Assembly: GCA_008632985.1 (NCBI GenBank) | Contig: QPGO01000064.1 | Location: 124,001-188,000, forward strand | DNA from: Psammoneis japonica | Lineage: Eukaryota | Direction: 5' to 3' | DNA length: 64,000 nucleotides | Shown here: positions 1 to 64,000 of the stretch, piece by piece | Numbering within the stretch: the first letter of the stretch is position 1 | How the letters are laid out: the number at the start of each line of letters is the position of its first letter | Program-made: the position numbers and the translations under genes | The notes under the pieces: model-generated | What the model saw: the letters and a program-made list of their open reading frames with translations, nothing else | Database searches by the model: none | Told to the model about the DNA's origin: nothing

Positions 1-245
1 CTATATGCGCTACAACAAGAGTCCCGCGAGTTATTTGAGCATTGAACGGAGACATAATCAGCAGATGACGACGGGTATGGAAGAATCGTGGATGCAGAAT
101 GGAATGAATGAAGGAGAGCACATTCTTAGTTAAAGAGGGAGCAACAGTACCGGTCTTTCGCGTTTGAAGACGATTTGCCGGCTCGAGCTCAGTTGTGTAT
201 AGGCTGTATTGTTAAAGCTAACGAGGATCCCACATTGAGATCCAA

Positions 246-1568
246 TCACAGGAGTGGCTGTTCCAGTTCGTTCTTTTCGTTAACCCTTTCATCGTCCTGC
301 GGTGGTTCACTCTCCTCTTCAGAATTATCCAGAGTTGACGTGCGATCATTGTGGCGAGGGACAAATGGATTTGCAAGACCGGTTTCAAACTCCCTCGTCA
401 CTTCATACTTTGCATCCTGATATCGCTTCTTTTCTGGTAATACGTACAACATCAAGTTGTCTACGATGAACGTAACCACCGCCAGCAATCCCAGTCCCGT
501 TGTCAACGTCACCAAAAAAGCAAGCGTATCAAATTGATGAAACTCTCCTCCCAACAAAACAGCAAGCTTTACTCCATGCGCCTTGAGAAGAGTACGGGAT
601 TCTCGGTAATGATCATAATACGGAATGCTTTGTTTGAACGAGGAACCAACGACAAGCTGAGGAGCATAATAGTAATAGGGATCCACTCGCCCTTCGTATG
701 GCTTGAAATCAGACCAATAGATATTGACAAGGACGGTTGCACCCGAGTCACGATAGGTTTGGCATGGACCATCACTTTCAACAGAAGGCGAGTTGCAACC
801 ATCCAGATCCATGCCTGCTGCTTTGAGCAAGACATTCAAAGAAAAGAAATCTTGTTTTGTTGATGTTCGATTGGGAGGAATGTAGCATGGAGCAGAATCT
901 GTCTCTTTGGATCCGTGGTAACTTGCAAACGCATTGCCAGATGCATGCTCGAGTTTGCATTGCTCTTCATGGTTGCACAATAGTCTTCCCTGATAACTGG
1001 ATGCTTGTGCTGAGCATGCGTACTTTGATGTTGCATTTTGATTATACGAAGTGCAGATTTTGGTTGCTGAAACCGCGTGGTCCAAAAGCACCGTAAAGGC
1101 ATCACTTTGCGCCGTGTAAAACTTGACTTCTTTCGAATCATCTTGATAGGTACGCGGACACGTCATTTCATCGTGACACACAAGCGATTGATTTACAGTA
1201 CTGGCTCGAGTTATGACTGCAAGAGACTTTTCACTGACAATCTGAGCATTTATTGCCTCGTAGATTTCACACTTATATTTTGTTCCCGCATAAGAAGCGT
1301 TTGACTGTGAACAGTACGGCAAGCTATCGAGTGGAGCCATGGCGTTATGACATTTTCTTGTGGATGGATCACAGTTATCAACCGTAGGCTGCTGGAGGGA
1401 GAATCGAACTACACCAACAACAGAAGAAGAGGACAAGTATCCACCCATAGCCCACATCTCGAATACGATAACGTAGACGCAGACCAAAATCAGCAGAAAG
1501 TACCGCAACAATCCATGCCTGGCATCCTGAATTTGAACATACTTGACAGTTTCGTATGAGCAAGCCAT
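246..1568 (-). CDS. P2X purinoceptor-like ATP-gated cation channel
   Basis: 440-aa ORF with N-terminal YETVK (YxTxK) motif, TM1, a Cys-rich ectodomain, RTLLKAHG (cf. RTLxKAYG), TM2 LTTGLGLLAVVTFIVD and C-terminal YQDAKYE (YxxxK). Confidence 0.9.
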   Translation of the reverse strand: MACSYETVKYVQIQDARHGLLRYFLLILVCVYVIVFEMWAMGGYLSSSSVVGVVRFSLQQPTVDNCDPSTRKCHNAMAPLDSLPYCSQSNASYAGTKYKCEIYEAINAQIVSEKSLAVITRASTVNQSLVCHDEMTCPRTYQDDSKEVKFYTAQSDAFTVLLDHAVSATKICTSYNQNATSKYACSAQASSYQGRLLCNHEEQCKLEHASGNAFASYHGSKETDSAPCYIPPNRTSTKQDFFSLNVLLKAAGMDLDGCNSPSVESDGPCQTYRDSGATVLVNIYWSDFKPYEGRVDPYYYYAPQLVVGSSFKQSIPYYDHYRESRTLLKAHGVKLAVLLGGEFHQFDTLAFLVTLTTGLGLLAVVTFIVDNLMLYVLPEKKRYQDAKYEVTREFETGLANPFVPRHNDRTSTLDNSEEESEPPQDDERVNEKNELEQPLL

Positions 1569-1811
1569 CTTGACCTTGACACATAGGAGTTAGAAGTAAA
1601 GGTCTTCTATAGGATAGCAGCTATTGCGAGACCACCTATAGCCTTAAGGGTGAAAAGGTTGCCGTTTGTCATCGTCGCGGCTATGCTATCTATCTACCGG
1701 TATCGCACAGCATTTTTCGAAATCCAATAGTACGGACAAACCACGCACGCCTTCTGTGGGAATCTGATGTGTTTCTACGTGTCGTACTTTGCCGTGTTGT
1801 AACTTCCCATC

Positions 1812-2247
1812 TGCAGTATGCCTCGCTACTGGACAACACGGCGAGACCGTGCATAAGCCTCTTGTACGTGGCAACGTAGTATTGTTAACACGTACCTGGG
1901 AAGCACGACCACAGGAGGGCGTGGCTCTAGGTCTTAGGCAATTCCAGAAGGATGCTAAGAGAGCATCCGGCCGTGTGAAGCACACTAGCCCGTCGTCTGG
2001 CCCACGATGGTAGCGTGATTCCACACGATGACATCACTCGTGCATGGCGCGTGATGGCTTGATTCGCACGATCCATAATGCGAACGCACGATCGATTTAA
2101 TACGATCCAAATGCGAACGAATAGGGATTTGGCAAGATTCCCTATTCGCACGATCCCATTTTCTCTACTCTAAACTAGCTCATAATTTTCACAACGACAA
2201 AGTCGTAACACATCTTCTTTTTCAGCGCCTGGCACACACATGGGGCA
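1812..2247 (+). repeat. 5' LTR (436 bp)
   Basis: Aligns end to end with 6605-7036 with one 4-bp indel. Retains about 23 TpA. Confidence 0.95.
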
Positions 2248-2308
2248 CAGTAATGTTGCTCCCGCATATTGTGCGAGGTAACGAAATCTACAGAAACGAA
2301 ACTACGAA

Positions 2309-5300
2309 ATGTTGGCAGGACCGACAAATCTTAAAACGACCATGAAGAAGCGGGTTGAGCCGCCGATTCCGTTCGCACGGCCGGAGAAGAAAGAGCTGCA
2401 GCAGGGCGAGCACCAGACGTTCAAGCTGCGTAACAACCCTGCTGATCCGGATGGTCCAACGCACGAGATGGGCATTCCGCACCTTTCTGCGGCTACATGC
2501 GAGACACTCCCAATCTTTCTGCGCAACGTGGATCGCGTGCACGAAGGACAAAACATCACGACCGGGCCAGCGAAATTTGCCCTCATGCGTGACCCACTGC
2601 AGGGCGATGCTCTGATGTCATTTGACAACGCCGCTGACAAGCAGGCATCCCAAACCAACGCTGCGTGCGCAGCATGCGTCGCGAAGCTAAAGGAGAGCAT
2701 CTTCCCACACAGGGCGGTGCCATTGCAGAAGCGCCATCTGAGGCACTTCATGCGCAAGCCCGCAGAGGTTTCTGTTCATGACTGCATCATGAGGGCTGTT
2801 GAAATTAACGGCTGCATCTCTCAGTTTCCACCCGTGATGGAGGATGGAGAAACACCGGCACCATTGCTTGATGACGAACTGTGCGACATGTTCGAGTGCG
2901 GTGTGCCGAGCGCATGGCAGAAGTTCATGACGCTACAGAATTTTGACCCGTTGGCGCATGCTGTCGCCAAATTTGCACAGTTCTGCGAGCGCACCGAGCA
3001 GGTTGAGCTTTCCGAAGGCAACCGCGACCATCATGCCAGGGTCCCACGCAAGCGGGGACGTAGAACGGACAATTCTGAGTCGTTGATCACGACCCAACCG
3101 AACACCCACATGAAGCGTGTCAAGACTGGACATTCCAGCAACGAAGGCAGCAAGCCCAACACAAAACCTCGGAATGAGGAAGATGTCAATGCTCTCATTG
3201 GATCGAAGGTCGAGGAGTTCTTTGCCAACGCTCAGAAAAAGCGCAAGGCACGCGAGGAGGAGCTCAGTCACTTCCGCGACCTCAACCCAAGTGACTCCGA
3301 AGACTCGGACACTTGCCGACACGACACAGGCAGTTTCAATGCATTGGACGAATGCACAAACAAACAACTGAATTGCCATCGTACACGTGTTGTGGGCCAA
3401 TCCCGCAAACGAGTTAAAAAGACTCATCTCACTCCAATCTTGTTTGCAGCTGTGAATGCCAAACATGGCAAGGGCAAGACTCAAACTGTCAAGGCACTGC
3501 TGGACAGTGGTGCCAGCAGTGCTCTGCTCGACAGTCGACACTGCAAACGTCTGCGAAGCCATTCAACGGCTGAAACAAACTGGGCTGCGGTGGCAGGCTC
3601 GTTTGGTGCGTCCAACGACTGTGCCGTTAAATTCCGGTTGCCAGAATTGTCCGAAACTGCAGAACTTGAGCATGTCGTCCATGCACACAACGGAAAGTTG
3701 GGCAAGTGCGATGTGATCATTGGACGCGACATTCTGGAGACACAAGGCATTGATGTTGTCTTCTCCAAACAGATGACAGAGTGGCCATCAGTCAATGGAG
3801 AAGCGCCAATGAGGCACGCAGATGCTGCGGTGGAAACCTCCTTCTATCTTCAAGATCCAGAAGCCTCATCTTTGGAAACCGACCGGATTTCGCGCATTTT
3901 GGACGCTGGGTGCACGCCGGCCTGCCTCGAGGACATGACGCGAGGGGCAATGGGACTTTCTGCAGTTCAACAAAACGACCTTTTGGCACTGTTGAAACGC
4001 CATGAGTCCTTGTTTGATGGGACATTGGGAGAATGGAAGGGAGAACCCTGCCATGTCCAACTCAAGGAGGGTGCAGAACCACACCACGCTTGTCCGCACA
4101 AAGCACCTCGTGTGTGCGAAGCTGCGCTGCGCAAAGAAGTAGAACGCCTGGTGCGTGTCGGTGTTCTCAAACGTGTCAACCAATCCCAATGGGCAGCTCC
4201 ATCATTTGTCATGCCGAAGAAAGATTTGACGGTGCGCTTCATCAATGACTTCAGAGAGCTGAACAAACGGATCAAGCGATTGCCTCATCCGATTCCTCAC
4301 ATCCAAGACATGCCACTCAAGCTCGAAGGCTTTATGTGGGCTGCATCGCTGGATTTAAACATGGGCTGTTGTCACATCCGATTGGACACTGATTGCAAGA
4401 AGCTCTGCACGCTCATCTTCCCGTGGGGCAAGCATGAGATGCAGGTGTTGCCCATGGGATTGTGCAATTCGCCAGACATTTTCCAAGAACGCATGTCAGG
4501 CTTGTTTGAAGATCTGTCGTTCGTTCAAACGCATTTAGATGACCTTCTCGTCGTGACGAAAGGCACCCACGAAGATCACCTCAACAAACTTGAAGAAGTT
4601 TTGTTGAGGGTCCAGAAAGCAGGACTAAAAGTTAACGCAACTAAGTCTCACTTCTGTCAAACCCAATTGGAATGCTTGGGTCATCTGGTCAACAGAGACG
4701 GAATGCGACCAACACCCAATAAAGTCGACGCCATTGAGCGAATCGCGACCCCAACCAACAAACGCGACCTGCGTTCATTTGTTGGCATGGTGAACTGCTG
4801 CCGCGACATGTGGATTGGACGTTCTGAAGTCTTGGCTCCGCTGACACGACTCGCAAGCGAGACTGTTAAGTGGGAGTGGACGTCCGTTGAAGACGAGGCG
4901 TTCGAAACCGTCAAACGGGCAATGTCGGATGATGTTTTGTTGTCACATCCTGATTTTAATGAACCCTTTGAGACACATGCCGATGCCTCTAAATGTCAAT
5001 TGGGAGCAGTTACATCCCAAGACAACAAACCCATCGCCTTTTACAGCAGAAAGCTCAACAGTGCGCAATTAAATTGTGCAACAACGGAGAGAGAATTGCT
5101 CGCCATTGTGGAGACGTTGAAAGAATTTCGAACGATTCTCCTTGGTCATCGCACAATCACATGTGCTGATCATAAAAATCTCACGTACAAAGCATTCAAT
5201 GCCGAGCGCGTTGTGCACTGGCGGTTGACATGTGAAGAATGCGGTCCCGAATTATGCCATGTTAAGGGCACCCATGACCCAGTCGCTGACGCTCTTAGTC

Positions 5301-6565
5301 GCCTTCGACTGGCACCCAGTTTGCCTTCCGAGGCTAATCCGGATGTAAAAGACACTCCATCGAGTCGTCCTTTGCATGAAGCTTTTAATGCAGACGCGCA
5401 AGATGAGCCATCTCTGCCTGTTGGCTTCAAGCGCATTCAAAAAGCACAACAAAAGGACAAGCGCCTGCTCTCAAGAGCTGAGGACTCGTCCGACTGCTCC
5501 ATTCGCGCGTGTCGTGGGGGAGGGTCATCACGACAGTCAATCTGTCATGAGGACAAAATCGCAGCACCACAGTCATTGCAGGTTCCGCTAACTGAATGGC
5601 ACCACTAGACACTGTGTCATCCAGGTGAGACACGTGCGGAAATGTCTGTTGCCCAGCACTTCTGTTGGCCCAGTGTGAGGTCTACGGTGCATTCTACGTG
5701 CGTTAAGTGCGATCGATGCCAGAAGACAAAACGCCGAACGCAGCGTCATGGGAAGCCACCAGAAAAGGTCGCAGAGATAATTCCATGGGAGACTCCATGC
5801 ATGGATGTGACAGGGCCACACAAAATTCAAAGACGCGGAAAGGACACTTTGCAATTGTGGGCAGTCACAATGATTGACCCAGCAACCGGGTGGTTCGAGA
5901 TTAAAGAAGTGTCTGCGAAACGCGCAGACGTCGCAGCAAACGTCGTAGAACAAACTTGGCTGTGCAGACATCCGTGGCCAACCCAGGTGGTTTGTGACCG
6001 TGGGACAGAATTTATGGCAGAATTCAGCCAAATGATTAAAAATGACTGTGGGATTTTGAAGAAACCCACAAGCAAACGGAATCCACAGGCAAATGCCATG
6101 GTGGAACATGCACACCAGACACTTGGCAACATGGTGCGCTCCTTTTCAGCACAGGATGTGGAACTGGACGAAGATGACCCATGGAGTGGCATCCTCTCCG
6201 CAACAGCCTTCGCTGTTGGAGCTGCGGAACACACGACCACGCGTGCAAGTCCCATGCAATTGGTCTTCGGACGCGATGCGGTTTTGTCCATTGCCCATCG
6301 TGCCAAGTGGAAGTGCGTGGAAACCAGAAAGCAGAAGCTTGTCCACTTAAACAACAAGCGTGAAAATCAGAAACGCAAGGAGTGTCAATGCACCGCAGGG
6401 CAATTGGAACTTGTCAAACAGGAACAATCCTCTAAATGCGGTTCTGACAGCTGTGCAGGACCCACCAGAGTTGTCCATGTGCATGACAACGGCACGTTGC
6501 GCATCCAGAACGGAGCGCTGACAGATGCGCACAATCTGCGGCAGATTGCACCCTGTCACCAGCAA
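2309..6565 (+). pseudogene. gag-pol polyprotein (protease, RT, RNase H, integrase), degenerate
   Basis: Protease LLDSGA; RT LPMGLCNSP and HLDD (from YLDD); RNase H ADAS, ERELLA, DHKNL; integrase HH..LCHPG/CxxC and D..D(RGTEF)..E. One in-frame TAG at 5606-5608 splits two same-frame ORFs. The probable original stop now reads CAA (6563-6565). Confidence 0.93.
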
Positions 6566-6604
6566 GACATCCTGTCACTTGACGGCCCTGATCATGGGGG
6601 AGTG

Positions 6605-7036
6605 TGCAGCATGCCTCGCTGCTGGACAACACGGCGAGACCGTGCACAAGCCTCTTGTGCGCGGCAACGTGGTGTTGTTAACACGCACCTGGGAAGCACG
6701 ACCACAGGAGGGCGTGGCTCCAGGTCTCAGGCAATTCCAGAAGGATGCCAAGAGAGCATCCGTGTGAAGCACACCAGCCCGTCGTCTGGCCCACGATGGC
6801 AGCGTGATTCCACACGATGACATCACTCGTGCATGGCGCGTGATGGCTTGATTCGCATGATCCACAATGCGAACGCACGATCGACCCAATGCAATCCAAA
6901 TGCGAACGAATGGGGATTTGGCAAGATTCCCCATTCGCACGATCCCATTTTCTCTGCTCTAAACTGGCTCACAATTTTCACAACGACAAAGTCGCAACAC
7001 ATCTTCTTTTTCAGCGCCTGGTGCATGCACAGGGCA
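6605..7036 (+). repeat. 3' LTR (432 bp)
   Basis: Copy of 1812-2247 with only 2 TpA left (GTTAAC, CTAAAC). Confidence 0.95.
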
Positions 7037-7040
7037 CATC

Positions 7041-8640
7041 CGATCATCACGTCGCGAGTGAGAATTCGAGACGCGACGACACCATTTTTTGAGACTGGAT
7101 GTTTGCTGCTCGAGACAATGCCGTTTGCAACTTCAGACAACACAGTGCCGCTCGAGATGACATTTGCTCTGGGGCCCTGCTCAAGATGACACCAATCAAG
7201 ACTCACGACCAGACGGTGCCACTCGGCATGTGCATGATGCATCACCACTTGAGACTGGACACTGCTGAGAGCACGATGCAGGACAGCGAGAACGACGTCC
7301 CAGTGACAAATGGGAACTGCCAGCTTTCACTCAGAATGGCTTGGCAATTGCCGCTAAAATTTTTGGCAATGAACTGGCATCACTTTGCATGGCTCAAATT
7401 GTTGACGCCAGAGAATGAAGTTCAGCCCTCCTTCGGTCGGATGTGTTGTTGCCCATTGTCAACTGAGTCAAGATGAAGAAAAAAAAATCCAATTTTTAAG
7501 TGCTGTCACTCCTTTGCCAGCTGGGGCAGCACCAGCCAACCTGCACTTCCAGTGCACCATTGAGTGTGGCAGAAGTGGATGCTCCTCATGTGGACAAACC
7601 GGGATGGGCGCTGCTGGAAGGTGACGTGCCACCTCAGCAGCCTTTTCTTTCCTTCAAATGTGGTTTGACCACAGCCACCCAGCTCAGAATCCCAGTGGTG
7701 GAATGGGTTGTGTGATCTTCAAGGGAACCCAAAAGAACCTCCCTGTGGTCCTTTGCCATGCATTCTTGGTGCTTGTCACAGATGACAGTGGCAAGCTCTG
7801 GCTGGGAAAAGATTTCCGCACATTGCCTTGTCATGCTGTTCCTGCAATTTCCACCATGAGGTCCAAACATGTGACCCAATCTGCGCTGCCCTGAGTCAAG
7901 ATGAGCCAGTTTGTTCACACGTGCAACCTGGAAATGTCAAACAGGGTTGGAGCTGAGCCCAGCTTTCTTCTGTCGTGCATTGTTTTTTTTGTGGCACAGT
8001 GAAGTGGGGCCAATGCAAACATGTGCCATGTGCTGCACAGCACATGCTCCTGTGGTGTGCTTTGATGAGCTGTAAAAAGGTTTGTGGCAGAGGCTCCAAA
8101 CAAGAAATGTTGTGCATGATTTTTGGTGCTGCACCCAGCACTTGGTTGAAAAGACAGCACAGCTCCAAAGTGCCAGCGAGTGGAGCACCAAAGTGAGAGG
8201 AGCTCCTTTGCCACTCTCACTTGCTCGCAGGCCTGTGCAAACAGCCTCCCACCCATCTCAAGCAACACCCTCAACTCTGTGACTGCAAGAATCATGTGTG
8301 AGTTCCAGCTGACAACTCTGTCCAGCAACAAGAGGTTGATGAGGCTCACAAAGGCATCCTCCGGGTTCAAATTGTCTTCCAACTCGCAGGTGCCACTTGC
8401 GGTGTCACTTGCGGAATGATTCAGCATCTTTTGCTTTCACTGAAGTGTGGACGTCCCACGATGTTCACACTGTGCGAGACAAGGCAAAGGAGATGTGTGC
8501 GTGCAAGTGCGAGACTCTAGCCAGCTGCTGGCAGGGTGTTCTGTCTTTTTTCGAGAATGGCTATTACTAGCCCACTCCCATAGCCTTTGTGGGGCGATGG
8601 ACGAGTGCGATGCCCACGCAGCGAGCATGTTGATCCATCA
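7041..8640. other. TpA-depleted relic block (core also CpG-depleted), origin unrecognised
   Basis: Only a few TpA between 7041 and about 8500. CA/TG-rich, with many overlapping Cys/His-rich ORFs. Confidence 0.8.
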
Positions 8641-8698
8641 AACGGCAAAAGCCTCCACGCCTTCATGCAATACTGTGCTTTTTAGTTATGCTTTTTAG

Positions 8699-10657
8699 CT
8701 AATCAGAATTTTTGTCTCGAAAGGCCGTGCTGTCCCACTCCATACCTGAGGTTAGATACTGAACGGCCAAATCCAATTTCTTGGAAGGCAGCTTTGTAAT
8801 AGACAATGGATCACCATATCGTTTACCACCACGAAACATGACAAAAGTAGGAACCGCCTTTACATCAAGAACTCGACCAAGTTCTTTTCCAGACTTTCCT
8901 GCCGTATTCGCCTTCGCAAAAAACACATTATCTTTTTCTTCCGTTGTCATTCTGGCCATGCGGGTGAAGGCTGGAGTCATGTATCTACAAGTGGTACAAT
9001 ATGATGCACTCATAAACATGACACAGTCTCTATGCGATGACAGAACCTCATGCTGCAAACCAGTAACATCTGTAATATCCATGACGAAGGGATTCTTCTG
9101 CGCGTTGCTGGGCAACGCCTCTTCTTCAATTTCATCGTATGCTTGCGTTTGTCGGTTGCGGTCAATGTTAGTCAAAGGCGGAGCTGAAACCATTCCATCT
9201 GCTTCTATATCATCCAAAACTGGCAGCCCATACCTCACGTTAGATCCGGACGAATCCCTTGGCCAAGATGCCAACTCCCAGAACTCTTGCAGAGACCAAG
9301 AACGAACGTTCTTGTTGTTTGAGAAAAGAATCTTTTTATCCAACAGGGTTTGTACCATGTCTGCCAAGTCCGAAGGAGGGATAATTTGTGTAGTGAACTT
9401 GGATGAAATGGAATTTTGTGTCGTTGAGATGTGTTTGTCGGCTTTTCCAGGGCCAAACAATACTCCGCTATCGCGAACAATTCTTTGAGATTCCGTCATT
9501 GTGCTAACATACCTGCGGTTTCAGAGGGTTAACAATTTTTGCTGAGCTGCTTCCAAGGATGAATAATATCCACTGTTTCTTGCTCATAAGACTGCTTGTT
9601 GGGGCACTCACCGATGACAATTGTGTTGGCTCTTTAGCAACGATACGACACCGCCACCTGATAATGTCATCATGTCATCCTCATCTTCATCGTCCGAAAG
9701 AAAGCCGTCGCCCCTTCGTTCATCCGACATGGTATCTACCAAGGCATCAAAGTCACCCAACGCGGCTGCAAATCCAATGTCTAACTCGCCCACAGCTGGC
9801 TTCATTACGTCAATATCACTATTCCGAAACCGAAGCTTGTCGTTTGTCGTCACGACTGCCACATTTGCCCCCAAGGCTGCCAAGGCCCTATGGCAAAATT
9901 GAGAAAATTTTCAAGCCCATGGCGTCAGCTTATTTTCAGAACAAAAATTACATGATTTGCTCAGCAAATACTGAAACTTACTCTGCAACAAAACGAGCGT
10001 AGTCGCTGCCACCCATTACAACAACCTGCGATGTAAGTAATTGGGAGAACAGAGTGTAAGATAAGATATCTAGCACTTCATGCGCCTTATGCCTGGAGGA
10101 TTCCCCGAGTTTACTATCAACGGCCTAAACAAACTCACTTTTCCCGATACAAAAGATTCTCCACCGCCACCGACTCCTTCCAAACGAGGCAATCCACAGT
10201 ACACACCAGAAAGTGATGCCATCATTGTGGATATCGCATCCTGATCAGTCACATCAGATGGAACAGATACCATTGAGTCCTTGTAAATGTGCACATCTTG
10301 ATCTAGTGACACAGTACTTTCAGAGTCTTTTGAGCCATTTGATAAGACTTGAATGCCCATGACGCGCTTCTGGGGTGCATCCTCAGTCGTCCCGGTTACC
10401 ACCGTCATGTATCCTGCGTTACTCGATAGACCGCCGCTCAACGAAGGTGCAGCCGGCAGGAATTTTTGTATCGACGTCCATTCTGCTCCATCGTAGATTG
10501 CAACTCGACTTGTCGATACTGCTTTCAACACTAAACTATTCTCCCGGATGCCTTGGAATAGTCTTCCAGAAGAACGGCTGGATTTGGTGGCTACGTATGC
10601 AAAGGCGAAGTATCGGTAAGAAAATATCCACCAAAACAAAATCCACTTCTCCAACAT
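8699..10657 (-). CDS. Probable plastid-targeted protein with a Rossmann/MDR-like middle region and C-terminal thioredoxin domain (4 exons)
   Basis: Signal peptide ending FAF-AY. GT-AG introns join approximately 10657-10139, 10026-9982, 9889-9612 and 9513-8699 (VVVMGGSDYARFVAE-GLAALGANV). Thioredoxin motifs ASYCTTC and AVPTF. Confidence 0.75.
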
Positions 10658-10891
10658 GGTCTATTGCGAGATTTCTTGATACCGTTACAAAATATGCCTT
10701 GTCGGACCCAAAGAACGATCCGCGAAACTAGTTGGTTTGTTGCAGTTGTTTCAATGGATTCCGTCGCGCCGCAAAAAGATTGGGCGGGAAAAACACCGTT
10801 GGTCGTGTGCGCCACCTTCTGTTGTCGTGGTAGACGGAACACGTAGGTTTCTACGTTACCAGCTGCTGGCGTCAGTCGTTACTTCAATTAG

Positions 10892-10898
10892 NNNNNNN
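10892..10898. other. Assembly gap
   Basis: Run of N. Confidence 1.
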
Positions 10899-11214
10899 GG
10901 GGGGGTACCGACGGAAGAAGAGGGGGGGAGAGGGGGAGCGAAGCGACCCCGTTGCTGCTGTAACAACAAGAGAGAAGGAAGGAAGAGAGGAGAAGAACGC
11001 AGCAATGGCGGAAGTGAGTGCAAGGTGCGTTGTGTTGTCGCATTTTCGTGGCGTTGAAGATGCAGATCATAAGCCTATCGCGCATAAAAAATTTCCACGG
11101 TTGATTTTATTTAGGCGCCACCGCCCCCCATTTCCCATCTTCCGTCTCGGCGCCAATTCGAGATGCAACCATGGGCTAGAATCAAAAGGCAAGTAATGAA
11201 TCTACATTTAGAGA

Positions 11215-14200
11215 CTACTTTGATGAACACTGTTCATCGTGTGGTACTCTTCCTCGAGCAGCCACCCCCAACAAGTTTGTTTTTGAAAGATGGAATTCCC
11301 TCGCTCGGCAACAGCAGTGTTTTTGGTTCAGATCCGACTGCAGATTCGGCGGCATCTGCAACAGCGGCAAAACTGTTGGCACACTATTCCAAAAGGGATT
11401 AACTTGAATCGGAGTACAATGTGGAACAGAATGTGGAACGGGGTGTGGTGCAATCGGCACTGGTGGCAGCTGTCTTGGTGGAACGACCTCTTGCAAATTC
11501 GAAGGTTTCACTTTTTTCGCGCGCGGCTCCTCAGACGGCGGCAGTTGTTGAGACTTGGATTTTCTTTTGCATGGATTCTCCACACTTGCCATTGGGTTAG
11601 AACGGGTTGAACATGGGTTTCTTGTGCCACACTTGTTGCACATGCATCTGTCAGATTTTTTTCCGGATGCTGCTGCTGCTGCGCCGGTTGCAGCACTTCT
11701 CGTTTCGAGCTGCTCTCTCACGCGTTCCAATTGCTCCGGGTGAGCTGAAAAATGCCGCTCACCATTGTCTTCTTTTAGTTCTTCGACATTCCCATGCACA
11801 GGATGGGGTGCTCCTGCTTTCTCTGCCAGCTTGTTGATGCAGTCGAGCTTGCTGTGGTTGAGAAAAGTAGGAACGCCTCGAAAGGCGTGCGGAATCTTGG
11901 CGCGCTCGTCAGCCGTCAGTTCGTCTGTTCGGACACGCTCTTGCATTGACATGTTGCATTCACACGTTCCTGCAAGGCACAGTGCATCTATCAGAGAGGA
12001 TCTTGAACCAGTGTTTCCAAAATGCTTGACGACATGGTGATGCTTTTCAAGCTTTGATTCCGTGCCAGTGGTTGTTACAAACGTGTCGAGCTTACACTTG
12101 GACCATTTTGAAGGCTTGACAACTCTGTACAAGTCTTCATGTGGCAGCGGCTCATTGAGTCCACGAGCCGACAATTTTGCGTTTTCAACCGCTGGCTTTG
12201 TATCTTCCGTAAAAAGCGGCTTCCCAGAGTCTGGGTCATGCCGTCCGCCAGCTTCTGCCGCGCCGGGAGACGCAGAGCACTTGTGCCGATCGAACCAAGA
12301 TTCCAGATGCTTGTTCCGTGTTTCGAGTGGGTAAGTCCACCTTCGAATGTGCTTCTTGTAGTTGTTCCACTTCTTGCTGTTCTTGATTTCCTCAATTTCT
12401 TCCGTCGTGTTCTTCTTCCCGCCAAGTTTCCCAAAGATGAGAGCATCAACTACCTTCGCCTCGTCGGATTCATCGTTGCACCGGACGCAATCCTTTAAAT
12501 CACGAACCGCACGACAGCAATCAATGTGAGTGCCTCGTAAAGTCCGAATGATGCGGTTTGTCCAGTGCCAAAGACCAAGCCTGCATGCAATGTCCTGACC
12601 AAAAATTTGCTTCCAAAACTCTTCCTTGTCAGGCCAAGTGTCAGAGCAATGCACTTGAGGTTTGACATTTGGACGCCTCGCAAACTGTTCAGCTGCATGC
12701 GCACAGTCTTTTGTTTCCAATGTTGGCACTGCTGCAGCTGTGCCAATCTCTCCAGTCTCTGTGGCCATGGTGAAGAGTCCCTTGCCGTTGTTGTCTTTGT
12801 AATTCTTTAACTGGTCAAAAGTGTGGTCGGACGCAACACTGATGCGACAACCAATGGATTGCATTTCCCTCGTGTGCCGAATGTTGTCGCTCACTCCGGT
12901 CTCGGTAAGGTTTGATTGCCGGACAAAATCACACACATCTCTCATATTTTGTCCAGTGGGTCCATGGCGACCGACCCAATCCTCGAACACCGACAAACCC
13001 GTCGCATTCCCTCCGCCAGCATCTTTCAACAAAGAACAGTAATTTTCCTCTTTGTCAACAAAAGTCTCGCCTCTTTGTTGATGAAGAAAAGCAGACATGT
13101 CATCACCATTGCCACACTTCTTCACAGCATGGTCCACATGTCGTGACGTTTCGAGCGACAGGTGAAAAGACGGATTCGCGGCTGCGCATCGTAGATCCAC
13201 GGGACAGCTTGTTTGCAGAGGCCTCGGCAGCTTCTTAATTAGCTTGGGATTGTTCGCCTTGCATTTACAGCCACATTTGTTGCACTTATAGAGCATTGAG
13301 CTTGTCCAATCAGCAGTGCCACTGACTTTCAACACTGGAGTCGGTGAACACTCCTTCTTGATGTCAAACTGCTGATGCATCATCTCGCCGTCATCACATC
13401 CATCGACACATGGCAATGATGTGCCAATGAAGTTCAATTCCCAGCAGAGCAAATGGATTGTAACGCCTTCAATCTCACTGTAGAGGTTGTCGGGAGTTTT
13501 GGTTGTGTCATCACGTGGCACTGCAAATGACATGGCACCGGAAGGAAAATTCTTCTGATGCCATTTAAGTTTCTTGGCATTCACCTCTCCGCCCATGATC
13601 TCATTCGAGTCCGCATGAAACCGAGATGGACACAAGTCCAGAAGGTACAAAATCAAAGCCTGAATGGGTGCAGGACAAGGAATCTTCTTTTTTTTACATG
13701 TTTCAATTCGTTTCCGAATCTCTCTCTTGAGCACCTCTCTAGAGAGAGGATCTTCTTCAACAACATTGCCAGAATGCTCCATGCTATTCGACGTGACGGT
13801 GCTGATGGTAGCAGCAGTAGCGTTGGCAGCAGCGTTGGCAGTAGCGTTGGCAGTGGCAGTCGGCGACGAGACGGTCGTTGCAGATGGCTTGTTGTTTTTT
13901 GAAGCCCTGGTGCCATTGTGGAACAGTGCCTCCACACCTTCCTTAGTTGGGGCCTGATAACCCGGTAGCTTTTTTGCGTTCTTTCTTGCGTTACTAGCAA
14001 TGAAGCGATGGACAGCCGCGTTTCGCTCGGCACTCATGTTCTTTCCACAGCAGATGGATTTTGGGCAGCTCGTGTCATGACCCTTTTTGTAGGAGGGCCC
14101 TTGTTTGCACCTTTTGCACTCAACAACCTTTTCTTGAGTAGTATGACTGTTTGGTAGAGTCAGAATTTGCGATTCTGCCTCCGCCGCCGGTGATGTTGTA

Positions 14201-14337
14201 AACCGAGGCGCATTTTTCCCCGACAACTTAGCGATTCCAGAAAAAGCTCGCTCCTTTGCTTTTTTCGTGGCTGCCTTTCGAGTCTGAGACTGAATGCCCA
14301 TGGTGCTGGGAAGCTTATGGGAGAAATACTTCTCCAT
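11215..14337 (-). mobile_element. Putative DNA transposase, DUF6729-associated/RNase H-like type, partially hypermutated
   Basis: Intronless 1040-aa ORF with CxxC clusters and the motif series SDHTF, TETGEI, (YY>HC)SDTWP, RLGLWHWTNR, GTESKLEKHH. From memory this resembles DUF6729-containing transposase-like proteins. TpA-poor. No TIRs found. Confidence 0.6.
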
Positions 14338-14907
14338 TCTGCTGCAATTCCTTCTCTCAGAACTCTCTTGTACAGGTCGGTACTGATGATGAGTGAGATG
14401 AAAAAAGACGGGAGGAGTTTGAATTTTGTGTGTGGTGTCTTTGTCAGAGCGCCAGTGCTCAGACTGTGGCGCATCCGTCTGAGATGGATGAACCGAGGTG
14501 GCTGTGTCTGTGTTGCATTGATCGTTAAGTAATGATGATGTGTATTCTTTCAGAAAGCCCTAAGTATTGCAACGTGTATTCTTAGAATGAAGCGTTCTGA
14601 TTGGTCCAATCTTCCATCGGTAGGGGGCTTTCGTCGAGCAGCAGCGTCAGTCTCAACAGCCAACTCAATAATTCCGGAAGATGATTTGCTCTGGACGGTA
14701 CGCCAGAAAAGTTAAGGTAAGATATTCGTAAGGCTTGGACTACGATGGTGCAGGTGTTTTCTATTATTTTAGACTCTAGTTTTAGAACTACTTTGTTTCT
14801 CATGACAAACCTGCTGTACCTAGAGGAGTGCTCGTGGTCATGTTTGTTGCAAATTGATACGCTCCTGCGACTACTTTTTCACAGTCCAGGAAAATCTTTC
14901 TACTTTC

Positions 14908-16087
14908 TTAATCATCATCTAAGAATGACAAGACATCATTGCGCCATAATCTCGGTTGCTCCATCGGCACAGCATGACCGGCATTCTCAAAGAAGTTCAT
15001 CTGCTGGTCATCCCATCCCAGGAAACCAAGGAGAGCTTCGGCCTCGATTGTGGGAGCCATGGAATCTAGCTCTCCCACAACCAATCTTCCACATACGTTA
15101 TTCCGTCTTTTTATTCTTTCCGCCATACTTGTCGTACTCCATGGATCCGAGGACGAGGTTGGAGATGTTTGTTCCAACAAGTTTCGTAAGCCTCTTGCTG
15201 TATTGGAATCTTGAATGTGTCGCACCCACATGGCTAGTCGTTCTTGGTTGGCGTGTAAAAAGTTTGGACTATAAGTAGACATCAATGCCGACCATGCAAA
15301 ACCTTGAGTATTCTCATGCCTCAACAAGTCTCTCCAGGATTCCATGGCGACTTGTCCGAGGGGCGATCGCTCTGCCGCAACTCCTGTCAGGTGCAATTTG
15401 TCGATATTAATTGAAGAGCAGCTTGAAGCCGCTGCCATGGCGACCCTACCACCCAACGAAAACCCGACAATGTCGACTGAATCGCGAGTTGGAAAAACCT
15501 CCTGGATTGTATCACGAAGTCGTTCAGCTTGAGCAGGCAAGGTAATGTTTTCATAGAGCTGAGAAAGTGTATCGACAAAACAAACAGAAAGGCCGAGGAA
15601 AAATGAGATAATCTTGCTTGTTGTGCTTGTCCTCACCAATGTTCAGTTCAGACTATCGTACCAAGTCGATATCGTTGGTATCTGGCGGCTTGGGTCCTTG
15701 CCCTGCGCACTCATAAATTAGCAAATCTCGGTTCCTCGAGAGACCAGATACATGATGCTCCCATGATGCAATTGTTTGAGCCATTCCCCCCAACAGTACG
15801 ATAGGATTCTTTTTGGAAGATGCCTCGCTTGATGGATGGAATCGCACTCGTTGATTACCTACATACACTGGAGAGCCAGGTGAGATTTGCGGTTTCTGCG
15901 ATAGCGCGTCACAGCACGGCGTAATGAGAAAGTAGGTGAAAGCAAACAGACATGCAAGAAGAATTTGGATTTCAATAAGACTCGTCCTGCCCTTGGAATG
16001 AAATGCATGTGAGCTCATGCCTCTGGCCGTGGTATCTGCTGTCATCGTTGGAAAGCTCGTGCTCCTGACTATTTGACGCATTTGCAT
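14908..16087 (-). CDS. Alpha/beta hydrolase (2 exons)
   Basis: IVLLGGM oxyanion region, GFSLGG nucleophile elbow, GELD acid and AGH His. GT-AG intron at about 15661-15560. Hydrophobic N-terminal segment. Confidence 0.85.
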
Positions 16088-16407
16088 TGAGACATGCTAT
16101 CCTATCTCTCGCCCCAAATTATTGGGGCTTGGCCATTTTTGAGACAAAAGACACAAAAGAAAGAAGGCGTTGTTTTTGTTGGGGTGATGGGTTGAAAAAC
16201 AAAAAATGAGTGCGATTTCCGCCAAAATTTCAAATTTGGCATTTTTTCTTTTCCTTCCCTGAGAAAAAAAAGCAACGGATGGACACCCACGCTTAACGGA
16301 ACCTCGCGGAGGTTCACTCTTATCTCTTCTTTTCGTTCGCTTTTTTCGTTATGATGATGCTCATGGTGAATTTCAGAATCGTTGTCGTTTTTGTTGTGAG
16401 CTTGAGC

Positions 16408-17650
16408 ATGTCGGATGAAACTCTCTATTCGGGTGCTCAGCAACGCATTCTTGGAATCATTCCCTGCATTTCGGCACCGCCGTCTCTGCTTGGCTCGTTG
16501 ACAATTCTGTTTGTCATGTTCAGGGAAAAAAAGTTTGGACCACTCTGATGCATCATGATTGGCTTGTCCTCCATGGATGTTCTCAATGCCTTTGGTCTCA
16601 TCATGTTTGGGTCTTGGGCCATTCTGGCAGAGAGCGCATTGGCCCACAATGCAAGTGGAAACACTGCCACGTGTTCTGCATTGGAGCTCGTTCTTCACCT
16701 CTTGGGAGGGAACTTTGTGCAAACAGCATGCCTGTGTGTTCACTTTCTCTTGTCAATTTGGTGTGAAGTCAGTGATGAGGTCATTGCACGCTGTTTTGAA
16801 CTGTGCTTAGATTCACTCTGTGTCATTTGGGTTCTTGGAACGGGCATTGGTGGAGCTGTTTTGCGGGGCTCATGAACCCTCTGCCAATTCCATCAGGATG
16901 GCGTTGGCTCAAAGACCACCCGCCCAGCTGCTCTGGCAATGACACTGTGCCTTGTTTGAGGGGTGAGAACTTCAAGCTTCCTGATCAGATTGCAATGGGT
17001 GCTGCCTGCCTGTCGTCTTTTGTCATGGTTTGTGTTTGCACGGTGCTCATCTTTCTCAAAGTCCGATCAACAGAATGAAGGATGTGTTCTTGCAGTCACC
17101 CGGCAATGCAACACATGCAGCTGACAAGAGAGGCTGGAAAGAAAGCATTGTCTTACATTTGCTGCTTTTTAGCCAGCTGCCTCTTTCTCTTGATCATTGC
17201 CATGATGGACATTGAGGAGTCGGCGAAGAATGCAAAGTTTGCTTTCCCATTGCAGTGGTGACCAAAACTCTTGCCCCTCTTCAAGGATTCTCCAATTCCC
17301 TCATCTTTGTCATGCCAAGATGGAAGGAGCTGTTTTGTGAGGGTGGCGGAGCTTTGCATTTCATGTCACATCAAAAGCGCACAAAAGATGCAGCTGAGAT
17401 GACATTGCAGAATTGTGAGGACCCCACTGGCCCAGTTGTGAGAGATTGGAAAGATTCACAAGAGGGTGAGGCAACAGTGGGAATGACACGTGGACAAATG
17501 TTGGATGCCAAGGCAACCAAAACAAGGTTGCAGAGTTGTGAGGACCCCCCTGAATCAGCTGTGAGAGTTGAAAGGCCACAAAAAGGCAACACAGAACCAA
17601 GTGCACTGTGTGATGTTGTGCACAGATCTGTTGAGCAACCCAATGGCTGA
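16408..17650 (+). pseudogene. 7-TM GPCR-like gene (diatom expanded family), decayed
   Basis: Reads ISAPPSLLGSLTIL, IGLSSMD, ASGNTATCSA, NP..GW.W..(Y>H)PPSC..CLRG, LAPLQGFSNSLIF across stops and frameshifts. Tyr nearly absent. Confidence 0.75.
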
Positions 17651-20600
17651 TGGTCCACCTCCTTTGATTGAGTCCAGGTGATGAGGACAGATGCAGACTT
17701 TTGCTGGCACCAGCTCTGGGTGATGCATGTGGGGGCGGGCAATTTGTCAATGGCCCATTTTGCACTCAGCACATTCAACTTTTTCAATTTTTGATTTCAT
17801 GGCTGACAGCCACGACTCATTGGGAAGGTGTCTTTTTCCACATGAAAAATGTGTGCACACACAACTTCTTTCATTTTTTGGATCTTCCATTTGTTCTCTC
17901 TGCTCAAGCAGTGGTCATTTTTGCTGAAGTCAAATTGCACTCAACTGCCCCACTCACCAGTGTGTCAATTTCTGCTGAGCGTGCCAAAAACATCTCTTCT
18001 TTGCCCATTTCCCTGCTCATCACTTTGCACCCCAGCTGGCTGCCTTGCAGATTGTGCTGAGCCATGTCCTGGAAAAGAAAGTTTCCCAGAGTTGGCAATC
18101 AACACAAGTCAGGATGCCCTGCCAGCCTGGTCAGAAACCGTGCTGTTGCCAGAAGACAGAATGACCAACCAAATCTCAGCAAAGGGTGCCACTGGGAAAG
18201 GACAAGCAGCAAAGAAGAGCGGCGCTCTTGCATCCACCAGCAGCCTCAGCTCTTCCAACACCAAGCCCTGCACAGCAAGGGTGGCTGTCAACAAGATTGA
18301 GCTGCCTTGCACTTTTGGTCAGTTGGTGCACACCACACATGGCAGGAAGTTGCAGCCCCTCCTGGCACACCTTGTGAAGAAACCACCAGAAAGCCACACT
18401 TCATTGGCACTTGTCCTGTTGCCTGTGACAAGCTTTGTTGAGTCTGGCCAAGACAAAGTGCCAACCAAAAAGGCAGCTTTTTTGAAGCATTTGTGCCAGG
18501 TCTCTCAAAAGTCAAGCCCTCTTTCTTAACCTCCTCTCTTTGAGCCAGTGCTTTGGGTGTCCAGCAGCACCTCTGCAAAAGCCACCGGCACTCTTTTCAT
18601 TGCTTGCTCTTGCTTCCAGCACCACCAGCCTCAGTTGCTGCAGCACACCATGGGCTGTGCACAGCAAGGCTGTGCTGGTGTTGACAAGACCAAGTCTGTG
18701 TCAACAAGCTTGGCTGATTTGGCGCTGAAGTGCTGAAAGCTTTGGCATTTCCAAGTGAGCGCACACTTTGTCAAAAATCCACTGGCCACACTTTGTTGAT
18801 GCCACCTGTTGCCTGTGCAAGGCAGGCTTTGCTGGGTCCAACCACCAGGGCAAAGCACCAGTTAAAACAAAAGCTCTCAACAAAGCCTGGCCACCGGTCC
18901 ATCTCAGAGGTCATCCCTGACCTTTGTGCTTGTTGCCTTGGCACTCAAGATGCAGCTGCCACAGCTGCTTTGTGTCCAAGGGTGTTGTTGGAGTGCAAAC
19001 CTTCCAAATGCTTCTCATGTGCAAAGTGCAAAGCCCAAACCACAAAAGGTCTCAAGCTCTTGCAGAGTCGGTGGTGTGGAGGGCAAATCTGCTTCTGAGC
19101 TTGGTTGGGGGCACCCAAAAGGTGGCATGCATCAAAACAAGTCACATGGCCACTTGGGTTGCAAAGCAGGCTGAGCTGTTTGCCATGGCTTTTGTGAGAC
19201 CTTTGATGCCCCCAAGTGCAGCAGCTGCTGCATTGCTGGCTGACACTTTCTCAGAGATGCTGCAACAAGCAAGTGTGCCAAACCCACCAGCCAAAGCTGC
19301 ATGGGTGCAAGATGCCCCCCAAGCGAGTGCCCAAAAGTTGGCAACAACTTTTCTGCACAGCAGCGGGCCAACCAAGCAAAAAGCACAGAGACACCAGCTC
19401 ATGAGGAAACTCTTCTCCCAAAGGCAAGAAGAGCAGAGCAGCCCTGCTGCACACTTTCCTTGCTTGCCAGCTGGAGCAGCAGCAGCAGCCCTGCAACACA
19501 CTTTCTCACTTGCCAGATGGCTTGCCTCCTCTGCTTTGTTTTGCAACACTCACTTTGGTTTTGCTGCAAGGACAAAGAGAAGTTGCAGTTTCTCTCTCAA
19601 AGCTTTTTGCTCAAGAATGAGCACACATCAGATTGAGCATGATGAGGGTTGTGCGCCCCCAGCTGAAGCCTGGATTGAGTCAAGCAACAAGCTGCTCTTC
19701 TTCCATCAACTTTTTTGCTGCAGAAGAGGAGGCTCATTTTGATGGGCAAGCTTGGCTGACAGCAGCAAAACCTTGAGGAGTTGAGACAATCTCAAGCTCT
19801 TCATTGTCCCACTCAGTTTTCTGAGACCAGAGCTCACCTTGCTGAGGTTGCAGCTTTGCTCACAGCTTGAGCTTTGGCTTTTGCTCTTCCATTCATGCTG
19901 AGACCAACGAAACAGATCAAATGGAGCCCCGACAAAAAAAAGGCAAACAGCCACAGAGTGCTTTGGCACTGGGGCAACACTTGCACACTGTCCACAGCTG
20001 AAGTCAACAAAGAATTTTGCACTCTGGCACAGCTGACAAATGCCCTCTGGAGGCTGTGGCAGGGATCAATGTTGCATGGTGTGACCTTCCTTGTTGGCAC
20101 ACCGCCATTCTCTGGCAGCTCCAGCCACAAGCAACAAGGCCTCCAACCCCTCTCTCAACATTTGGCACATCCTGGTGCATCAAACAGGTCAAGCCAGCAA
20201 CCAAAGATGATGCACAGATGAGCAGCACTGGTGTTTCCAGGGCAAAACACCAAGTGCAACAGATTGACCACACACAGGAGTTGTGCAGCATGGTCCTGTG
20301 ACCACACAGAAAAGCTGGCTGATGTGCCCAAACTGTGAGCCAGCACTGAGTTGAACATCTCACCATGTGATCCTCAGTCTGTGGGCTCCCAAGTTGGCTG
20401 TCACATTTCCTGTTGTGATGAAATGAAGTCCTCTCTGCATGAGGCAGCTGAGAAATGAGCATTTTGGCCATCAGCTGGAACAACAAATGCCCCAAAAAAG
20501 ACAAGCTCTGGCAGATGAAGACAAAAGTGTCTGGTGCTGAAAACTGCACCAAAAATTGCACTTGATGAGTTGTGTGTTTCACCTTGAGCTGGAGCCGACC

Positions 20601-21200
20601 AGCTGGCAAAAGAAAAAATCTCGAGGGGTGCCGAGTTGTGCTGTTTTGTCGGGGTGTTGCTTGCTTTGCACACACACGGACACAGGGGGACTCTGGCACA
20701 GCACAAAATGTGGCAGTGCTCTTTGTCTTGTGTGCAGCCTGGGCACTTGGCATTGGCCACCTCTGTGCACAACATGGGATGGCAGGGGGGACAGCTTTGT
20801 GGCTTCTTCTGTGACAAGAACATGTACCACAACATGTGTCACAATGTGAGAGAGCAGCTGTAGCTGGCTCTCCCTTCTTCTTGGAAACAAGCATTGGCGC
20901 TGGTGAGCCACCTCTGGATGATCATCAATCTTGGATGTCGGCGGTCGTTTTGTGGAGTGCAACATGGTGCAGTAAACGACAAACAGGTCGTGCGTTCTTC
21001 CATTGTCCGTTCATCGTTCTTCGTGGCGCGGCGGCCGCGACACGGCCGCGAGAAGCGTTTGTAGGCGAGAGGAAACAACACATCCCCGAAACCTAACCGA
21101 CGGACAAGGTAACAACAGGATCGTGTGGGATCAACTTCAATGCACACGTAGCTTCTACAGCGTGTCTGGTACTCGGGTTGGATCGCGAGAAAAAACTGCA
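17650..21200. other. Heavily TpA- and CpG-depleted relic block
   Basis: About 3 kb with only a few TpA and few CpG. Fragmentary ORFs of unrecognised origin. Confidence 0.85.
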
Positions 21201-21245
21201 ACATCACACGCCAATCTTGTTGTTGTGTGACGATAATACGAGACA

Positions 21246-22121
21246 ATGAAGTTCCTTGTTGCGGCTCTTTTGGCTGGTTCGGCGGCTTCCTTTGCACCGA
21301 ACCATGCTTCCTCTTCCTATGTTACTCCGTTGCAAGAAACCAAGGCTGATTTGGAAGCTCTTGCCGGAAAATTGAACCCGGTAGTCAAGTTCTTTGACCC
21401 TCTTGGTTTGTCCGAGGCCAACTTGTGGAACAGCCCTGAGGACGCCACCATTGGTTTCTTGAGAGAGTCTGAGATCAAGCATGGACGAATTGCCATGTTT
21501 GCGTTTGTCGGATACATTGTCCACGCCAACGGTATTACTTGGCCATGGCCCATGCAATTGGATGGTACTCCGTTCCCCCAGGTTGACAGCGCCCCCGAGG
21601 CTTGGGACGCCATTCCTGATATTGCTAAGCTCCAGATCTTTGCTTTTGTTGGATTCCTTGAATACGTAAGTACAAAAAGGGTGCGATTGACTTGCTTGGT
21701 CTCTGCAGCGAGATTTCTCGACTATTGAATGGACTGGATGAATGCCTTAATCTGTCTCACCTTCGTCATTTTTCTACTATGGTATCTGTGTTATTCAGTG
21801 GCGCGAGTCTGCCTGTGATAAGCACTACATGCTTGGTGGAACCCCCGGTGATTTCCCTGACTTCAACGACAAGTACATTCCGGGCGGTGCTTTGAATCTT
21901 TTGACCCCTTCAAGTTCTCCAAGAACAGGTCGGAGGAACAGAAGGCTAATGGACTTATCAAGGAGATCAACAACGGACGCCTTGCTATGCTCGGCATCTT
22001 TGGTTTCCTCTGCGAAGCCAAGATCCCCGGGTCTGTCCCAGCTCTTTCGGGTGTCATCCCTCCCTATGACGGTGAATTCATGGCTCCCCTCTCCAAGTCC
22101 ATCCTTATGACTTTGCCTTAA
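21246..22121 (+). CDS. Fucoxanthin-chlorophyll light-harvesting protein (LHC; possibly Lhcq subfamily)
   Basis: Signal peptide plus ASFAP plastid motif, FFDPLGL, ESEIKHGRIAM and KEINNGRLAM. Intron about 21666-21799. One-base frameshift in a T-run near 21900. Confidence 0.93.
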
Positions 22122-22727
22122 GCTATAACATGGGTTTGTCTGAGAAAAATTTAGATCGAAGGAATAGTTATTTCTTAGAATCATCTTGCATCTTTTCACA
22201 TACACCTTTCGAGCTGCTACCGAGTTACGAACGCAAAGCCAAGCCGTTGTGATGCTCTAATTATCATGCTGCACAGTTTTGTGTGCTATTTGAGCTACGC
22301 AACACCGCAACCTTCACGACTCTCACTTGCTTTGCTGTTGATTCCTTCATCTACATAGAGTCTCCTTCATTTCCTTGTCCCTGTTGCCTCATCGGGGTGT
22401 CGCTGTTTCTACTTTCTACCGGAACAGTAGGGTTCCTAGCCTTATGCTGTGATCGGGAATTTGTTTTGATTCACATATAATATACAATAGCGTCACGTAT
22501 ATATATACGTTAGTAGCAGGTAGCATGGTGGATAAAGGGGTTAAGACATTTTCAATGTCATTTATTTCAAACATATTCGTTTTCATACATATGTAATACT
22601 CAGGATGTCCGCGATGCCTCGACACAAAACATTATTTTTTTTGGAATTTTTTCGTCTCAAAAGAACACAACCAAGCAATAACACATCACCTGTACGGTAC
22701 GAGCAGTGCTGACGAGATTACCAAGCA

Positions 22728-25386
22728 ATGGGGAAAAGCACGATTGTTCGTTTTAGTTTCATTTACTTGATCGCCGGGCTGCTTTGCGATTCAATTGTGG
22801 GAGCCGTCCATGCATTTGCAGATCTGCGCAACCTGGAACCAGGGGAAGGCCGGATGTCCCAAGGGGCGTTCCTCTGTGCTCCTTTGAACGGTCGATCGAT
22901 GGAACCGACGATGATGGTGAAGAAGCCGTTGTCTCCACCAGGTGACTCAGACGAGGGCAAGTCATTCTGACAGGCAGCAGAGACCTTGAGCTGTGCCGAG
23001 CGGTCTTTTCTGGTGATCCAGATCTCTTGCACCTTTACGTTGGATTGAGATTTGGTCGAGCACATGTGCCACGTGGGGCTTTGGTTCTCAGTGCCCATGT
23101 CGAGTTCTCGGTTGAGCCCGAGGAAAGCAGCCGGCGAGACTTGGGGAACGACAAAGAGGCATCCTTGACGATTTTGGGAGAGCACGCGGGCGATGCATCC
23201 CGCTTTCGAGGAAAACGAAGCTCTGTGAAATCTCTCGCAGAATTGAACCGGGTGCTCCTTGGTCTGTGAGCTGGGTTGAGACAGAGGAGTGGAGATGTTG
23301 TGGCAAGAGGAACGCCACCTGCATCAGTCCTGTCATCCAAGATGTGATCAACCTCGAAGATTGGCAGTCAGGAAATGCTTTGGGGTGATGTCAGTGGTCT
23401 TTGGCAGTGCGAAAGACAACGGAACAAGAGTGGCGTGTGGCTGTGATGCTGGTGTCAACGTCGCACCCAAGTTGACATTGGAGCATGTTCAACCCTCTGA
23501 TGTCCAGTCGGCTTGCCTTGACGATCCGTTCTCATCCATCTGCAAAACCTTTGGCATTGAGCCACCAAAAACTGACGCCCCCACATCGAATCCAACACTG
23601 CGTCCAACAACTTCTGTGCCAATGCCATCTGCTGCATTGCCAACATCACCTCCAACCTTTCAACCAATGAGCTCACCTGCGGCATGCCCAACGCCACCAA
23701 CACGTCGCTGCCACCCACAGTTCAGCCGACTGGAGCTCCAACTTCTAGACCGAGTCCATTGCCGACGCCGGTTCCTGCAAACTGTCCAACCCAACGTCAA
23801 ACTCTCATGCCGATGCTTTAACCAACATTTTCACCAACCAATGCCTCAACAACCTCGCCCACACAAGCACCATCCACACACACCCAACGCTGCAGCATCA
23901 AACAAAAACCCAGACAAAATCGAGTTTGGGGGGATTGCTTCCCGACAAAAGTGGCAAGACGGGACTTCCATGCACCAACGACACCGAGTGTGCTTCGAAA
24001 ACATGCAGAAATGGTGTCTGCATGGCCTCCTCTGAATGTCGCCCGATTCATCATAGATGTGGTGCACCACTTGATGTCAATGCCATCAACATTGTCTTTG
24101 TTGGGTCAGGATTTGCTTCGTCCACTCACAGGAAATGGAAATCGCGAGCAAATGAAATGCTCATCAAAATCCAAAGCCATGCAATGTTCTCAAAGGACAT
24201 TGAGCAGCTGAACTTCTTCATGGTTGATCCTGTCAACCTCAGTGATTCCTTTTGCAACTTTGGTTGTGACGGTGTTGATCGACTCCTGTGTTGTGACGTT
24301 GGTCAAGTCGAAGCCTCAGCCAGTCGATGCTTCCCCGTCGGTCCAAATCTTCAAACACCAGTCGTTCACAACTCAAGGCAGTGTGGTGGAGCTGGTTGCA
24401 CTCATTGCAACATGGCCACATTCTCACTGCATGAGCTGGGGTGGCTTGTTGCTGTTCACGAACTTGGTCACTCACTCTTGGAGCTGGGTGACGAACATGC
24501 ACACGGAGATGAAAACGGAAATGAGCCCAACTGTGACTCCAGTTTCGACTGTGAGGAGTGGTCTGATCTAATCGAGCGCACCCCGGAAGGATGCGATCCA
24601 GCATCTTGTGTTCCAGGTTGCAGCAAGGGTCACTTTGTTTCGGGCAGTTTGCACATGGACAGTTTGGAAGCTCCTGCAGGTGCCGTGAATGATCGCTTCT
24701 CATGCTGCACATGTCTCGCTTTGACAAAAGCGCTCCCATCCTGCTGCGATGTGTTTGACTTTTCTCCAAACTGCCTGCGAGATCACTGTCAAAACTGTGA
24801 CTGTCCGCACTGTGGCAATTCAAACTGCGACCCGAATGGTGCAACAAATGTCAATGCTCCTTCCAGCTCTTCAGATCATGTTGCGAATTTTGTGCGGTTG
24901 GAGAATCCAGTGCTGATCAAGTTGAAGTTGCGGAGAAATGGCAAAGCAGTTGCACGAGGCAATCACACCCCACTTCCGCCAGGACTGTGTCGCAGGGCTC
25001 AAGTCGAGGGTGACTTTCCACAGTCAAAGGTCGCGGCGAGACAAGGGATTGACTCAATGCTGAAAGTGAAGGCATTGCATCGCGGTGGAAAACAAGTTTT
25101 GTTCTTTTCCCAGAGCGCGACTGTTGAAGTGCCATTCCCGGCTGTGGAAGGAGAGGGACGAAACAAAGTTCCTCGGCGAGTGTGCAAGAAATCGAAATCT
25201 TTCGATCTCATTGTCAACACGTCTGTGGTGAAAGATTGGAGAGTCAGTGGTGTAATCCTCAACGAGAACAACGCCCAAATCGCAAGTGAAATGCTGCCTT
25301 CCATGAGGAGAGAGGGTTTCAGTTGGATGCAGAGGACACCATCTTCCTGGGCATCTTTGCTGTTCGATGATTTCAGGTCACATTGA
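22728..25386 (+). pseudogene. Secreted peptidase M64-like zinc metalloprotease with PT-rich linker, hypermutated
   Basis: Signal peptide at 22728, Pro/Thr-rich linker, NIVFVGSGF, (Y>C)GGAG(Y>C), AVHELGHS..LGDE(Y>H). Stops and frameshifts in the 5' half. No Tyr in the 486-aa ORF 23926-25386. Confidence 0.8.
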
Positions 25387-26077
25387 TTCGACTCGACCAA
25401 GACTTTCGTTTGTCGCCATTTGCACATTTATACATGTACAAGCACCTGCGACAGGAGAGCGGTGCAACCAAGTGAAGACAACGGCAGTGCCTGAGCGACA
25501 CTTCTAAACGCAGGTTTGTCCCGCCCCCAACACTTTGGCACTGCATGAGTTTGTTTTCATCCACCGCCTCTGGCTAGCTCTGCCGTGACAAAATCAAAAC
25601 TTTATTACTTTAAGTCAGAGGCTCAAGTTTGCGCTCTAGGGAGAGGACACCGCCACGAGCTTTGTGCATTGTCGCAAGAATGAGACAATGTGGTCTTGCT
25701 CTTCTGGATTCGTTCAAGCTCACAGTGGGCTTTACTCTAGTTTAGTGCTTTGGATTCAGATGGAATACTATTGGAGGAAAAAGACCGCCATCAAACATGA
25801 AACTTTGCGCATTACTTCTATCACTTCTTGTAGTCGTCAATCATCGTTCTTTTGTTGGTCCGCTGTGGGAAACGAAACGAAAATGTGGGGAGGAAAGACG
25901 ATATGTTTCATATCCAATGTTTTTACATCAAATGATGGGACGTTATCTTTGCAAAGTCGCGCCACTTGATTTGAATCTTAGCTTGCTTTCAACGGTGTTG
26001 AAGCGGCAAAGCTCAAATAAGCGCCGACACACCAGAGAAGTGATATTCATTCCTGTGAACGTTAAGTTACAGCCACC

Positions 26078-26665
26078 ATGTCAGCCACTGCAGCTGCTGA
26101 ATCTAATCATCCCGTTCCTGCCGCCGTTCTGGATACCAACTTAGCAAAGGATGGAACAAAAGAGGATGGACCGGAAGGATGTTATCTGACTTATGAATCA
26201 GACTCGGGCGGAAAGCTCATGTTATGTTATTCCAAAGGCCCAATCCCGGACAATGCTGTTGGATTCTGGACTCCCGGAGAAGGACAAAAGATTCAAGGCT
26301 TCAAATTCAAGCAACACGGCGGTAGATCAGAACTTATCAAGGGTATTGCGGGTGGAGATGCGAATCGTCGTAAATATTTTGTAGGCTGGTGTCAATTTCT
26401 GAAACTCGCCAAGGCCAAAAAGGGAAAGGTGATCAAGTTCCCATTGCCCACCCAGGGTGTCGAAGTGGATGTATGGGGCTTTGTGGAAAAGGACTTGCAG
26501 CCATACAAACTAGAACTTGACGATGGACTTGTCGATACGAGTGAGTTTGATGCTGTTGCCGTCTTGCCCCGTCACAAGGATTTCCTCGAGGGTATCAAAA
26601 GCATTGCTGTATCGACCTTTTTAGAAAAGGGGAACCTTGCAGGGGCGTCGACTTTGTTGCGTTAA
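26078..26665 (+). CDS. Hypothetical protein, 195 aa
   Basis: Clean ATG-TAA ORF with normal amino-acid composition. Family not recognised. Confidence 0.7.
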   Translation: MSATAAAESNHPVPAAVLDTNLAKDGTKEDGPEGCYLTYESDSGGKLMLCYSKGPIPDNAVGFWTPGEGQKIQGFKFKQHGGRSELIKGIAGGDANRRKYFVGWCQFLKLAKAKKGKVIKFPLPTQGVEVDVWGFVEKDLQPYKLELDDGLVDTSEFDAVAVLPRHKDFLEGIKSIAVSTFLEKGNLAGASTLLR

Positions 26666-27745
26666 GGTGATACTCAAAGAAAGAGACTTTCTGAGATTGT
26701 GTGTGGGGGATAGATGTGGAATAGCATCTTTGGTTATTGCTTCGAAGTTATACTGAGTAAGCACATGATGTATGGAACAAGCAGCCACTGTAATGATTTT
26801 AAAACATTTGGTTGCATCAGGAGGATACTTATGGAGCTCCTTTATATGCCTTTTGTACTTGTTTAAAAGAGAATTGCGAATGCAGAGGAGCACGCTATGC
26901 GACACTTACGGTGTTGGATGAGCGAGGGAGTAGCTCAAAATATTAGTATATAAGAGAGGCATAAAGGCCATCCTAGTTCGATTGCAAGGCGCAATTGGCA
27001 ACTGACGAGTTGAAAGCTTGATGAACCCGTTGCTCTCAGCAGACGTTCAGATCGAGGATGGTCCTGCGGATAGTTTGTCCACGTTAAGTCCAGGTCTGCG
27101 AAATATTCTGAAGAGTGAGCAGAGGACATCCACCCAGCATGTACAAGCAAATTAGAGGTTACACCGTAGATAACTATGCTTTACGAGATGGTGGCCGGCC
27201 AGAACGAGACATTGGCAATTGACGAAAGATTGAAATATGCGCAACGCTGCCGGCATCCGATGCCATGTAAGATTGCCACTCAGTGATGTTTTTTCTGCAA
27301 GACGCCTTTGACATGAGCTGTGGAAGGAGAAGATGTCCGTGAAGCTGGCTTTGTGTTCTCCTGACACTCAACATAATCGTTCCAGGTACGCACTATAGAA
27401 ATTCTAGGACCTCGAAAGATGAAAGCATCGTAGCGTTTGTGCGATATTTCGCTCTCTCAAGAGAATGACTTACTCCAGTGTAGTCACACATTTGGTATCA
27501 ATGATGGAAAGGGCCAAAAACTAGCAAAACAGCGCTGCAATACAACAGAGAGAATTTGAATTGTAACCGTACTGAGAAACTACCTTTAGGTATGCCGCCC
27601 ATGTGTCTCACAGAACGGTATCTATCCAAGTGCAACATTTCTCACCCGCGGTCCCAAACGAAGCAGCTGTCAAGCGCCATGTCGCTCGCACCATACTTTG
27701 CAACTTGAACTCTTTATTGAATCTCCCCTTTGTCCGCAAGCCAGC

Positions 27746-27934
27746 TTACAGAGAAGGTGCCGTTTTGAACAGGTTAAATATCTGAACCACAGAGCTTCCA
27801 ACCACCACAACCAGAAAGAAACCAATCAACCACTTGGAAACCGGAAAATCGTCCTCATGTTCAGCTGCCTTTCCAATCGGAACATTTCCTCGCTTTGTTA
27901 CGTTCTTATCGAACTTGCTTGTGCGGTTACGCAT
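27746..27934 (-). CDS. SERP1: Stress-associated ER protein / RAMP4
   Basis: KFDKNVTKRGNVP and FPVSKWLIGFFLVVVVGSSVVQI match the RAMP4 consensus. Confidence 0.92.
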   Translation of the reverse strand: MRNRTSKFDKNVTKRGNVPIGKAAEHEDDFPVSKWLIGFFLVVVVGSSVVQIFNLFKTAPSL

Positions 27935-28541
27935 TGCACGTGGAGCTCCCTGAGCGAAACAAAACGAATGAGGAGTGTTTCAACCACGTCATGTAAGTGC
28001 ACATTTCTGTATCTCTCGACAAATCTCTCCGACAGTAACGACTTGTACGTACCATGTTTGTTATCGCAAAGTTATCAAGAGGCTTACGGTAATCAAACGT
28101 TTGTCAAAGTGTGCTCAATGCGACAACGGCATGCAAAGTCTTTTTGTGGGGAAGCGAACGGTAGGTGCGAAAAACAAAAACGGGATGACCGTCTATCAAT
28201 GACGGGATTGAGTGATCATAACCCATTTTGTTTTTATGTATTCGCCTACGAATACCTCACGCACGATTCAACGCATGACAGTTAATATATTCTAAAATAT
28301 TAATATCTAACATTATATTCAACGGAAATTATCATTGACCTTCTGTATATGTAGATTAAATCGCCGAAACTGCCGCTCACAAAATGCTTTTTTCCTCGTC
28401 CCCCTCGCCATGTTGGGAGTTGAGAGTTGGGAGCGTCCTCGTCCGTTGCACTTGACGCCCCTTTTTCAAACCAAAAGGTTCCTGTCTAGGCGTGACATAC
28501 ACCAAGCTTCATCACAGAACGTGTAAAAGGAAGTTTCAATC

Positions 28542-29435
28542 ATGGGTTTCTTTGACAAGCTGACGGCTGGAGCAATCTCAATGGTTGTATCGGGAAACAC
28601 GGGGGTGTCACCGTTTCTCACGCTCTTTATTGTTGGGTGTATGGAAAAGTCAAACCCGACCTGTTACAAATGGACGAAACCATGGAAAAATGCTAGCGTC
28701 GTGGCCTTCGCTCTTCTTTTTGGGAATCTTTTCCGTGCTGGAATTCTTGTCCATGTGCATTCCAGTGGTGGATGAAATTGTAGACGCCGTCATGACTGTG
28801 GTCATTCCAATCATGAGCATTATTGGCAGTCCTAGTACCTTTGGATTGCTGACAAATGTTGCCGAGGGATATGAGTTTGACGGAAACGACGAAGGGGAAC
28901 GCAGACTTGGTGCTGCATCGTCTGCGCTAGTGGTTTTTCAAGTCATCTTGGTCATTATTGGAATTATATTGGCATTGTCTATGCACATGTTCAAAATGGT
29001 AAGAAGAGATCACAAGCCCACGATTCGTCTGTTGGATTCCTTTACGTGCGAATGATGATTCACCTGTTAACTAAATGGCAACTCAATTTCGGCACCGTAA
29101 CACACACTCTTCTCGTCTCTTTCCTGAACCCGCAGTTGATTCGAATAATTGGCGAAGGTTGGCTTACCAATGTCATGACCTTGATTGAAGCATTCTATGT
29201 GACTTCGAGCGTGACGATTGTGGTCTTTATCAAGCCAATTGCAATTTTTGTGGCGGGTTGCATTGTAATGATCCTTGCTTACACTATCAAAAGAAAATAC
29301 TTTGACGAGAAAGATGAAATCGAGCCATTGGCACAAAATGAAATGGCTAGTCAATCCGCACAAGAGATAGCTGCGACCTCTATTGATCCAGAAACAGGAA
29401 GATCAAATTACGTGACCATGCCGGATGCAAAGTAA
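28542..29435 (+). CDS. DUF4126-like multi-pass membrane protein
   Basis: SGNTGVSPFLTLF and LEFLSMCIPVVDEIVD with several TM segments. Intron about 28999-29135. Frameshift near 28660-28690. Confidence 0.65.
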
Positions 29436-29640
29436 ATCGGACAACCCTTTGTTGCGATACGCGACATATTCCAAACTCTAATGATGAACCGTTGAAAGTT
29501 CTGCTCTTCCATTTTCAATATAAACGGGCCAAATTTCGCCACTTACGGTTGGTCTCGTCGGTAGCTTCTCTAATGGTATTCTAATATTAAGCATCTGTAA
29601 AACTCTAAATTCTAAAAGGGGCCAAGTGTACTGTAGCGCA

Positions 29641-31363
29641 TCAGTGGCAGGCGTACATGCTTGGCTGGTCCGTAGCTGAGAGAATCCTACGATGAGGACG
29701 GTGTCGCGACAGCATGGGGGACTGGGCCAAGGGCGGCTTGGCAATCTCCATGGAGCAGGAACGTGGCCTCCTGGGTAGCTTGGGAGACTTCTTCTCGACC
29801 GGTTCGTACTCAAACATCACGTTGTTATGCTCCATCTGACGAATCAGGGCAACGTCACGATCCAGAACATCCCTGGATGGATGCATCAAGACTGTGCATC
29901 CTATATCGGTGGCAAGGTCGATCGTTGGCACGACTTTGGATCCAGGTTTGATATGACTCTGTAGGCAGACAAAGGATGGCAGAAGCTTGATGATATCGTA
30001 GCCTGGAGTTGACTTGACGACACCGGTCGAGAACGATACCAAGTCAACAATTTGCCCAGATGCCTTGAAGGGGCTAGGTGGCTTGTCTGGGAGACGATCA
30101 AACTGCTCCTTGTTGAGATAGGCATCGACTGAAGCATCAACTTGATTGTAACCGCCAGTCAAGGCGCGGCAGAGGACCTCCCATGCGCCATCCCCACCAT
30201 TGGCGCGACAATTCATCTCAACAAGACACGGTCCATCCTCCGTAATGATCACCTCGCCGTGTGTGGGACCGTTGCGAATGCCAAGAGCATCCAAGACACC
30301 CCTGACGTATGGGATAAGAATCTTGCCTTCTGGGGACTCGGAATCGATGGGGATATCGTTGAAATACACGAAGGAAGCACCGTTGGCGGCGTGCTTATCG
30401 TATACCCAAGTCATCATGCTGCAAAAGGGAGTTATACACAAGATAAATGTACGTTCGTTCTGACCCTCAAATACACAAAACTAACGGATGAACACTCACG
30501 TCTTGTGAACACCGTCGCGCGACACATGGTCCACTACGTATTCCTTTCCTCGCAAGAACTCTTGGCAGAGTACCTCGTGGCACTTGCCTCCATTGACCAT
30601 ATCATGTACTTCCATGAGGTTGTGAAAGTGCGCCTTTGCCTCTTGGAACGTATGGCACAACTTGACGCCATCACTGCCAGCCGAGTCGTCGGGTTTAACA
30701 ATAACAGGGTACTTTTCGTTCTTGAGAAAGTCCTCAACCTGAGAAAACTCACTACCAGCCGCCTGACGAATGGAGCGAAGGCCAGCAGCCTTGATGAGCT
30801 CTTGTTGGATCTTCTTGTCACGTCGGTTGGGGATTTCCGTGCCGTTGGTAAGCATGCCCATTTCTTCACTGAGCGCATCCGCCAAATCTACACCAGCTTC
30901 ACCACCGCACAAGACTGAAACAACTTGCATATCACGATGACGTGTCTCTTGAAGCACCATGGCCGCCGTCTCGGGAACTGTCGACTGCTCTTCAAGAACA
31001 AGATCGTACTTGAGAGAGTCCTTGCACGATAAAGGGACGTGTTTCTTCATAACTTCTGAAAAGCCATGAGACCACAAGCAGATAACCTTGTAGCCTCGAC
31101 TCTGAATCTCTCGAGCGATACAACATCCCGTCGAGTAGGGTGTTACAACCACAACGGCCTCGGAGACCTGAGGCTCATTGTCGCCATTGCTGGTGGATCC
31201 TTGGCGCGAAAACGGCAGCGGCGCCATCTATGAATGAAAATGGGGTGGGATCAGAGTGAGAGGTGAGAAGCCTTCCATATATTCAATATCTGCCGGCTTG
31301 ATCAATACCACAAACATACCTTGAACTACTTTTTTCTATTGCTGATGATTGTGTCGCTTGCAT
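29641..31363 (-). CDS. ATP-grasp domain ligase (L-amino-acid ligase/carnosine synthase-like), 3 exons
   Basis: RRDKKIQ, YPVIVKP.DSAGSDGV, QEFLRGKEYVVD, GPTHGEV, LVEMNCR. GT-AG introns at about 31319-31229 and 30498-30421. Confidence 0.88.
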
Positions 31364-31679
31364 CTTGTGACAATTTGCGAAACCGAATCCTTTTTTGGAT
31401 TCGCATTGGTTATTTTGTGGCGAGGGAAGCGTTGAGATCACCTCGTCGGTTGGTGCAATTTCTTGCACGAATGAACGTGCCAATCGCAAAAGATACGGAA
31501 AGAAACCCGGATTTGGATCTTTCTCAAAATTTGAAATTTCGTTGACACGTCTGACGCACGATCATCATCATGCTGTTGATGCCATCAAACTGAACAAAAG
31601 CGAACAGCATGTGGTGTTTACTACCTTTCATCAATCAGCAATAGCTCTAGTATAGGCAACCTTCCTCTGATACTATACA

Positions 31680-32960
31680 ATGCAACGACATCCTCATGAT
31701 GATATGCTTCCCACGCACGAGAGCCATTCGTTGATGCGACACATTTCCATGGACGATGATGCGGTTGTGCATGGTGACCAGTTGCTGGTGAGACGACTAT
31801 GGAATCAGTTCAAGACAAGATTGATGCAAAGACAAGTCCAGATTTGGGCAGTCATGATTGTCGTGTGCGTGTTGGTTTTGAGTATAATCATTCAGCTATC
31901 GAAAGAGTCAACACCGATTATTCCAATCGAGAAAGCACAAGAACATTTACTCGATATCGGAGGAGGACTGTCGCTTTGGTATCGCGTGTGGGGAAACAAA
32001 GACACAGGTGTCCCGGTTTTGTTTGTTCATGGTGGACCGGGCAACTGTATTGCTGACTATGGCAATGGGAATGCTAGGTTCTTTGACAAGAATAAGTTTT
32101 TCGTGGTGGAAGCCGATCAACGCGGGACGGGCCGCTCACAGCCAAGCGTACGGGACGACTGTGAGAATCAACGCTACTATCGCAATATCACAATTGATCA
32201 AATGAGTCATGACTACGAGTTGGTAAGAAAGGATCTCGGGATTGACAGGTGGCTCGTGTTTGGTGGCTCCTGGGGATCAACGCTCAGCATTGACTATGTG
32301 GAGCGCTACCCAGAGCCGGTGCTTGGTTTGATACTGCGAGGCATCTGGCTCAATACAAAGCCCGAGTTTGACTCTATCTTTACAAGAAGCGCCTATAAAG
32401 GTAACGATGACCAGCTAGCCAAGTTTGACATGTGGTTCAATCTTGCGGCAGAGGAGGCGATTGATTCGGGTGAAAAGGAACTCGACCCCGACGACGGAGA
32501 GCGCTTCTTTCGTATTTATAGTCGCTTGATTCATCAATGCAACAAGCAAGCCATGTGGGGTTGGCATACATGGGAATTCAATCAAATGGAAGAAGACCCA
32601 GCCAAGTTGCTAGACCCGTACACAATTGTTCCCCGAGTATTGCCAGAAGCCATGAGCGTTTCCTTCTTTGAGAACCGTCTGTTCCTTGATGGCACCTACG
32701 ACAACCCATCGAATCTGCTAGACACCGTTTACCGAATGAAACACATACACATTTGGATCTGTCAGGGGCTTCGTGATAAGGTATGCCCAACACAATACGG
32801 CGCACTAAAGCTAGCGGATGCATTGGTGGATGCCGGAGTGACGGTGAGGGCCCAGTTCTTGGACGCGGGCCACGAAGATACGAATCCATTGATTGCCAAG
32901 TGCCTGGAGGAATCCGTGGACGACTTTTTAGAGAAGTTACCTAATGCCAATGATAGATAA
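31680..32960 (+). CDS. pip: Proline iminopeptidase (S33) with N-terminal membrane anchor
   Basis: HGGPG, DQRGTGRS, GGSWG, LILRGI, QGLRD, AGH. Confidence 0.92.
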   Translation: MQRHPHDDMLPTHESHSLMRHISMDDDAVVHGDQLLVRRLWNQFKTRLMQRQVQIWAVMIVVCVLVLSIIIQLSKESTPIIPIEKAQEHLLDIGGGLSLWYRVWGNKDTGVPVLFVHGGPGNCIADYGNGNARFFDKNKFFVVEADQRGTGRSQPSVRDDCENQRYYRNITIDQMSHDYELVRKDLGIDRWLVFGGSWGSTLSIDYVERYPEPVLGLILRGIWLNTKPEFDSIFTRSAYKGNDDQLAKFDMWFNLAAEEAIDSGEKELDPDDGERFFRIYSRLIHQCNKQAMWGWHTWEFNQMEEDPAKLLDPYTIVPRVLPEAMSVSFFENRLFLDGTYDNPSNLLDTVYRMKHIHIWICQGLRDKVCPTQYGALKLADALVDAGVTVRAQFLDAGHEDTNPLIAKCLEESVDDFLEKLPNANDR

Positions 32961-33651
32961 AAAAGAAGGCAGCTGCATAGAATTAAAAAAAGCTGCTTAG
33001 ACAATTTTCCTATAGAGATTTGCTTTGTAGTGTATGTATAAGACTTAGTCCCTACCAGTAAGTTCTGCAAAGTGGGTGATGCTCATCCCGAATCATTCAC
33101 TGCAATATCAGAGGCAGCTATACGTAGTACCTATTTACAGATTGCTTCCACTCGTACCGGTAACGAGAGTTTGAGCATCTGTACGACGGAAGGGCGAAGA
33201 TCTGGCGGTCTGTATTTTTATTCATATCGATTGGCAGCTCTTCCGCAAGTAGGTTAGTCCTGTGTCGATTCGTTTGACAGGCGAAGCACCAAACAAAGTC
33301 TTTTGTCATTTACCGACGCCGTCTAGATACCCTCAATACTGGTCGCAAAGTCAGGAGACTCAACAATGTGTTTCTAGTGTTGTACCGTCTTGGTCACGAT
33401 GACAGCAAAGTTCTTATCTTTGAAGCGACGTTCTACTAGAGTTAGAGCTAGCTAGACATCGAGCTTAACACTTATCTAGCTACCGGTAGACATGCACTTC
33501 TAGCAATTCCTACTAAGGTACGACACGAACCATATCCTACACGAAAGCTTGAAATAAGAATTTAGTATTGAAAATGTCTATCTCGTGTTGCAAGTGTGTT
33601 CTTTAAAGAATAGTACATACACGACGTGTTGAACATGGCGTAATTGTTCTT

Positions 33652-34070
33652 TCAAAACGTATTGAGATTGTGTCTTAGAATCTCATTCTGTTTAAATCCA
33701 TTGCCATGCCGTAGCCCATCAAACTGAACTTTTGATCCCATTGGTGGCCACCACTCTGATCGTCCCAGTCTTCCACGCGTTGATAGCCTCCTTTCTTCTG
33801 TTGATTGGCCGGAGGACTCGAATGACCCAAAGTTTCAGTGCTGTTGTCTCCGCCACCACTCATTACGAATTGTTCAAAGGCAGCCGGGTCCTTTGCTGCT
33901 TGTTGCAACCGAGCATAGTAATCCGCATCCTTGTTGGCAAAAAATCGTGTCGATCCTGCTCGTGCTGGTCGTGGTGCTGTAAACGCGTTGCCGACAGACA
34001 CGACCGAAGTCGCAACCAACAGGGACAACAACATGCCGTTCTTGGTGAATACGTTGTTTCGTCTTGTCAT
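33652..34070 (-). CDS. Small, probably plastid-targeted protein
   Basis: Signal peptide plus NAFTAP and GYQRVEDWD. With one frameshift near 33730 it continues QFDGLRHGNGFKQNEILRHNLNTF-stop. Confidence 0.7.
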
Positions 34071-35259
34071 TTTTGATGAATGTTTAGATATATGGAGTGT
34101 TAATATGAAATGTGATGAAGGAGTGAATGTGAAGGATGCAATTGATGCGTTGCTTTGTCAACTCCGACGCCTCAAACTGCTGTGTCTTTGTCGAGGTTGG
34201 CGAAAGCGAACACAAGAATGTGCGAAGTTGCATGCGAGTTTGTTTCGTTGATGGCGGGAACGTCCCCTTGCGTAGAGCTGGTATTGTTTCTACGAGGAAA
34301 ATTCTCATCCGGGTTCTCTGTTGATCTTGGTGCATCCTACGAGAGATTCTGGTATCTGGCTACATGCGTGATTTGTCGTACGTTCACTCGTAGGATCCGG
34401 TATCGACCGCGATTCAGTCGACTCACTCGACTACGGGCCTATGATATTTTTTTGGTTTCCGTTCCACGTGCACGTTCAGTATGTTTCTATGTGCTTGCAA
34501 TGACCTCCCGGTCATTCGACAGTTGTTTGGTCCAAGATATTCTCGTCAACCACAAACAAACGGAGCGCATCTTCCCGAAAACAAAGCAATCTACTACTAT
34601 ATCCCAGCTAGAACTTGGAACTTGGAAAGATGTTGAGTAGGCTACTCTAGTTTGGAAAGAAATAAGGCTGTAGACTTTTGAATAATTATCAGTCGACTCT
34701 ATTGTGCCAATATCTAGTGTTGCAAAATCCAACTACCGTACCTTACGGTCTTCTCTAGACTTGAGCTATCTTTGCTGTATCTTGCAGTAAATTCTTTCAC
34801 GATAGGAAATCCAAGAGGAAAAAACAGTTCGTCGTGGCTTCCTCGAATGAACTGAAAAGGATCCATAATTCCAATAGGATAAAGTAGTCTCGTGATACCA
34901 AAGCCAGAAAGTTTTAAGTTTCAGCACCCCAATCTTGGACTGTGAGTAGTCACAAACCGCTTTAAACACTCTGTACGCAACAGACAAAAGAGGCAATAAC
35001 AAACATACTAAGGCTCAAAATAATATAGAAAGATCTAAAGAAAATCTGTTTGCTACAATAATTACACAAATAAATCCTACTCGAGTAGAAGCGCATAAGG
35101 ATGCGAGGAGACATAGATCCCAGAAAAGCAATACACTGACAAGAAATAAACCATCAGTATCCTCTCAAAGACACCGCGCCACTCATCTGACCTGAATTCA
35201 CAGACACACACAAGTCTCGCTCTCTCTCTCTCTCCTGTAAATCCAAATCACGCCACTGC

Positions 35260-35877
35260 TTAGCAGCAGTTCCTCTTCTGCGTTCCTTGGTTGGCATTCT
35301 TGAGGTTGAGACCCTTGGACGGTGAAGGTCCTCCCTGTCCATCGGCAACAAGCCTATCTTTGACCGATCGGGCCAATCCAATAAAGGACTGATCGACGTT
35401 AATGTCGTTCTTGGCAGAGCACTCATAAAAGTCAATCCCAAACTCCTTGGCTAACTTCTGTCCCTCTTCCGTAGACACCACCTTCTCGTCCAGCATGTCG
35501 CACTTGTTGCCCACAAGGATCTTGTTGACATGCACGTCGGCATGCTGCTGGATCTGGCTGATCCAATTACGAATCGACTCGAACGATCGGCGGTCCGTCA
35601 CATCGTACACTAGCAAAATGCCCTGAGCTCCGCGAAAGTACGAGGTCGTGATGGTGCGAAAGCGCTCTTGACCCGCCGTGTCCCAGATTTGGAGCTTGAT
35701 GCGAGTGCCGTCAATATCAACGTTCTTGATCTTGAAGTCAATGCCAATCGTGGTGATAAAGGTGGGACTGAAGGAGTCGTTGGCGTAACGGAGCAACAGA
35801 CAGGTCTTTCCGACACCCGAGTCGCCAATCATAAGCAGCTTCACCTGCATGTCGTATGGAGCGCTGCCCTGAGACAT
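35260..35877 (-). CDS. RAB8: Rab8/Sec4 (RabE) small GTPase
   Basis: [38 protein letters not shown] and C-terminal CC. Confidence 0.97.
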
Positions 35878-36424
35878 GATTACTAAGTTATTGTTATTGT
35901 AAGATAAGGAGCACTAACAAAAGGAGAGACACTGGGTTCTGGTTGGATGGAGAGCAGCAACACCAGCAACAGCAGAGAGTAGCAACACCCAGAGAAAAAA
36001 GACTCGAGACTCGGTCTCGTGAAATCCACGATGCCAGCGATACGAGTGGGAGTCATGAAAGCGGCAGGCAATTCGTTCTGCAAATCTGTACCAGGATCTT
36101 GTAGAAATCTACGTAGGGCTGTGAAGTGAGTCCACGTCTTCAATTGGAAATTTTGGGGTTCGCTATAATGATATTCATGAATAAAAATGAATTTGTTTAA
36201 CGGTTATTTGGGTTCGTCACGCAAAATGATTTGTCAACAATCCTGAAGCTTTTATTTCAGTACAAAAAACACGTGAGTTCTACGGGTGCGCGTCTGTCTG
36301 TCGCCATTGAGAAGTTGTTTCTTTTTTCTCAAGACCATGACAAACGCTTCTGGACGGACGCGACAAAGAGATAAGATAAACTCGTTCCCTTCTTCTTCCA
36401 ACTGCTCTCGCAAACTATACATTA

Positions 36425-37421
36425 TGGATACTTCTCATGTGATTCTCAGAGCTCTTTCTCAGGCCACCGGGAAATCAGAATTTGATTTGAAGTTCATGAC
36501 AGATTCTTGCATCTGAATTTAGAAACTGGGTGTGAGAACGCCGACATGTCATTTTTCGGGATTGCGAACGATTGGTCCAGCTGCCTCCTGAGATTGGGCT
36601 CCTGAAAAAGCTGCAGAGATTGAAGATACACAGCTGCAACATCATGGTTCGATTGCCTCCTGAAATCGGCGACCTGACGCATCTGCTAAGATTGTCGCTG
36701 CGCAACTGTGAAAGGCTCGCCGAAATACCATCGGAGATTGGAAAGTTGAAGAACTTGGGGAATTTAACAGTGGTAGCTTGTTCTGCCTTGAAAAGACTGC
36801 CTCCTGACATTGGTGCATGTTCTGAGCTGCGTGGCCTGCATGTCGTCAGGTGCAGGAGCCTCACTGCTTTGCCCTGTGAGATTGATCAGCTGTCTTATCT
36901 GGAGACTTTAGACCTTATGGATTGCACAAACCTAAGGGAAATAACATGTGGCATCGGTGGCTTGGTGAGTCTCAGAAGGTTGGATTTATCTGGTTGCACC
37001 GGGCTCACCGCACTGCCGGTGGAAATCGGCTTGCTGGCAAAGTTAGAGAGCTTGAACCTTTCGCAATGTACGCAATTGACTCACATCCCAACAGAAATAT
37101 TGCATGCACACTCTTGATTTGAGAGGATGCAAGAACCTGAAAACCATGCCCGCGGACATTGGCAATGCCTCCTATTCACTGACAAACATGATCACCCAGA
37201 ATGTCGCTAAAAAAGTTGAAATGAAGTGCTACTGTGACATGAACAGAGCTGGGCGAGGCCTGTTTCGTCGCCGTGACGTGCCGGAGGCGCTTTGGCCCTA
37301 CCTGTTGACGAGTGCGCGAAGCACTGATGACTTTGTATTTTGGTTCTTCAAGAATCATCCCGACGTTTGCATACAAAGGAAGAAAAGAGGGACCAAGCGA
37401 CCCTTGTCGCCCTCTCCTTGA
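36425..37421 (+). CDS. Leucine-rich repeat protein
   Basis: About eight 24-aa LPxEIGxLxxLxxLxLxxC repeats. C-terminal MNRAGR..LWPYLL tail typical of diatom LRR proteins. Apparent frameshifts near 36510 and 37100. Confidence 0.85.
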
Positions 37422-37764
37422 GATTTCGTTATCGATAGTCAGTATATAATAAATTAGTTTCTCTGTTTGTTTTTGCTTCTACTCTAGAGTATCCATGTTC
37501 TTCGTATTGTTGTCCGCGGGAAATACTTCGTCTAAGTTAGCACGGCGCGTCTGCTGAATGAATATTGATGCTGTCTATCAATACAACTATAGTTATATGC
37601 TCCTCCATGCCACAAGATTATAGAGTTTATACTGCAGATATATATTTCTTTTATCTCATGCTGAGCAAATCAATGCTTCTGCTGTCCTCCACGAGCCGAT
37701 ACTCAAGAGCGCCATCATACCAATATTATGCATACGTTTTATGAATCTACCACGAAAATGCCAA

Positions 37765-38193
37765 CTACGCCTTGGCAGGCGAACTAGCTGGCGTATCCAC
37801 CATGTGCTGCTGCATAAGCTCCAAAAAGTCGTCGCGTTCCTCGGTAGCATTCATAATGGACACTCCGGGCTGCGAAAAGACAATCTCGTGCTTGGTATCG
37901 GAGTCCGCCATTTTGATGTGAATCTTGCACACGTTATCCTTCTTTTTCTTTCCAAACAATCCGTCACTGGGAACCTTGGCCTTGGCAACATCACACAAAT
38001 CAATGTGACGCGGGGTGCTTTTGCCCGACACGCTACGAATCAATAGCGCTTTGTCGTCAAGGTAATGAGTACGCGCTCGTTTTCTCCCCAAACGGCAACG
38101 GAGCGCTTGAGTTCCTTCTCGCCAGACTTGGCCTCGACGGCTCCAGTGTCAACCACAAGAGGTGCTTCGGGTAATTCAAGGACAGTCACCATG
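37765..38193 (-). CDS. Hypothetical protein, possibly PH-like fold
   Basis: Two overlapping ORFs joinable by one frameshift near 38045 (LITLTTKR-LLIRS...EERDDFLELM). Confidence 0.5.
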
Positions 38194-38964
38194 GTATTAG
38201 AAAAGATGGTTGTAAGAAGAGATATTTCAAATGATCCAAGCGCCTCTCCGAGAATTGCATTGATCGCGGTCCTCGGGAAAAATGTGAGCACATGGGGAAT
38301 GCTTTATACAGAATTTAGAAGGATATACAAATCTGAACGGCTGTTCATCATAAATGTTTATTCATTCTTTCTAAACATATCAAAATTGAATTTTCAATGA
38401 TACATACATGGCAAAAGCTTAACATTAAGAGTTGTTATGTGATGAAGACGTCATTTCGACTTAGTATCAGTTGTTAAGTACCGTCAAATTTTCTTCAAAA
38501 TTTGCGTCGAAAACGGACAAATTTAGTCAAGTTCCACTCAAACAGACGTCGTACGAACGGTAGCTCGCAATGCCACAAAAAAGATCGGGAGGGAGAACAA
38601 CACGACCACGCGACGACGACATCACGAGATGCCAACCCCCAACGCATCATCTGCTCTTTTCGACGCGGTTGTCTCGTCTATTTGCATCAAGGTCACTAGC
38701 TTTGTCCCTTATCATCAATAGAAGCTGTTGGTTATTGATTATTCTTCGAATCAAGTCTCTAAAACTTTGAAGAAGAAGAGCCAGAGTTGGTCCTCTTTTG
38801 CAGCTCGCAAAGCTCATGGTTTCATCACGCCAAAGAACATTGCGCAAAACAAGCATCGCGGTACTGCTTCTATCCACCGTAGTCACTCAAGGCTTGATGT
38901 TTTCGCGACATACAATGGCTAGATCACAAGAAGTATACCAAGCTGTTTTTCCCGTGCGTTTTCA

Positions 38965-40482
38965 GTGAGCAGAAGAATACCCATTCGCCGAGAAATCTGC
39001 GCTGCACAAACATCTCGGCTCTACAGCAACACATCACCCACTCAAAGTAGTAGTGAAGAAGACGCCATGTACGAGCGTTCTGGATACAAGCGCCCCTCTG
39101 TCAATTGGTATCCCGGTCACATTGCCAAGGCGGAACGTCAATTGGCGGAAACGCTACGAGCCGTGGATGTCGTTGTCGAAGTGCGGGATGCTCGTGCGGC
39201 ACAAGCCACGTCTCATCCGCGTGTGGCAGAATGGTGTGCTGGCAAGCCTCGTATTGTTGTATTGACCCATGCCGATCAAGTGTCTCCACTGTCCATTACG
39301 CAATGGAAACGATCCTATGAGGATTTTGGGCCGAACGGTGGGATGGAGAGGTCAATGCACAAGTAGCAATCAAGCGCAGCAAGCAAAAGATCAACAAACC
39401 AAGGGCGGTAACAACAACAAGACACCAAACTTGAGTGTGTCGCCGGTTCACTCGGTCTTATTTGTCAATGCCAAACAGGGACAGGGGATTTTTGCCCTAC
39501 CAAAGACATTTACAAGGCTGGCGCTCATGTTCAGGAACGACGTCAACGACGTGGTCTCAAGGAACGGCCTCTGCGAGTCGGCATGATTGGATTTCCCAAT
39601 GTCGGCAAGTCAGCGTTGATCAACAAAGTGTTGGGTAGAAGACGTGCCAAGACTGCCAATACTCCGGGAATTACTCGTACTCTGCAATGGATTCGAGTCC
39701 GAACGGAGCATTCAAAGACAAAACGAAAAGAATTCGAGTTATTGGATAGTCCAGGTATTATCCCTGCAAACATGGAGGACCAAGACGCGGCGTTAGTCTT
39801 AGCTGCGTGTAATTGTATTGGAACTGCAGCTTATGATAATCAGGTAAGGATGTACGGGTGGAGAGTGGCTTGTCTTTTCTTCTAACTACGCGGTCTCATG
39901 TTTTTTGTTCTTCCGTACTCCTCTGCGTCGGTTTCCTTCCAATAGTCGGTCGCAGCTTACTTGTGCGAAAGAGTCAAAACACTGGTACTCATGGACAAGG
40001 CTGCGGTGGCTTGTCCCAACTGGCAGGCCAAGGTCAAGGAACGCTATGGATTTGATCCTCTCGAGCTTCAACCATCCGACGACGGATCGATTCGTTACCT
40101 TACCGGAGAAGACATGCTGTTTCGTGTCGCGGATTCCAAGTGTCGTGGGAGTCCGGAGGATGCATCACGCATGATTTTGCAAGATTTCCGTACGGGGCGT
40201 TGGGGACAAATGTCACTACAGTTGGCACCGCAGTCCAAGGATAGTGAAGGGCAGTTGCATGTCAATGTACAACGAGGTGCGTCTGCAACTCAACCCTTGC
40301 AGTCTAGACAAGACATGGAGCGTGAATTGGAAAAGGCACGAATGGAACGAGCACGTGCTGCTGTGGAACGGGCGCAAAAAGACGGACTGGAGCTACCGCC
40401 AATTGTGACAGCAGAGAAGGAAACAAAGGAGAAGGAAGCAGACGAAGAAGAAGTCGGAAAGGGGCTCTTTGATGGCTGGTAG
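38965..40482 (+). CDS. rbgA: RbgA/YlqF circularly permuted ribosome biogenesis GTPase (organellar)
   Basis: [47 protein letters not shown]. Intron about 39843-39945. Frameshifts at 39330-39500. True start uncertain. Confidence 0.92.
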
Positions 40483-41045
40483 TTTTGTTTGATGCAACTT
40501 GCTCGGCCACCTGAACTACTGATTCATTTGAGCTGTACCTGATGGGTCCCTTTTTGTCGACCTACCCGTAAAGAGAGGCACGTGTTGTCGGACTTCTTTT
40601 TCTCGTTTTCAATCATGCGCTTTCAAGAGGGTTGATCGATTAGCAAGGGACTTTTACGGGGTTATCTCTGATCCATCGACAGATCGATTTATGCTAAGGC
40701 AATGACGTCTCTTTCACAAAGAGTTTTCATGCATAGTCGTCCAGGAGATTCTCAGTTACTCAAAGATTAGATTAACCTTCCAAGCGGATGATGAGCTATG
40801 GCTGATGAGTGACAAATCAGCGATTCGACTTAAAATACTCGGAGCTTCGCTACTTGCATCGTGCTTCATCAGCCGAATGGCATCAGGCAGAGCGGGTAGG
40901 GCCCTAGAGTAGAAGGAATTTGGAAGACCAGGGATTAGATTTTGGAGAAGATTACGGGATTCCTTCGTTTTCATCCCATTCGTGCATCAACGTGCTGTAC
41001 ATATTCTCCTCACACTTTAATTTCGGAAAGTAAGGCCGATTCAAG

Positions 41046-42288
41046 ATGCTCTCATTATTACGCAAGAAGAAGAAAAAAAGCAATCCTGGTTGGTCTTCCC
41101 CTCGAGAACTGGAGGCTGCTGATGGTTTTGTTCTTGAGTTTGTTCCTGTCGACTCTTCAAGCGGGCGTATCAGGGTCGGGGACTCCTTGTTTCTTTCTGC
41201 AACAAGCACGACTGAATTGAGCCATTGCGCTGAGTGGATTGCTACCCAACTATGTAAGAAGAATCTTGGCGTTCATCGCCTGGCAATGGGTCTCGGAGAC
41301 TTTGGCGCAACAACAATGCGCTGGCGCGACGGCGGAAAAATACCCTCCTTGTTGTCACCCTGCGACTCGGAACGCCCTGCGGTCGTCGGGGACTTTCTTT
41401 GCCATGACCTCCCTATCATTGTTAAGTATGAAGGATGCAAGAAAGGGATCCTTGATGTGTTTGTCAAGACTTTGACTGGCAAGACGCTATCTCTCGACAT
41501 AAATCCTACGGACACCATCGACGATCTCAAGAGCAGGATACAGGACACAGAAGGCGTTCCTCCGGATCAGCAGCGTCTCCTCTTTGCTGGAAAGCAGCTT
41601 GAGGATGGCCGCACTCTCTTGGAATACAATGTTCAGAATGAGTCAACCGTCCACATGAGCCTTAGTCTTCGTGGTGGAGGTGATTTTGTCGATGTCACAC
41701 GCACTGACTCGTTGAAGACTGAGTCTTGGAATAGATCGGCGCCAGATTGGCGACTCGCGGATAAGGGACTTGTCCTTGAAGGTGTCTGTCGAAACCGTAA
41801 CTGTAAAGCCTTCAAGCAGATGGTTGTCATGAATCTAGGTTTCAGTGCTTTTGATCTCGTGTCTCCGAGCGAAGCGTCGAAAAGCCGTTGCAAGTGCCCC
41901 ATGTGCAAACAGTCCGTGGAGCCCATCAAGCCAGGCTTCAATAATGCCTTTGAAAGTCTCTGCTGTCAAGAAAAGCTCTCCTCGGAGTGTCTTTCACCAT
42001 CCTTGGACAATGGCCGGCAACGAATACACCACTTACGACGAGCATGTGGCTGGAATGACGGAGTTTGCTCGCCTCCAGGTCTTTGTTCGTCCATTGACGT
42101 CATTGGGAGACCAGACATGTGGTGCTCTTCCACCAGTCAATAGCTGTTGTGCTATTTGTCTGGACGACTTGCCACCGGGTCGCTGCGACAAAGTTCAGCA
42201 CGAGAGCCGCTGTGGGCACTACTTTCATCCCTGGTGTGCTTCCATGTGGAGGGATTCGCAGATCCGCGGTGGTGAGCCCCCTTCTTGA
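41046..42288 (+). CDS. Protein with internal ubiquitin domain, Cys-rich domain and C-terminal RING-H2
   Basis: [36 protein letters not shown], then APDWR..EGVC..CPMC..PGFNN, then CAICLDD..CGHYFH..C. Frameshift near 41950. Confidence 0.85.
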
Positions 42289-43046
42289 CCATTGTGTCGT
42301 GCTTCGAAGTGAGAAGTGGCTTGCATGTCTATCAATTAGTTATTCGAATATGATGTTCAGCCGTTCTGTAATCGATCCCATTTTGTAGTATGTGTGTGAC
42401 GCCGCAAGAAGAACCTTTTGAGCTTTGATGACATGCGACCGCGTCACAGGTTCCCGAGAGCCTTTACGGCATGCCTCTCGTACGCACCGTGCCACATCCA
42501 CATTTCTAAAGCAAAAGAGAGTAGATTTCGATCATGAGGTGACAAACAGAATTCTTAATTTTTTGCAGTACAATAAAAGAAGAAACCTGTTGTTGCTAAT
42601 TGTCGGCATCAGCATTTATCTCTTGTCCTTTACCCAGTCCAGAGTCAAGCAATCCAGGGCCTGACGCTCCAGCGTGTTGGAAAATATCGACTCCGGGTGC
42701 GAACGAACGAACAAACTAACTCGACAATAGGTCGAATCCAAGTGTTGAACTGTTTCCCAAGATTACTCCTAAAATTAAACTCGCTCAAACTGATCGATTA
42801 ATCGCTCAACTGGTCCCACACAGCAAAGACAAGAAATCCTCTTATGTGGGCTTTGCCGTCTCAATCGCCACTTAGACTCTAGTAGGTCCTCTTGACCCTC
42901 TCGACTTCGCTCTCGCCTTTGCTATGCAGTCACACCATATATGCCAGAGCCGCGTCACGCTCGAAATTTTTCTGGGGCATCCACGACTAATCTCGCTTCA
43001 CCTCCACCACAACAAACCAAAACACACCTGTCTGACCCTTGCGACG

Positions 43047-44900
43047 ATGGGAATCAAACACCTTTGGAAGGCGGCGCTTGGAGCAATTAACACTGCACCA
43101 TCCGGACCCTTTGGTGTTGCCAAGGACACCATTGTTGGTGTTGATTTGTCCGTGTGTGGCTTCACAAAAGCTGTCACAGCAAGCGCAGCCAATGAAGGCG
43201 CCGCACAAAGTTTGATGTCACAGCTGCATCCACTGACTGGGTCACTGTGTCTCTTCAGTGTGTGCATCACAAGCTTGTTTCTGATGGATTGTGCTGCATC
43301 ATTCATTTGATGGATGCTGCCATCCCATGAAGAGTGTTGCTGAGCTGTGCATGACAAAAAAAGTCAAACCTCAAGGACAGATGCAGAACTTTGTCAGCCG
43401 GGCCAAGGCCAATGAGCCAGTGATGGAACAAGATCATTTGATGGCTTCATCCAAGATTCATGATCTGTGTGACCCTGATGCCAGTGCAGTGTCACACTTG
43501 ACAAAGGAGTGGTGGATGGAGCCAGAAGGTGTCAAATGCGAGTGCGCGCCTTTTGAAGCTGAGCATCAACTTGTGACGAAAATGGACGCAGAAGGTTGGA
43601 TCAACAGCATTGTGACTGAAGATGGAGATGCAACAAATTTGGGTGCAAAGTTGTTTTCTTTAAGGTTGACCTGCAAAATGGAAAGTGGAAAGTGCGCAAA
43701 AGGGATGTGTTGCCAGATGAATGTTCAGTGTCAAAATGCAAACTTGAAGACTGGCCGGCTGCAGCAGCTAATTTGCTTGGATCTGATTGCAACAAAAGAG
43801 TTGACAACATTAGATTCTCATGTGTCTTCACCAAGATTCTTCCCGGGCAAACAGATTTCCCAGGCAAAGCTTTGGAGAAAGCTGTCAGAGAAGGCGCCAT
43901 TGTCCTGCACTTGATGCTGATGGAAGCCTGGTGCCACAGAGGGCACTCCTGCAATCAATGGAACATGGGTTTGGGGGTCTGTGGTTGGTTTTGGGAAACC
44001 AGATCTGGCAGATCTGCCACCAGCTGCAGCGGCAGACTGTGGAAGGGCTCAGTGATTTGATGGGGCAGTCTTTGCAAGAGTTTCCAACTCCTGAGTGTGG
44101 AGCAGCAGAGAATGATGAGGCAGCAGGACAAGTGCTTCCATGGCTTGCATGTTTGAACTTCAATTTGGTTTTTGCCAAGTGCCTTGCAATGGATGTCCTT
44201 CAGCCAATGTTGGATTGCCGTGTTGTGCAGATGCCCAGAGACTGGTGGCCATGACACAGTCAAGGCCATGGCATCTGATCTTAGACTTCACCACATGTGA
44301 GTGTTGGAGCCTGAAAATTTTCCCACTCAGATCAGGCAATGGCCAGTTCACAAGGTGCTTGAGCTGGCGGACGCATCTGAGGGTTGTTGGGATCATGCAT
44401 GTCATTTTGAAAAAGCAAGTGAGCTGGAATCCTGCGATGGCTCAGTGCCAGAAAGCTTCTCCATCCAAATGATGGTGATGAGCACAATCTTCAATGCAGG
44501 CTTCTGTTGCTTGACAGTGGAAGTTTGCTTGCACAGGTGCCACTCAATTTGAGCAGTTTTGGGTTCTTGTGGATGGCACACTCATTTGGCCTTTCAAGTT
44601 GCGCTGCATTCTTTCTTGAAAACTGACGCTGTGTCATCCAGTCTGGAGTCCTTGTAAAGAAGAAGATGCAAAAGGGACACATGCCACCACATGTGGGCTT
44701 TGATGAAGAAACAAAGAAATTTCTTCAGCACCTGTTTTCATGCTGTGTGGCTGCTGTGATGAAAGAGAGATGTGCTTGCACACAATTGCAACACTGTCAA
44801 TGTCCGACAAATTCAAAGGTGTTGCAGTGGAAACATTTTTGAAGTGTCAATGCCTGGGTTTCCACTTGACCAATCCCCAATGCCGGTTGAACAACTCACA
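43047..44900 (+). pseudogene. XPG/Exo1-like nuclease relic with possible downstream SWIM finger
   Basis: MGIKHLW, VGVDLS, FDG..HPMK, APFEAEHQL and TEDGD across frameshifts. CGCCDEREMCLH (CxC-x5/6-CxH) near 44745. Confidence 0.72.
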
Positions 44901-45012
44901 TTTCAAGAGAAAAAAAAGATCTGCGCACATGGCGGCCCAAGCAGCTTTCTCTCAGATGGAAAGAAGAGACAGCAGCAGCAACTGCAATGATGACAATGAC
45001 GTCAAAACAAAT

Positions 45013-45739
45013 NNNNNNNNNNNNNNNNNNNNNNNNNNNNNNNNNNNNNNNNNNNNNNNNNNNNNNNNNNNNNNNNNNNNNNNNNNNNNNNNNNNNNNNN
45101 NNNNNNNNNNNNNNNNNNNNNNNNNNNNNNNNNNNNNNNNNNNNNNNNNNNNNNNNNNNNNNNNNNNNNNNNNNNNNNNNNNNNNNNNNNNNNNNNNNNN
45201 NNNNNNNNNNNNNNNNNNNNNNNNNNNNNNNNNNNNNNNNNNNNNNNNNNNNNNNNNNNNNNNNNNNNNNNNNNNNNNNNNNNNNNNNNNNNNNNNNNNN
45301 NNNNNNNNNNNNNNNNNNNNNNNNNNNNNNNNNNNNNNNNNNNNNNNNNNNNNNNNNNNNNNNNNNNNNNNNNNNNNNNNNNNNNNNNNNNNNNNNNNNN
45401 NNNNNNNNNNNNNNNNNNNNNNNNNNNNNNNNNNNNNNNNNNNNNNNNNNNNNNNNNNNNNNNNNNNNNNNNNNNNNNNNNNNNNNNNNNNNNNNNNNNN
45501 NNNNNNNNNNNNNNNNNNNNNNNNNNNNNNNNNNNNNNNNNNNNNNNNNNNNNNNNNNNNNNNNNNNNNNNNNNNNNNNNNNNNNNNNNNNNNNNNNNNN
45601 NNNNNNNNNNNNNNNNNNNNNNNNNNNNNNNNNNNNNNNNNNNNNNNNNNNNNNNNNNNNNNNNNNNNNNNNNNNNNNNNNNNNNNNNNNNNNNNNNNNN
45701 NNNNNNNNNNNNNNNNNNNNNNNNNNNNNNNNNNNNNNN
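45013..45739. other. Assembly gap
   Basis: 727 N. Confidence 1.
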
Positions 45740-48700
45740 CTTTTTTCAAATCTGCAAAAAAATGTGCTGCTTGTCAAATGTCAGACACTCCAGCAGTTGC
45801 CTGGAAGACCACTGTTCCCACCTGGCTTGTGGAGCAGCAACCCAAGGTTCATTTCTGCATGGGCCAGTTCCAGCCCGCAGAGCAGAAGGCAGAGATTCTC
45901 CATCAGAACATTGTCTCAGAGCCCTGAAACTGACACCAGCCAAGTGAAGGGGCAACTTCTGCAGGATGTCTCACCAACACAGATCATGGCTGTTGTCAGG
46001 CAGCTCCAAAACATCACATGCTGCTTTGCTTCTTGAGTCCATGAAACACAAGGCATGCATGTTCTGTGTTCTGTTTGTGTGGCGTGCAGAAACAAGCATT
46101 TGTTTTTTTTTTTGAAACTTTGTTGCCAAGTCCTTCTGTGTCATGTGGCAGTTTGTAGAGATGCAAGAAAACATCCAGCGGTGACTCATTCTCTGGTGTG
46201 TGATCCACAGGAGCAAATTTGCTGCCCATCCAATGAAGCAGAGGATCCCATCAAAGCCCGCTGGTGATTTCAAGATGTGATGTGCCAAACATGCATTGCC
46301 ACAGCATCTTGCAATCACGGAGTTGATGCAAACATTCAAACAACTCAAGTTGTTGCAGAAATGACTCTGGCACATTTTGTGGAGACAAGAAAGAGCTTTC
46401 TGGCTGACATCTTGCATGTGTTGCTTGTCTTCTTGAAGCAGAAAGTTGCTTTGTTGCTCCCGGCTTCTCACGGCTTGCTGCATGCTTTGTCAATCATGCA
46501 GCTTGTTTGAAGAACCATGCATCATCAGCCTTTTCAATTGTCAAGTTGCATGTTGAGGTTGCTGTGGGAGCAGAGTTTGACTCTGAACAAAAGTCAAATT
46601 CTGTGCCACATGTGTCATTGCCTTCATTGTCAGAGCAGCTCATTGTGTCACTCCAGCTGCCATCAGAGCTGTCAGAGGCAAATTCTGATCCTGTGCATGC
46701 ACCCAACAAATGTCAATCATTTTGGTCCCACCAACGTGCTTGTGTCTGGTTGGCTTGTCATCAACCAACATCTGCCAAAAGGTTGTCAAGTTTGTCCCTG
46801 TCTCACCAAATCCAGCTGCAAAGCCCAACACATCAAGGTCTTGCATTGCACGTGCATTTTGCATGATCTTTCCAGTCTGCTGTCAGAGCTTTTCCTGGGG
46901 GCATGTCCAATGATTTCACAATCTTGCTCTCTTCGGCATGTGGCTCCACAGGCTCAAGTGTGCTCAAATGACAAAGTGCAACCACCACAATGTTGACCCG
47001 CCTGCTGATGTTCCAAGCAGCCCATCTCATTGCTTTGCTTGTTTTGGTGTGCAACATGGTCCTTGCACTTTGGAGCTTGTTTTGCAAGGTGTGCCCTTGC
47101 CATCAAGATGAATGAATTCCTGGCAAGATTCATTCTTTCAAACTCATCAGGCATCTCCTCAGAAAAGCAGTCACAAGGCATTGGAAGGATTGACAGAAAT
47201 TCTCTGCAAGTGCCCCATCTTGGCTGGTGCCCACCAGCTCAAGTGTTTCAGAGTGCACACTTGTGATGCACCAAACTCTTGGCCAGTGATTTTCTGCACT
47301 GGGCAGCAATGAATGAAACATTCAACAATCAATGCCTGCTCAAACCAACTTGGGTGTTCTGGCTTGTTGCACTGGAGTTTTCCAGTGCTCTCATCCAAGG
47401 TGGATTTCTGGATGCTCCAAAGGAACATCAAGAAAAAATGTTTGAACATGGAGCCTCAGCTCTTGACATGCAGCAAGCCCAAACATGTCTTTGGCACCTG
47501 CGGGTTGTTCTTGTGCCATGACAATGATGTCAGCTGGTGCTGTTTGGCAGCATCACTGTCCAGAAAATCTGCAGCAAGCTGCTCTGTGTCTGTTGATGAA
47601 TGAGAGGAATTCATTGATTGATGAGGTGTTGGCAACAAAGAAGATTTCTGGCATTTGCAACACTCTGCCAACTGCTTGCTTGTTTTCAGACTTTGCGCTG
47701 TTTCCCGTGCAGTGGAAAGCAACTCTCTTCCACATGGTGGCTGCCAGTGATTTGTTGCCAGTTGCCCTTAAACTCCCCATCAGTGGCAACACATTTTCTT
47801 TGTTGGTGCTCTTTCATTCTTGTTTTTCATTGACACAATCACCGCCAAACAAGCGTCTCTCAAATGATTCATTGCAATCATTGAGCTTTGCAAAGGTGGC
47901 TTGTTGTTGCCTTGTAACAGCCCACTGCTTCTGCTGGATTGCTCCATTTTTCTTGAGCTGATTTTTCTTGGCACATTTGAGAACAGAGAAAGAATCATGG
48001 TGCTTCATTTCAAACAGAAGCACTTGCCAGGGTTGTGTGGCAAAGCTTGGCAAGCTCCACTGATCTCAATGGAGCAGATGGCTTCTTGCCCTTGTCACAA
48101 GTGCACCATTTGTGTGATGCCATGCAGACAATCAGCAGAGATCACACAGCTGGGCAAGCCAAGGCAAAGGGGCTCACCACTCAGCAACCCCATCACTGGG
48201 ATCTGCCCTTGTTGCACCAAAGAAGGCTCCTTGTGTCAGCAGAAATCCCTGCAGCTCAGGGTGGCAGTTGAGAGGGGGAGCAGGAAGTTCCTCCAGACAA
48301 AGCCATCATTTGCCTCCTTGCACCATTGCTTGAATGTGTCCTCCAACACAACAGCTTGTTGGCATGCTTCCAAAACCAAACAAACAAAAGGGCGGTGCAT
48401 TGGATCCTCTTGCTTGCCACTTGAGTTGGCTCCTTTGAAATGTCCTCCAAAATCTTGGGGCAGAACAGAAGCACAGCAGCAGCAAGCAACATCAAGAGAT
48501 CAGTGCCAAATCCCTTTGCATTGATGAAGAAGAGAAGACAAAATGCTCAACCTTCTCTGACTCTGTCACAATGTTGCTCATCAAGGGAGAGCAGCCACCA
48601 CAAATGTTTTTCCATCATGTGGATGGCACCTTCCAGCCACCCAGTGCCTTGCCACACTCCTTGTCCATCCTCTCTGTTCCTTGCACACAGTCAAACAAAC

Positions 48701-50299
48701 TGTGCGCATTCTCAAATCCCAGTCTGATCAAAACATCTGTGGAACTCCAGCAGCAGAGGGTGAGTGAGCCATCTCCATCTCAGAGTCTTTCTTCCTTTGA
48801 CAAGATTTTGTCAGGGCATTCAGTGGCCCAAAGCACCATGAGTGTGTCAGATCGCCAGGTCCATGGGGCCCCTCCTGTGGCCACCATCTTCATCTTCCTC
48901 ATCATTGTCTTCGTTGCCATCATCAAGCATTGCAAGTTCAATGTGTGCCTCATGGAGCTGGGCCAACTTGGAGCAGGAGGCTGGCCACAGTTTTGACACA
49001 TTGCTGGACTCTTTCTCTGTGTCATTGTTGCAGGGAGTCATGGCCACCTTTCCAAACCTGGGAAACAACAAGTCAGAATTGCTGTGCTCAGCTGGCATCA
49101 TCACAAGAAGAAACATGGCAAAGGCAACCCAGCAGCCAAGCTTCCAACTGTCCTGGCAAGAGACAAGAGGAATGCAGAGGCCAAAAGTGGCGGCATTTGG
49201 GGTTGGTTCAGTCAATTCAGCTGAGAGAGCATGACGACTTCTTGTCTGGAGTGCTCACCTGATGAAATGGACATCATCCAAGCACATGACATTGACTTGT
49301 TTGCTCAAATTCAGCTGAGCACAAGTGTTGCTGACCCAACAAGGGTGCATTTTCAAATGCTGGTGCTTGTTTGTCTTGTGCCTCATGATGCTGTGAACAA
49401 CAACTGGGCAGTCCATGTTTCTTCATGCTGCATCACAACAAAATTTTTTTGCTTTCCTCCAATGGCTGCTTCAGCTCCTCTGCCAGAAGCCTGGAACAAG
49501 CAATCATCCAAGAAGCAAAATTCAAATGACTCTGAGTTGCCAACCCAAATGACAGCGAGTGCCACAGCCTCCCCATGTTGTTGTGTGGATGCCTTGCAAT
49601 GGTTCAATGGTGGTTGTCTTCATGTCTGACAGCAGCTTCTTGGACCACCTTTCAGCTGTGAGTGCTGTGGGGCTGTGATTGTCGGGGTGCCTCTGGATGA
49701 GGCACACCTTTGTTGCACTGGCAGATGGCAGACCAAGTTGCAGAGCCAAGCAAAAGGCTCTGTGCAGTTGGTGCCTTGCTGCAAAATGGCACTTTGCGCC
49801 GTTGGCCAGGCAGACCAGAAACCCCTCCATCAGGTTGGCACTCTGATGTCTTGGTGCCTAAAATCTTCAACATGATGTCTGAGTGCCTGCAGTGCTTCAG
49901 GTGGTGACAGACTTGTTTGAGAGCCTTCCTCTGCTTCTTCTTCTCTCTCTCTCTTTGCTTCTTCTGTTTTCACGGCAAGGAGCAAGGGCCAAAGCAGATG
50001 TGAAGAAGTTGGCAGGGACCAAAGATGCTCCATTTGGCGGGTCTGCTGCTGCTGTGCCCAGGGCTGGGCCAGCCCAAGTGGGGTGCACTGGTGTCTCATC
50101 TGCACAGAGAGCGCAACCCAGGTCATTCCATCTGGTGGCATCTTCCAAGCCTTCTCTTCCTCCACCTTGTCTTCAAGTCTTGCCAGACCATGCTGCATGC
50201 CACCCATCCTTCTTCACCCTGTGAAACATGAAAGATTGTGAACAAACAACAACATTTTCAGCTGAACTTGATGAAAATGGGTTGCACAGCACTTGATTC

Positions 50300-50750
50300 A
50301 ATGTGCCGTAACTTGAAACCAAGTTCATGGACTGTTTTCATCGACATGGGTGCTTGGCTGGATTTCCATCCCAGAGCTGCGAGTCCAGCCACCCATGTGT
50401 TGAAGACATGCCAGAAGTTTGGATTCCACTTTGATCACATTTGTGCCTTTGAGATCACCAAGAAGATGCCTGAAGAAGCATTCAGGCTTGTTCTGGACAG
50501 TTGTTTCATTCACATCATTGGATCAATGTTGGTGTGAGTGCGGAGAAGGGTCATCGTCTCAATCCATTGTCCACCAGCACATTGTCCAAGTTTCAACCAG
50601 ATGACTTTGTCAAGGTCAAGCTTGACACTGACATGCCTTCCATTGGGGTTCCGTTGGCGTGTCAGGTGTTGGAAGAGGAGAGACACCATGGTGAGATTGA
50701 CCAGTTAAATCAAGGATGGCACAAAGCTCTTTCACGAACTTCGTAAGAAG
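50300..50750 (+). pseudogene. Fragment of a FkbM/SAM-methyltransferase-like algal family gene
   Basis: VFIDMGA.LDFH, KFGFHFDHI(Y>C)AFE, HWINVGVS..NPL, DDFVKVKLD.D, with a frameshift. Confidence 0.55.
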
Positions 50751-51239
50751 GGCGTCACTGATCATTCTGACTGTGACAAACAACAAGAACAACAAGGTCG
50801 TGAGCTGCCATTTCCATGATTTCCAGTGGTGCAGCCTGTTTGCTGGATGGGAAGAAGGCAGCAACTCCAGGCACACCTCCCAGTGGCAGCCTTAAAGAAC
50901 CCATGATCTTCGCAGCAGTCTGCTGGCACCTGGCAGGAACGACTGTCAGCTGGCATGTGCTCTAGATGGCTCAGCCGCTCCTTGCTGCTGCCAGTGGTGG
51001 CGATTGTTCTTCTCCCCACAGTGCCATCCAAATTGTCATTGCAATGACGCAAAAAGCCTTCCAGGGGGCCCTCAGAGAGCACGAGACATTTCGTTTTGAC
51101 AAACTGGGCTGCTTCGGAGAAGCAAAACCCAGTGGAAGCAAAGATTGCTGGCTCAAACAATGAGAGAGATCCATTGTCCCTCTTTGATGTGCACTCCAGC
51201 ATGCTGCTGTTGTGCACAGCAGCAGCCACGTGGACCAAC

Positions 51240-51295
51240 AGCAGCAGCAGCAGCAGCAGCAGCCAGCAACAACACAACAACAACAACAACAACAA
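51240..51295 (+). repeat. (CAG)n/(CAA)n compound microsatellite
   Basis: cagcagcag...caacaacaa runs. Confidence 0.9.
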
Positions 51296-51726
51296 TCCAG
51301 ATGAAGTGTTTGGTTGCTTTCCACCAGAACTGCTAGCTGGCAGCAACAGAGTTGTAGTTCTTGCTGCATCACATCTTGGGGTTCGGCCTTTCGTTTTGGT
51401 GTTTGTTTTTTAGCCCAATGGTTTCGTTGTTCTTTCTCTTGTAATTCAGATGAAACAGAGTGTGAATCAGCAGTCTACAAGGTAGTAGCTCTACTGTGTG
51501 CTGGAATCCCCAACTACCCTAGCTCTTGGCGTCCTCGTTGGCGCAGTCGGGTTCGATGCGTACAAGTCTCAGCGCTACTGCCGCACAGGTGGATGCATGA
51601 TCGGATCGCTTTCTCAACCTCCTGTCTCCTCCTCCTCCTCCTCCTCCTCGACTGATGGTTGCACACCCAGGAGATTCTAGTTCTTCTTCTTTGTGCGGGG
51701 GTTTGCATCCTTTCTCCTTGCTGACG

Positions 51727-52877
51727 CTATCGTGTGATTGAAAACAATAGACAAGTGGATGGTTTCGGCATATCATGTGGTATTGGAAAACAACGAAGGT
51801 ATACTACGAGTGGTGGTTGACAACCGGAGTTAACACGTAGAAATTCATAGACAGATTGTATTATCTCTGTACTATCGCCACTGATTAACTTTTGGATCAG
51901 CGCCTCTTTTAGCCATTTCAAGTAGCAAAGGCTTTTCAAGGTCGTCGTCTTGGTCATCGTGAACGGGCGCAAACACCGAGTCGCATTTGTTCCGTTCATT
52001 GCCTCCAAGACAGCTGCTAAACAACGGAATCGCCGTTTCCACGTCCACAAGAGGCGATCCGAAACTTTCAAACATGCTCGGTAGTTGCTGCTTCTCTTGT
52101 GATTTCTTAGTTTCAGCACTTGTTTGTTGTTCTCTTGCCATTGCTGCTTTTCTTGTTCAATCTCTCTCAATTTCTGCTTGACATGTTCCACCTCGCGCAA
52201 TCGCTGCTTTTGCTTGGCAAACGCTTTTTCTTCTTGAGCTCGTTCCCACGCTAAATCCTCACGAGCATCCTCCATGGCTTGCTCCAATCCCAATCCGCCA
52301 ATTCCAAATACGATCGAGCCTCGGTTTGTCGGAGCTGCGGAAACTCCACCAAAAACGCATGCATCTTGAATTCGGGGCTCGACCGGTCTTGTTGACGGAT
52401 ACTCCGTCCATTCAATCCAAGTCCCTCACGGAGAGGAATAACGAGAACGGCAGGAACAAGGTTTTAAATTGCTACCGGAAAAGCCATTGCAGCGTCGTAC
52501 ATCCAGTGCTTTGCAGCCGTATCGTAAGCAGAGACCCGCCAATGTGTCCTCTGGAAGAACGGTATGCAATACGTAGTCACGGCCTTTGACTTCAGACGAT
52601 GTTGAAGCTTTTTTTTTCTTTTTGGTATCAGAATTTTCACTGCTATCAGAAGAATTGGATGAAGCAGTCGTCGTTGCGTCGGTGCTATTTGTCAACGATT
52701 CTTCTTCTTTGTTGAGATTCTTGTCGACGGCTTTCCATTCACGAGTCGATGCGTTGAAACTCCACTTGAGCCCCGCCGGAAGCGCAATTGGTTGCTGTAT
52801 CGCATTATAGTTAGCAGCAGGTCCACGTGATTGATCAATTGTCTGCCGTTTCCACGGCAATTGTCCTCCTTCGCCAT
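51727..52877 (-). CDS. LysM-domain protein with UBA-like helix and coiled coil
   Basis: HTVLPEDTLAGLCLRYGCKALDVRRCNGFSG, then EARSYLEL..LEQAMEDAREDLAWE. Several frameshifts. 3' end uncertain. Confidence 0.75.
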
Positions 52878-53164
52878 GGTGAAGTTCGTATTCTCACTCT
52901 ATATTCTTTGCCGCTTTTACTCTGACTCTCTCAGTCGTGATGTGTGATGATTGCATGAAGATGTCGTGTTGTATGTTTCGCGACGCGCTTTTTTTCGCGG
53001 TTCCGTTTCCCGTACCATACTGCGCGTCACCCGCGCGAATATTCGTTCTCCGGGTTTCTTTTGCCACGTTTCAAAAATTCCCTCCGACAATTGTATTTCG
53101 GTTCTTCCAATTCGTCCCGCAATGGCATTTGAAGTGAACGCAGTAGTGCCTGACCTTTCATACA

Positions 53165-54626
53165 ATGACAAACAGAATGGGACGTTCATGTCACTTGTGG
53201 ATGACTCTGGTGGGCCTTTGGACCTACGTTTCTGTATCACATGCTTTCTCGTTGCTTCCTCATTCAATCTCGAGCAAAACGAAGCACACCATGCGAAAAC
53301 AACTACACGGTTTAGAAATGACGACACAGGCAGTGGAGAATGAGAGAAAACTGAATTTGATCGAGTCCTTTCTAAAATCCCAACAGCCACTAGGAATGCA
53401 ACGTTCCAGGCTCCACGACATGATGAAGGAGTGCAAGTTTCACAACAACATGCCTGTCGTTGTCATTACCGGAGCTACCGGTGGCATTGGTAGGACGCTC
53501 TGCAAGGTTGTGGTGGAAATGGGAGGGAAGGTAATTGCCGTGGATGTGAATCAAAAGGCGCTAGCCGACATGGATGAGATTCGTCGACAGTCACTGGTAC
53601 AGATGAAACTAATGTATCCGACCGAATCATTCCAGTAGTCTCGGACTTTGGCGATTTGGATTCCGTGTCTGATGCAGCTGATGTCATTTTAGATTCGATA
53701 GAGGTGGAATTGACATCTTGGTCAATAATGCTGGAATTTTTTATGGAATGGAGGATGATTTGGTGACTGACATTGCCAAGACAACTCCTCAAGGATATGA
53801 CGCTTGCTTTTCCATTAATTACTTGAGTCACTTTTTACTGACCGAAAAGCTTCTGCCGAAACTCTCCAATGGCGGTGGACGAGTCGTACACGTCACGTCT
53901 GGATTGCATTATGGAGTGGATGGATCCGGTCTCAAGGTTGTACAAGGTGGCGGCGATCCTACAGCTAGTTTTGGTTCCCATTGGACACCCACTCATGTCT
54001 CGGATTCCTATGGCAACACCAAGCTCGCCCAGATTTGGCATGCGTGTTGGTTGAATCGACGTTGCTCAGATAAGGACATTGTTGCTGTATCGGCATGTCC
54101 GTCATGGGCAGCCACGGGAATTGCTGGAAAAGACAATGACGAGGGACGAGAACTGCTGGAACAGTACGCATTTTCCACCAAACCAATTGTACGTGACGGC
54201 GACGACAACGTGGATCAAGTTGCGGGTCCGGCAGTGACGTCTATTTTGAATGCCATGTTTTGTTCCATAGACAAATTGGGACCGCAAGCACTTTTGGGTG
54301 AAAAGATTATTGGTAACTCGCGCGTCTTTGATACGTTGGCTCCTCCACCAGCTTTTGTGTGCTCGCAAGCCGTCAAGGCCGTGTTTGGTAGCCGAGCCAG
54401 GTTTGTCTACACTTTTGCATCTGTTGTTGTTTTAGTGATGCAACGATGGCTTCATGATGAACTCATTTTGCAGTCAACATCGCCAGAGAGTGTCAACACT
54501 AATGACCAAGACGCCCTATGCATGTGGAGTAAAGAAGCTGTTTCACCGTGGTTACGAGATGGAGCCAAGAGCAGTGACAAGGAGAATCGTCGTACGACAA
54601 CAGAAATGGCTATTGATTTGCCCTAA
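53165..54626 (+). CDS. Short-chain dehydrogenase/reductase (retinol dehydrogenase-like), probable signal peptide
   Basis: TGATGGIG, NNAG, INYLSHFLL, YGNTK. Frameshifts near 53590 and 53705. Confidence 0.88.
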
Positions 54627-55143
54627 TCGAATGGAGCTTTTCCATGATGTTGGTTTCATGTCTGCAGTACCTGCTGCGAATGTAGAATATTAAAATGAAT
54701 ACAAAAGTTTCTACAATGCCCCTCAAACTTGCTCAATCAATCATTCCTACCGTATCTGCTGTGGATGGGAAAGTGATCAGCTGGATGTTCCTGTGAGAGT
54801 AGAGAGTGTCAACATTGAAGATCAGGATACCTTATATAAGCATGTGGAGAAAAGAAGCTGTTTCACCGCGTGGCTACGAGATTGAGCCAAGAGCAGCGAA
54901 AGGGAGAATCGCCGTACTACTACAGAACTGGCCATTGATTTACCCTGACCGAATGGAGCTTTTCCATGATGTGGCGTTCATGTCTACAGTACGTATTTCA
55001 ATCCTCGCTGTCTTTCACAGTGACATACAAATGTTAAAATTTAACGTGAATAAAAGAATATACATTGCCCCTCTTAACTTGCTCAATCATCCATTCCTAG
55101 CGGTTGCGGATGGCGAAAGTGGTCAGGCGGATGCTCCTGTGAA
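54485..55143 (+). repeat. Diverged direct tandem duplication (about 54485-54797 and 54801-55143)
   Basis: Both units begin agagagtgtcaaca and share gcatgtggag.aaagaagctgtttcaccg, cgaatggagcttttccatgatgt and aacttgctcaatca. Confidence 0.92.
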
Positions 55144-56649
55144 GGTAGGTAAACCTCCTCGATCTCGTCAGCTTCGCACACGTACGAACCATCCTCCGCG
55201 TCACTAATACCCTCCTCTTCTTCATACGGAGTGACCGGCGGCATTGTTTCCGCTGCTTCTTCATCTTGGTACATTTGACCATCAGCGGGATAAACATTAC
55301 GCGTTGGCGCAGGGTCGTTGGGCGTGTCGTACGGTTGCATGCCAACCACAACATTACTGTTGATCACGTCGTCACCACCTTCGTAGTGGGCTTTTCCGTC
55401 CACCGCGATGCGATCCCGTCGTTTCTTGTAAAACATGAGAACAAACCCTAGAACCAGCAGTCCTATCGCTGTACCCAAAATCACCCATACCCAGTATGGA
55501 TTATTGTCCGTGTTGACTTGAGGAGCCGACGCTGGATTGATTGCACCCGCCGATCCAGTGTTTGACAAGGGCGCAGCCACCCCAACAGGTCCCACACCAT
55601 CAAAGTATTCTGTTCCGTTCTCGGGGCCTTCTTCTTGCAGAGTCTCGCGAATTCTGTCAGCGTTGGCATCGACGGCGTCGTCCACTTTTTTTGCCATGTC
55701 GCCAGAGCTGCATCCACGACACTGTCCAGTCACGTAAAAGTGAGCATTGTTACGAAACGCGCGCTGTCCTTGAAGACCACGCCCTCTCCTGGCTATAGGC
55801 AGAAGATCCTGGTACAAGAATTCAACCGTTTCTAAGGCAATGGACGGGGGCGGATCATTCGCCAAAGCTGGTTCCAATATATCAAATAACACTCCCTCGA
55901 CAAGAGCAATTTCAGTGTCGTCCATCTCATCCATGACAGGACTAATTTCCAGGACGAGCTCGGTGGACACGAAGAATGGACCGATAAAAGTAACAAACAA
56001 GGATCCCTGGTTATCATTGTTGAATCTATCAACGAACATTTGGACCCTTTCAATCGTTGCCTTTTCGACAACGTCCCCGCCCAACGCATTCAGAATCTCG
56101 ACAGTCACGGTACTTTCGACGATGGCGCAGTCATAGCCTTCGATGGTCGGAGTGCATGGCGTTCCTGTCATAAAGAAAAAAAGCAAGAAAGGTGTGAACA
56201 TAAATAACTGATAGCAATGGTAGTCTCTACTGATCAAGAAAGTTGAACTAGACACAACAATCTGTGCATGAAAATAAGAACGTACCTAACTGCTGAGAAG
56301 TGATTGCTTGAATATTCAACGGAGGAGTAGACGCCTGAGCAATGAACTCATCCAACGAATCCTTGATTTCTGTCTGCAGCTCATTCATGCCTAGATCAAT
56401 GGTTGGTGTGGAACCAGCGGGGTTTACATCCATTTGATATTCATACTTGAAATCAAAAACAGGGTTGTCTTCCACTTGGAGTTGCCGCTCGTCCGTGACG
56501 ATCTTAAGCTGCGGCATTTCGTCAACATTATTTGTTTCATCCACGTGAATATCGGTAGCAATCTCTAAACTCAATTCCTCGGCCGTAACTTTCGCCCCTC
56601 CCAACAACAGCAACAAGGCCGCTGCCGAAATCGTGCAACCTTTTCTCAT
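55083..56649 (-). CDS. Type I single-pass membrane protein (2 exons)
   Basis: Signal peptide, acidic ectodomain, TM WVWVILGTAIGLLVLGFVLMFY followed by KKRR, acidic tail. Intron about 56285-56167. Confidence 0.8.
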
Positions 56650-57813
56650 GACTTACGGATACAATCCTTTTGCTGTTCTCTCAAATTTGTCGGTTCACAA
56701 CAGCAAGATCTTGTTTCAATGCTGGAGTAAACTTCAGTTGTCTGTATCGTCGCAACCTTACGGAAGAGTCGTAGACAATAGGTGAAATAATGGCAACACT
56801 CCTGAAAGTCCCGCTTCACTTTCCCTTGTTGTGTGCGAGTTGTGGTGGTATCTGCTGTCACGATTGGTCGGTCGCGAAAAACAACAAAAAGTGACCATGG
56901 TATGTCCATGTAGAAATGTACGAAATCATTCCAAAAATTAACGACTGTAACGACAATTTTGGCACATAATAGAAAGCGACAAAACCTTATCAGGCATTGA
57001 ATATGAATATTTGAGCTCAACGGCGGTTCTCATCTAAATCCTACTAATTACTATTTTAGTGGCTTAATATCAAATTAATGCTTGGAAATTTAAACTATTA
57101 TTAAGGCTCTAAGGTTTTACATTTGAAATTCCTTTAAACACGACTGTGTATTATTTTCTGCAAGCGTATATAATGTATTACAACGGAAAGAAGAGGGACA
57201 AGGTCGAGCGAGTCGTGGCGTCGAGTCACGAGTTAAGATTCCATGACTACAGCGTGAAATCATCTCTACTCTAGAAGTGCTAAGAGAGTACCCTAGCTAT
57301 TAGCTAGACTATGTTAGCTGTGACAACGCTACAGCTATGGTAACCCTACTGCAGAGCACTCTCTCTAGAGTTATTCCGAAACTTCTAAACAAAAAACTAT
57401 GTGCTGCAATCGAGAGAAAAGAGATCTCATGTCGCGATTGATGATTCTTCATCAATCGATCCGATTCGAGCAGCATTACTGAAAGTTTTAATCTTGAGCA
57501 CACACTAGCTAAGTAAAGGAATCGCCCGAAGTAAATGTGGATGGTAGATTACGAGTTCTAAGTCGAAAACCATCATACTGTATCATTTTCTCCGATCCAA
57601 GATCAGTTCGCGCGGACCGACTGAATGGAATCCCGTTCAGGAGTCATACATTGACAAGTTTGGATTCGCCCGTAGAATTTGTACCGAATTTTACGTCACG
57701 CGCCGTCAAGCACGAGCCCGGTATCGCGGCTATCATCGTGCATCGCCGCTTGTGTCTTGAGTCGCTGTTGGTGACCTTTATTCGACTTTAACACAACAAG
57801 CGACTTCTTCACG

Positions 57814-60800
57814 ATGGGTTGCTGTCCCTCTACCAACACAGTGGAAAACCCTATCAGGAGCGTACCAGTAAGTCGGTATTGTGATGAATATATGGGAGGT
57901 TCACAAAATACCTCCAGTGAAAAGATCTCTAATCGAACGTATTTTTTGTTTCATACGTTGCACGTTGCTCAGGTACAGCCCGCTACTCCAAGTGCCCCTG
58001 CTCCAACTCCTCAGAACGACAGATATAATGGTAACTATGAGGCCCCTCCTAATAGCAAGAGACCATCTGCTGCGATTTCCAAACCCAAAGTTTATGTGCG
58101 GCCACCGAGTCAAAAACACGAGACAAGCCCTAGCCGTGAGCTGAGACCCAGCGCAACGGCCAGTTCACAGTTTCAAGCGCCCTACAACCCAAACCCAAAA
58201 ACGTTTAAGCAACCATCCATTGCACTGCAGGCACAACCCCAGTATAGAGCAAGGGATGTCGCTACTAGGACTGCAGCGCCAAAAAGTGCGTACAAACCAC
58301 CGCCCAACTATGCGTCTTGGATCGCAGAAGCACAAAAGGACAAGGAAACCTTTCACGATGACGATGAAGAAGAAGAAGAAGATAGTTATGACGCCACTAA
58401 AGAGCTGGAGCAGTTTGCGCCGCGACTATTGCGCACTAGAGACCCTAAAAGGTCCATTGATCCACGTCTCGAGGCTTCGGTGCGCACAATTCAGCTAAGG
58501 TATGACGAGGTCTACTATGAAGGTGAAGAGGTGAGTCGAGAAGAGCTGCACGTCTCTATTACTGTATCATTACATATTTGTCTCCTTATGCGACATGCTT
58601 ATGTACGGTATTATTGCAGATTGGTGCTGGTGCGTTTGCTACTGTGTTTGCGGCGACTCACTTAGAGTCCAAGACGGACTACGCTGTCAAGAAAATTGAT
58701 CGTGAAAAAATGTTTTGGAACGAACGGGATGCTCTGGAGGACGAAATCAAGAACTTGACATTGTTGCGAGATGGCCCCAATATTGTACAGCTCTTTGAAG
58801 TATATGTGGAGGGGCCCAAAACACTGTTGGTGAGTTGTGCTATCCATGAATAAAAGGTTGACGATAGACTGAGTACTTCTTATCTGAATCGCATGTTTCA
58901 CTCTCTATTCCTCAATGTTTTAGGTGATGGAGTGGTTGAGAGGGGGCGAGCTGTTCGATAGGATCGTGGAGAAAACGAGGTATTCGGAAAAGGAAGCCCG
59001 CAATGCTTGCCGTTGCATGCTGAACGCTTTGCGCTATATGCACAAGCGAAAAGTTTGTCACCGGGATCTAAAGCCTGAGAATCTCTTGTTGGTCAGCCGT
59101 GACGACGACACAACACTCAAGCTTGCAGACTTTGGTTTTGCCAAGAAATTATTAATGCCCAATTCGTGTCGCACGCTCTGTGGCACGCCGGGATATCTGG
59201 CCCCGGAAATCTTGGAGCGCTTCCCAGCGTACGACGTGAGCTGTGACATGTGGAGTGTCGGTGTGATCCTTTTCTTGTTGATTGGAGGCTATCTGCCCTT
59301 TGACCATGACGATGAAGATGAGGTCTTTGAGCTTACCAGAAATGGAACCTTTAGCTTCCACCCGAAATACTTCAAATCGGCATCTGATGAAGTCAAAGAT
59401 TTGATTGGAGGAATGCTAACCCTGAATCCGTGGAGGCGGCTTACTGCGGAACAGTCCTTGGAATCGGAATGGATGAAACAGGGAGACGAAGAGCTTAGCA
59501 GTCGCGTCTTGACTCAGAATCTCAGCAAAATGTCGGAAAGCTTTCGCGGAAAGCCAGATGCTCTTAATGAGGGCAACAGGGAGACGTCTGATCGTTTGGG
59601 ACAATTGTCTGAAGACTTCAAAAATTATTTGGCCAACAAAGGCCGCCAAGAGACTGTTTTGACTAAGGCGTCAGTTGCTAAGGTACGGGGTGTGCGTTTC
59701 CCTTGGCTTGTGATATTTTGAGTACGCTTCTTAAACTCCTTCTTCTCTACTTGCTTAGGCTGCTGTCATTCAAGACGACGAATCCCTAACAGGACTTCCG
59801 TTTCATAACTTTTACACTATCGGCAAAAAAGTAAGTTGTGTTCTTCTTGATCGGGTCTGAATCGAAAGTGATTAATCTCTCACGCTCTATCATTGAACAC
59901 CGTCCCTTATCCGTCGAAGCTGGGTGAAGGGGGGTTTGCCGAGGTTTACCAGGCAACGCATAAAGAAACGAAGAAAGAATACGCCGTCAAAACTATTATG
60001 CAAGACAGCCTCGATGCGCAGGGTATAATGGCTCTACAGGATGAAATTAGTGCCCTAAAGCTGCTGCGAAACGGCCCACATATTGTCAGGCTGTATGATG
60101 TGTTTGAGGAACCCAGCAGCACATACCTCGTTTTGGAGTACATGCAAGGCGGCGAGCTGCTTGAACGCATTGTAGAAAAGGAAGTGTACACTGAACGTGA
60201 GGCAAGACAGGTGTGCAAGATTCTGTTTGAGACCGTGATTACATGCACAAGAAACAAATCGCTCACCGCGATCTGAAGCTAGATAACCTGCTACTGGTTG
60301 TAAGTTTTTTCATCCTATTGTCGAGAAGCCAACTGCTTATGATTCGTTTCTCACACCAGATGTGCTGTCTCCCCTACCTACTTCTCCTTCCTCACAGCAA
60401 AAGAACAATGATACTTCGATTAAAGTTGCAGACTTTGGCTTTGCAAAGCGGGTAACAAAGAAGAACGGGCTGAGGACGATTTGTGGAACACCTGCTTACA
60501 TTGCACCAGAAGTCCTTGGGATCCGGTCCCGTGGTTACGATACCAGGTGCGATTTATGGAGCAGTGGCGTCATCGGTAAGACTTCATGGCGTTTTTTTTG
60601 ACTTGCACGTCGTCTGGTTTTATGTTTTGACTTTGTCCATTCATTCTCCTCCTTACTTGTTGACATTGGTCCTGCATCACAGTCTATGTTTTGCTAGGCG
60701 GATATCTCCCGTTTGATGGTTCTTTGGAGGAAATTACTCCTTTGATATTGAGTGGTTCCTACGAGTTCCACGAAGCTTACTGGAGTGGTATTTCGGAGAA

Positions 60801-62676
60801 CGCAAAGGACCTAGTGCGTAGCTTACTTCAGGTGAACCCCGATGATCGTATCAGCGCCGAAGAAGCACTTCAGAGTGACTGGATGACGGTCGCTGGAGCG
60901 ACACTAGCAAGAAGGGATTTGTCAATCGTGCAAAGTAGGATTGTGACGGAGAAGTTAAGGGTGCCGTCAAGGTGTAAGTTCACAGGTCGACGACAGCTTC
61001 GAAGAACTGGAGATAGCACACTCGCATTCATGGTCACCTTTGTTCTTCTTTTTCTATCGCCAATGTACAGGTCATGGCAACGAAAAAGCTCAATACTCTG
61101 ATGAGCGTCCCCGATACAGTCAGAGAGTCGGAAGAGGTGCGTGTACTTGGCACGGCTTTTATGGAAACTAAGGCTTTTGATTGTGAAATGTGTAACTCCC
61201 ATCTTGTTCTTTGGCTCACGGTTTGTTTTCTTCATCTAGAAGATCGAAGAGGAAGAAGCCAAGGTCGAGGACTCGTCGAGTTTAAAGCCGTTTAACGATC
61301 TCTACGACTGGAACAAGAAGGTAACTTTCCATTCCTTTTTTGCGACGATCAATGTACCCACAATGGCCGTTGATCGATCTCTTATCCGCTTTGATGTTTG
61401 TTTGGATGTGACAGATTGGAGCAGGGACCTTCTCAGTTGTCCACGAAGCGACTCAAAAACAGACAGGAATGAAGTATGCAGTGAAACGTGTTTCGCGGAA
61501 GCTATTGGACGAAACTGACGCCGTCGCCCTCAAAGACGAAATAGACGCGCTGAAAGAGGTCCAAGGAAACCCGTACATTCTCGATTTTCACGACGTCTTT
61601 GAAGAACCGGACTACACGTTCATCGTGATGGAACTATTTCGTGGCGGCAACCTCATTCAACGCATCATCAAAAAGTCTAGTTACACGGAGGACGAAGCCA
61701 GGACTGTATGTCGGTCGCTGCTGCTGGGTGCAGAGTACATGCATAGCAAGAACATTGCGCATCGCAACTTGAAGGTAAGTCGTTCCTTTGGGGAGGATCC
61801 TCGATTTGCGTGTCTTTTGGATTATGGCTCATTTCGATCTCTGTTTGCTTGGTACGAAGCCCGATAATTTTTATTTGGTGGTAGGTTGATCAATTGCTGG
61901 AGTAGCGCTTTTGTTTTGCATTAGCTGCGAACGTGCCGCCTCATCGTGTTACCATTTCTTGCGTTCTTCATGGCGTAGTCGGAAGACAGTGATACTGATT
62001 TGAAGATTTGCGACTTTCACTTTGCAAAGAAAGTCCTGTACGAGAATTCTTTACAAACTCAGTGCGGAACTGAGGGTTATGTTGCGCCGGAGATCTTGCA
62101 GCACCACCCGGCGTACGGTACACAATGCGATATGTGGTCTTTGGGCGTTGGTGAGCTTGACGTTTTCACTTTCGCATACAATATGCTTCGTTCGTTCCGT
62201 CTTACGAGTTCGTATTATTTTGTCTGATTCTTGTGTAGTCCTTTATATTGTACTGGGGGGATATCGCCCGTTCCGTGGTAGCGGTGATGTGCTGATGCGA
62301 CAAATTCGGTATGGCGAATACGAGTTTCATCCAAAGTATTGGAACCACGTTTCAGACGAGGCAATGAATCTCATTTCGTCCCTATTGACAGTCGACCCGT
62401 CAAAACGTGCAACTGCTTCACAAGCACTGAGGAGCTCGTGGATGACAATGGGAAGTGAGAAGCTGACTGCCGATTTGAATCCGAATCTTGAAAAGTTACG
62501 GAAGGATTTTGATCCGACACATACCTTTCGGGGTGCTGTCAAATCGGTACGTACTACGCCGCGGCGTGTCTCGCCTTTTTGTGCGTGCTATATTAATTTG
62601 ACCGGTTCTACCACTAACGTTTTGCTCATTCCGCGAACAGGTTATGTTGGCTCAACAGCTTAAAAATTATTTCTAG
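57814..62676 (+). CDS. Multi-exon CaMK-like protein with three tandem kinase domains
   Basis: MGCC N-terminus. Kinase 1 [17 protein letters not shown]; kinase 2 [17 protein letters not shown]; kinase 3 GAGTFS/HRNLK/DFH. Joined by many short GT-AG introns. Stop TAG at 62674-62676. Confidence 0.88.
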
Positions 62677-62888
62677 AGAGAGGCTCGGTAACATTGCTTC
62701 AAAGCCTCTTAACAAATCAAAATGCATTTTCAAAGCGACGTCATTTTGGCTTTCAAAGATAGAATGCGGCGTTTCAATCCCGTCCTTGTTTGTCACAGAA
62801 CGTCCCGAATATCACTCTTGCGCTGTAATTCAAAAGACCCTAACCGCGCAAATGCGACATGTTCGTATTGGAAACCAACAAACAAACC

Positions 62889-63974
62889 CTACAGATCCAC
62901 AACGTGGCAAAATGGACCCATATCAGAAACCATTTCTAGTGCTTGTCTGCGGGCAGTCGTGAGATGAGCGAGATCAGCAAAGAATGCATGGCATATGGTA
63001 TGAGTCACACACGCTCGTTTACAAAACCTACAGATTGCCAAAGCTACCGGAAACCACGTGAATAAAAGTATCGTCCAACAAGGAAGACAACGTCGGCTGC
63101 GACTCGTCTTTTCCTTGTTGCTTTGGTTTGTCTGGAGAAGAGCCTTGTGTTTTGACGTACTTGTCATGGCGTTTCACCTGAGCTTCGTATTGCTTTGTGA
63201 GCTTCTTCCTGGCTGACTTGGTGAGGGGTTCTTATCCTTGGTCAATGGAATGCCTCTTTCATCCCATGAATCGTATCCTTCCAGAAACATTTCACTAGGA
63301 GGAACGCTGGCATCTATCGTTGCAGTGTTCTTCTTTGGAGACAACAGAGCATAGACAATGTTTGGGAGGGCCTCGTCGCGACACATACATTGATGTTGAA
63401 TGACTTCAGCTTGTGTGTACTTAACGAATTCTTCATAAAACTCCCTACCACGCTGCTTTTCAATCTGACCATGGTACTGAATTGACTTTCCCGTATTCTT
63501 GACCTTGGAGATTAGGTTTGCTTGCGGAACTATAACTACAGTTACGGATGAGACGTTGCTTCTGTCGTCATCACTTTGTTTGGAAGCAAGTTCGAGTACG
63601 CTTTTTGTATCTTCCCCATCACCCCACGCCCCTCTCGCTAACACTGGCAAGTTCAGAATCGTTTTTGCCGCTTGCTGCACCCGCTGCACTGTTGCCGTCG
63701 CGCTAAAGGACACGTAAACCAAAAGCCCGACATGATTGCTGTTTTTGTCGCCAACCTGAAGTGTGTTTTGATCTACCGAAAGAGACGCTTGACGAAACCG
63801 CTGCACAACAAGACGAATCTGCGGCGCTGCTCGTTCAGTGGTGGAAGCCGAGGGATCTTTGTTTGAGGGCTCATCCATCATTGTCAAACACGATTGTTGC
63901 GGTGCGGCGCCGCAGGCACTCGCAGCGCGCAGCGGCTCATCACCCGCGGTCCGTGCCGTCCAAAAAATGGGCAT
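62889..63974 (-). CDS. DTD2: D-aminoacyl-tRNA deacylase, DTD2/ATD-like, with internal insertion
   Basis: IRLVVQRFRQASL, GLLVYVSF, IVPQANL, QYHG. After a frameshift near 63230 and an intron (about 63032-62947) it reads GSFGNLQALEMVSDMGPFCHVVDL-stop. Start codon uncertain. Confidence 0.75.
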
Positions 63975-64000
63975 TGCGCTCGTTGTGATGTTTTCGTTGA

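Follow-up and report, generated by a model that had tools for sequence, protein, structure and literature searches.

What removed the TpA step from five blocks of this diatom contig, while the genes between them kept it? The original prediction had answered with a candidate new genome-defence system. Within the window (the whole stretch of 64,000 bases analyzed here), the five TpA-poor blocks among normal genes proved to be real: they occupy 39.0% of it (24,975/64,000 bases) and contain 133 TpA (5.5 per kb), compared with 1683 (43.1 per kb) outside. In the 500-bp and block tables, the observed/expected ratio (o/e) of TpA was 0.02–0.28 in the blocks versus 0.60–0.71 in four background stretches, and those of CpA and TpG were raised to 1.30–1.87, versus 1.11–1.25. 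The longest TpA-free stretch in the background was 226 bp, whereas the blocks contained runs of up to 1357, 1613, 1944, and 1962 bp; if TpA occurred as often as in the background (0.0434 per position), a run of 1962 bp would have a P of ~1e-38. Borders refined from TpA position lists lay at about 2340–8520, 11250–14520, 16430–20950, 22770–25430, and 43000–51340. They were sharp, being resolved to roughly 50–150 bp, and neighboring genes were unaffected. The first block had been thought to start at 1812, but its start was moved to ~2340, because the 5' LTR at 1810–2249 and ~90 bp beyond it have normal TpA density, with TpA dense as far as 2332. The depleted domains hold a gypsy element, a 3.75-kb insertion that is polymorphic, and, in the gaps between expressed host genes, stretches that are decayed or contain no gene. 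The LHC gene places the host among diatoms: of its 120 best homologs (63–76% identity), all named matches are diatoms (Ste..., Rhizosol..., Leptoc..., Thalas..., Psemu1, and Ditylum brightwellii); prolyl aminopeptidase homologs alone were ambiguous for host lineage.

We designated blocks without TpA and CpG as class A, and a TpA-poor block that keeps CpG (domain 4) as class B. The first domain and its retrotransposon comprise the following features.

1810–2249, plus strand: 5' LTR, Ty3/gypsy, spared, with 23 TpA (self-BLAST pair, 91.8% identity; LTR alignments).
2309–5608, plus strand: hypermutated gag-protease-RT-RNase H open reading frame (ORF), 1099 aa (Pfam RVT_1, 1.3e-19; RT_RNaseH_2, 2.2e-27).
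5642–6820, plus strand: integrase ORF, 392 aa, with zero Tyr (Pfam rve, 4e-06; Integrase_H2C2, 4.8e-04; composition).
6603–7038, plus strand: 3' LTR, hypermutated, with 2 TpA left (LTR pair alignment).
2340–8520, no strand: depleted domain 1, consisting of the gypsy body, the 3' LTR, and ~1.5 kb of flank (TpA o/e 0.16 at 2450–7500 and 0.03 at 7500–8550).
7500–8520, no strand: flank beyond the gypsy element, class A (o/e of TpA 0.03, CpG 0.25, CpA 1.79, TpG 1.82).

The sequences flanking the LTR pair, TCCCA and TCCGA, match at 4/5 positions, which fits a single insertion. The two LTRs, identical at insertion, now differ at 21 of 23 TpA sites, which in the 3' LTR have become CpA (13) or TpG (8) with two kept, indicating that the change took place after integration. 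By contrast, only 6/170 non-TpA A/T positions were changed. CpG sites differed at 3/33, and the remaining columns at 8/322, six of these being three CA/TG swaps; thus, 91% of TpA sites were lost while 0.6–2.5% of other columns differed. T>C or A>G accounted for 27 of the 33 substitutions; three consecutive T>C changes, TTTA to CCCA, are not strictly TpA. Editing varied with the next base (TAA 2/11, TAC 8/12, TAG 7/15, TAT 4/8), with TAA least affected, and among remaining TpAs, TTAA is enriched 4.41x and ATAT is scarce at 0.09x. We detected no strand-coordinated runs, either among LTR sites (9 runs versus 10.9 expected, P 0.26) or among Tyr sites (11 versus 10.9 expected, P 0.61). The process is a DNA-level, two-strand, post-integration mutation of TpA to TpG or CpA, limited to sharply bordered domains; apart from its timing relative to integration, this bears out the original prediction.

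Its direction was read from conserved proteins. At 22 gypsy columns where at least 80% of 40 homologs have Tyr, this copy has Cys (11), His (9), or Tyr (2), so that the predicted polarity, Tyr to His/Cys, holds at 20/22. Other conserved residues were kept (His 10/10, Cys 5/5, Asp 23/23, Gly 30/30, Ala 25/25, and Gln 13/13). Altogether, 76/449 conserved columns were changed, and 48 of these 76 were restored by reverting CA/TG to TA; the other 28 are not TpA-type, and some are CpG-type. Tyr makes up 0.3% of the gag-protease-RT-RNase H ORF, versus a mean of 3.81% in homologs 60–65% identical to it. Compared with host ORFs, where its share is mostly 2.3–6.6%, Tyr is scarce in the B2 ORF (1.1%) and rarer still in the ORFs of the gypsy, M64-like, and XPG-like sequences (0–0.3%). 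The RT motif reads HLDD, whereas 15 homologs all have the Tyr of YIDD. Judged from the predicted proteins, TpA conversion wrecks genes: it replaces Tyr with Cys or His, and has turned the catalytic YxDD of RT into HLDD.

All 78 metagenomic gypsy relatives, a kept set that favors intact elements, had a TpA o/e of 0.52–1.18 and none was depleted, indicating that TpA poverty is not an inherited composition. Compared with GC-matched relatives (n=35), this copy has less TpA (10.0 versus 47.4 per kb) and more CpA (99.1 versus 80.0) and TpG (85.5 versus 55.2). Similarly altered proteins occur elsewhere: the environmental homologs P0485 and P0512 kept conserved Tyr at 0/14–15 columns (Cys 8–9, His 4) and P0471 at 1/14, whereas the median of intact homologs is 74%; the Tyr-free homologs come from other public collections (JGI/IMG, ENA, Logan). 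Direct evidence for polarity comes from the blocks with protein homologs, the class A blocks being homolog-free.

The second block lies within a polymorphic insertion, B2, an element unrelated to gypsy.

10890–14642, no strand: B2, an insertion of 3753 bp for which an empty-site allele exists (in an X1 contig, 10889 is directly followed by 14643).
11215–14337, minus strand: B2 ORF, 1040 aa, Tyr 1.1%, whose family is large (897 representatives at E<=0.001) and unnamed.

B2 carries an inverted match of 13 nt near both ends, and its interior (11250–14520) is partly TpA-depleted (o/e 0.28). The ORF had been called a transposase; this was not confirmed, as it matched no Pfam family. Of its 20 columns with Tyr in at least 50% of 28 homologs, 6 were kept, 7 became Cys, and 3 became His, and conserved Cys (14/14) and His (10/12) were kept. 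Among the B2-family variant positions listed from X1, 11/12 are TA/TG/CA changes, including three adjacent TG/CA swaps, mutations that arose independently in the B2 copies.

The other three domains contain few recognizable sequences.

16430–20950, no strand: depleted domain 3, class A, no recognizable gene (TpA o/e 0.03, CpG 0.22).
22770–25430, no strand: depleted domain 4, class B (TpA 0.06, CpG 0.70).
23749–25383, plus strand: M64-peptidase-like reading frame, zero Tyr (Pfam Peptidase_M64, 3.6e-08).
43000–51340, no strand: depleted domain 5, class A (TpA 0.02–0.04, CpG 0.15–0.26; N gap at 45013–45739).
43285–43911, plus strand: XPG/FEN-like nuclease remnant, zero Tyr (Pfam XPG_I, 8.7e-06; PDB Exonuclease 1, E 8e-04).

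None of the 27 stop-to-stop ORFs of domain 3 had a Pfam match; the domain is covered by single X1 contigs only, at about host depth, depth being a rough indicator. The nearest Atlas clusters to the M64-like frame are bacterial/archaeal M64 at 0.89, which is a lead only. The top five Atlas sets for the XPG-like remnant (scores 0.91–0.92) are 67–100% viral, with Nucleocytoviricota commonest, a lead to a possible giant-virus origin.

As a whole, these findings are quite probably best explained by TpA conversion in domains, by an enzyme acting on silenced nuclear DNA, with CpG decay as a separate process. A:T to G:C transitions have converted nearly every 5'-TA-3' step in the domains; most likely, adenine preceded by T would be deaminated to inosine and read as G, on either strand and with a 3' A disfavored. 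The enzyme's substrate would be nuclear DNA whose chromatin is silenced, and its targeting may depend on chromatin domain or foreignness rather than sequence repetition. Repetitiveness as the trigger is contradicted by the gypsy element, which belongs to a family of many copies among the X1 contigs: its 440-bp 5' LTR was spared, and non-element DNA flanking the element was mutated. A role in defence is plausible; as the family is still many-copy, any defence is incomplete.

The deaminase hypothesis is based on ADAR and the TadA-family enzyme ADAT, which likewise convert A to I, read as G, and favor U/T before the edited A. ADAT2/3 edit A34, which follows the conserved U33. Their known natural substrates are RNA, unlike chromosomal DNA changed here on both strands after integration. 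Since ADAT2 is, to our knowledge, universal in eukaryotes, its presence alone does not discriminate. Candidates include the ADAT2 homologue Bn78255, from a preprint on the chlorarachniophyte Bigelowiella natans (Mettrop et al., bioRxiv 10.64898/2026.01.13.699255, April 2026), and the SAM-Tudor and Rossmann-fused deaminases that the literature describes in stramenopiles; the 64-kb window contains no deaminase gene.

CpG was also depleted (o/e 0.15–0.25; up to 0.26 in domain 5) at 7.5–8.5, 16.4–21, and 43–51.3 kb, a feature absent from the original prediction, whereas the gypsy body, B2, and domain 4 retained it at 0.70–0.89 with a TpA o/e of 0.06–0.28. Because CpG loss is absent from these younger blocks, we read it as a separate process, which in the older-looking blocks would be slower decay of 5-methylcytosine. 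Deamination of 5-methylcytosine would explain CpG to TpG/CpA in class A blocks, but cannot remove TpA, and is much slower here (3/33 versus 21/23 in the LTR pair). About 6% of the genome of the diatom Phaeodactylum tricornutum is described as methylated (PMC6604790).

Alternatively, a TET/JBP-type dioxygenase active in heterochromatin might oxidize those 5-methylpyrimidines that a purine follows, namely T in TpA and 5mC in CpG, with the oxidized bases mispairing. This would produce T>C and C>T changes, and a single enzyme would cover both losses, in keeping with class A blocks, where TpA and CpG both end as CpA/TpG. Because TpA is self-complementary, T>C on one strand is indistinguishable from A>G on the other; moreover, oxidized thymine mispairs, and thymine modification in dinoflagellates prefers TpA. 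We nevertheless consider this unlikely, since the two losses are uncoupled both in the CpG-retaining blocks and in the LTR pair.

Editing before integration, in which retrotransposon RNA (by an ADAR/ADAT-like enzyme) or single-stranded cDNA is deaminated and then integrated, would suit the clearest target, a retroelement, and the U before the edited A, typical of ADAR (Mettrop et al.). RNA editing predicts LTRs that are alike, but one LTR was spared and 21 TpA sites differ. Nor does it fit that a single element shows both directions of change (CpA at 13 sites and TpG at 8; Tyr replaced by Cys at 11 columns and by His at 9) with no strand runs, or that depletion continues for 1.5 kb past the element. 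Non-retroelement blocks were affected too, and the TG/CA swaps in B2 copies are independent. Such editing is thus very improbable.

We attach equally little probability to a sequencing, base-calling, or assembly artefact, such as a modified base misread in heterochromatin. X1 contigs at a depth of ~60 matched 7496–10889 with 0 differences, including ~1 kb of TpA-free DNA, although this read support is not independent, because a single study has this DNA, possibly from the assembly's own sample. In block 3 they differed from the window by ~0.9%, with small indels; X1 variant places comprise 231 transitions and 38 transversions. Against misreading, every site reads uniformly as CA or as TG, not as a mixture, Tyr-free homologs occur in the other collections named above, and Illumina data from mutation-accumulation lines yielded the B. 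natans mutation calls (Mettrop et al.).

Reversed polarity, in which naturally TpA-poor elements gained TpA in the 5' LTR by RIP-like C to T change at CpA, draws on the fact that the LTR pair by itself gives no direction; it is extremely improbable, being contradicted by the Tyr columns of gypsy and B2, where conserved Cys and His were kept, by the normal TpA of 78/78 relatives, and by a TpA o/e (0.02–0.16) far under the host background of 0.6. Error-prone repair synthesis in silent chromatin by DNA polymerase eta, a candidate in the original prediction that changes A to G at WA motifs and so includes TpA, has a negligible probability, because ApA, the other half of WA, was changed at 0/24 sites in the LTR pair and is depleted in no block (o/e 1.13–1.31, versus 0.94–1.18 in the background).

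The TpA conversion seen here resembles fungal RIP as a dinucleotide-specific transition hypermutation of chromosomal mobile DNA that affects both strands and destroys coding capacity. RIP, however, changes CpA to TpA and requires duplicated sequence; here, a different base is changed, TpA is lost and CpA/TpG gained, a repeated LTR was spared, and a 1.5-kb non-element flank was mutated. As predicted, neither RIP, whose direction is opposite, nor CpG decay, which leaves TpA, explains the TpA loss. APOBEC3 inactivates retroviruses and LTR retrotransposons by deaminase-driven hypermutation that is fossilized in genomes (PMC4866542), and the deaminase proposed here would be comparable in inactivating retroelements. 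Unlike the strand-biased C to U change made by APOBEC3 in minus-strand cDNA before integration, the A:T to G:C change affects both strands, after integration, and also DNA outside retroelements.

The claim of a wholly new system did not stand, because mutation-accumulation lines of B. natans had already shown the same signature by direct measurement (Mettrop et al., bioRxiv 10.64898/2026.01.13.699255). According to the preprint, the two hypermutable regions yielded 231 mutations, of which 230 were A>G/T>C, and every one of these 230 fell on TpA. The rate there, ~6e-7 per site per generation, was ~1000 times baseline, and the process was active in some lines only, at rates between ~1e-7 and 1e-6 in the same units. 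By this comparison, the process is not categorically new, and we rate the diatom case as a further member of a kind just described. It is, as predicted, undescribed in diatoms in so far as our literature search found no report of TpA hypermutation in diatoms or stramenopiles. Nearly all TA steps of transposons and foreign-looking DNA were rewritten in a diatom, with a precedent in an unrelated alga first reported in 2026.

In both algae, as far as the preprint describes B. natans, A>G/T>C occurs at TpA only, giving TpG and CpA, and is regional with normal neighbors. Targets are foreign or mobile: in B. natans, RT and DDE domains are overrepresented among TpA-poor CDS, and the targets here are the gypsy element and the polymorphic multi-copy B2, blocks 3 and 5 being otherwise unidentifiable. 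Both are independent of repeats, the NCLDV insert there being single-copy, and the giant-virus-like XPG remnant here is a lead to a further likeness. They differ in host, a diatom (Stramenopila) versus a chlorarachniophyte (Rhizaria); in extent, with near exhaustion here (o/e 0.02–0.16) versus a Rho of 0.45 for the NCLDV region; and in evidence, historical here (LTR pair, protein polarity) and de novo mutations there. The diatom case also stands apart in that its older blocks are depleted of CpG as well, a border falls within a single element, and there is a 3'-neighbor bias; the preprint's main text mentions neither CpG nor diatoms. With the preprint's cluster thresholds, whose transfer is approximate because the B. 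natans genome was used to set them, 14/63 scorable windows passed, forming clusters at 17–21 and 46–51 kb.

We confirmed by sliding windows, a block table and TpA counts that the five domains singled out in the original prediction (blocks 1-5) are strongly depleted of TpA. Together the blocks cover 24,975 bases (39.0% of the window) and hold 133 TpA (5.5/kb), against 1683 (43.1/kb) outside. The longest run without TpA was 1962 bp in the blocks versus 226 bp in the background (P ~1e-38 at the background rate). The observed/expected ratio (o/e) of TpA was 0.60-0.71 in four background stretches, and those of CpA and of TpG reached 1.30-1.87 in the blocks versus 1.11-1.25 in the background. Block 1, which had been taken to begin at 1812, starts at about 2340.

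TpA-poor blocks: approximate borders (TpA position lists) and TpA o/e of the corresponding stretches (block table)
2340-8520, block 1: 0.16 at 2450-7500; 0.03 at 7500-8550
11250-14520, block 2: 0.28 at 11200-14500
16430-20950, block 3: 0.03 at 16400-21050
22770-25430, block 4: 0.06 at 23000-25450
43000-51340, block 5: 0.04 at 43000-45000; 0.02 at 45740-51300

A host ORF with a ubiquitin domain (41046-42143) was likewise poor in TpA (o/e 0.33-0.43) and had only 0.5% Tyr, with no excess of CpA/TpG (1.04-1.18), indicating that neither TpA poverty nor Tyr poverty is diagnostic by itself and that a gain of CpA + TpG is also required. As the stops TAA and TAG both contain TpA, its loss opens many long frames that overlap one another on either strand; the ~25 kb of blocks hold 89 frames of 90 aa or more. 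Such false ORFs would be taken for genes by gene callers, which is relevant for annotation.

The blocks are separated by ordinary host genes, including those for a P2X receptor, a thioredoxin-like protein, LHC, Rab and kinases. For the LHC gene (21237-21725), every named match in the best 120 homologs was a diatom (63-76% identity), indicating that the window comes from a diatom and not from Bigelowiella; the prolyl aminopeptidase, taken alone, gave an ambiguous host affinity. Block 1 consists of a Ty3/gypsy element and ~1.5 kb of flank. A Pfam scan of the 89 stop-to-stop ORFs of the blocks gave M64 and XPG_I matches only, and no family was found in block 3 or the remainder of block 5.

Contents of the blocks
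1810-2249 and 6603-7038: LTRs of the gypsy element, 91.8% identity
gypsy ORFs: 1099-aa gag-PR-RT-RNase H and 392-aa integrase (Pfam)
block 2: inside a 3753-bp insertion, 10890-14642 (bridging contig of sequencing run X1)
block 4: M64-peptidase-like frame (Pfam, stop-to-stop ORFs)
block 5: XPG-like remnant, 43285-43911 (Pfam XPG_I, stop-to-stop ORFs)

The two LTR copies of such an element are identical at the moment of integration. In the window, the 5' LTR contains 23 TpA and the 3' LTR only 2; the 23 sites of the 5' LTR correspond in the 3' LTR to 13 CpA, 8 TpG and 2 unchanged TpA. Elsewhere the pair differed at 3 of 33 CpG sites and at 8 of 322 other columns. Three CA/TG swaps at the end of the LTR account for six of these eight columns and are consistent with a separate hit in each LTR copy on what was once a TpA (or CpG). 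Non-TpA A/T positions had changed in 6 of 170 cases, and A>G at ApA in none of 24. The 3' LTR has lost 91% of its TpA sites, against an inter-LTR difference of 9% at CpG sites and 0.6-2.5% at other columns, so that TpA loss exceeds background by roughly two orders of magnitude or more. The sequences flanking the LTR starts at 1810 and 6603 (TCCCA and TCCGA, 4/5 matching) are consistent with a single insertion. Because both CpA and TpG occur within one LTR, the other LTR is spared, the domain runs 1.5 kb past the element and blocks that are not retroelements are also hit, the process acted on chromosomal DNA after integration; the same observations rule out editing of gypsy RNA or minus-strand cDNA. 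At one place, the 5' LTR has TTTA (~2090-2100) where the 3' LTR has CCCA (~6880-6890), three consecutive T>C changes of which one lies at a TpA; this may reflect local spill-over of the process onto neighbouring T's.

To read the polarity of the change from conserved protein columns, we aligned the gypsy polyprotein by MAFFT with the first 40 by rank of 120 listed homologs. The original prediction that Tyr had become His or Cys held: at the 22 columns with Tyr in at least 80% of the 40 homologs, the window copy has Cys at 11, His at 9 and Tyr at 2, and conserved residues of other kinds were retained (His 10/10, Cys 5/5, Asp 23/23, Gly 30/30, Ala 25/25, Gln 13/13). Losses were also found at conserved Ile (15/28 kept; Thr 5, Val 4, Met 2) and Thr (11/24 kept; Ala 9), which fit TpA hits inside or spanning codons. 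In all, 76 of 449 conserved columns had changed, and reverting CA/TG to TA restored 48 of them; the other 28 include CpG-type changes of Arg to Gln/His. In 15 homologs the RT motif always carries its Tyr (consensus ...TYIDDLL), which is lost in the window (...THLDDLL), and Tyr makes up 0.3% of the window ORF versus a mean of 3.81% (minimum 2.95%) in the homologs. The direction of hits at Tyr codons followed no clear rule with respect to flanking bases.

Metagenomic relatives of the gypsy element had a TpA o/e of 0.52-1.18 in 78 of 78 cases, the best-scoring of 548 confirmed stretches; none of the 78 was TpA-depleted, which, given this selection, does not show that the process is lacking elsewhere. 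In GC-matched relatives (n=35), TpA, CpA and TpG occurred at 47.4, 80.0 and 55.2 per kb, versus 10.0, 99.1 and 85.5 in the window copy. Both CpA and TpG are raised, indicating hits on both strands and no more than a mild sense-strand excess of A>G. Judged against these relatives, the TpA poverty of the window copy is not inherited composition.

The block 2 insertion offers an independent test of polarity. In one X1 contig, 10889 is followed immediately by 14643 (depth 60.1; shorter side 225 letters); this contig thus represents an empty-site allele, that is, one allele or copy without the 3753-bp insertion. A 7-N gap in the assembly (10892-10898) falls exactly at the left edge of the insertion, and a 13-nt inverted match, TACCGAYGGAAGA, lies close to both of its ends. 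Its 1040-aa ORF belongs to a large family (B2; 897 representatives at E<=0.001 and 217 at E<=1e-30). The original prediction of a transposase was left unconfirmed by Pfam, which assigned no family to the ORF and, among eight intact homologs, gave one weak DUF6729 match below the cut-off (E 1.1e-4). In an alignment with 28 homologs of at least 850 aa each, half or more of the homologs have Tyr at 20 columns; the window copy has kept it at 6 of these and has Cys at 7, His at 3, Arg at 2, Phe at 1 and Leu at 1, and conserved Cys (14/14) and His (10/12) were retained. Among the 40 of 270 variant places listed for the X1 contigs, 11 of 12 B2-family positions were TA/TG/CA changes, with three adjacent TG/CA swaps among them, a sign that different B2 copies were hit independently.

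We then examined strand, context and trigger. Runs analysis detected no strand-coordinated clusters of hits in the order of CpA and TpG outcomes along the LTR (9 runs versus 10.9 expected, P 0.26) or of Cys and His along the gypsy polyprotein (11 versus 10.9, P 0.61), which argues against long single-strand processive editing, unless there were many separate rounds. Relative to their background share, surviving TpA sites were enriched in TTAA (4.41x), CTAA (1.92) and GTAA (1.48) and scarce in ATAT (0.09) and ATAC (0.18). LTR edits counted per strand were 2/11 at TAA, 8/12 at TAC, 7/15 at TAG and 4/8 at TAT. Survivors and LTR counts agree that a 3' A disfavours the hit. Silenced or repetitive chromatin had been proposed as the target. 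The gypsy family comprises many diverged copies: 5,799 X1 contigs aligned to the 20 kb examined (1,520 at >=99%, 1,805 at 95-99% and 2,474 at 90-95% likeness), and summed depth was 10,115-28,656 over the gypsy element versus ~60 over host genes, a rough guide and not a copy number. The 5' LTR of this family was nonetheless spared, so repeats are not the trigger. The spared LTR lies directly upstream of the P2X gene (minus strand, ORF 246-1568), and every block ends at most a few hundred bp from host ORFs; the block borders are presumably set by a chromatin-domain limit.

CpG was lost unevenly. In stretches poor in both TpA and CpG (class A; 7.5-8.5, 16.4-21 and 43-51.3 kb), CpG o/e was 0.15-0.25, and the combined deficit of TpA and CpG approximately equalled the excess of CpA and TpG. 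In class B (gypsy body, B2 and block 4), TpA was lost and CpG mostly retained (o/e 0.70-0.89). Class B includes the many-copy gypsy element and the polymorphic B2 insertion and is therefore young. As young DNA has lost TpA without much CpG, we attribute the CpG loss to 5mC decay of the ordinary kind, which works more slowly and shows in silenced DNA of greater age; on this reading TpA went first and CpG later. In P. tricornutum, about 6% of the genome is reported to be methylated (PMC6604790). That a single enzyme acting on T and on 5mC before a purine caused both losses is a minority alternative to this reading.

Similar conversion was found in other data sets. Among the 150 best B2-family representatives, the public metagenome proteins P0485 and P0512 kept none of 14-15 conserved Tyr (8-9 Cys, 4 His), P0471 kept 1/14, P0459 1/7 and P0382 7/19, versus a median of 74% (minimum 41%) in intact homologs. 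The converted proteins share just 39-43% identity with the window ORF; the signature is thus present in other element lineages and data sets, which counts against an assembly artefact. P0485, P0512, P0471 and P0459 are Cys/His-rich, with Cys or His exactly at the conserved Tyr columns, a pattern that provides a cheap protein-database screen for TpA hypermutation elsewhere.

The original prediction described a domain-restricted 'reverse RIP' defence. Its core, domain-restricted hypermutation of TpA to TpG/CpA at the DNA level, holds; its claim of a wholly new system does not, as a 2026 study had already described this process in mutation-accumulation lines of the rhizarian alga Bigelowiella natans, the host here being a diatom. 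Mettrop et al. (bioRxiv 10.64898/2026.01.13.699255, April 2026) report that 231 of 302 nuclear point mutations fell inside an integrated NCLDV and a virophage region, and that 230 of these 231 were A>G or T>C, all 230 at TpA, at ~6e-7 per site per generation and in some lines only. The ~1000-fold elevation reported there is of the same order as the TpA loss in our LTR pair. The preprint also describes 124 TpA-poor, CpA+TpG-rich clusters genome-wide and enrichment of RT and DDE domains in TpA-poor CDS, and proposes an ADAT2-like DNA adenine deaminase; CpG, diatoms and stramenopiles go unmentioned in its main text. Applied to our window, the B. natans cluster thresholds pick out 17-21 and 46-51 kb (14 of 63 scorable 1-kb windows). 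By language-model features, the protein clusters (Atlas) nearest to the XPG/FEN-like remnant of block 5 are short XPG proteins of Nucleocytoviricota (scores 0.91-0.92), a lead towards possible giant-virus affinity; a search of viral contigs with this ORF gave 10 pattern matches and 0 confirmed relatives. If the affinity is true, block 5 would be the decayed remains of an integrated virus, comparable to the case of B. natans.

A literature search, with most subscription journals outside its reach, turned up neither a report from diatoms or stramenopiles nor a sequel to the preprint, so the process appears unreported in diatoms, as originally supposed. The Phaeodactylum mutation-accumulation paper gives CG/CC/TG as mutable contexts with a GC to AT bias, and the term TpA is absent from its available text. 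Among the deaminases that Iyer et al. (2011) found in stramenopiles and could not assign a role is a fusion with SAM and Tudor domains; such SAM-Tudor and Rossmann-fused deaminases are no more than candidates for the enzyme. New here are the lineage, the near-saturated depletion, the LTR proof of post-integration action on both strands, the domain border within an element, the repeat independence, the 3'-A bias and the loss of TpA before CpG decay.

A TpA-specific process running at hundreds of times the background rate and aimed at mobile or foreign DNA has so far been known from one preprint on one rhizarian alga. The near-saturated diatom signature makes it a phenomenon more than a quirk of a single strain or data set, and extends it to an ecologically dominant group. 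Some diatom species are genetically tractable. The window also holds natural experiments (an LTR pair with a spared copy, a polymorphic insertion, and young and old blocks) that bear on timing, strand symmetry, context and repeat independence, and the diatom case opens the enzyme question to comparative genomics. Behind the signature we infer an enzyme, a chromatin cue and a role in defence. It is possible, if somewhat doubtful, that diatoms and chlorarachniophytes share a chromatin-guided enzyme editing 5'-TA-3' in nuclear dsDNA, whether it naturally edits A:T to G:C or modifies T to the same effect; it would serve a repeat-independent defence by which transposons and integrated viruses are killed in a short span of evolution, would be old (at least SAR-wide) and widespread in marine protists, would leave recognisable Tyr-free, Cys/His-rich ORFs in public metagenomes, and would be identifiable by phylogenetic profiling of species that carry the signature and species that lack it. 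If the enzyme is a chromatin-active DNA adenine deaminase, it would be the natural counterpart of engineered adenine base editors.

Read support for the window comes from one study, which may be that of the source sample and comprises three runs, none of them listed as RNA. An X1 contig piece of 3,394 bases over 7496-10889 showed 0 differences. Over the block 3 region (16069-21500), X1 contigs differed by 26 letters in ~2,844 bases (0.9%) and by small indels, in a mixture of CpG-type, TpA-type and transversion changes; this divergence could be allelic, paralogous or a local assembly error. Contigs of a second run (X2, labelled 'DNA?') omit GT..AG-bounded stretches of 94-113 nt on the minus strand (9511-9609, 9887-9980, 10024-10136 and 15559-15661, within 8678-10755 and 14885-16103). 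They look like spliced transcripts, with the skips as introns of the thioredoxin-like and hydrolase genes. In the 20 kb examined, X2 contigs lie on host genes only and off the blocks, a blank that carries no weight on expression. Finally, a tandem direct repeat (54485-54802 versus 54801-55148; 73.5% identity over 355 columns) was observed in host sequence between an SDR-like gene and the ORF at 55086-56285.

Follow-up and report, generated by a model that had tools for sequence, protein, structure and literature searches.

Only one published parallel was found for the signature described below, in which TpA dinucleotides give way to CpA or TpG, and it has so far been reported from one other alga, Bigelowiella natans, in a preprint (Mettrop et al., 2026). 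In mutation-accumulation lines of this organism, 230 of the 231 mutations in two viral regions were A>G or T>C changes, all of them on TpA, at a rate about 1000 times that of the background, and an ADAT2-like adenine deaminase was proposed on the basis of prediction only (10.64898/2026.01.13.699255). The terms "diatom", "LTR" and "CpG" are absent from the main text of the preprint, and its supplementary tables could hold data on sequence context (10.64898/2026.01.13.699255).

The locus considered here lies in a 64-kb window, meaning the whole stretch of DNA analysed, from a host that looks like a diatom. To judge from its sequence, the element at this locus is a young Ty3/gypsy-type LTR retrotransposon, with RVT_1, RT_RNaseH(_2), Integrase_H2C2 and rve following one another in that order, a DSG protease motif upstream of them and LTRs that both begin with TG and end with CA. 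All its parts are on the plus strand. The 5' LTR (1812..2249) is the TA-rich copy, with 23 TpA and a TA o/e of 0.87, and is followed by a PBS-like leader (2250..2340) with six remaining TpA, the first 18 nt of which are similar to the sequence that follows the LTR in the related element L005 and carry TG at two positions where L005 has TA. The gag-pol frame (2282..5608), comprising the protease motif, RVT_1 and RT_RNaseH, is open over 1108 codons and ends at a TAG, and its Tyr content is 0.4% compared to 2.8-4.1% in homologues; the integrase part of pol (Integrase_H2C2 and rve, 5609..6604) continues in the same frame past this single stop. A purine-rich tract read from the sequence (6593..6604) occupies the polypurine-tract position directly 5' of the 3' LTR (6605..7038), which is the hypermutated copy, with two TpA, a TA o/e of 0.09, CA at 1.67, TG at 1.58 and CpG at 0.94. 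The seven bases on either side of the element (1805..1811 and 7039..7045) match at six of seven positions and may represent a target-site duplication, with a chance probability of 0.0017 for this register and an unusual length, as duplications of Ty3/gypsy elements usually measure about 5 bp; no target-site duplication was found for L005. Two genes on the minus strand flank the element. The start codon of a P2X-receptor gene (246..1568) lies 244 bp from the 5' LTR, and a spliced-type contig of run X2 reaches position 1678. A thioredoxin-domain gene (8678..10755) is covered by a run X2 contig that skips three stretches of 94-113 nt, each with CT..AC ends.

The two LTRs were located as a pair of direct repeats by repeat search and aligned with MAFFT, and their differences were listed by script. 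They are about 92% identical and differ by 32 substitutions, all of which are transitions, and by a single 4-bp indel (CCGG, absent from the 3' copy). At 21 of the 32 differences the 5' LTR reads TA where the 3' LTR reads CA (13 sites) or TG (8 sites), and the reverse direction does not occur. Three further differences are of the CpG type: at 1869/6662 the 3' LTR has CG where the 5' LTR has TG, and at 2069/6858 and 2104/6893 a CG of the 5' LTR corresponds to TG or CA in the 3' LTR. Two are extra T>C changes adjoining a TpA (2096-2097), and the remaining six form three doublets, CA in one copy against TG in the other, within the final 17 bp (2233/34, 2237/38 and 2241/42). The original prediction, drawn from a manual alignment, had put the one-directional TpA sites at about 21, the CpG-type changes at about three and the additional TpA-adjacent changes at two, next to one 4-bp indel, three CA/TG sites at the LTR end and no transversions; realignment returned each of these numbers, with the TpA sites at exactly 21 versus none. 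TpA bases occupy 46 of 438 positions in the 5' LTR but account for 21 of the 32 substitutions (binomial P ~1e-13), the 21:0 direction has a P of ~1e-6, and chance is excluded as the source of both spectrum and direction. Since TpG and CpA products are both present, both strands have been changed, and they were changed symmetrically (13 T>C versus 8 A>G, P = 0.38). A "+1 pyrimidine" rule fits 8 of the 12 informative asymmetric sites in a hand count. In contrast, direct-repeat or LTR pairs of TA-normal metagenomic relatives show transition:transversion ratios of about 1-3 and no TA asymmetry, as in the element L012, with 41 transitions, 44 transversions and TA changes of four versus three in the two directions.

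The direction of change was examined in the interior of the element by aligning its pol with nine homologues. None of the 20 columns with consensus Tyr is still Tyr (9 Cys, 9 His, 1 Trp and 1 Met), whereas 17 of 19 Phe columns, all 9 Trp columns, 22 of 23 Gly columns and 22 of 24 Asp columns keep their consensus residue. The replacement of Tyr codons is again symmetric, with as many His as Cys. As the TA o/e of the background is 0.60-0.67, the 3' LTR at 0.09 rather than the 5' LTR is the compositional outlier. A search of the 64-kb window for a second copy of the element yielded none, and the polarity of the LTR differences rests on the interior and on composition. From the sequence, a loss of TpA is thus supported over a RIP-like gain, and three independent polarisations, the Tyr columns, the LTR composition and, by analogy, the de novo direction in B. 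natans, favour it.

The change is confined to tracts. The one affecting the element (2341..8517) has a TA o/e of 0.18 in the interior and ignores the element borders, since it begins about 90 bp inside the 5' end and passes the 3' LTR by 1.5 kb. In this downstream flank (7039-8517) TA o/e is 0.03 and CpG 0.42, TA density returns abruptly to normal at 8518, and the low-coordinate end of the thioredoxin-domain gene follows about 160 bp from the tract edge. Within the element TpA density is uneven, with a TA o/e of 0.09 at 3-4 kb that rises to 0.33 at 5-6 kb and drops to 0.11 at 6-7 kb. Four further blocks of the window lack both TA and CG. The block at 16427..20824 has a TA o/e of 0-0.05, CpG of 0.09-0.22 and CA/TG of 1.7-2.0, and its depth of about 50-85, compared to about 60 in unique flanks, is that of single-copy DNA; duplicated sequence is therefore not required, as the exit of the first tract from the element also indicates. 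A TA-poor block at 22765..25252 contains a Peptidase_M64-like open frame with near-zero Tyr codons, and the largest TA/CG-free block (43089..51333) starts inside an XPG-like frame and includes an N gap (45013-45739), one of the scaffold gaps in the window. The DNA classes changed include the LTR element and a Mutator-like insertion, and of the tract open frames of at least 90 aa only 2 of 99 have a Pfam match (Peptidase_M64 and XPG_I), neither of which is diagnostic of foreign DNA. Tracts with a TA o/e of 0-0.18 directly adjoin DNA at 0.6, and CpG o/e is still 0.89-0.94 where TA o/e has already fallen to 0.09-0.18.

Within tracts the four-base context matters. In 20.6 kb of tracts 73 TpA survive, compared to 1622 in 37.8 kb of background, and TTAA makes up 31.5% of the survivors but 4.7% of background sites, while ATAT and ATAC/GTAT, with 124 and 257 background sites, have no survivors. 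The ranking is similar in metagenomic diatom tracts, where the density ratio is 0.013-0.024 for ATAC, GTAC and ATAT and 0.28-0.57 for CTAG, CTAA and TTAA. RTAY sites are lost first and YTAR sites (TTAA, CTAA/TTAG, CTAG) last longest. The 3' LTR has lost about 24 of 26 putative TpA sites, and there are no substitutions at about 320 sites per LTR copy outside the TpA, TpA-adjacent and CpG classes, from which a per-base rate of a few hundred times the background or more follows. The process makes no new stop codons, converting TAA only to TGA (stop to stop) and otherwise removing TAA and TAG, so that genes are killed by missense through the loss of all Tyr while long open frames are left.

Outside this assembly, contigs assembled independently from run X1 match the junction between the 3' LTR and its flank (record 1, 7008-7520, one difference) and reproduce the TA-free blocks of the window, and Logan contigs with an even depth of about 60 show the signature as well. 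The confirming run comes from the same sample as the likely assembly source, its library type is not on record, and its contigs contain 0.68 of the stretch's words. Among 58 related metagenomic loci, nine bear this signature, with a TA o/e of at most 0.41, while the other 49 lie at 0.58-1.33. One TA-poor locus adjoins a diatom Nop58 gene, which shares 80% identity with that of Seminavis robusta. Four samples yielded this locus, with 99.86-99.95% identity, and 5 of 12 and 5 of 11 of its differing positions are TA versus TG/CA, alongside one CA/TG doublet. Such variants segregating among samples are a proxy only for ongoing mutation.

How the two LTRs came to differ can be accounted for in several ways. 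Fungal RIP acts on the same dinucleotides, and diatoms possess DNMT4 enzymes that are related to RID and whose function is not known (PMC9998398), which would allow for a RIP-like C>T change at CpA/TpG to have made the TpA of the 5' LTR, leaving the 3' LTR as the unmutated copy. This is contradicted by pol, where 18 of the 20 conserved Tyr columns now hold Cys or His, by a TA o/e that does not exceed 1 in the 5' LTR and lies far under the background in the 3' LTR and flank, and by entire blocks of the window devoid of TA; the reading is rejected as highly improbable, and the original prediction, which had taken the TpA state as ancestral, stands with Tyr lost from all 20 columns. Hardly more credible is an artefact of sequencing or base calling that renders modified bases of silent DNA as CA/TG. 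The near-complete conversion, the sharp edges and the unrecorded library type would fit it, but the signature recurs in the Logan contigs and in several unrelated metagenome assemblies (with SPAdes-style NODE and coverage tags in their contig names), single-site variants segregate between samples, and in B. natans the same changes were obtained from Illumina reads (10.64898/2026.01.13.699255). A weightier, though still unlikely, alternative accepts the hypermutation but holds that the element is a composite whose 5' LTR stems from an unmutated copy and whose interior and 3' LTR stem from a mutated one, formed either in the cell by ectopic recombination or gene conversion or by an assembler threading a high-copy family, in which case the asymmetry would reflect differences between copies and not position. 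The original prediction had described the gene-proximal LTR as largely spared in a position-dependent manner. The sparing is real in this assembly and the tract does ignore element borders, but this sparing is observed in a single element, which leaves room for a recombinant or chimeric copy, as do the many variant family copies: 5,799 contig pieces match the element at 90% identity or more, and its summed word depth is 10,000-27,000 compared to about 60 in the flanks. The imperfect target-site duplication, the patchy TpA density, the scaffold gaps and the incomplete word content of the run's contigs point the same way. Against a join speak the six of seven matching bases around the LTRs, the identity of the LTRs save for the TpA, TpA-adjacent and CpG classes and one indel, and other single-copy tracts that also end a few hundred bases from RNA-type contigs. 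Moreover, if the three terminal doublets derive from ancestral TA, the 5' LTR is itself partly changed, and these are the last three of its 26 putative TA sites, those nearest to the tract (1 in 2600 at random), a placement that a fading edge fits better than a clean join. Six intact TpA immediately 3' of these doublets (2251-2332, including an ATAT) are nevertheless a pattern that a simple tract edge does not explain.

The chemistry behind the spectrum, direction, strand symmetry, tract geometry and recurrence in independently assembled diatom DNA documented above would, by analogy, be adenine deamination in a T-A context, with A converted to inosine and read as G. Sequence alone cannot separate this from a thymine-modification route, for example TET/JBP-type oxidation to 5-hydroxymethyluracil at TpA, after which mispairing or defective repair would yield T>C on either strand. 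Since TpA is self-complementary, a process directed at thymine would give the same symmetry that is seen at the LTR and at the Tyr codons, the RTAY > YTAR hierarchy can be read from either base, and in dinoflagellate DNA thymine is replaced preferentially at TpA. Yet no sequence feature prefers this route to deamination, tRNA adenosine deaminases naturally act in a U33-A34 context, and we regard thymine modification as rather improbable, the more so as the sole experimental study of the signature proposes, as a prediction, an ADAT2-like adenine deaminase (10.64898/2026.01.13.699255). ADAR enzymes also favour a U 5' of the edited A (Discussion of 10.64898/2026.01.13.699255), but A-to-I editing of the element RNA before reverse transcription is very hard to sustain and was rejected. 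It is already contradicted by the fact that the two LTRs differ, since edits introduced ahead of integration would be present in both. Besides, T>C is as common as A>G on the sense strand, and the non-element flank and single-copy blocks are changed as well.

We thus consider it very probable that a young Ty3/gypsy-type element in a diatom-like nuclear genome underwent TpA-specific transitions in chromosomal tracts after its insertion. TpA would become TpG or CpA according to the strand changed, the process working on chromosomal DNA, and the present tract would span the element interior, the 3' LTR and 1.5 kb of downstream DNA and fade over the last bases of the 5' LTR, 244 bp from the P2X start codon. 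Targeting probably follows silent chromatin and not sequence homology, and the slower CpG loss in older blocks may be ordinary 5-methylcytosine decay. A broader reading, to which we give slightly less than even credence, sees in diatoms a homology-independent editing of TpA to TpG/CpA that is targeted to chromatin domains, prefers RTAY, a palindrome-like four-base context, and runs hundreds-fold over background, and that may represent an ancient SAR-wide defence, as the same signature in a rhizarian alga would suggest. With similar reserve, this editing could halt within a few hundred bases of active genes, erasing one LTR and sparing its promoter-side twin, and could form a mirror image of fungal RIP that silences by missense and leaves long false open reading frames.

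Several consequences would follow. As had been predicted, LTR-divergence dating is invalid here and unusable in such genomes: none of the 32 substitutions lies outside the TpA, TpA-adjacent and CpG classes, so that the naive divergence of 7.4% contains no clock-like substitution and is uninformative on age. Saturated copies escape repeat libraries and homology searches, the erasure of TAA and TAG leads gene finders to predict long spurious ORFs in tracts devoid of TA, and Tyr-free "proteins" in databases may be hypermutated pseudogenes. If true in diatoms, a process known from one chlorarachniophyte preprint becomes a property of highly abundant marine primary producers and is probably widespread among protists, and the LTR pair, the RTAY hierarchy and the tract edges beside expressed genes provide testable handles on enzyme and targeting.

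Compared with the known systems, the locus most resembles B. natans, where the changes are likewise exclusively A>G/T>C on TpA, on either strand and confined to tracts, with a rate orders of magnitude over background, targets that may be single-copy, long-term TpA depletion with CpA and TpG enrichment, and clusters rich in reverse-transcriptase and DDE domains. It differs in that the host here would be a diatom (Stramenopila) and not a chlorarachniophyte (Rhizaria), that a fossil record in which an LTR pair times the process takes the place of a mutation-accumulation experiment, that old blocks lose CpG as well, and that a four-base hierarchy can be seen, with RTAY erased and YTAR spared. Fungal RIP shares the defence-like ruin of mobile elements in place by dinucleotide-context transitions on both strands, but its CpA>TpA changes raise TA and AT content and create stop codons, whereas TpA>CpA/TpG raises GC and removes them, and no dependence on homology is seen here because single-copy blocks and the non-element flank are changed. 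Decay of methylated CpG through 5mC deamination gives the same TpG/CpA end products in the same blocks and in silent DNA only, yet it explains the CpG part alone, which in the LTRs amounts to three changes compared to 21-27 at TpA. The ADAR and APOBEC enzymes of animals also inactivate retroelements by clustered transitions of the deaminase type, but they act on RNA or reverse-transcription intermediates, on one strand, with changes copied into both LTRs, while the changes described here arose after integration, on both strands, and extend beyond the element.

A repeat search of the window paired two direct repeats, 1812-2249 and 6605-7038, that align end to end and enclose a single long frame, in which the Pfam domains follow the order reverse transcriptase, RNase H, integrase zinc finger and integrase core, with a DSG protease motif in the translation upstream of them. 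Both repeats open with TG and close with CA, a purine run lies ahead of the 3' copy, and the element at 1812-7038 is classified from its sequence as a Ty3/gypsy-type LTR retrotransposon; a blastn search of the 64-kb window found no further copy of the element or of its LTR. The LTR alignment, counted by script, contains 32 substitutions, all of them transitions, and one 4-bp indel. At 21 sites the 5' LTR has TA where the 3' LTR has CA (13) or TG (8), with no site in the reverse direction, three differences are CpG-type, two are T>C changes adjoining a TpA, and the other six pair up, within the final 17 bp of the LTR, as three CA-versus-TG doublets. The alignment thus reproduces every count of the original prediction (about 21 TpA sites, none reversed, about three CpG changes, two TpA-adjacent changes, the 4-bp indel and the lack of transversions), including the three sites at the LTR end at which one copy had been read as CA and the other as TG. 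TpA bases make up 10.5% of the LTR yet account for 21 of the 32 changes (P about 1e-13); repeat pairs in TA-normal metagenome relatives have transition:transversion ratios of about 1-3 and symmetric TA changes. At one site (2096-2098 versus 6885-6887) TTTAA in the 5' LTR corresponds to CCCAA in the 3' LTR, with C at all three T positions, where the change appears to have extended past the TpA, on one strand.

The direction of change was polarised with the pol frame, aligned with nine homologues of 30-50% identity. At the 20 columns in which at least 60% of the homologues have Tyr, the window copy retains none, showing 9 Cys (TGY), 9 His (CAY), 1 Trp and 1 Met instead, while other residues are kept (Phe 17/19, Trp 9/9, Gly 22/23, Asp 22/24). 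Since the consensus-Tyr columns read Cys or His, TAY codons have become TGY or CAY through TpA loss; the Tyr content is 0.4% versus 2.8-4.1% in the homologues, and the catalytic YxDD reads HLDD. By composition, the aberrant LTR is the 3' copy: the observed/expected ratio (o/e) of TA is 0.09 in the 3' LTR, 0.18 in the element interior and 0.03 in the downstream flank, as against 0.87 in the 5' LTR, 0.67 in the upstream flank and 0.60 in the background. A gain of TA in the 5' LTR by a process like repeat-induced point mutation (RIP) finds no support, given the Tyr-codon loss in pol and these TA values, which together bear out the claim that TpA was lost and not gained. The direction is therefore independently polarised and the earlier interpretation supported.

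Both strands are affected about equally (13 versus 8 in the LTR, 9 versus 9 at Tyr codons). The hits on both strands, the difference between the LTRs and the altered flank rule out that the sense RNA was edited ahead of reverse transcription. A hand calculation gave no signal of strand-coordinated runs of T>C and A>G in the LTR (9 runs versus about 10.9 expected), and a '+1 base' rule for strand choice, which fits 8 of 12 informative LTR sites and 2 of 3 T-preceded Tyr codons, is too weak. The 3' LTR has lost about 24 of its 26 putative ancestral TpA sites, compared with no substitution outside the TpA, TpA-adjacent and CpG classes at about 320 other sites per LTR copy, so that the per-base rate lies at least a few hundred-fold above background. 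The four-base context matters as well: among the 73 TpA that survive in 20.6 kb of tracts, versus 1,622 in 37.8 kb of background, TTAA accounts for 31.5% (4.7% of background sites), with CTAA/TTAG second, and neither ATAT (background 124) nor ATAC/GTAT (background 257) survives at all. In metagenomic diatom tracts the density ratio is 0.013-0.024 for ATAC, GTAC and ATAT and 0.28-0.57 for CTAG, CTAA and TTAA; in these tracts as in the window, RTAY is erased first and YTAR last. Because of the genetic code, the change from TpA to TpG or CpA yields no new stop (only TAA to TGA) and removes TAA and TAG, which accounts for the tracts' long open frames and for pol having just one stop in 1,513 codons.

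Judged from TpA positions, the depleted tract starts near 2341, some 90 bp into the element, and ends abruptly at 8517, 1.5 kb past the 3' LTR, and is therefore independent of the element borders. Four more such blocks lie in the window (16427-20824, 22765-25252 and 43089-51333, the last one divided by an N gap), with TA o/e of 0-0.08 and CA and TG of up to 1.7-2.0. CpG o/e is 0.06-0.33 in most blocks and 0.60-0.72 in the block at 22765-25252. It is still 0.89-0.94 in the LTR element despite the TA loss, and TpA loss therefore precedes CpG loss. The latter would represent ordinary methylated-CpG decay in silent DNA; diatom transposons are described as methylated in passages of PMC9998398. Related metagenome loci found with pol (L053-L056, L050/L051) show marked CpG depletion (0.07-0.28) with normal TA (0.64-0.92), so that the two losses are separable. 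The blocks, almost devoid of TA and CG, contain many long stop-to-stop frames. Of 99 such frames of at least 90 aa in the TA-poor regions, with 7039-8518 and 10890-14650 included alongside the blocks, two matched Pfam, namely Peptidase_M64 at 23749-25383 and XPG_I at 43285-43911. The opening frame of the block at 16.4 kb resembles, by eye, a decayed multi-pass membrane protein. Elsewhere in the window, an adjoining direct repeat of about 320-350 bp with 73.5% identity occupies 54485-55148.

One public sample with three coded runs contains the window, and its contigs were placed on 1500-21400. The word depth of unique flanks is about 60; the block at 16.1-20.8 kb, with a depth of about 43-85 and contigs that match with about 1% differences, is therefore single-copy. 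On the element lie 5,799 contig pieces (1,520 with at least 99% identity, 1,805 with 95-99% and 2,474 with 90-95%), with a summed depth of 10,000-27,000 that does not equal copy number, and the element is a multi-copy family with many variants. Transitions make up 231 of the 269 positions that differ from the contigs; among 40 differences listed, 12 are TA versus CA or TG (the contig having TA in 9), 12 are CpG-type and 16 are other, and six of the positions listed form three CA/TG doublets. From the end of the 3' LTR a 513-nt contig continues into the flank, showing one difference. This run probably supplied the assembly itself, and hence its agreement is not independent support. Contigs of the run X2, whose type is not on record, cover neighbouring genes with intron-like skips of 94-113 nt that have CT..AC ends; the absence of X2 depth on the element and on the block at 16.1-20.8 kb is, with the run type not on record, to be read as a hint. 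The insertion at 10890-14642 has a depth of 470-950 versus 60 in its flanks, and a contig of run X1 connects 10889 straight to 14643, so that an empty-site form is present in the same sample. Its TA o/e is 0.23-0.33 and CA (1.5-1.65) exceeds TG (1.2). An open frame of 1114 codons on the minus strand (11218-14559) has no Pfam match; the closest language-model clusters, with DUF6729 or Mutator-like transposase domains, provide a lead only.

With the RT-RNase H part of pol as query, a search of metagenome contigs yielded 58 loci, nine of which have a TA o/e of 0.04-0.41 with raised CA and TG, the other 49 lying at 0.58-1.33. Four of the nine (L022, L023, L024 and L027) are one locus from four samples with 99.86-99.95% identity. 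L022 and L027 have TA versus TG at 5 of 12 differing positions, besides one CA/TG doublet and one CpG change, and L024 and L027 have TA versus CA or TG at 5 of 11, besides two CpG changes. Between L027 and its paralogue L026 (86% identity) there are 223 transitions and 52 transversions; among them are 42 TA-versus-CA/TG sites, 42 doublets of CA versus TG and 51 sites of the CpG type, a pattern that matches what two independently saturated copies would be predicted to show. Further pol-bearing contigs (L046, L042, L020/L035 and L026) have a TA o/e of 0.04-0.24, with CpG at 0.15 in L046. The TA-poor tracts of L027 (1-2400 and 5500-12400) are bounded by genes for 2-hydroxyacid dehydrogenase and Nop58. 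The Nop58 gene has 80% identity to Seminavis robusta, with diatoms as all named matches listed, and the named best matches of the P2X-receptor gene in the window are only diatoms (41-58% identity). Since both genes match diatoms, the signature is found in two or more distinct diatom-like genomes, one of which still segregates for it. No direct repeat of at least 60 bp was found in L022, L023, L024 and L027, so that these contigs offer no LTR pair on which to replicate the asymmetry. An artefact is ruled out for the hypermutation process, and the observation is confirmed.

The original prediction had further held that the LTR nearest the gene was largely spared and that the process depends on position. 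A distance of 244 bp separates the start of the 5' LTR from the P2X start codon, and an X2 contig (run type not on record) extends to 1678; the right tract edge comes to about 160 bp from a thioredoxin-domain gene that X2 contigs cover, and the block at 16.4-20.8 kb has X2 contigs on its flanks, no more than a few hundred bases away. The 5' LTR is mostly intact, and its apparent hits fall on the last three of 26 sites, those closest to the tract (chance 1 in 2,600), while the first 18 nt past it have TG at two places where the related element L005 has TA. The tract margin here looks like a fading edge, but six TpA at 2251-2332 are intact, including one whose context is the most sensitive, and this counts against a simple edge. 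A recombinant or mis-threaded copy, in which the two LTRs would not share one history, is a serious rival, albeit the less likely one. The 7 bp preceding the 5' LTR and the 7 bp that follow the 3' LTR agree at six of seven positions (chance 0.0017), which favours one insertion, but the match is imperfect and 7 bp is an unusual length for a target-site duplication; none was seen for the related element L005. Position-dependent sparing of the 5' LTR in situ is the better reading.

Full-text searches of the literature turned up nothing on TpA-directed hypermutation in diatoms and a single work on the TpA signature, the 2026 preprint on the alga Bigelowiella natans (10.64898/2026.01.13.699255). 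According to it, two integrated viral regions of B. natans acquired 231 new mutations, of which 230 are A>G or T>C, each of these on TpA and at about 1000 times the background rate, and TpA-depleted clusters enriched in CpA and TpG are also enriched in RT and DDE domains; an ADAT2-like adenine deaminase is proposed (10.64898/2026.01.13.699255). The words 'diatom', 'LTR' and 'CpG' do not occur in its main text (10.64898/2026.01.13.699255). Diatom DNMT4 enzymes, which are related to the RIP factor RID, are described as without known function in passages of PMC9998398, and the window analysis gave no link between them and the TpA process. Fungal RIP differs from the window case, which has the opposite direction and the opposite dependence on homology. 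The likeness to B. natans, so far as the preprint text goes, extends to the features of TpA hypermutation that sequence can test, in spectrum, direction, strands and confinement to tracts, and the rate of at least a few hundred-fold from the LTR pair is in line with the roughly 1000-fold reported there. Compared with that account, the window case adds a distant second host group, the timing given by an LTR pair, the co-depletion of CpG and the four-base context, and thereby extends a kind of process first described only this year (2026).

Follow-up and report, generated by a model that had tools for sequence, protein, structure and literature searches.

Among the open reading frames of the window (the whole 64-kb stretch of DNA analysed here), one long frame encodes a retrotransposon polyprotein from which tyrosine has almost disappeared. 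This locus raises the question of how an element can lose one amino acid nearly completely while its frame stays long and gene-like. The initial annotation of positions 2309-6565 proposed that a retrotransposon had been disabled by Tyr to Cys or His missense changes in a frame that remained open. We examined the architecture of the element, its coding frame, its two long terminal repeats (LTRs), the surrounding DNA and its relatives. The results make it probable that a Ty3/gypsy-type element was hit after integration by a process that acts on DNA and converts 5'-TpA-3' to CpA or TpG.

Architecture of the element

The element lies on the + strand between two direct repeats of the TG...CA type, a 5' LTR at 1812-2249 and a 3' LTR at 6605-7038. 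They align over 438 columns at 92% identity, and both begin with TGCAG and finish with CACA. A purine-rich tract at 6593-6604, directly 5' of the 3' LTR, is a putative polypurine tract by its position. The five bases on either side of the LTRs differ; the seven bases adjoining the 5' LTR (TCCCATC, 1805-1811) agree with 7039-7045 at 6 of 7 positions, a candidate target-site duplication that is suggestive only. Seven bases would be an unusual length for the Ty3/gypsy-type group. A blastn search with 1600-7200 returned the LTR pair only, and thus no further copy of the element within the 64-kb window.

The polyprotein frame opens at 2282, has its first ATG at 2309 and runs on into the 3' LTR, ending at 6817. 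Profile searches with Pfam recovered domains in the order protease, reverse transcriptase (RT), RNaseH and integrase, with integrase after RT. RVT_1 (4214-4684, aa 645-801; 1.3e-19), RT_RNaseH_2 and RT_RNaseH (both at 4877-5230, aa 866-983; 2.3e-27 and 1.8e-23) and Integrase_H2C2 (5612-5737; 2e-06) passed their cut-offs. The rve match (5798-6085; 4.1e-06) scored 27.4 bits, under its cut-off of 32.6, and a weak gag-asp_proteas match (3482-3739, aa 401-486; 0.0066) scored 17.5 bits, below its cut-off of 28.2. The best match of the RT among solved structures was the RT of Ty3 (PDB 4ol8/7q5b; E 2e-47).

A single in-frame stop, a TAG at 5606-5608, divides the frame into a gag-PR-RT-RNaseH part (2282-5605; 1108 aa, 4 Tyr) and an integrase part (5609-6817; 403 aa, 0 Tyr). 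It occupies a variable column (T/E/N/L) that is read through in relatives. The 1,511-residue frame is therefore not entirely open, and the proposal of an open frame needs correction at this one codon. The pol frame of relatives ends at aligned aa 1427 in 76 of 120 and at aa 1425-1430 in 103 of 120. The next codon of the element is CAA (6563-6565, with 6565 its last base), and its pol stop was probably a TAA erased to CAA at 6563.

Loss of tyrosine from the coding frame

The 1,511 residues include 4 Tyr, 67 His and 56 Cys; three of the Tyr fall inside 2309-6565, in agreement with the earlier count of about 3 in roughly 1400 aa. Tyr makes up 0.26% of the element, compared to 2.84-4.56% (mean 3.75%) in its 120 best relatives. 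His and Cys are raised relative to the means of the same 120 proteins, His to 4.4% (mean 2.7%) and Cys to 3.7% (mean 1.2%).

To locate the losses, we tabulated the residues of the element at consensus-Tyr columns, defined as columns in which 70% or more of the 120 relatives have Tyr. The element has Cys at 11 of the 24 columns, His at 10, Trp at 1 and Tyr at 2, and every His or Cys codon at these columns is CAY or TGY. All of the motif changes listed in the initial annotation were found: YLDD to HLDD, GYYHI to GCCHI, WGKYE to WGKHE, EYLGY to ECLGH, NYYRD to NCCRD, IYTDAS to THADAS and QLNY to QLNC. Direct comparison of Ty3 RT with the element gave GYHQI/GCCHI, GKYE/GKHE, YLDD/HLDD, LGY/LGH, NYYR/NCCR and KNY/LNC. 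The codon of the catalytic YxDD tyrosine is CAT (4532-4534), in a column that is 99% Tyr in the 120 relatives and belongs to the YLDD of Ty3. From the lost catalytic and conserved Tyr we infer that the element is disabled. Judged by its sequence, it is a decayed Ty3/gypsy-type member and not an active one, with HLDD in place of the YxDD needed for autonomy.

The frame is correspondingly poor in TA. Observed/expected ratios over 2282-6820 were 0.19 for TA (48 TA), 1.40 for CA, 1.57 for TG and 0.90 for CG; in 17 related metagenome loci the TA ratio was 0.50-1.18. The element departs from consensus at 111 conserved columns, and at 55 of these a single TA to CA or TA to TG change accounts for the departure. 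As controls on the same 111 columns, CpG decay fits 5 and other C>T/G>A reversions fit 4. Because coding columns were compared with the consensus of relatives, the polarity of the TA to CA/TG change is fixed.

The LTR pair dates the changes and shows both strands

The two LTRs differ by substitution at 32 positions over the 438 aligned columns, and 27 of the 32 fall on TA sites. At 21 sites a TA of the 5' LTR stands opposite CA (13) or TG (8) in the 3' LTR; the reverse was seen at 0 sites (two-sided sign test, ~1e-6). At three further sites (2233-2242), the only converted TA sites of the 5' LTR, CA in one LTR is paired with TG in the other, so both LTRs were hit independently. The remaining differences are CpG-type (3) or other (2). 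Because an element integrates with two identical LTRs, the changes in the LTRs, at least, arose later; the 21:0 asymmetry together with the CA/TG sites places these changes after integration, at the level of DNA and on both strands. On the + strand, T>C and A>G stand at 13:8 for the LTR and 10:11 for the Tyr codons; the inferred coding changes taken together give 21:34. With direction set by the coding columns and post-integration timing by the LTR pair, the reading of Tyr to Cys/His missense is supported.

The 5' LTR was largely spared (23 TA; TA observed/expected 0.87). The hypermutated 3' LTR retains 2 TA (GTTAAC and TCTAAA; TA observed/expected 0.09), has lost ~24 of 26 TA sites (~92%) and has a GC content of 0.55 compared to 0.51 in the 5' LTR. 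Between the LTRs, ~3 of 34 CpG sites and 2 of ~320 other sites (~0.6%) differ. By arithmetic on these LTR counts, the rate at TA is roughly 50-fold over CpG decay and roughly 800-fold over background. The pair thus serves as an internal clock for a process that is post-integration, acts on both strands, is bounded by a domain and runs hundreds of times above background. LTR divergence is about 7% overall compared to about 1% with TA sites left out; dating by LTR divergence will badly overestimate age unless TA sites are masked.

TA-poor domains and sequence context

The depletion is not confined to the element. From 2500 to 8500, TA counts per 200 bp are 0-2, compared to 9-17 outside. Positions of TA delimit one domain at 2333-8517 that takes in the element interior, the 3' LTR and the right flank; its right edge is sharp (8518-8562), and on the left the transition is mosaic, over 2233-2340. 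Retention of TA inside the domain is patchy and is higher in 4536-6037; a domain at 11.2-14.6 kb likewise retains TA. The right flank (7039-8517) is TA-poor at single-copy depth, with TA observed/expected 0.03 and a whole-flank CG observed/expected of 0.42; it is CpG-poor too from about 7300. In one DNA run, the depth of 7216-8600 is that of unique sequence (~60). Independent contigs of this run, perhaps the source sample, match 1600-1841, 7008-7520 and 7496-8600 with 0, 1 and 0 differences.

The window holds five TA-poor blocks, together 21.5 kb of 64 kb, or about a third. A Pfam search on 82 further ORFs from the other TA-poor blocks gave no matches. Stops per 1000 triplets over six frames, TA-poor versus outside, were 2.15 versus 9.28 for TAA, 0.98 versus 8.93 for TAG and 22.7 versus 19.2 for TGA. 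The earlier statement that the process cannot create TAA or TAG holds and can be extended: no sense codon is turned into a stop, and existing stops are erased. TAA and TAG are removed in all six frames, and open reading frames are therefore inflated. Gene callers will output long, Tyr-free, His- and Cys-rich 'proteins' from dead elements.

Conversion depends on the flanking bases. Among the TA sites that survive, TTAA and CTAA are over-represented (survival proxies of 0.55 and 0.27), and ATAT and ATAC do not occur (proxy of 0). Both TA that remain in the 3' LTR follow this preference, one in TTAA and one in CTAA. The preference provides a concrete test for candidate enzymes.

Relatives and other copies of the family

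Searches of public protein collections yielded no copy of the element family. Identity is 59% to the best full-length relative and 64-67% to the best partial relatives (91-291 aa); the best short fragment (P0394), the nearest relative fragment, reaches 80% and retains GYYHI and GKYE. Six Tyr-free relatives were present among 509 proteins from ENA, JGI and NCBI, with differing combinations of His and Cys. The element and the Tyr-free relatives share the choice of His or Cys at 22 of 33 comparable columns; 50% would be expected if the choice were context-free. A search for the contig of one Tyr-free relative from JGI (P0173) did not recover it; the 17 loci obtained reach no more than 51% identity in long matches, and none of them is TA-poor.

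In contigs of one DNA run the family is high-copy, with a summed depth of 9,000-38,000 compared to ~60 for the flanks. We found 263 variable places, 254 of them transitions spread nearly evenly over the four transition types. Among the 40 best-supported of the 263 differences, 2 plainly have CA/TG in the window and TA in the family (4669, and 6100 or 3361 if read singly), and 16 are private CpG decay of the element copy. These data suggest that the variants dominating the family cannot simply be called TA-rich: further copies seem TA-poor as well, whether by independent conversion or by descent. The initial annotation had named recently active, transcribed relatives with the same His and Cys residues as evidence against its reading. 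Distant relatives keep Tyr. Where the element has CA/TG, other family copies in this DNA run do not have TA throughout.

A proposed TpA-directed process and its alternatives

At TpA, the proposed change can be read as A>G or as T>C, which are indistinguishable because the site is palindromic, and a converted site is not hit again. TpA is self-complementary, and one chemical event on either strand therefore yields both products. The process works over the bounded chromosomal domain 2333-8517 and not on the element as a unit: the 5' LTR, facing the start of a host gene, was largely spared, and conversion extends into the single-copy flank. At 1590-2250, the edge of the domain seems to lie at an active promoter. 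In coding terms, Tyr (TAY) becomes His (CAY) or Cys (TGY), with Thr>Ala, Ile>Thr/Val/Met and Leu>Pro as further outcomes. The end product would be a long, gene-like frame that is catalytically ruined, with TAA and TAG removed and no stop made. We consider it most likely that adenine in DNA is deaminated to hypoxanthine by a TadA/ADAT2-like enzyme; enzymes of this family act naturally on a tRNA in which U33 precedes A34. We further infer that targeting follows silent chromatin, and the process would represent a defence against mobile DNA.

The TA-poor, Tyr-free state might instead have been inherited, if one hypermutated copy was multiplied later, trans-mobilised by the proteins of an intact element or duplicated at the DNA level, so that most changes predate integration. 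The high copy number of the family and dominant variants that lack TA at most sites where the element has CA/TG are consistent with such descent. So are 1,356 of 5,962 aligned pieces at least 99% like the element copy, but this likeness is weak evidence because most pieces are short. At 6885-6888, the five covering contigs read T,T at 6885-6886 with no difference at 6887, and they seem to carry the CA as well. However, the count of 23 TA in one LTR and 2 in the other means that at least the LTR changes followed integration. Inheritance, if uniform for one state or the other, also predicts ~20 near-fixed family differences in an LTR, and neither LTR has them: the only such position is 2102, where ~98% of family depth is G and the 5' LTR has A. 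The 254 near-even transition places, for their part, are consistent with copies that differ in carrying CA, TG or TA. We regard inheritance as unlikely. Position 2102 would also suit a reversed polarity in the LTRs, with RIP-like CpA>TpA change enriching TA in the 5' LTR and the 3' LTR as the original; by the same family depth, the TA at 2102 may not be ancestral and may instead stem from a private G>A change. Yet the 120 relatives fix TA>CA/TG in the coding region, and two opposed processes would be needed side by side. Moreover, TA observed/expected of the 5' LTR lies inside the range of unmutated relatives (0.50-1.18) and that of the 3' LTR lies outside it. A reversed polarity is barely conceivable on these grounds.

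Editing could also have come before integration, on the RNA genome (ADAR-like A-to-I) or on cDNA during reverse transcription. ADAR usually prefers U upstream of the edited A (bioRxiv 10.64898/2026.01.13.699255), and APOBECs edit retroelement cDNA in vertebrates (PMC4866542). Such editing would keep the LTRs alike and affect one strand, but 21 TA sites distinguish the LTRs, the + strand has many T>C as well as many A>G changes, and the TA-poor domain extends 1.5 kb into the single-copy flank, all of which makes it very unlikely. Finally, modified bases can lead to systematic base-calling errors on some platforms, and heavy modification of TpA in silent DNA could in principle be miscalled (A as G, T as C). 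Such an artefact is highly improbable: contigs of the DNA run, perhaps the source sample, match the assembly at 1600-1841, 7008-7520 and 7496-8600, the six Tyr-free relatives come from three archives, and the mutations in Bigelowiella natans were called from Illumina reads (bioRxiv 10.64898/2026.01.13.699255).

Comparison with known systems

In mutation-accumulation lines of B. natans, de novo TpA>TpG/CpA mutations arise at ~1000x background, and an ADAT2 homologue is named as a candidate enzyme only (bioRxiv 10.64898/2026.01.13.699255). Our search of the literature for a TpA-directed process, with subscription journals outside its scope, found this 2026 preprint alone and nothing for diatoms; LTR pairs, TTAA, flanking bases and diatoms find no mention in the main text of the preprint. 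The TpA signature is the same in both, and the present locus accordingly adds a new host lineage and not a new kind of process. As described there, changes are almost solely A>G/T>C, occur only at TpA to give TpG/CpA, and fall in local domains about three orders of magnitude over background, with single-copy DNA also hit. The TpA-poor, CpA- and TpG-rich blocks of B. natans and their predicted coding sequences, enriched in reverse-transcriptase and DDE domains, are likewise similar to ours.

Several features differ from those reported for B. natans. That host is a chlorarachniophyte, whereas the host here is diatom-like, with fucoxanthin-type LHC; the target here is a high-copy LTR retrotransposon and there integrated viral DNA. 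Conversion here is near saturation (TA observed/expected 0.03-0.2) compared to 0.45 in the B. natans NCLDV region, and TA-poor DNA covers about a third of the window, compared to 124 clusters in the whole B. natans genome. Older TA-poor blocks here are CpG-poor too, unlike those of B. natans. Mutations were seen de novo in that species; here they are a footprint in assembled sequence. A footprint previously known from one species, on integrated viruses, is now found in another algal lineage on a classical LTR retrotransposon, which suggests a widespread algal genome defence, chemically opposite to RIP and CpG decay. A bolder generalization, which we offer tentatively and hold at somewhat less than even chances, is a TpA-specific DNA-editing defence common to distant SAR branches, a diatom-like stramenopile and the rhizarian B. 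natans. Such a defence would be directed at domains of silent chromatin, not at repeats as such, and would run more than 10x faster than 5-methylcytosine decay; its enzyme footprint would be TTAA nearly immune, ATAT/ATAC fully converted and a target A before A disfavoured. If true, it would be a second, mechanistically distinct counterpart of RIP that makes long, stop-free pseudo-genes in algal genomes.

Repeat-induced point mutation (RIP) of ascomycete fungi introduces C>T (G>A) transitions, mainly CpA>TpA, which raises TpA and generates stops. Like RIP, the process here appears to be a host process that imposes one transition class in a dinucleotide context on mobile DNA and leaves blocks of skewed composition. 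Unlike RIP, it destroys TpA, with the direction reversed (21 to 0 in the LTR pair; Tyr>His/Cys) and no stops created. RIP acts on duplicated sequence; the element here is multi-copy, yet the TA-poor flank at 7216-8600 is at single-copy depth. APOBEC3 and ADAR are similar in that deaminase-type clustered transitions inactivate retroelements in animals, but they act before integration on RNA or single-stranded cDNA and strand-specifically, whereas here both strands were changed, and after integration. The element itself resembles Ty3/gypsy (Metaviridae-type) members in its TG...CA LTRs, its PR-RT-RNaseH-integrase order and its best structure match, and differs from them in HLDD for YxDD, 22 of 24 conserved Tyr gone and an in-frame TAG.

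The decay of methylated CpG, which yields TpG/CpA, offers a further parallel: a self-complementary dinucleotide gives the same two products from either strand, domain-wise, in silent DNA. Here the target is TpA, and GC content is raised, not lowered. CpG decay also acts on this element, as seen in its private CpG losses, but far more slowly, with CG observed/expected at 0.90 compared to 0.19 for TA.

Tyrosine loss in a Ty3/gypsy-type element

As judged from its sequence, the stretch at 1812-7038 is a Ty3/gypsy-type LTR retrotransposon. Its LTRs are direct repeats that start with TG and end with CA (1812-2249, 438 bases; 6605-7038, 434 bases), a purine-rich tract lies directly 5' of the 3' LTR, and a polyprotein frame occupies 2282-6817 on the + strand. 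Pfam places a weak aspartyl-protease match, under the cut-off, before RVT_1 (1.3e-19). A pair of RNase H domains of the RT-associated type (2.3e-27 and 1.8e-23) comes next, and 3' of an in-frame TAG lie the zinc-binding (2e-06) and core (4.1e-06, under the cut-off) domains of integrase. Ty3 reverse transcriptase was the top solved-structure match (E 2e-47). The initial annotation had described the frame as open: it is long, but that TAG, at 5606-5608, interrupts it once. A single nonsense codon per 4.5 kb is the yield of ordinary mutation.

Only 4 Tyr were counted in the 1,511-residue polyprotein, alongside 67 His and 56 Cys, bearing out the earlier remark that few Tyr remain. Relatives at E <= 1e-20 numbered 1,555 in a search of 5.8 billion proteins. 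All of the 120 best full-length matches (52-59% identical) contained 2.8-4.6% Tyr and none fell under 1.5%. At the 24 columns with Tyr in at least 70% of these 120 relatives, the element carried Cys at 11, His at 10, Trp at 1 and Tyr at 2, and the Cys and His codons were TGY or CAY throughout; 21 of the 24 are thus Cys or His, as the initial annotation had led us to expect. Each altered gypsy motif that it listed was seen on comparison with Ty3, including the change of the catalytic-site motif from YLDD to HLDD.

Direction of change

Observed/expected ratios in element DNA were 0.19 for TA, 1.40 for CA, 1.57 for TG and 0.90 for CG; in 17 related environmental loci the TA ratio was 0.50-1.18. 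At 111 conserved columns the element did not match the consensus of its relatives, and one TA>CA or TA>TG change accounted for 55 of them. Over the same 111 columns, the controls fitted only 5 (CpG decay) and only 4 (other C>T/G>A reversions). Among the TA-explained changes, Tyr became Cys (11) or His (10), Thr became Ala (11), Ile became Thr (5), Val (4) or Met (3), and Leu became Pro (3); the rest were a few other replacements. On the coding strand the TA-explained changes comprised 34 A>G and 21 T>C; TpA, being palindromic, does not separate A>G from T>C as the original event.

Conversion after integration

At integration both LTRs are copied from a single template; differences between them therefore arose later. 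Alignment over 438 columns showed 32 substitutions, plus 5 columns with indels. In 21 cases TA in the 5' LTR faced CA (13) or TG (8) in the 3' LTR; the reverse case was seen at no position. The 5' LTR retained 23 TA and the 3' LTR two (GTTAAC, TCTAAA). On these counts, conversion therefore occurred after insertion, in chromosomal DNA and on both strands. Editing of the RNA genome or cDNA, which predicts identical LTRs and one marked strand, was ruled out. Three sites within 2233-2242 carried CA in one LTR and TG in the other, the pattern expected of independent hits on an ancestral TA. All six LTR sites with TA followed by A became CA. At position 2102, one of the 21, the family of copies in the one DNA run containing the stretch has G, and the polarity may be opposite to TA loss.

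The remaining LTR differences were three CpG transitions and two T>C beside a TA site. The latter lie directly upstream of a converted TA (TTTA in the 5' LTR, 2096-2098; CCCA in the 3' LTR, 6885-6887). The pair is private to this copy, because the family reads T,T there, and may hint at occasional spread of the process to an adjoining T.

Arithmetic on the LTR counts gave a loss of ~92% of TA sites in the 3' LTR and between-LTR differences at ~9% of CpG sites and ~0.6% of other sites, so that TA loss exceeded CpG decay roughly 50-fold and background roughly 800-fold. The element is a young insertion, because its LTRs are ~99% alike outside TA sites.

Extent of the TA-poor domain

TA counts per 200 bases were 7-17 up to 2300, 0-5 over 2300-8500 and 9-11 beyond. 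The left edge of the domain is a mosaic across 2233-2340 and the right edge is sharp (8518-8562). Survival within it was patchy, with 29 remaining TA in 4536-6037. The domain extends 1.5 kb beyond the 3' LTR, and the affected unit is the domain rather than the element. The missense interpretation in the initial annotation is supported, with conversion now placed after integration, at the DNA level and domain-wide.

In the one DNA run the right flank had the depth of a single-copy sequence, and contigs reproduced it with 0-1 differences. From ~7300 it is CpG-poor as well, which suggests that the element landed beside a silent block of greater age. One bin of this otherwise single-copy flank, 7450-7683, had a summed depth of 1,332 vs ~60, pointing to a short repeat within this old TA-poor block. 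On the left, a P2X-receptor-like gene (249-1589, - strand) has its start facing the spared 5' LTR; we infer that open chromatin at its promoter set the boundary.

Flanking-base preference

Survival was approximated per unit length from 87 TA in TA-poor blocks vs 1,729 outside, small counts in which the outside density represents the ancestral state only roughly. The proxy was 0.55 for TTAA, 0.27 for CTAA, 0.125 for GTAA, 0.10 for CTAG, 0.08 for CTAC, 0.065 for ATAA, 0.044 for GTAC, 0.03 for ATAG, and 0 for ATAT and ATAC. TGA and TCA were the least enriched products in TA-poor blocks. A target A seems disfavoured when A comes next or TT comes before.

Family copies

Summed contig depth in the one DNA run was 9,000-22,000 in the interior, 28,000-38,000 in the LTRs and ~60 in the flanks, indicating a high-copy family. 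Alignment of 5,962 contig pieces from that single run on the element gave 263 variable places, of which 254 were transitions (A>G 59, T>C 56, C>T 72, G>A 67). Two points favour independent conversion of many copies, to differing extents, over amplification of an already mutated master: neither LTR has ~20 near-fixed differences from the family, and the four transition classes are near equal. Among the best-supported 40 of the 263 places, 16 were CpG losses private to this copy, two pairs were CA-for-TG swaps, and 'family TA, window CA/TG' was very rare. Other copies are therefore not uniformly TA-rich. We regard an amplified master as an improbable but live rival. Independent conversion is the reading we prefer.

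Reading frames and stops

No sense codon can become a stop by TA>CA/TG, because TGA arises only from TAA; TAA and TAG themselves become Gln or Trp codons. The initial annotation held that the process cannot create TAA or TAG, and over six frames both were rarer per 1000 triplets in TA-poor blocks than outside (TAA 2.15 vs 9.28; TAG 0.98 vs 8.93), with TGA at 22.7 vs 19.2. In 103 of the 120 relatives pol ended at aligned residues 1425-1430, and in 76 at exactly 1427. The element codon after aligned residue 1427 is CAA (6563-6565), whose last base is the end coordinate of the initial annotation, 6565; the frame then enters the LTR and ends at TGA. Conversion probably removed the natural stop of pol.

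Tyr-free relatives and a known process

Public collections contained six Tyr-free, His/Cys-rich reverse-transcriptase fragments (P0135, P0173, P0184, P0417, P0439 and P0461), three among the 150 best cluster representatives and three among 120 short matches; none occurred among 120 full-length or 120 mid-length matches. P0135, P0173 and P0184 come from ENA, JGI and NCBI, and P0135 lies on an 18-kb contig. The fragments carry His or Cys at consensus-Tyr columns, in combinations unlike one another and unlike the element (YxDD position: H, C, C, H, C, H), and are independent examples of the same footprint. They share the element's His/Cys choice at 22 of 33 comparable columns, above chance, which may reflect flanking-base preference.

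The only description of a TpA-directed process that we found in the literature is a preprint on Bigelowiella natans (bioRxiv 10.64898/2026.01.13.699255). Its text reports that 231 of 302 nuclear single-nucleotide mutations in mutation-accumulation lines fell in two integrated viral regions, nearly all A>G or T>C at TpA and ~1000x background. It also counts 124 TpA-poor clusters and 324 predicted CDS poor in TpA, among which RT and DDE domains are enriched; its authors propose an ADAT2-like adenine deaminase. Its main text makes no mention of flanking bases. The footprint here is the same, but in another, diatom-like lineage and on an LTR retrotransposon rather than integrated viral regions; it is near saturation, at much higher local density, and LTR-based timing and flanking-base preference, absent from the preprint text, are added. 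The kind of process has thus been known since the 2026 preprint; the host lineage, target class and mechanistic detail are new.

Other TA-poor blocks and host genes

A light-harvesting (LHC) gene at 21237-21725 best matched fucoxanthin chlorophyll a/c proteins of PSI-FCPI complexes (E 4e-48), and its nearest Atlas clusters are most common in Bacillariophyta. By this gene's affinities the host is diatom-like rather than chlorarachniophyte. Within 21061-21750, a TA-poor block edge lies ~180 bases from this normal-looking gene, a second sharp boundary beside a host gene.

Of the 64 kb, 21.5 kb lies in five TA-poor blocks: 2333-8517, which includes the element interior and 3' LTR, 16301-21060, 22721-25420, 42941-45060 and 45701-51440. 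The last two are separated by an N gap (about 45.06-45.70 kb). The older blocks are CpG-poor (CG observed/expected 0.16-0.32), mostly without recognisable domains. In 16301-21060 and 42941-51440, TA observed/expected was 0.03-0.05 and CpG 0.16-0.32, and long frames overlap on both strands; the only Pfam domain found in these frames was XPG_I (43285-43911). Both have the appearance of old foreign or mobile DNA in which conversion is complete. Block 22721-25420 mostly retains CpG (0.72) and includes a Tyr-free 545-aa frame with a Peptidase_M64 match (23749-25383; 3.6e-08), perhaps a gene from outside the host that became hypermutated.

TA depletion was milder at 11.4-12.9 kb. A 1114-aa open frame at 11218-14559 (- strand) gave no Pfam match; its closest Atlas clusters, DUF6729 / Mutator-like transposases (score 0.98), are a lead only. 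With TA observed/expected of 0.23-0.33 and 1.2% Tyr, 4.3% His and 4.2% Cys, it resembles a DNA transposon that is partway through the same TA loss. An adjacent direct repeat of ~320-350 bases (54485-54802 and 54801-55148; 73.5% identity) lies inside or beside a short-chain dehydrogenase-like frame.
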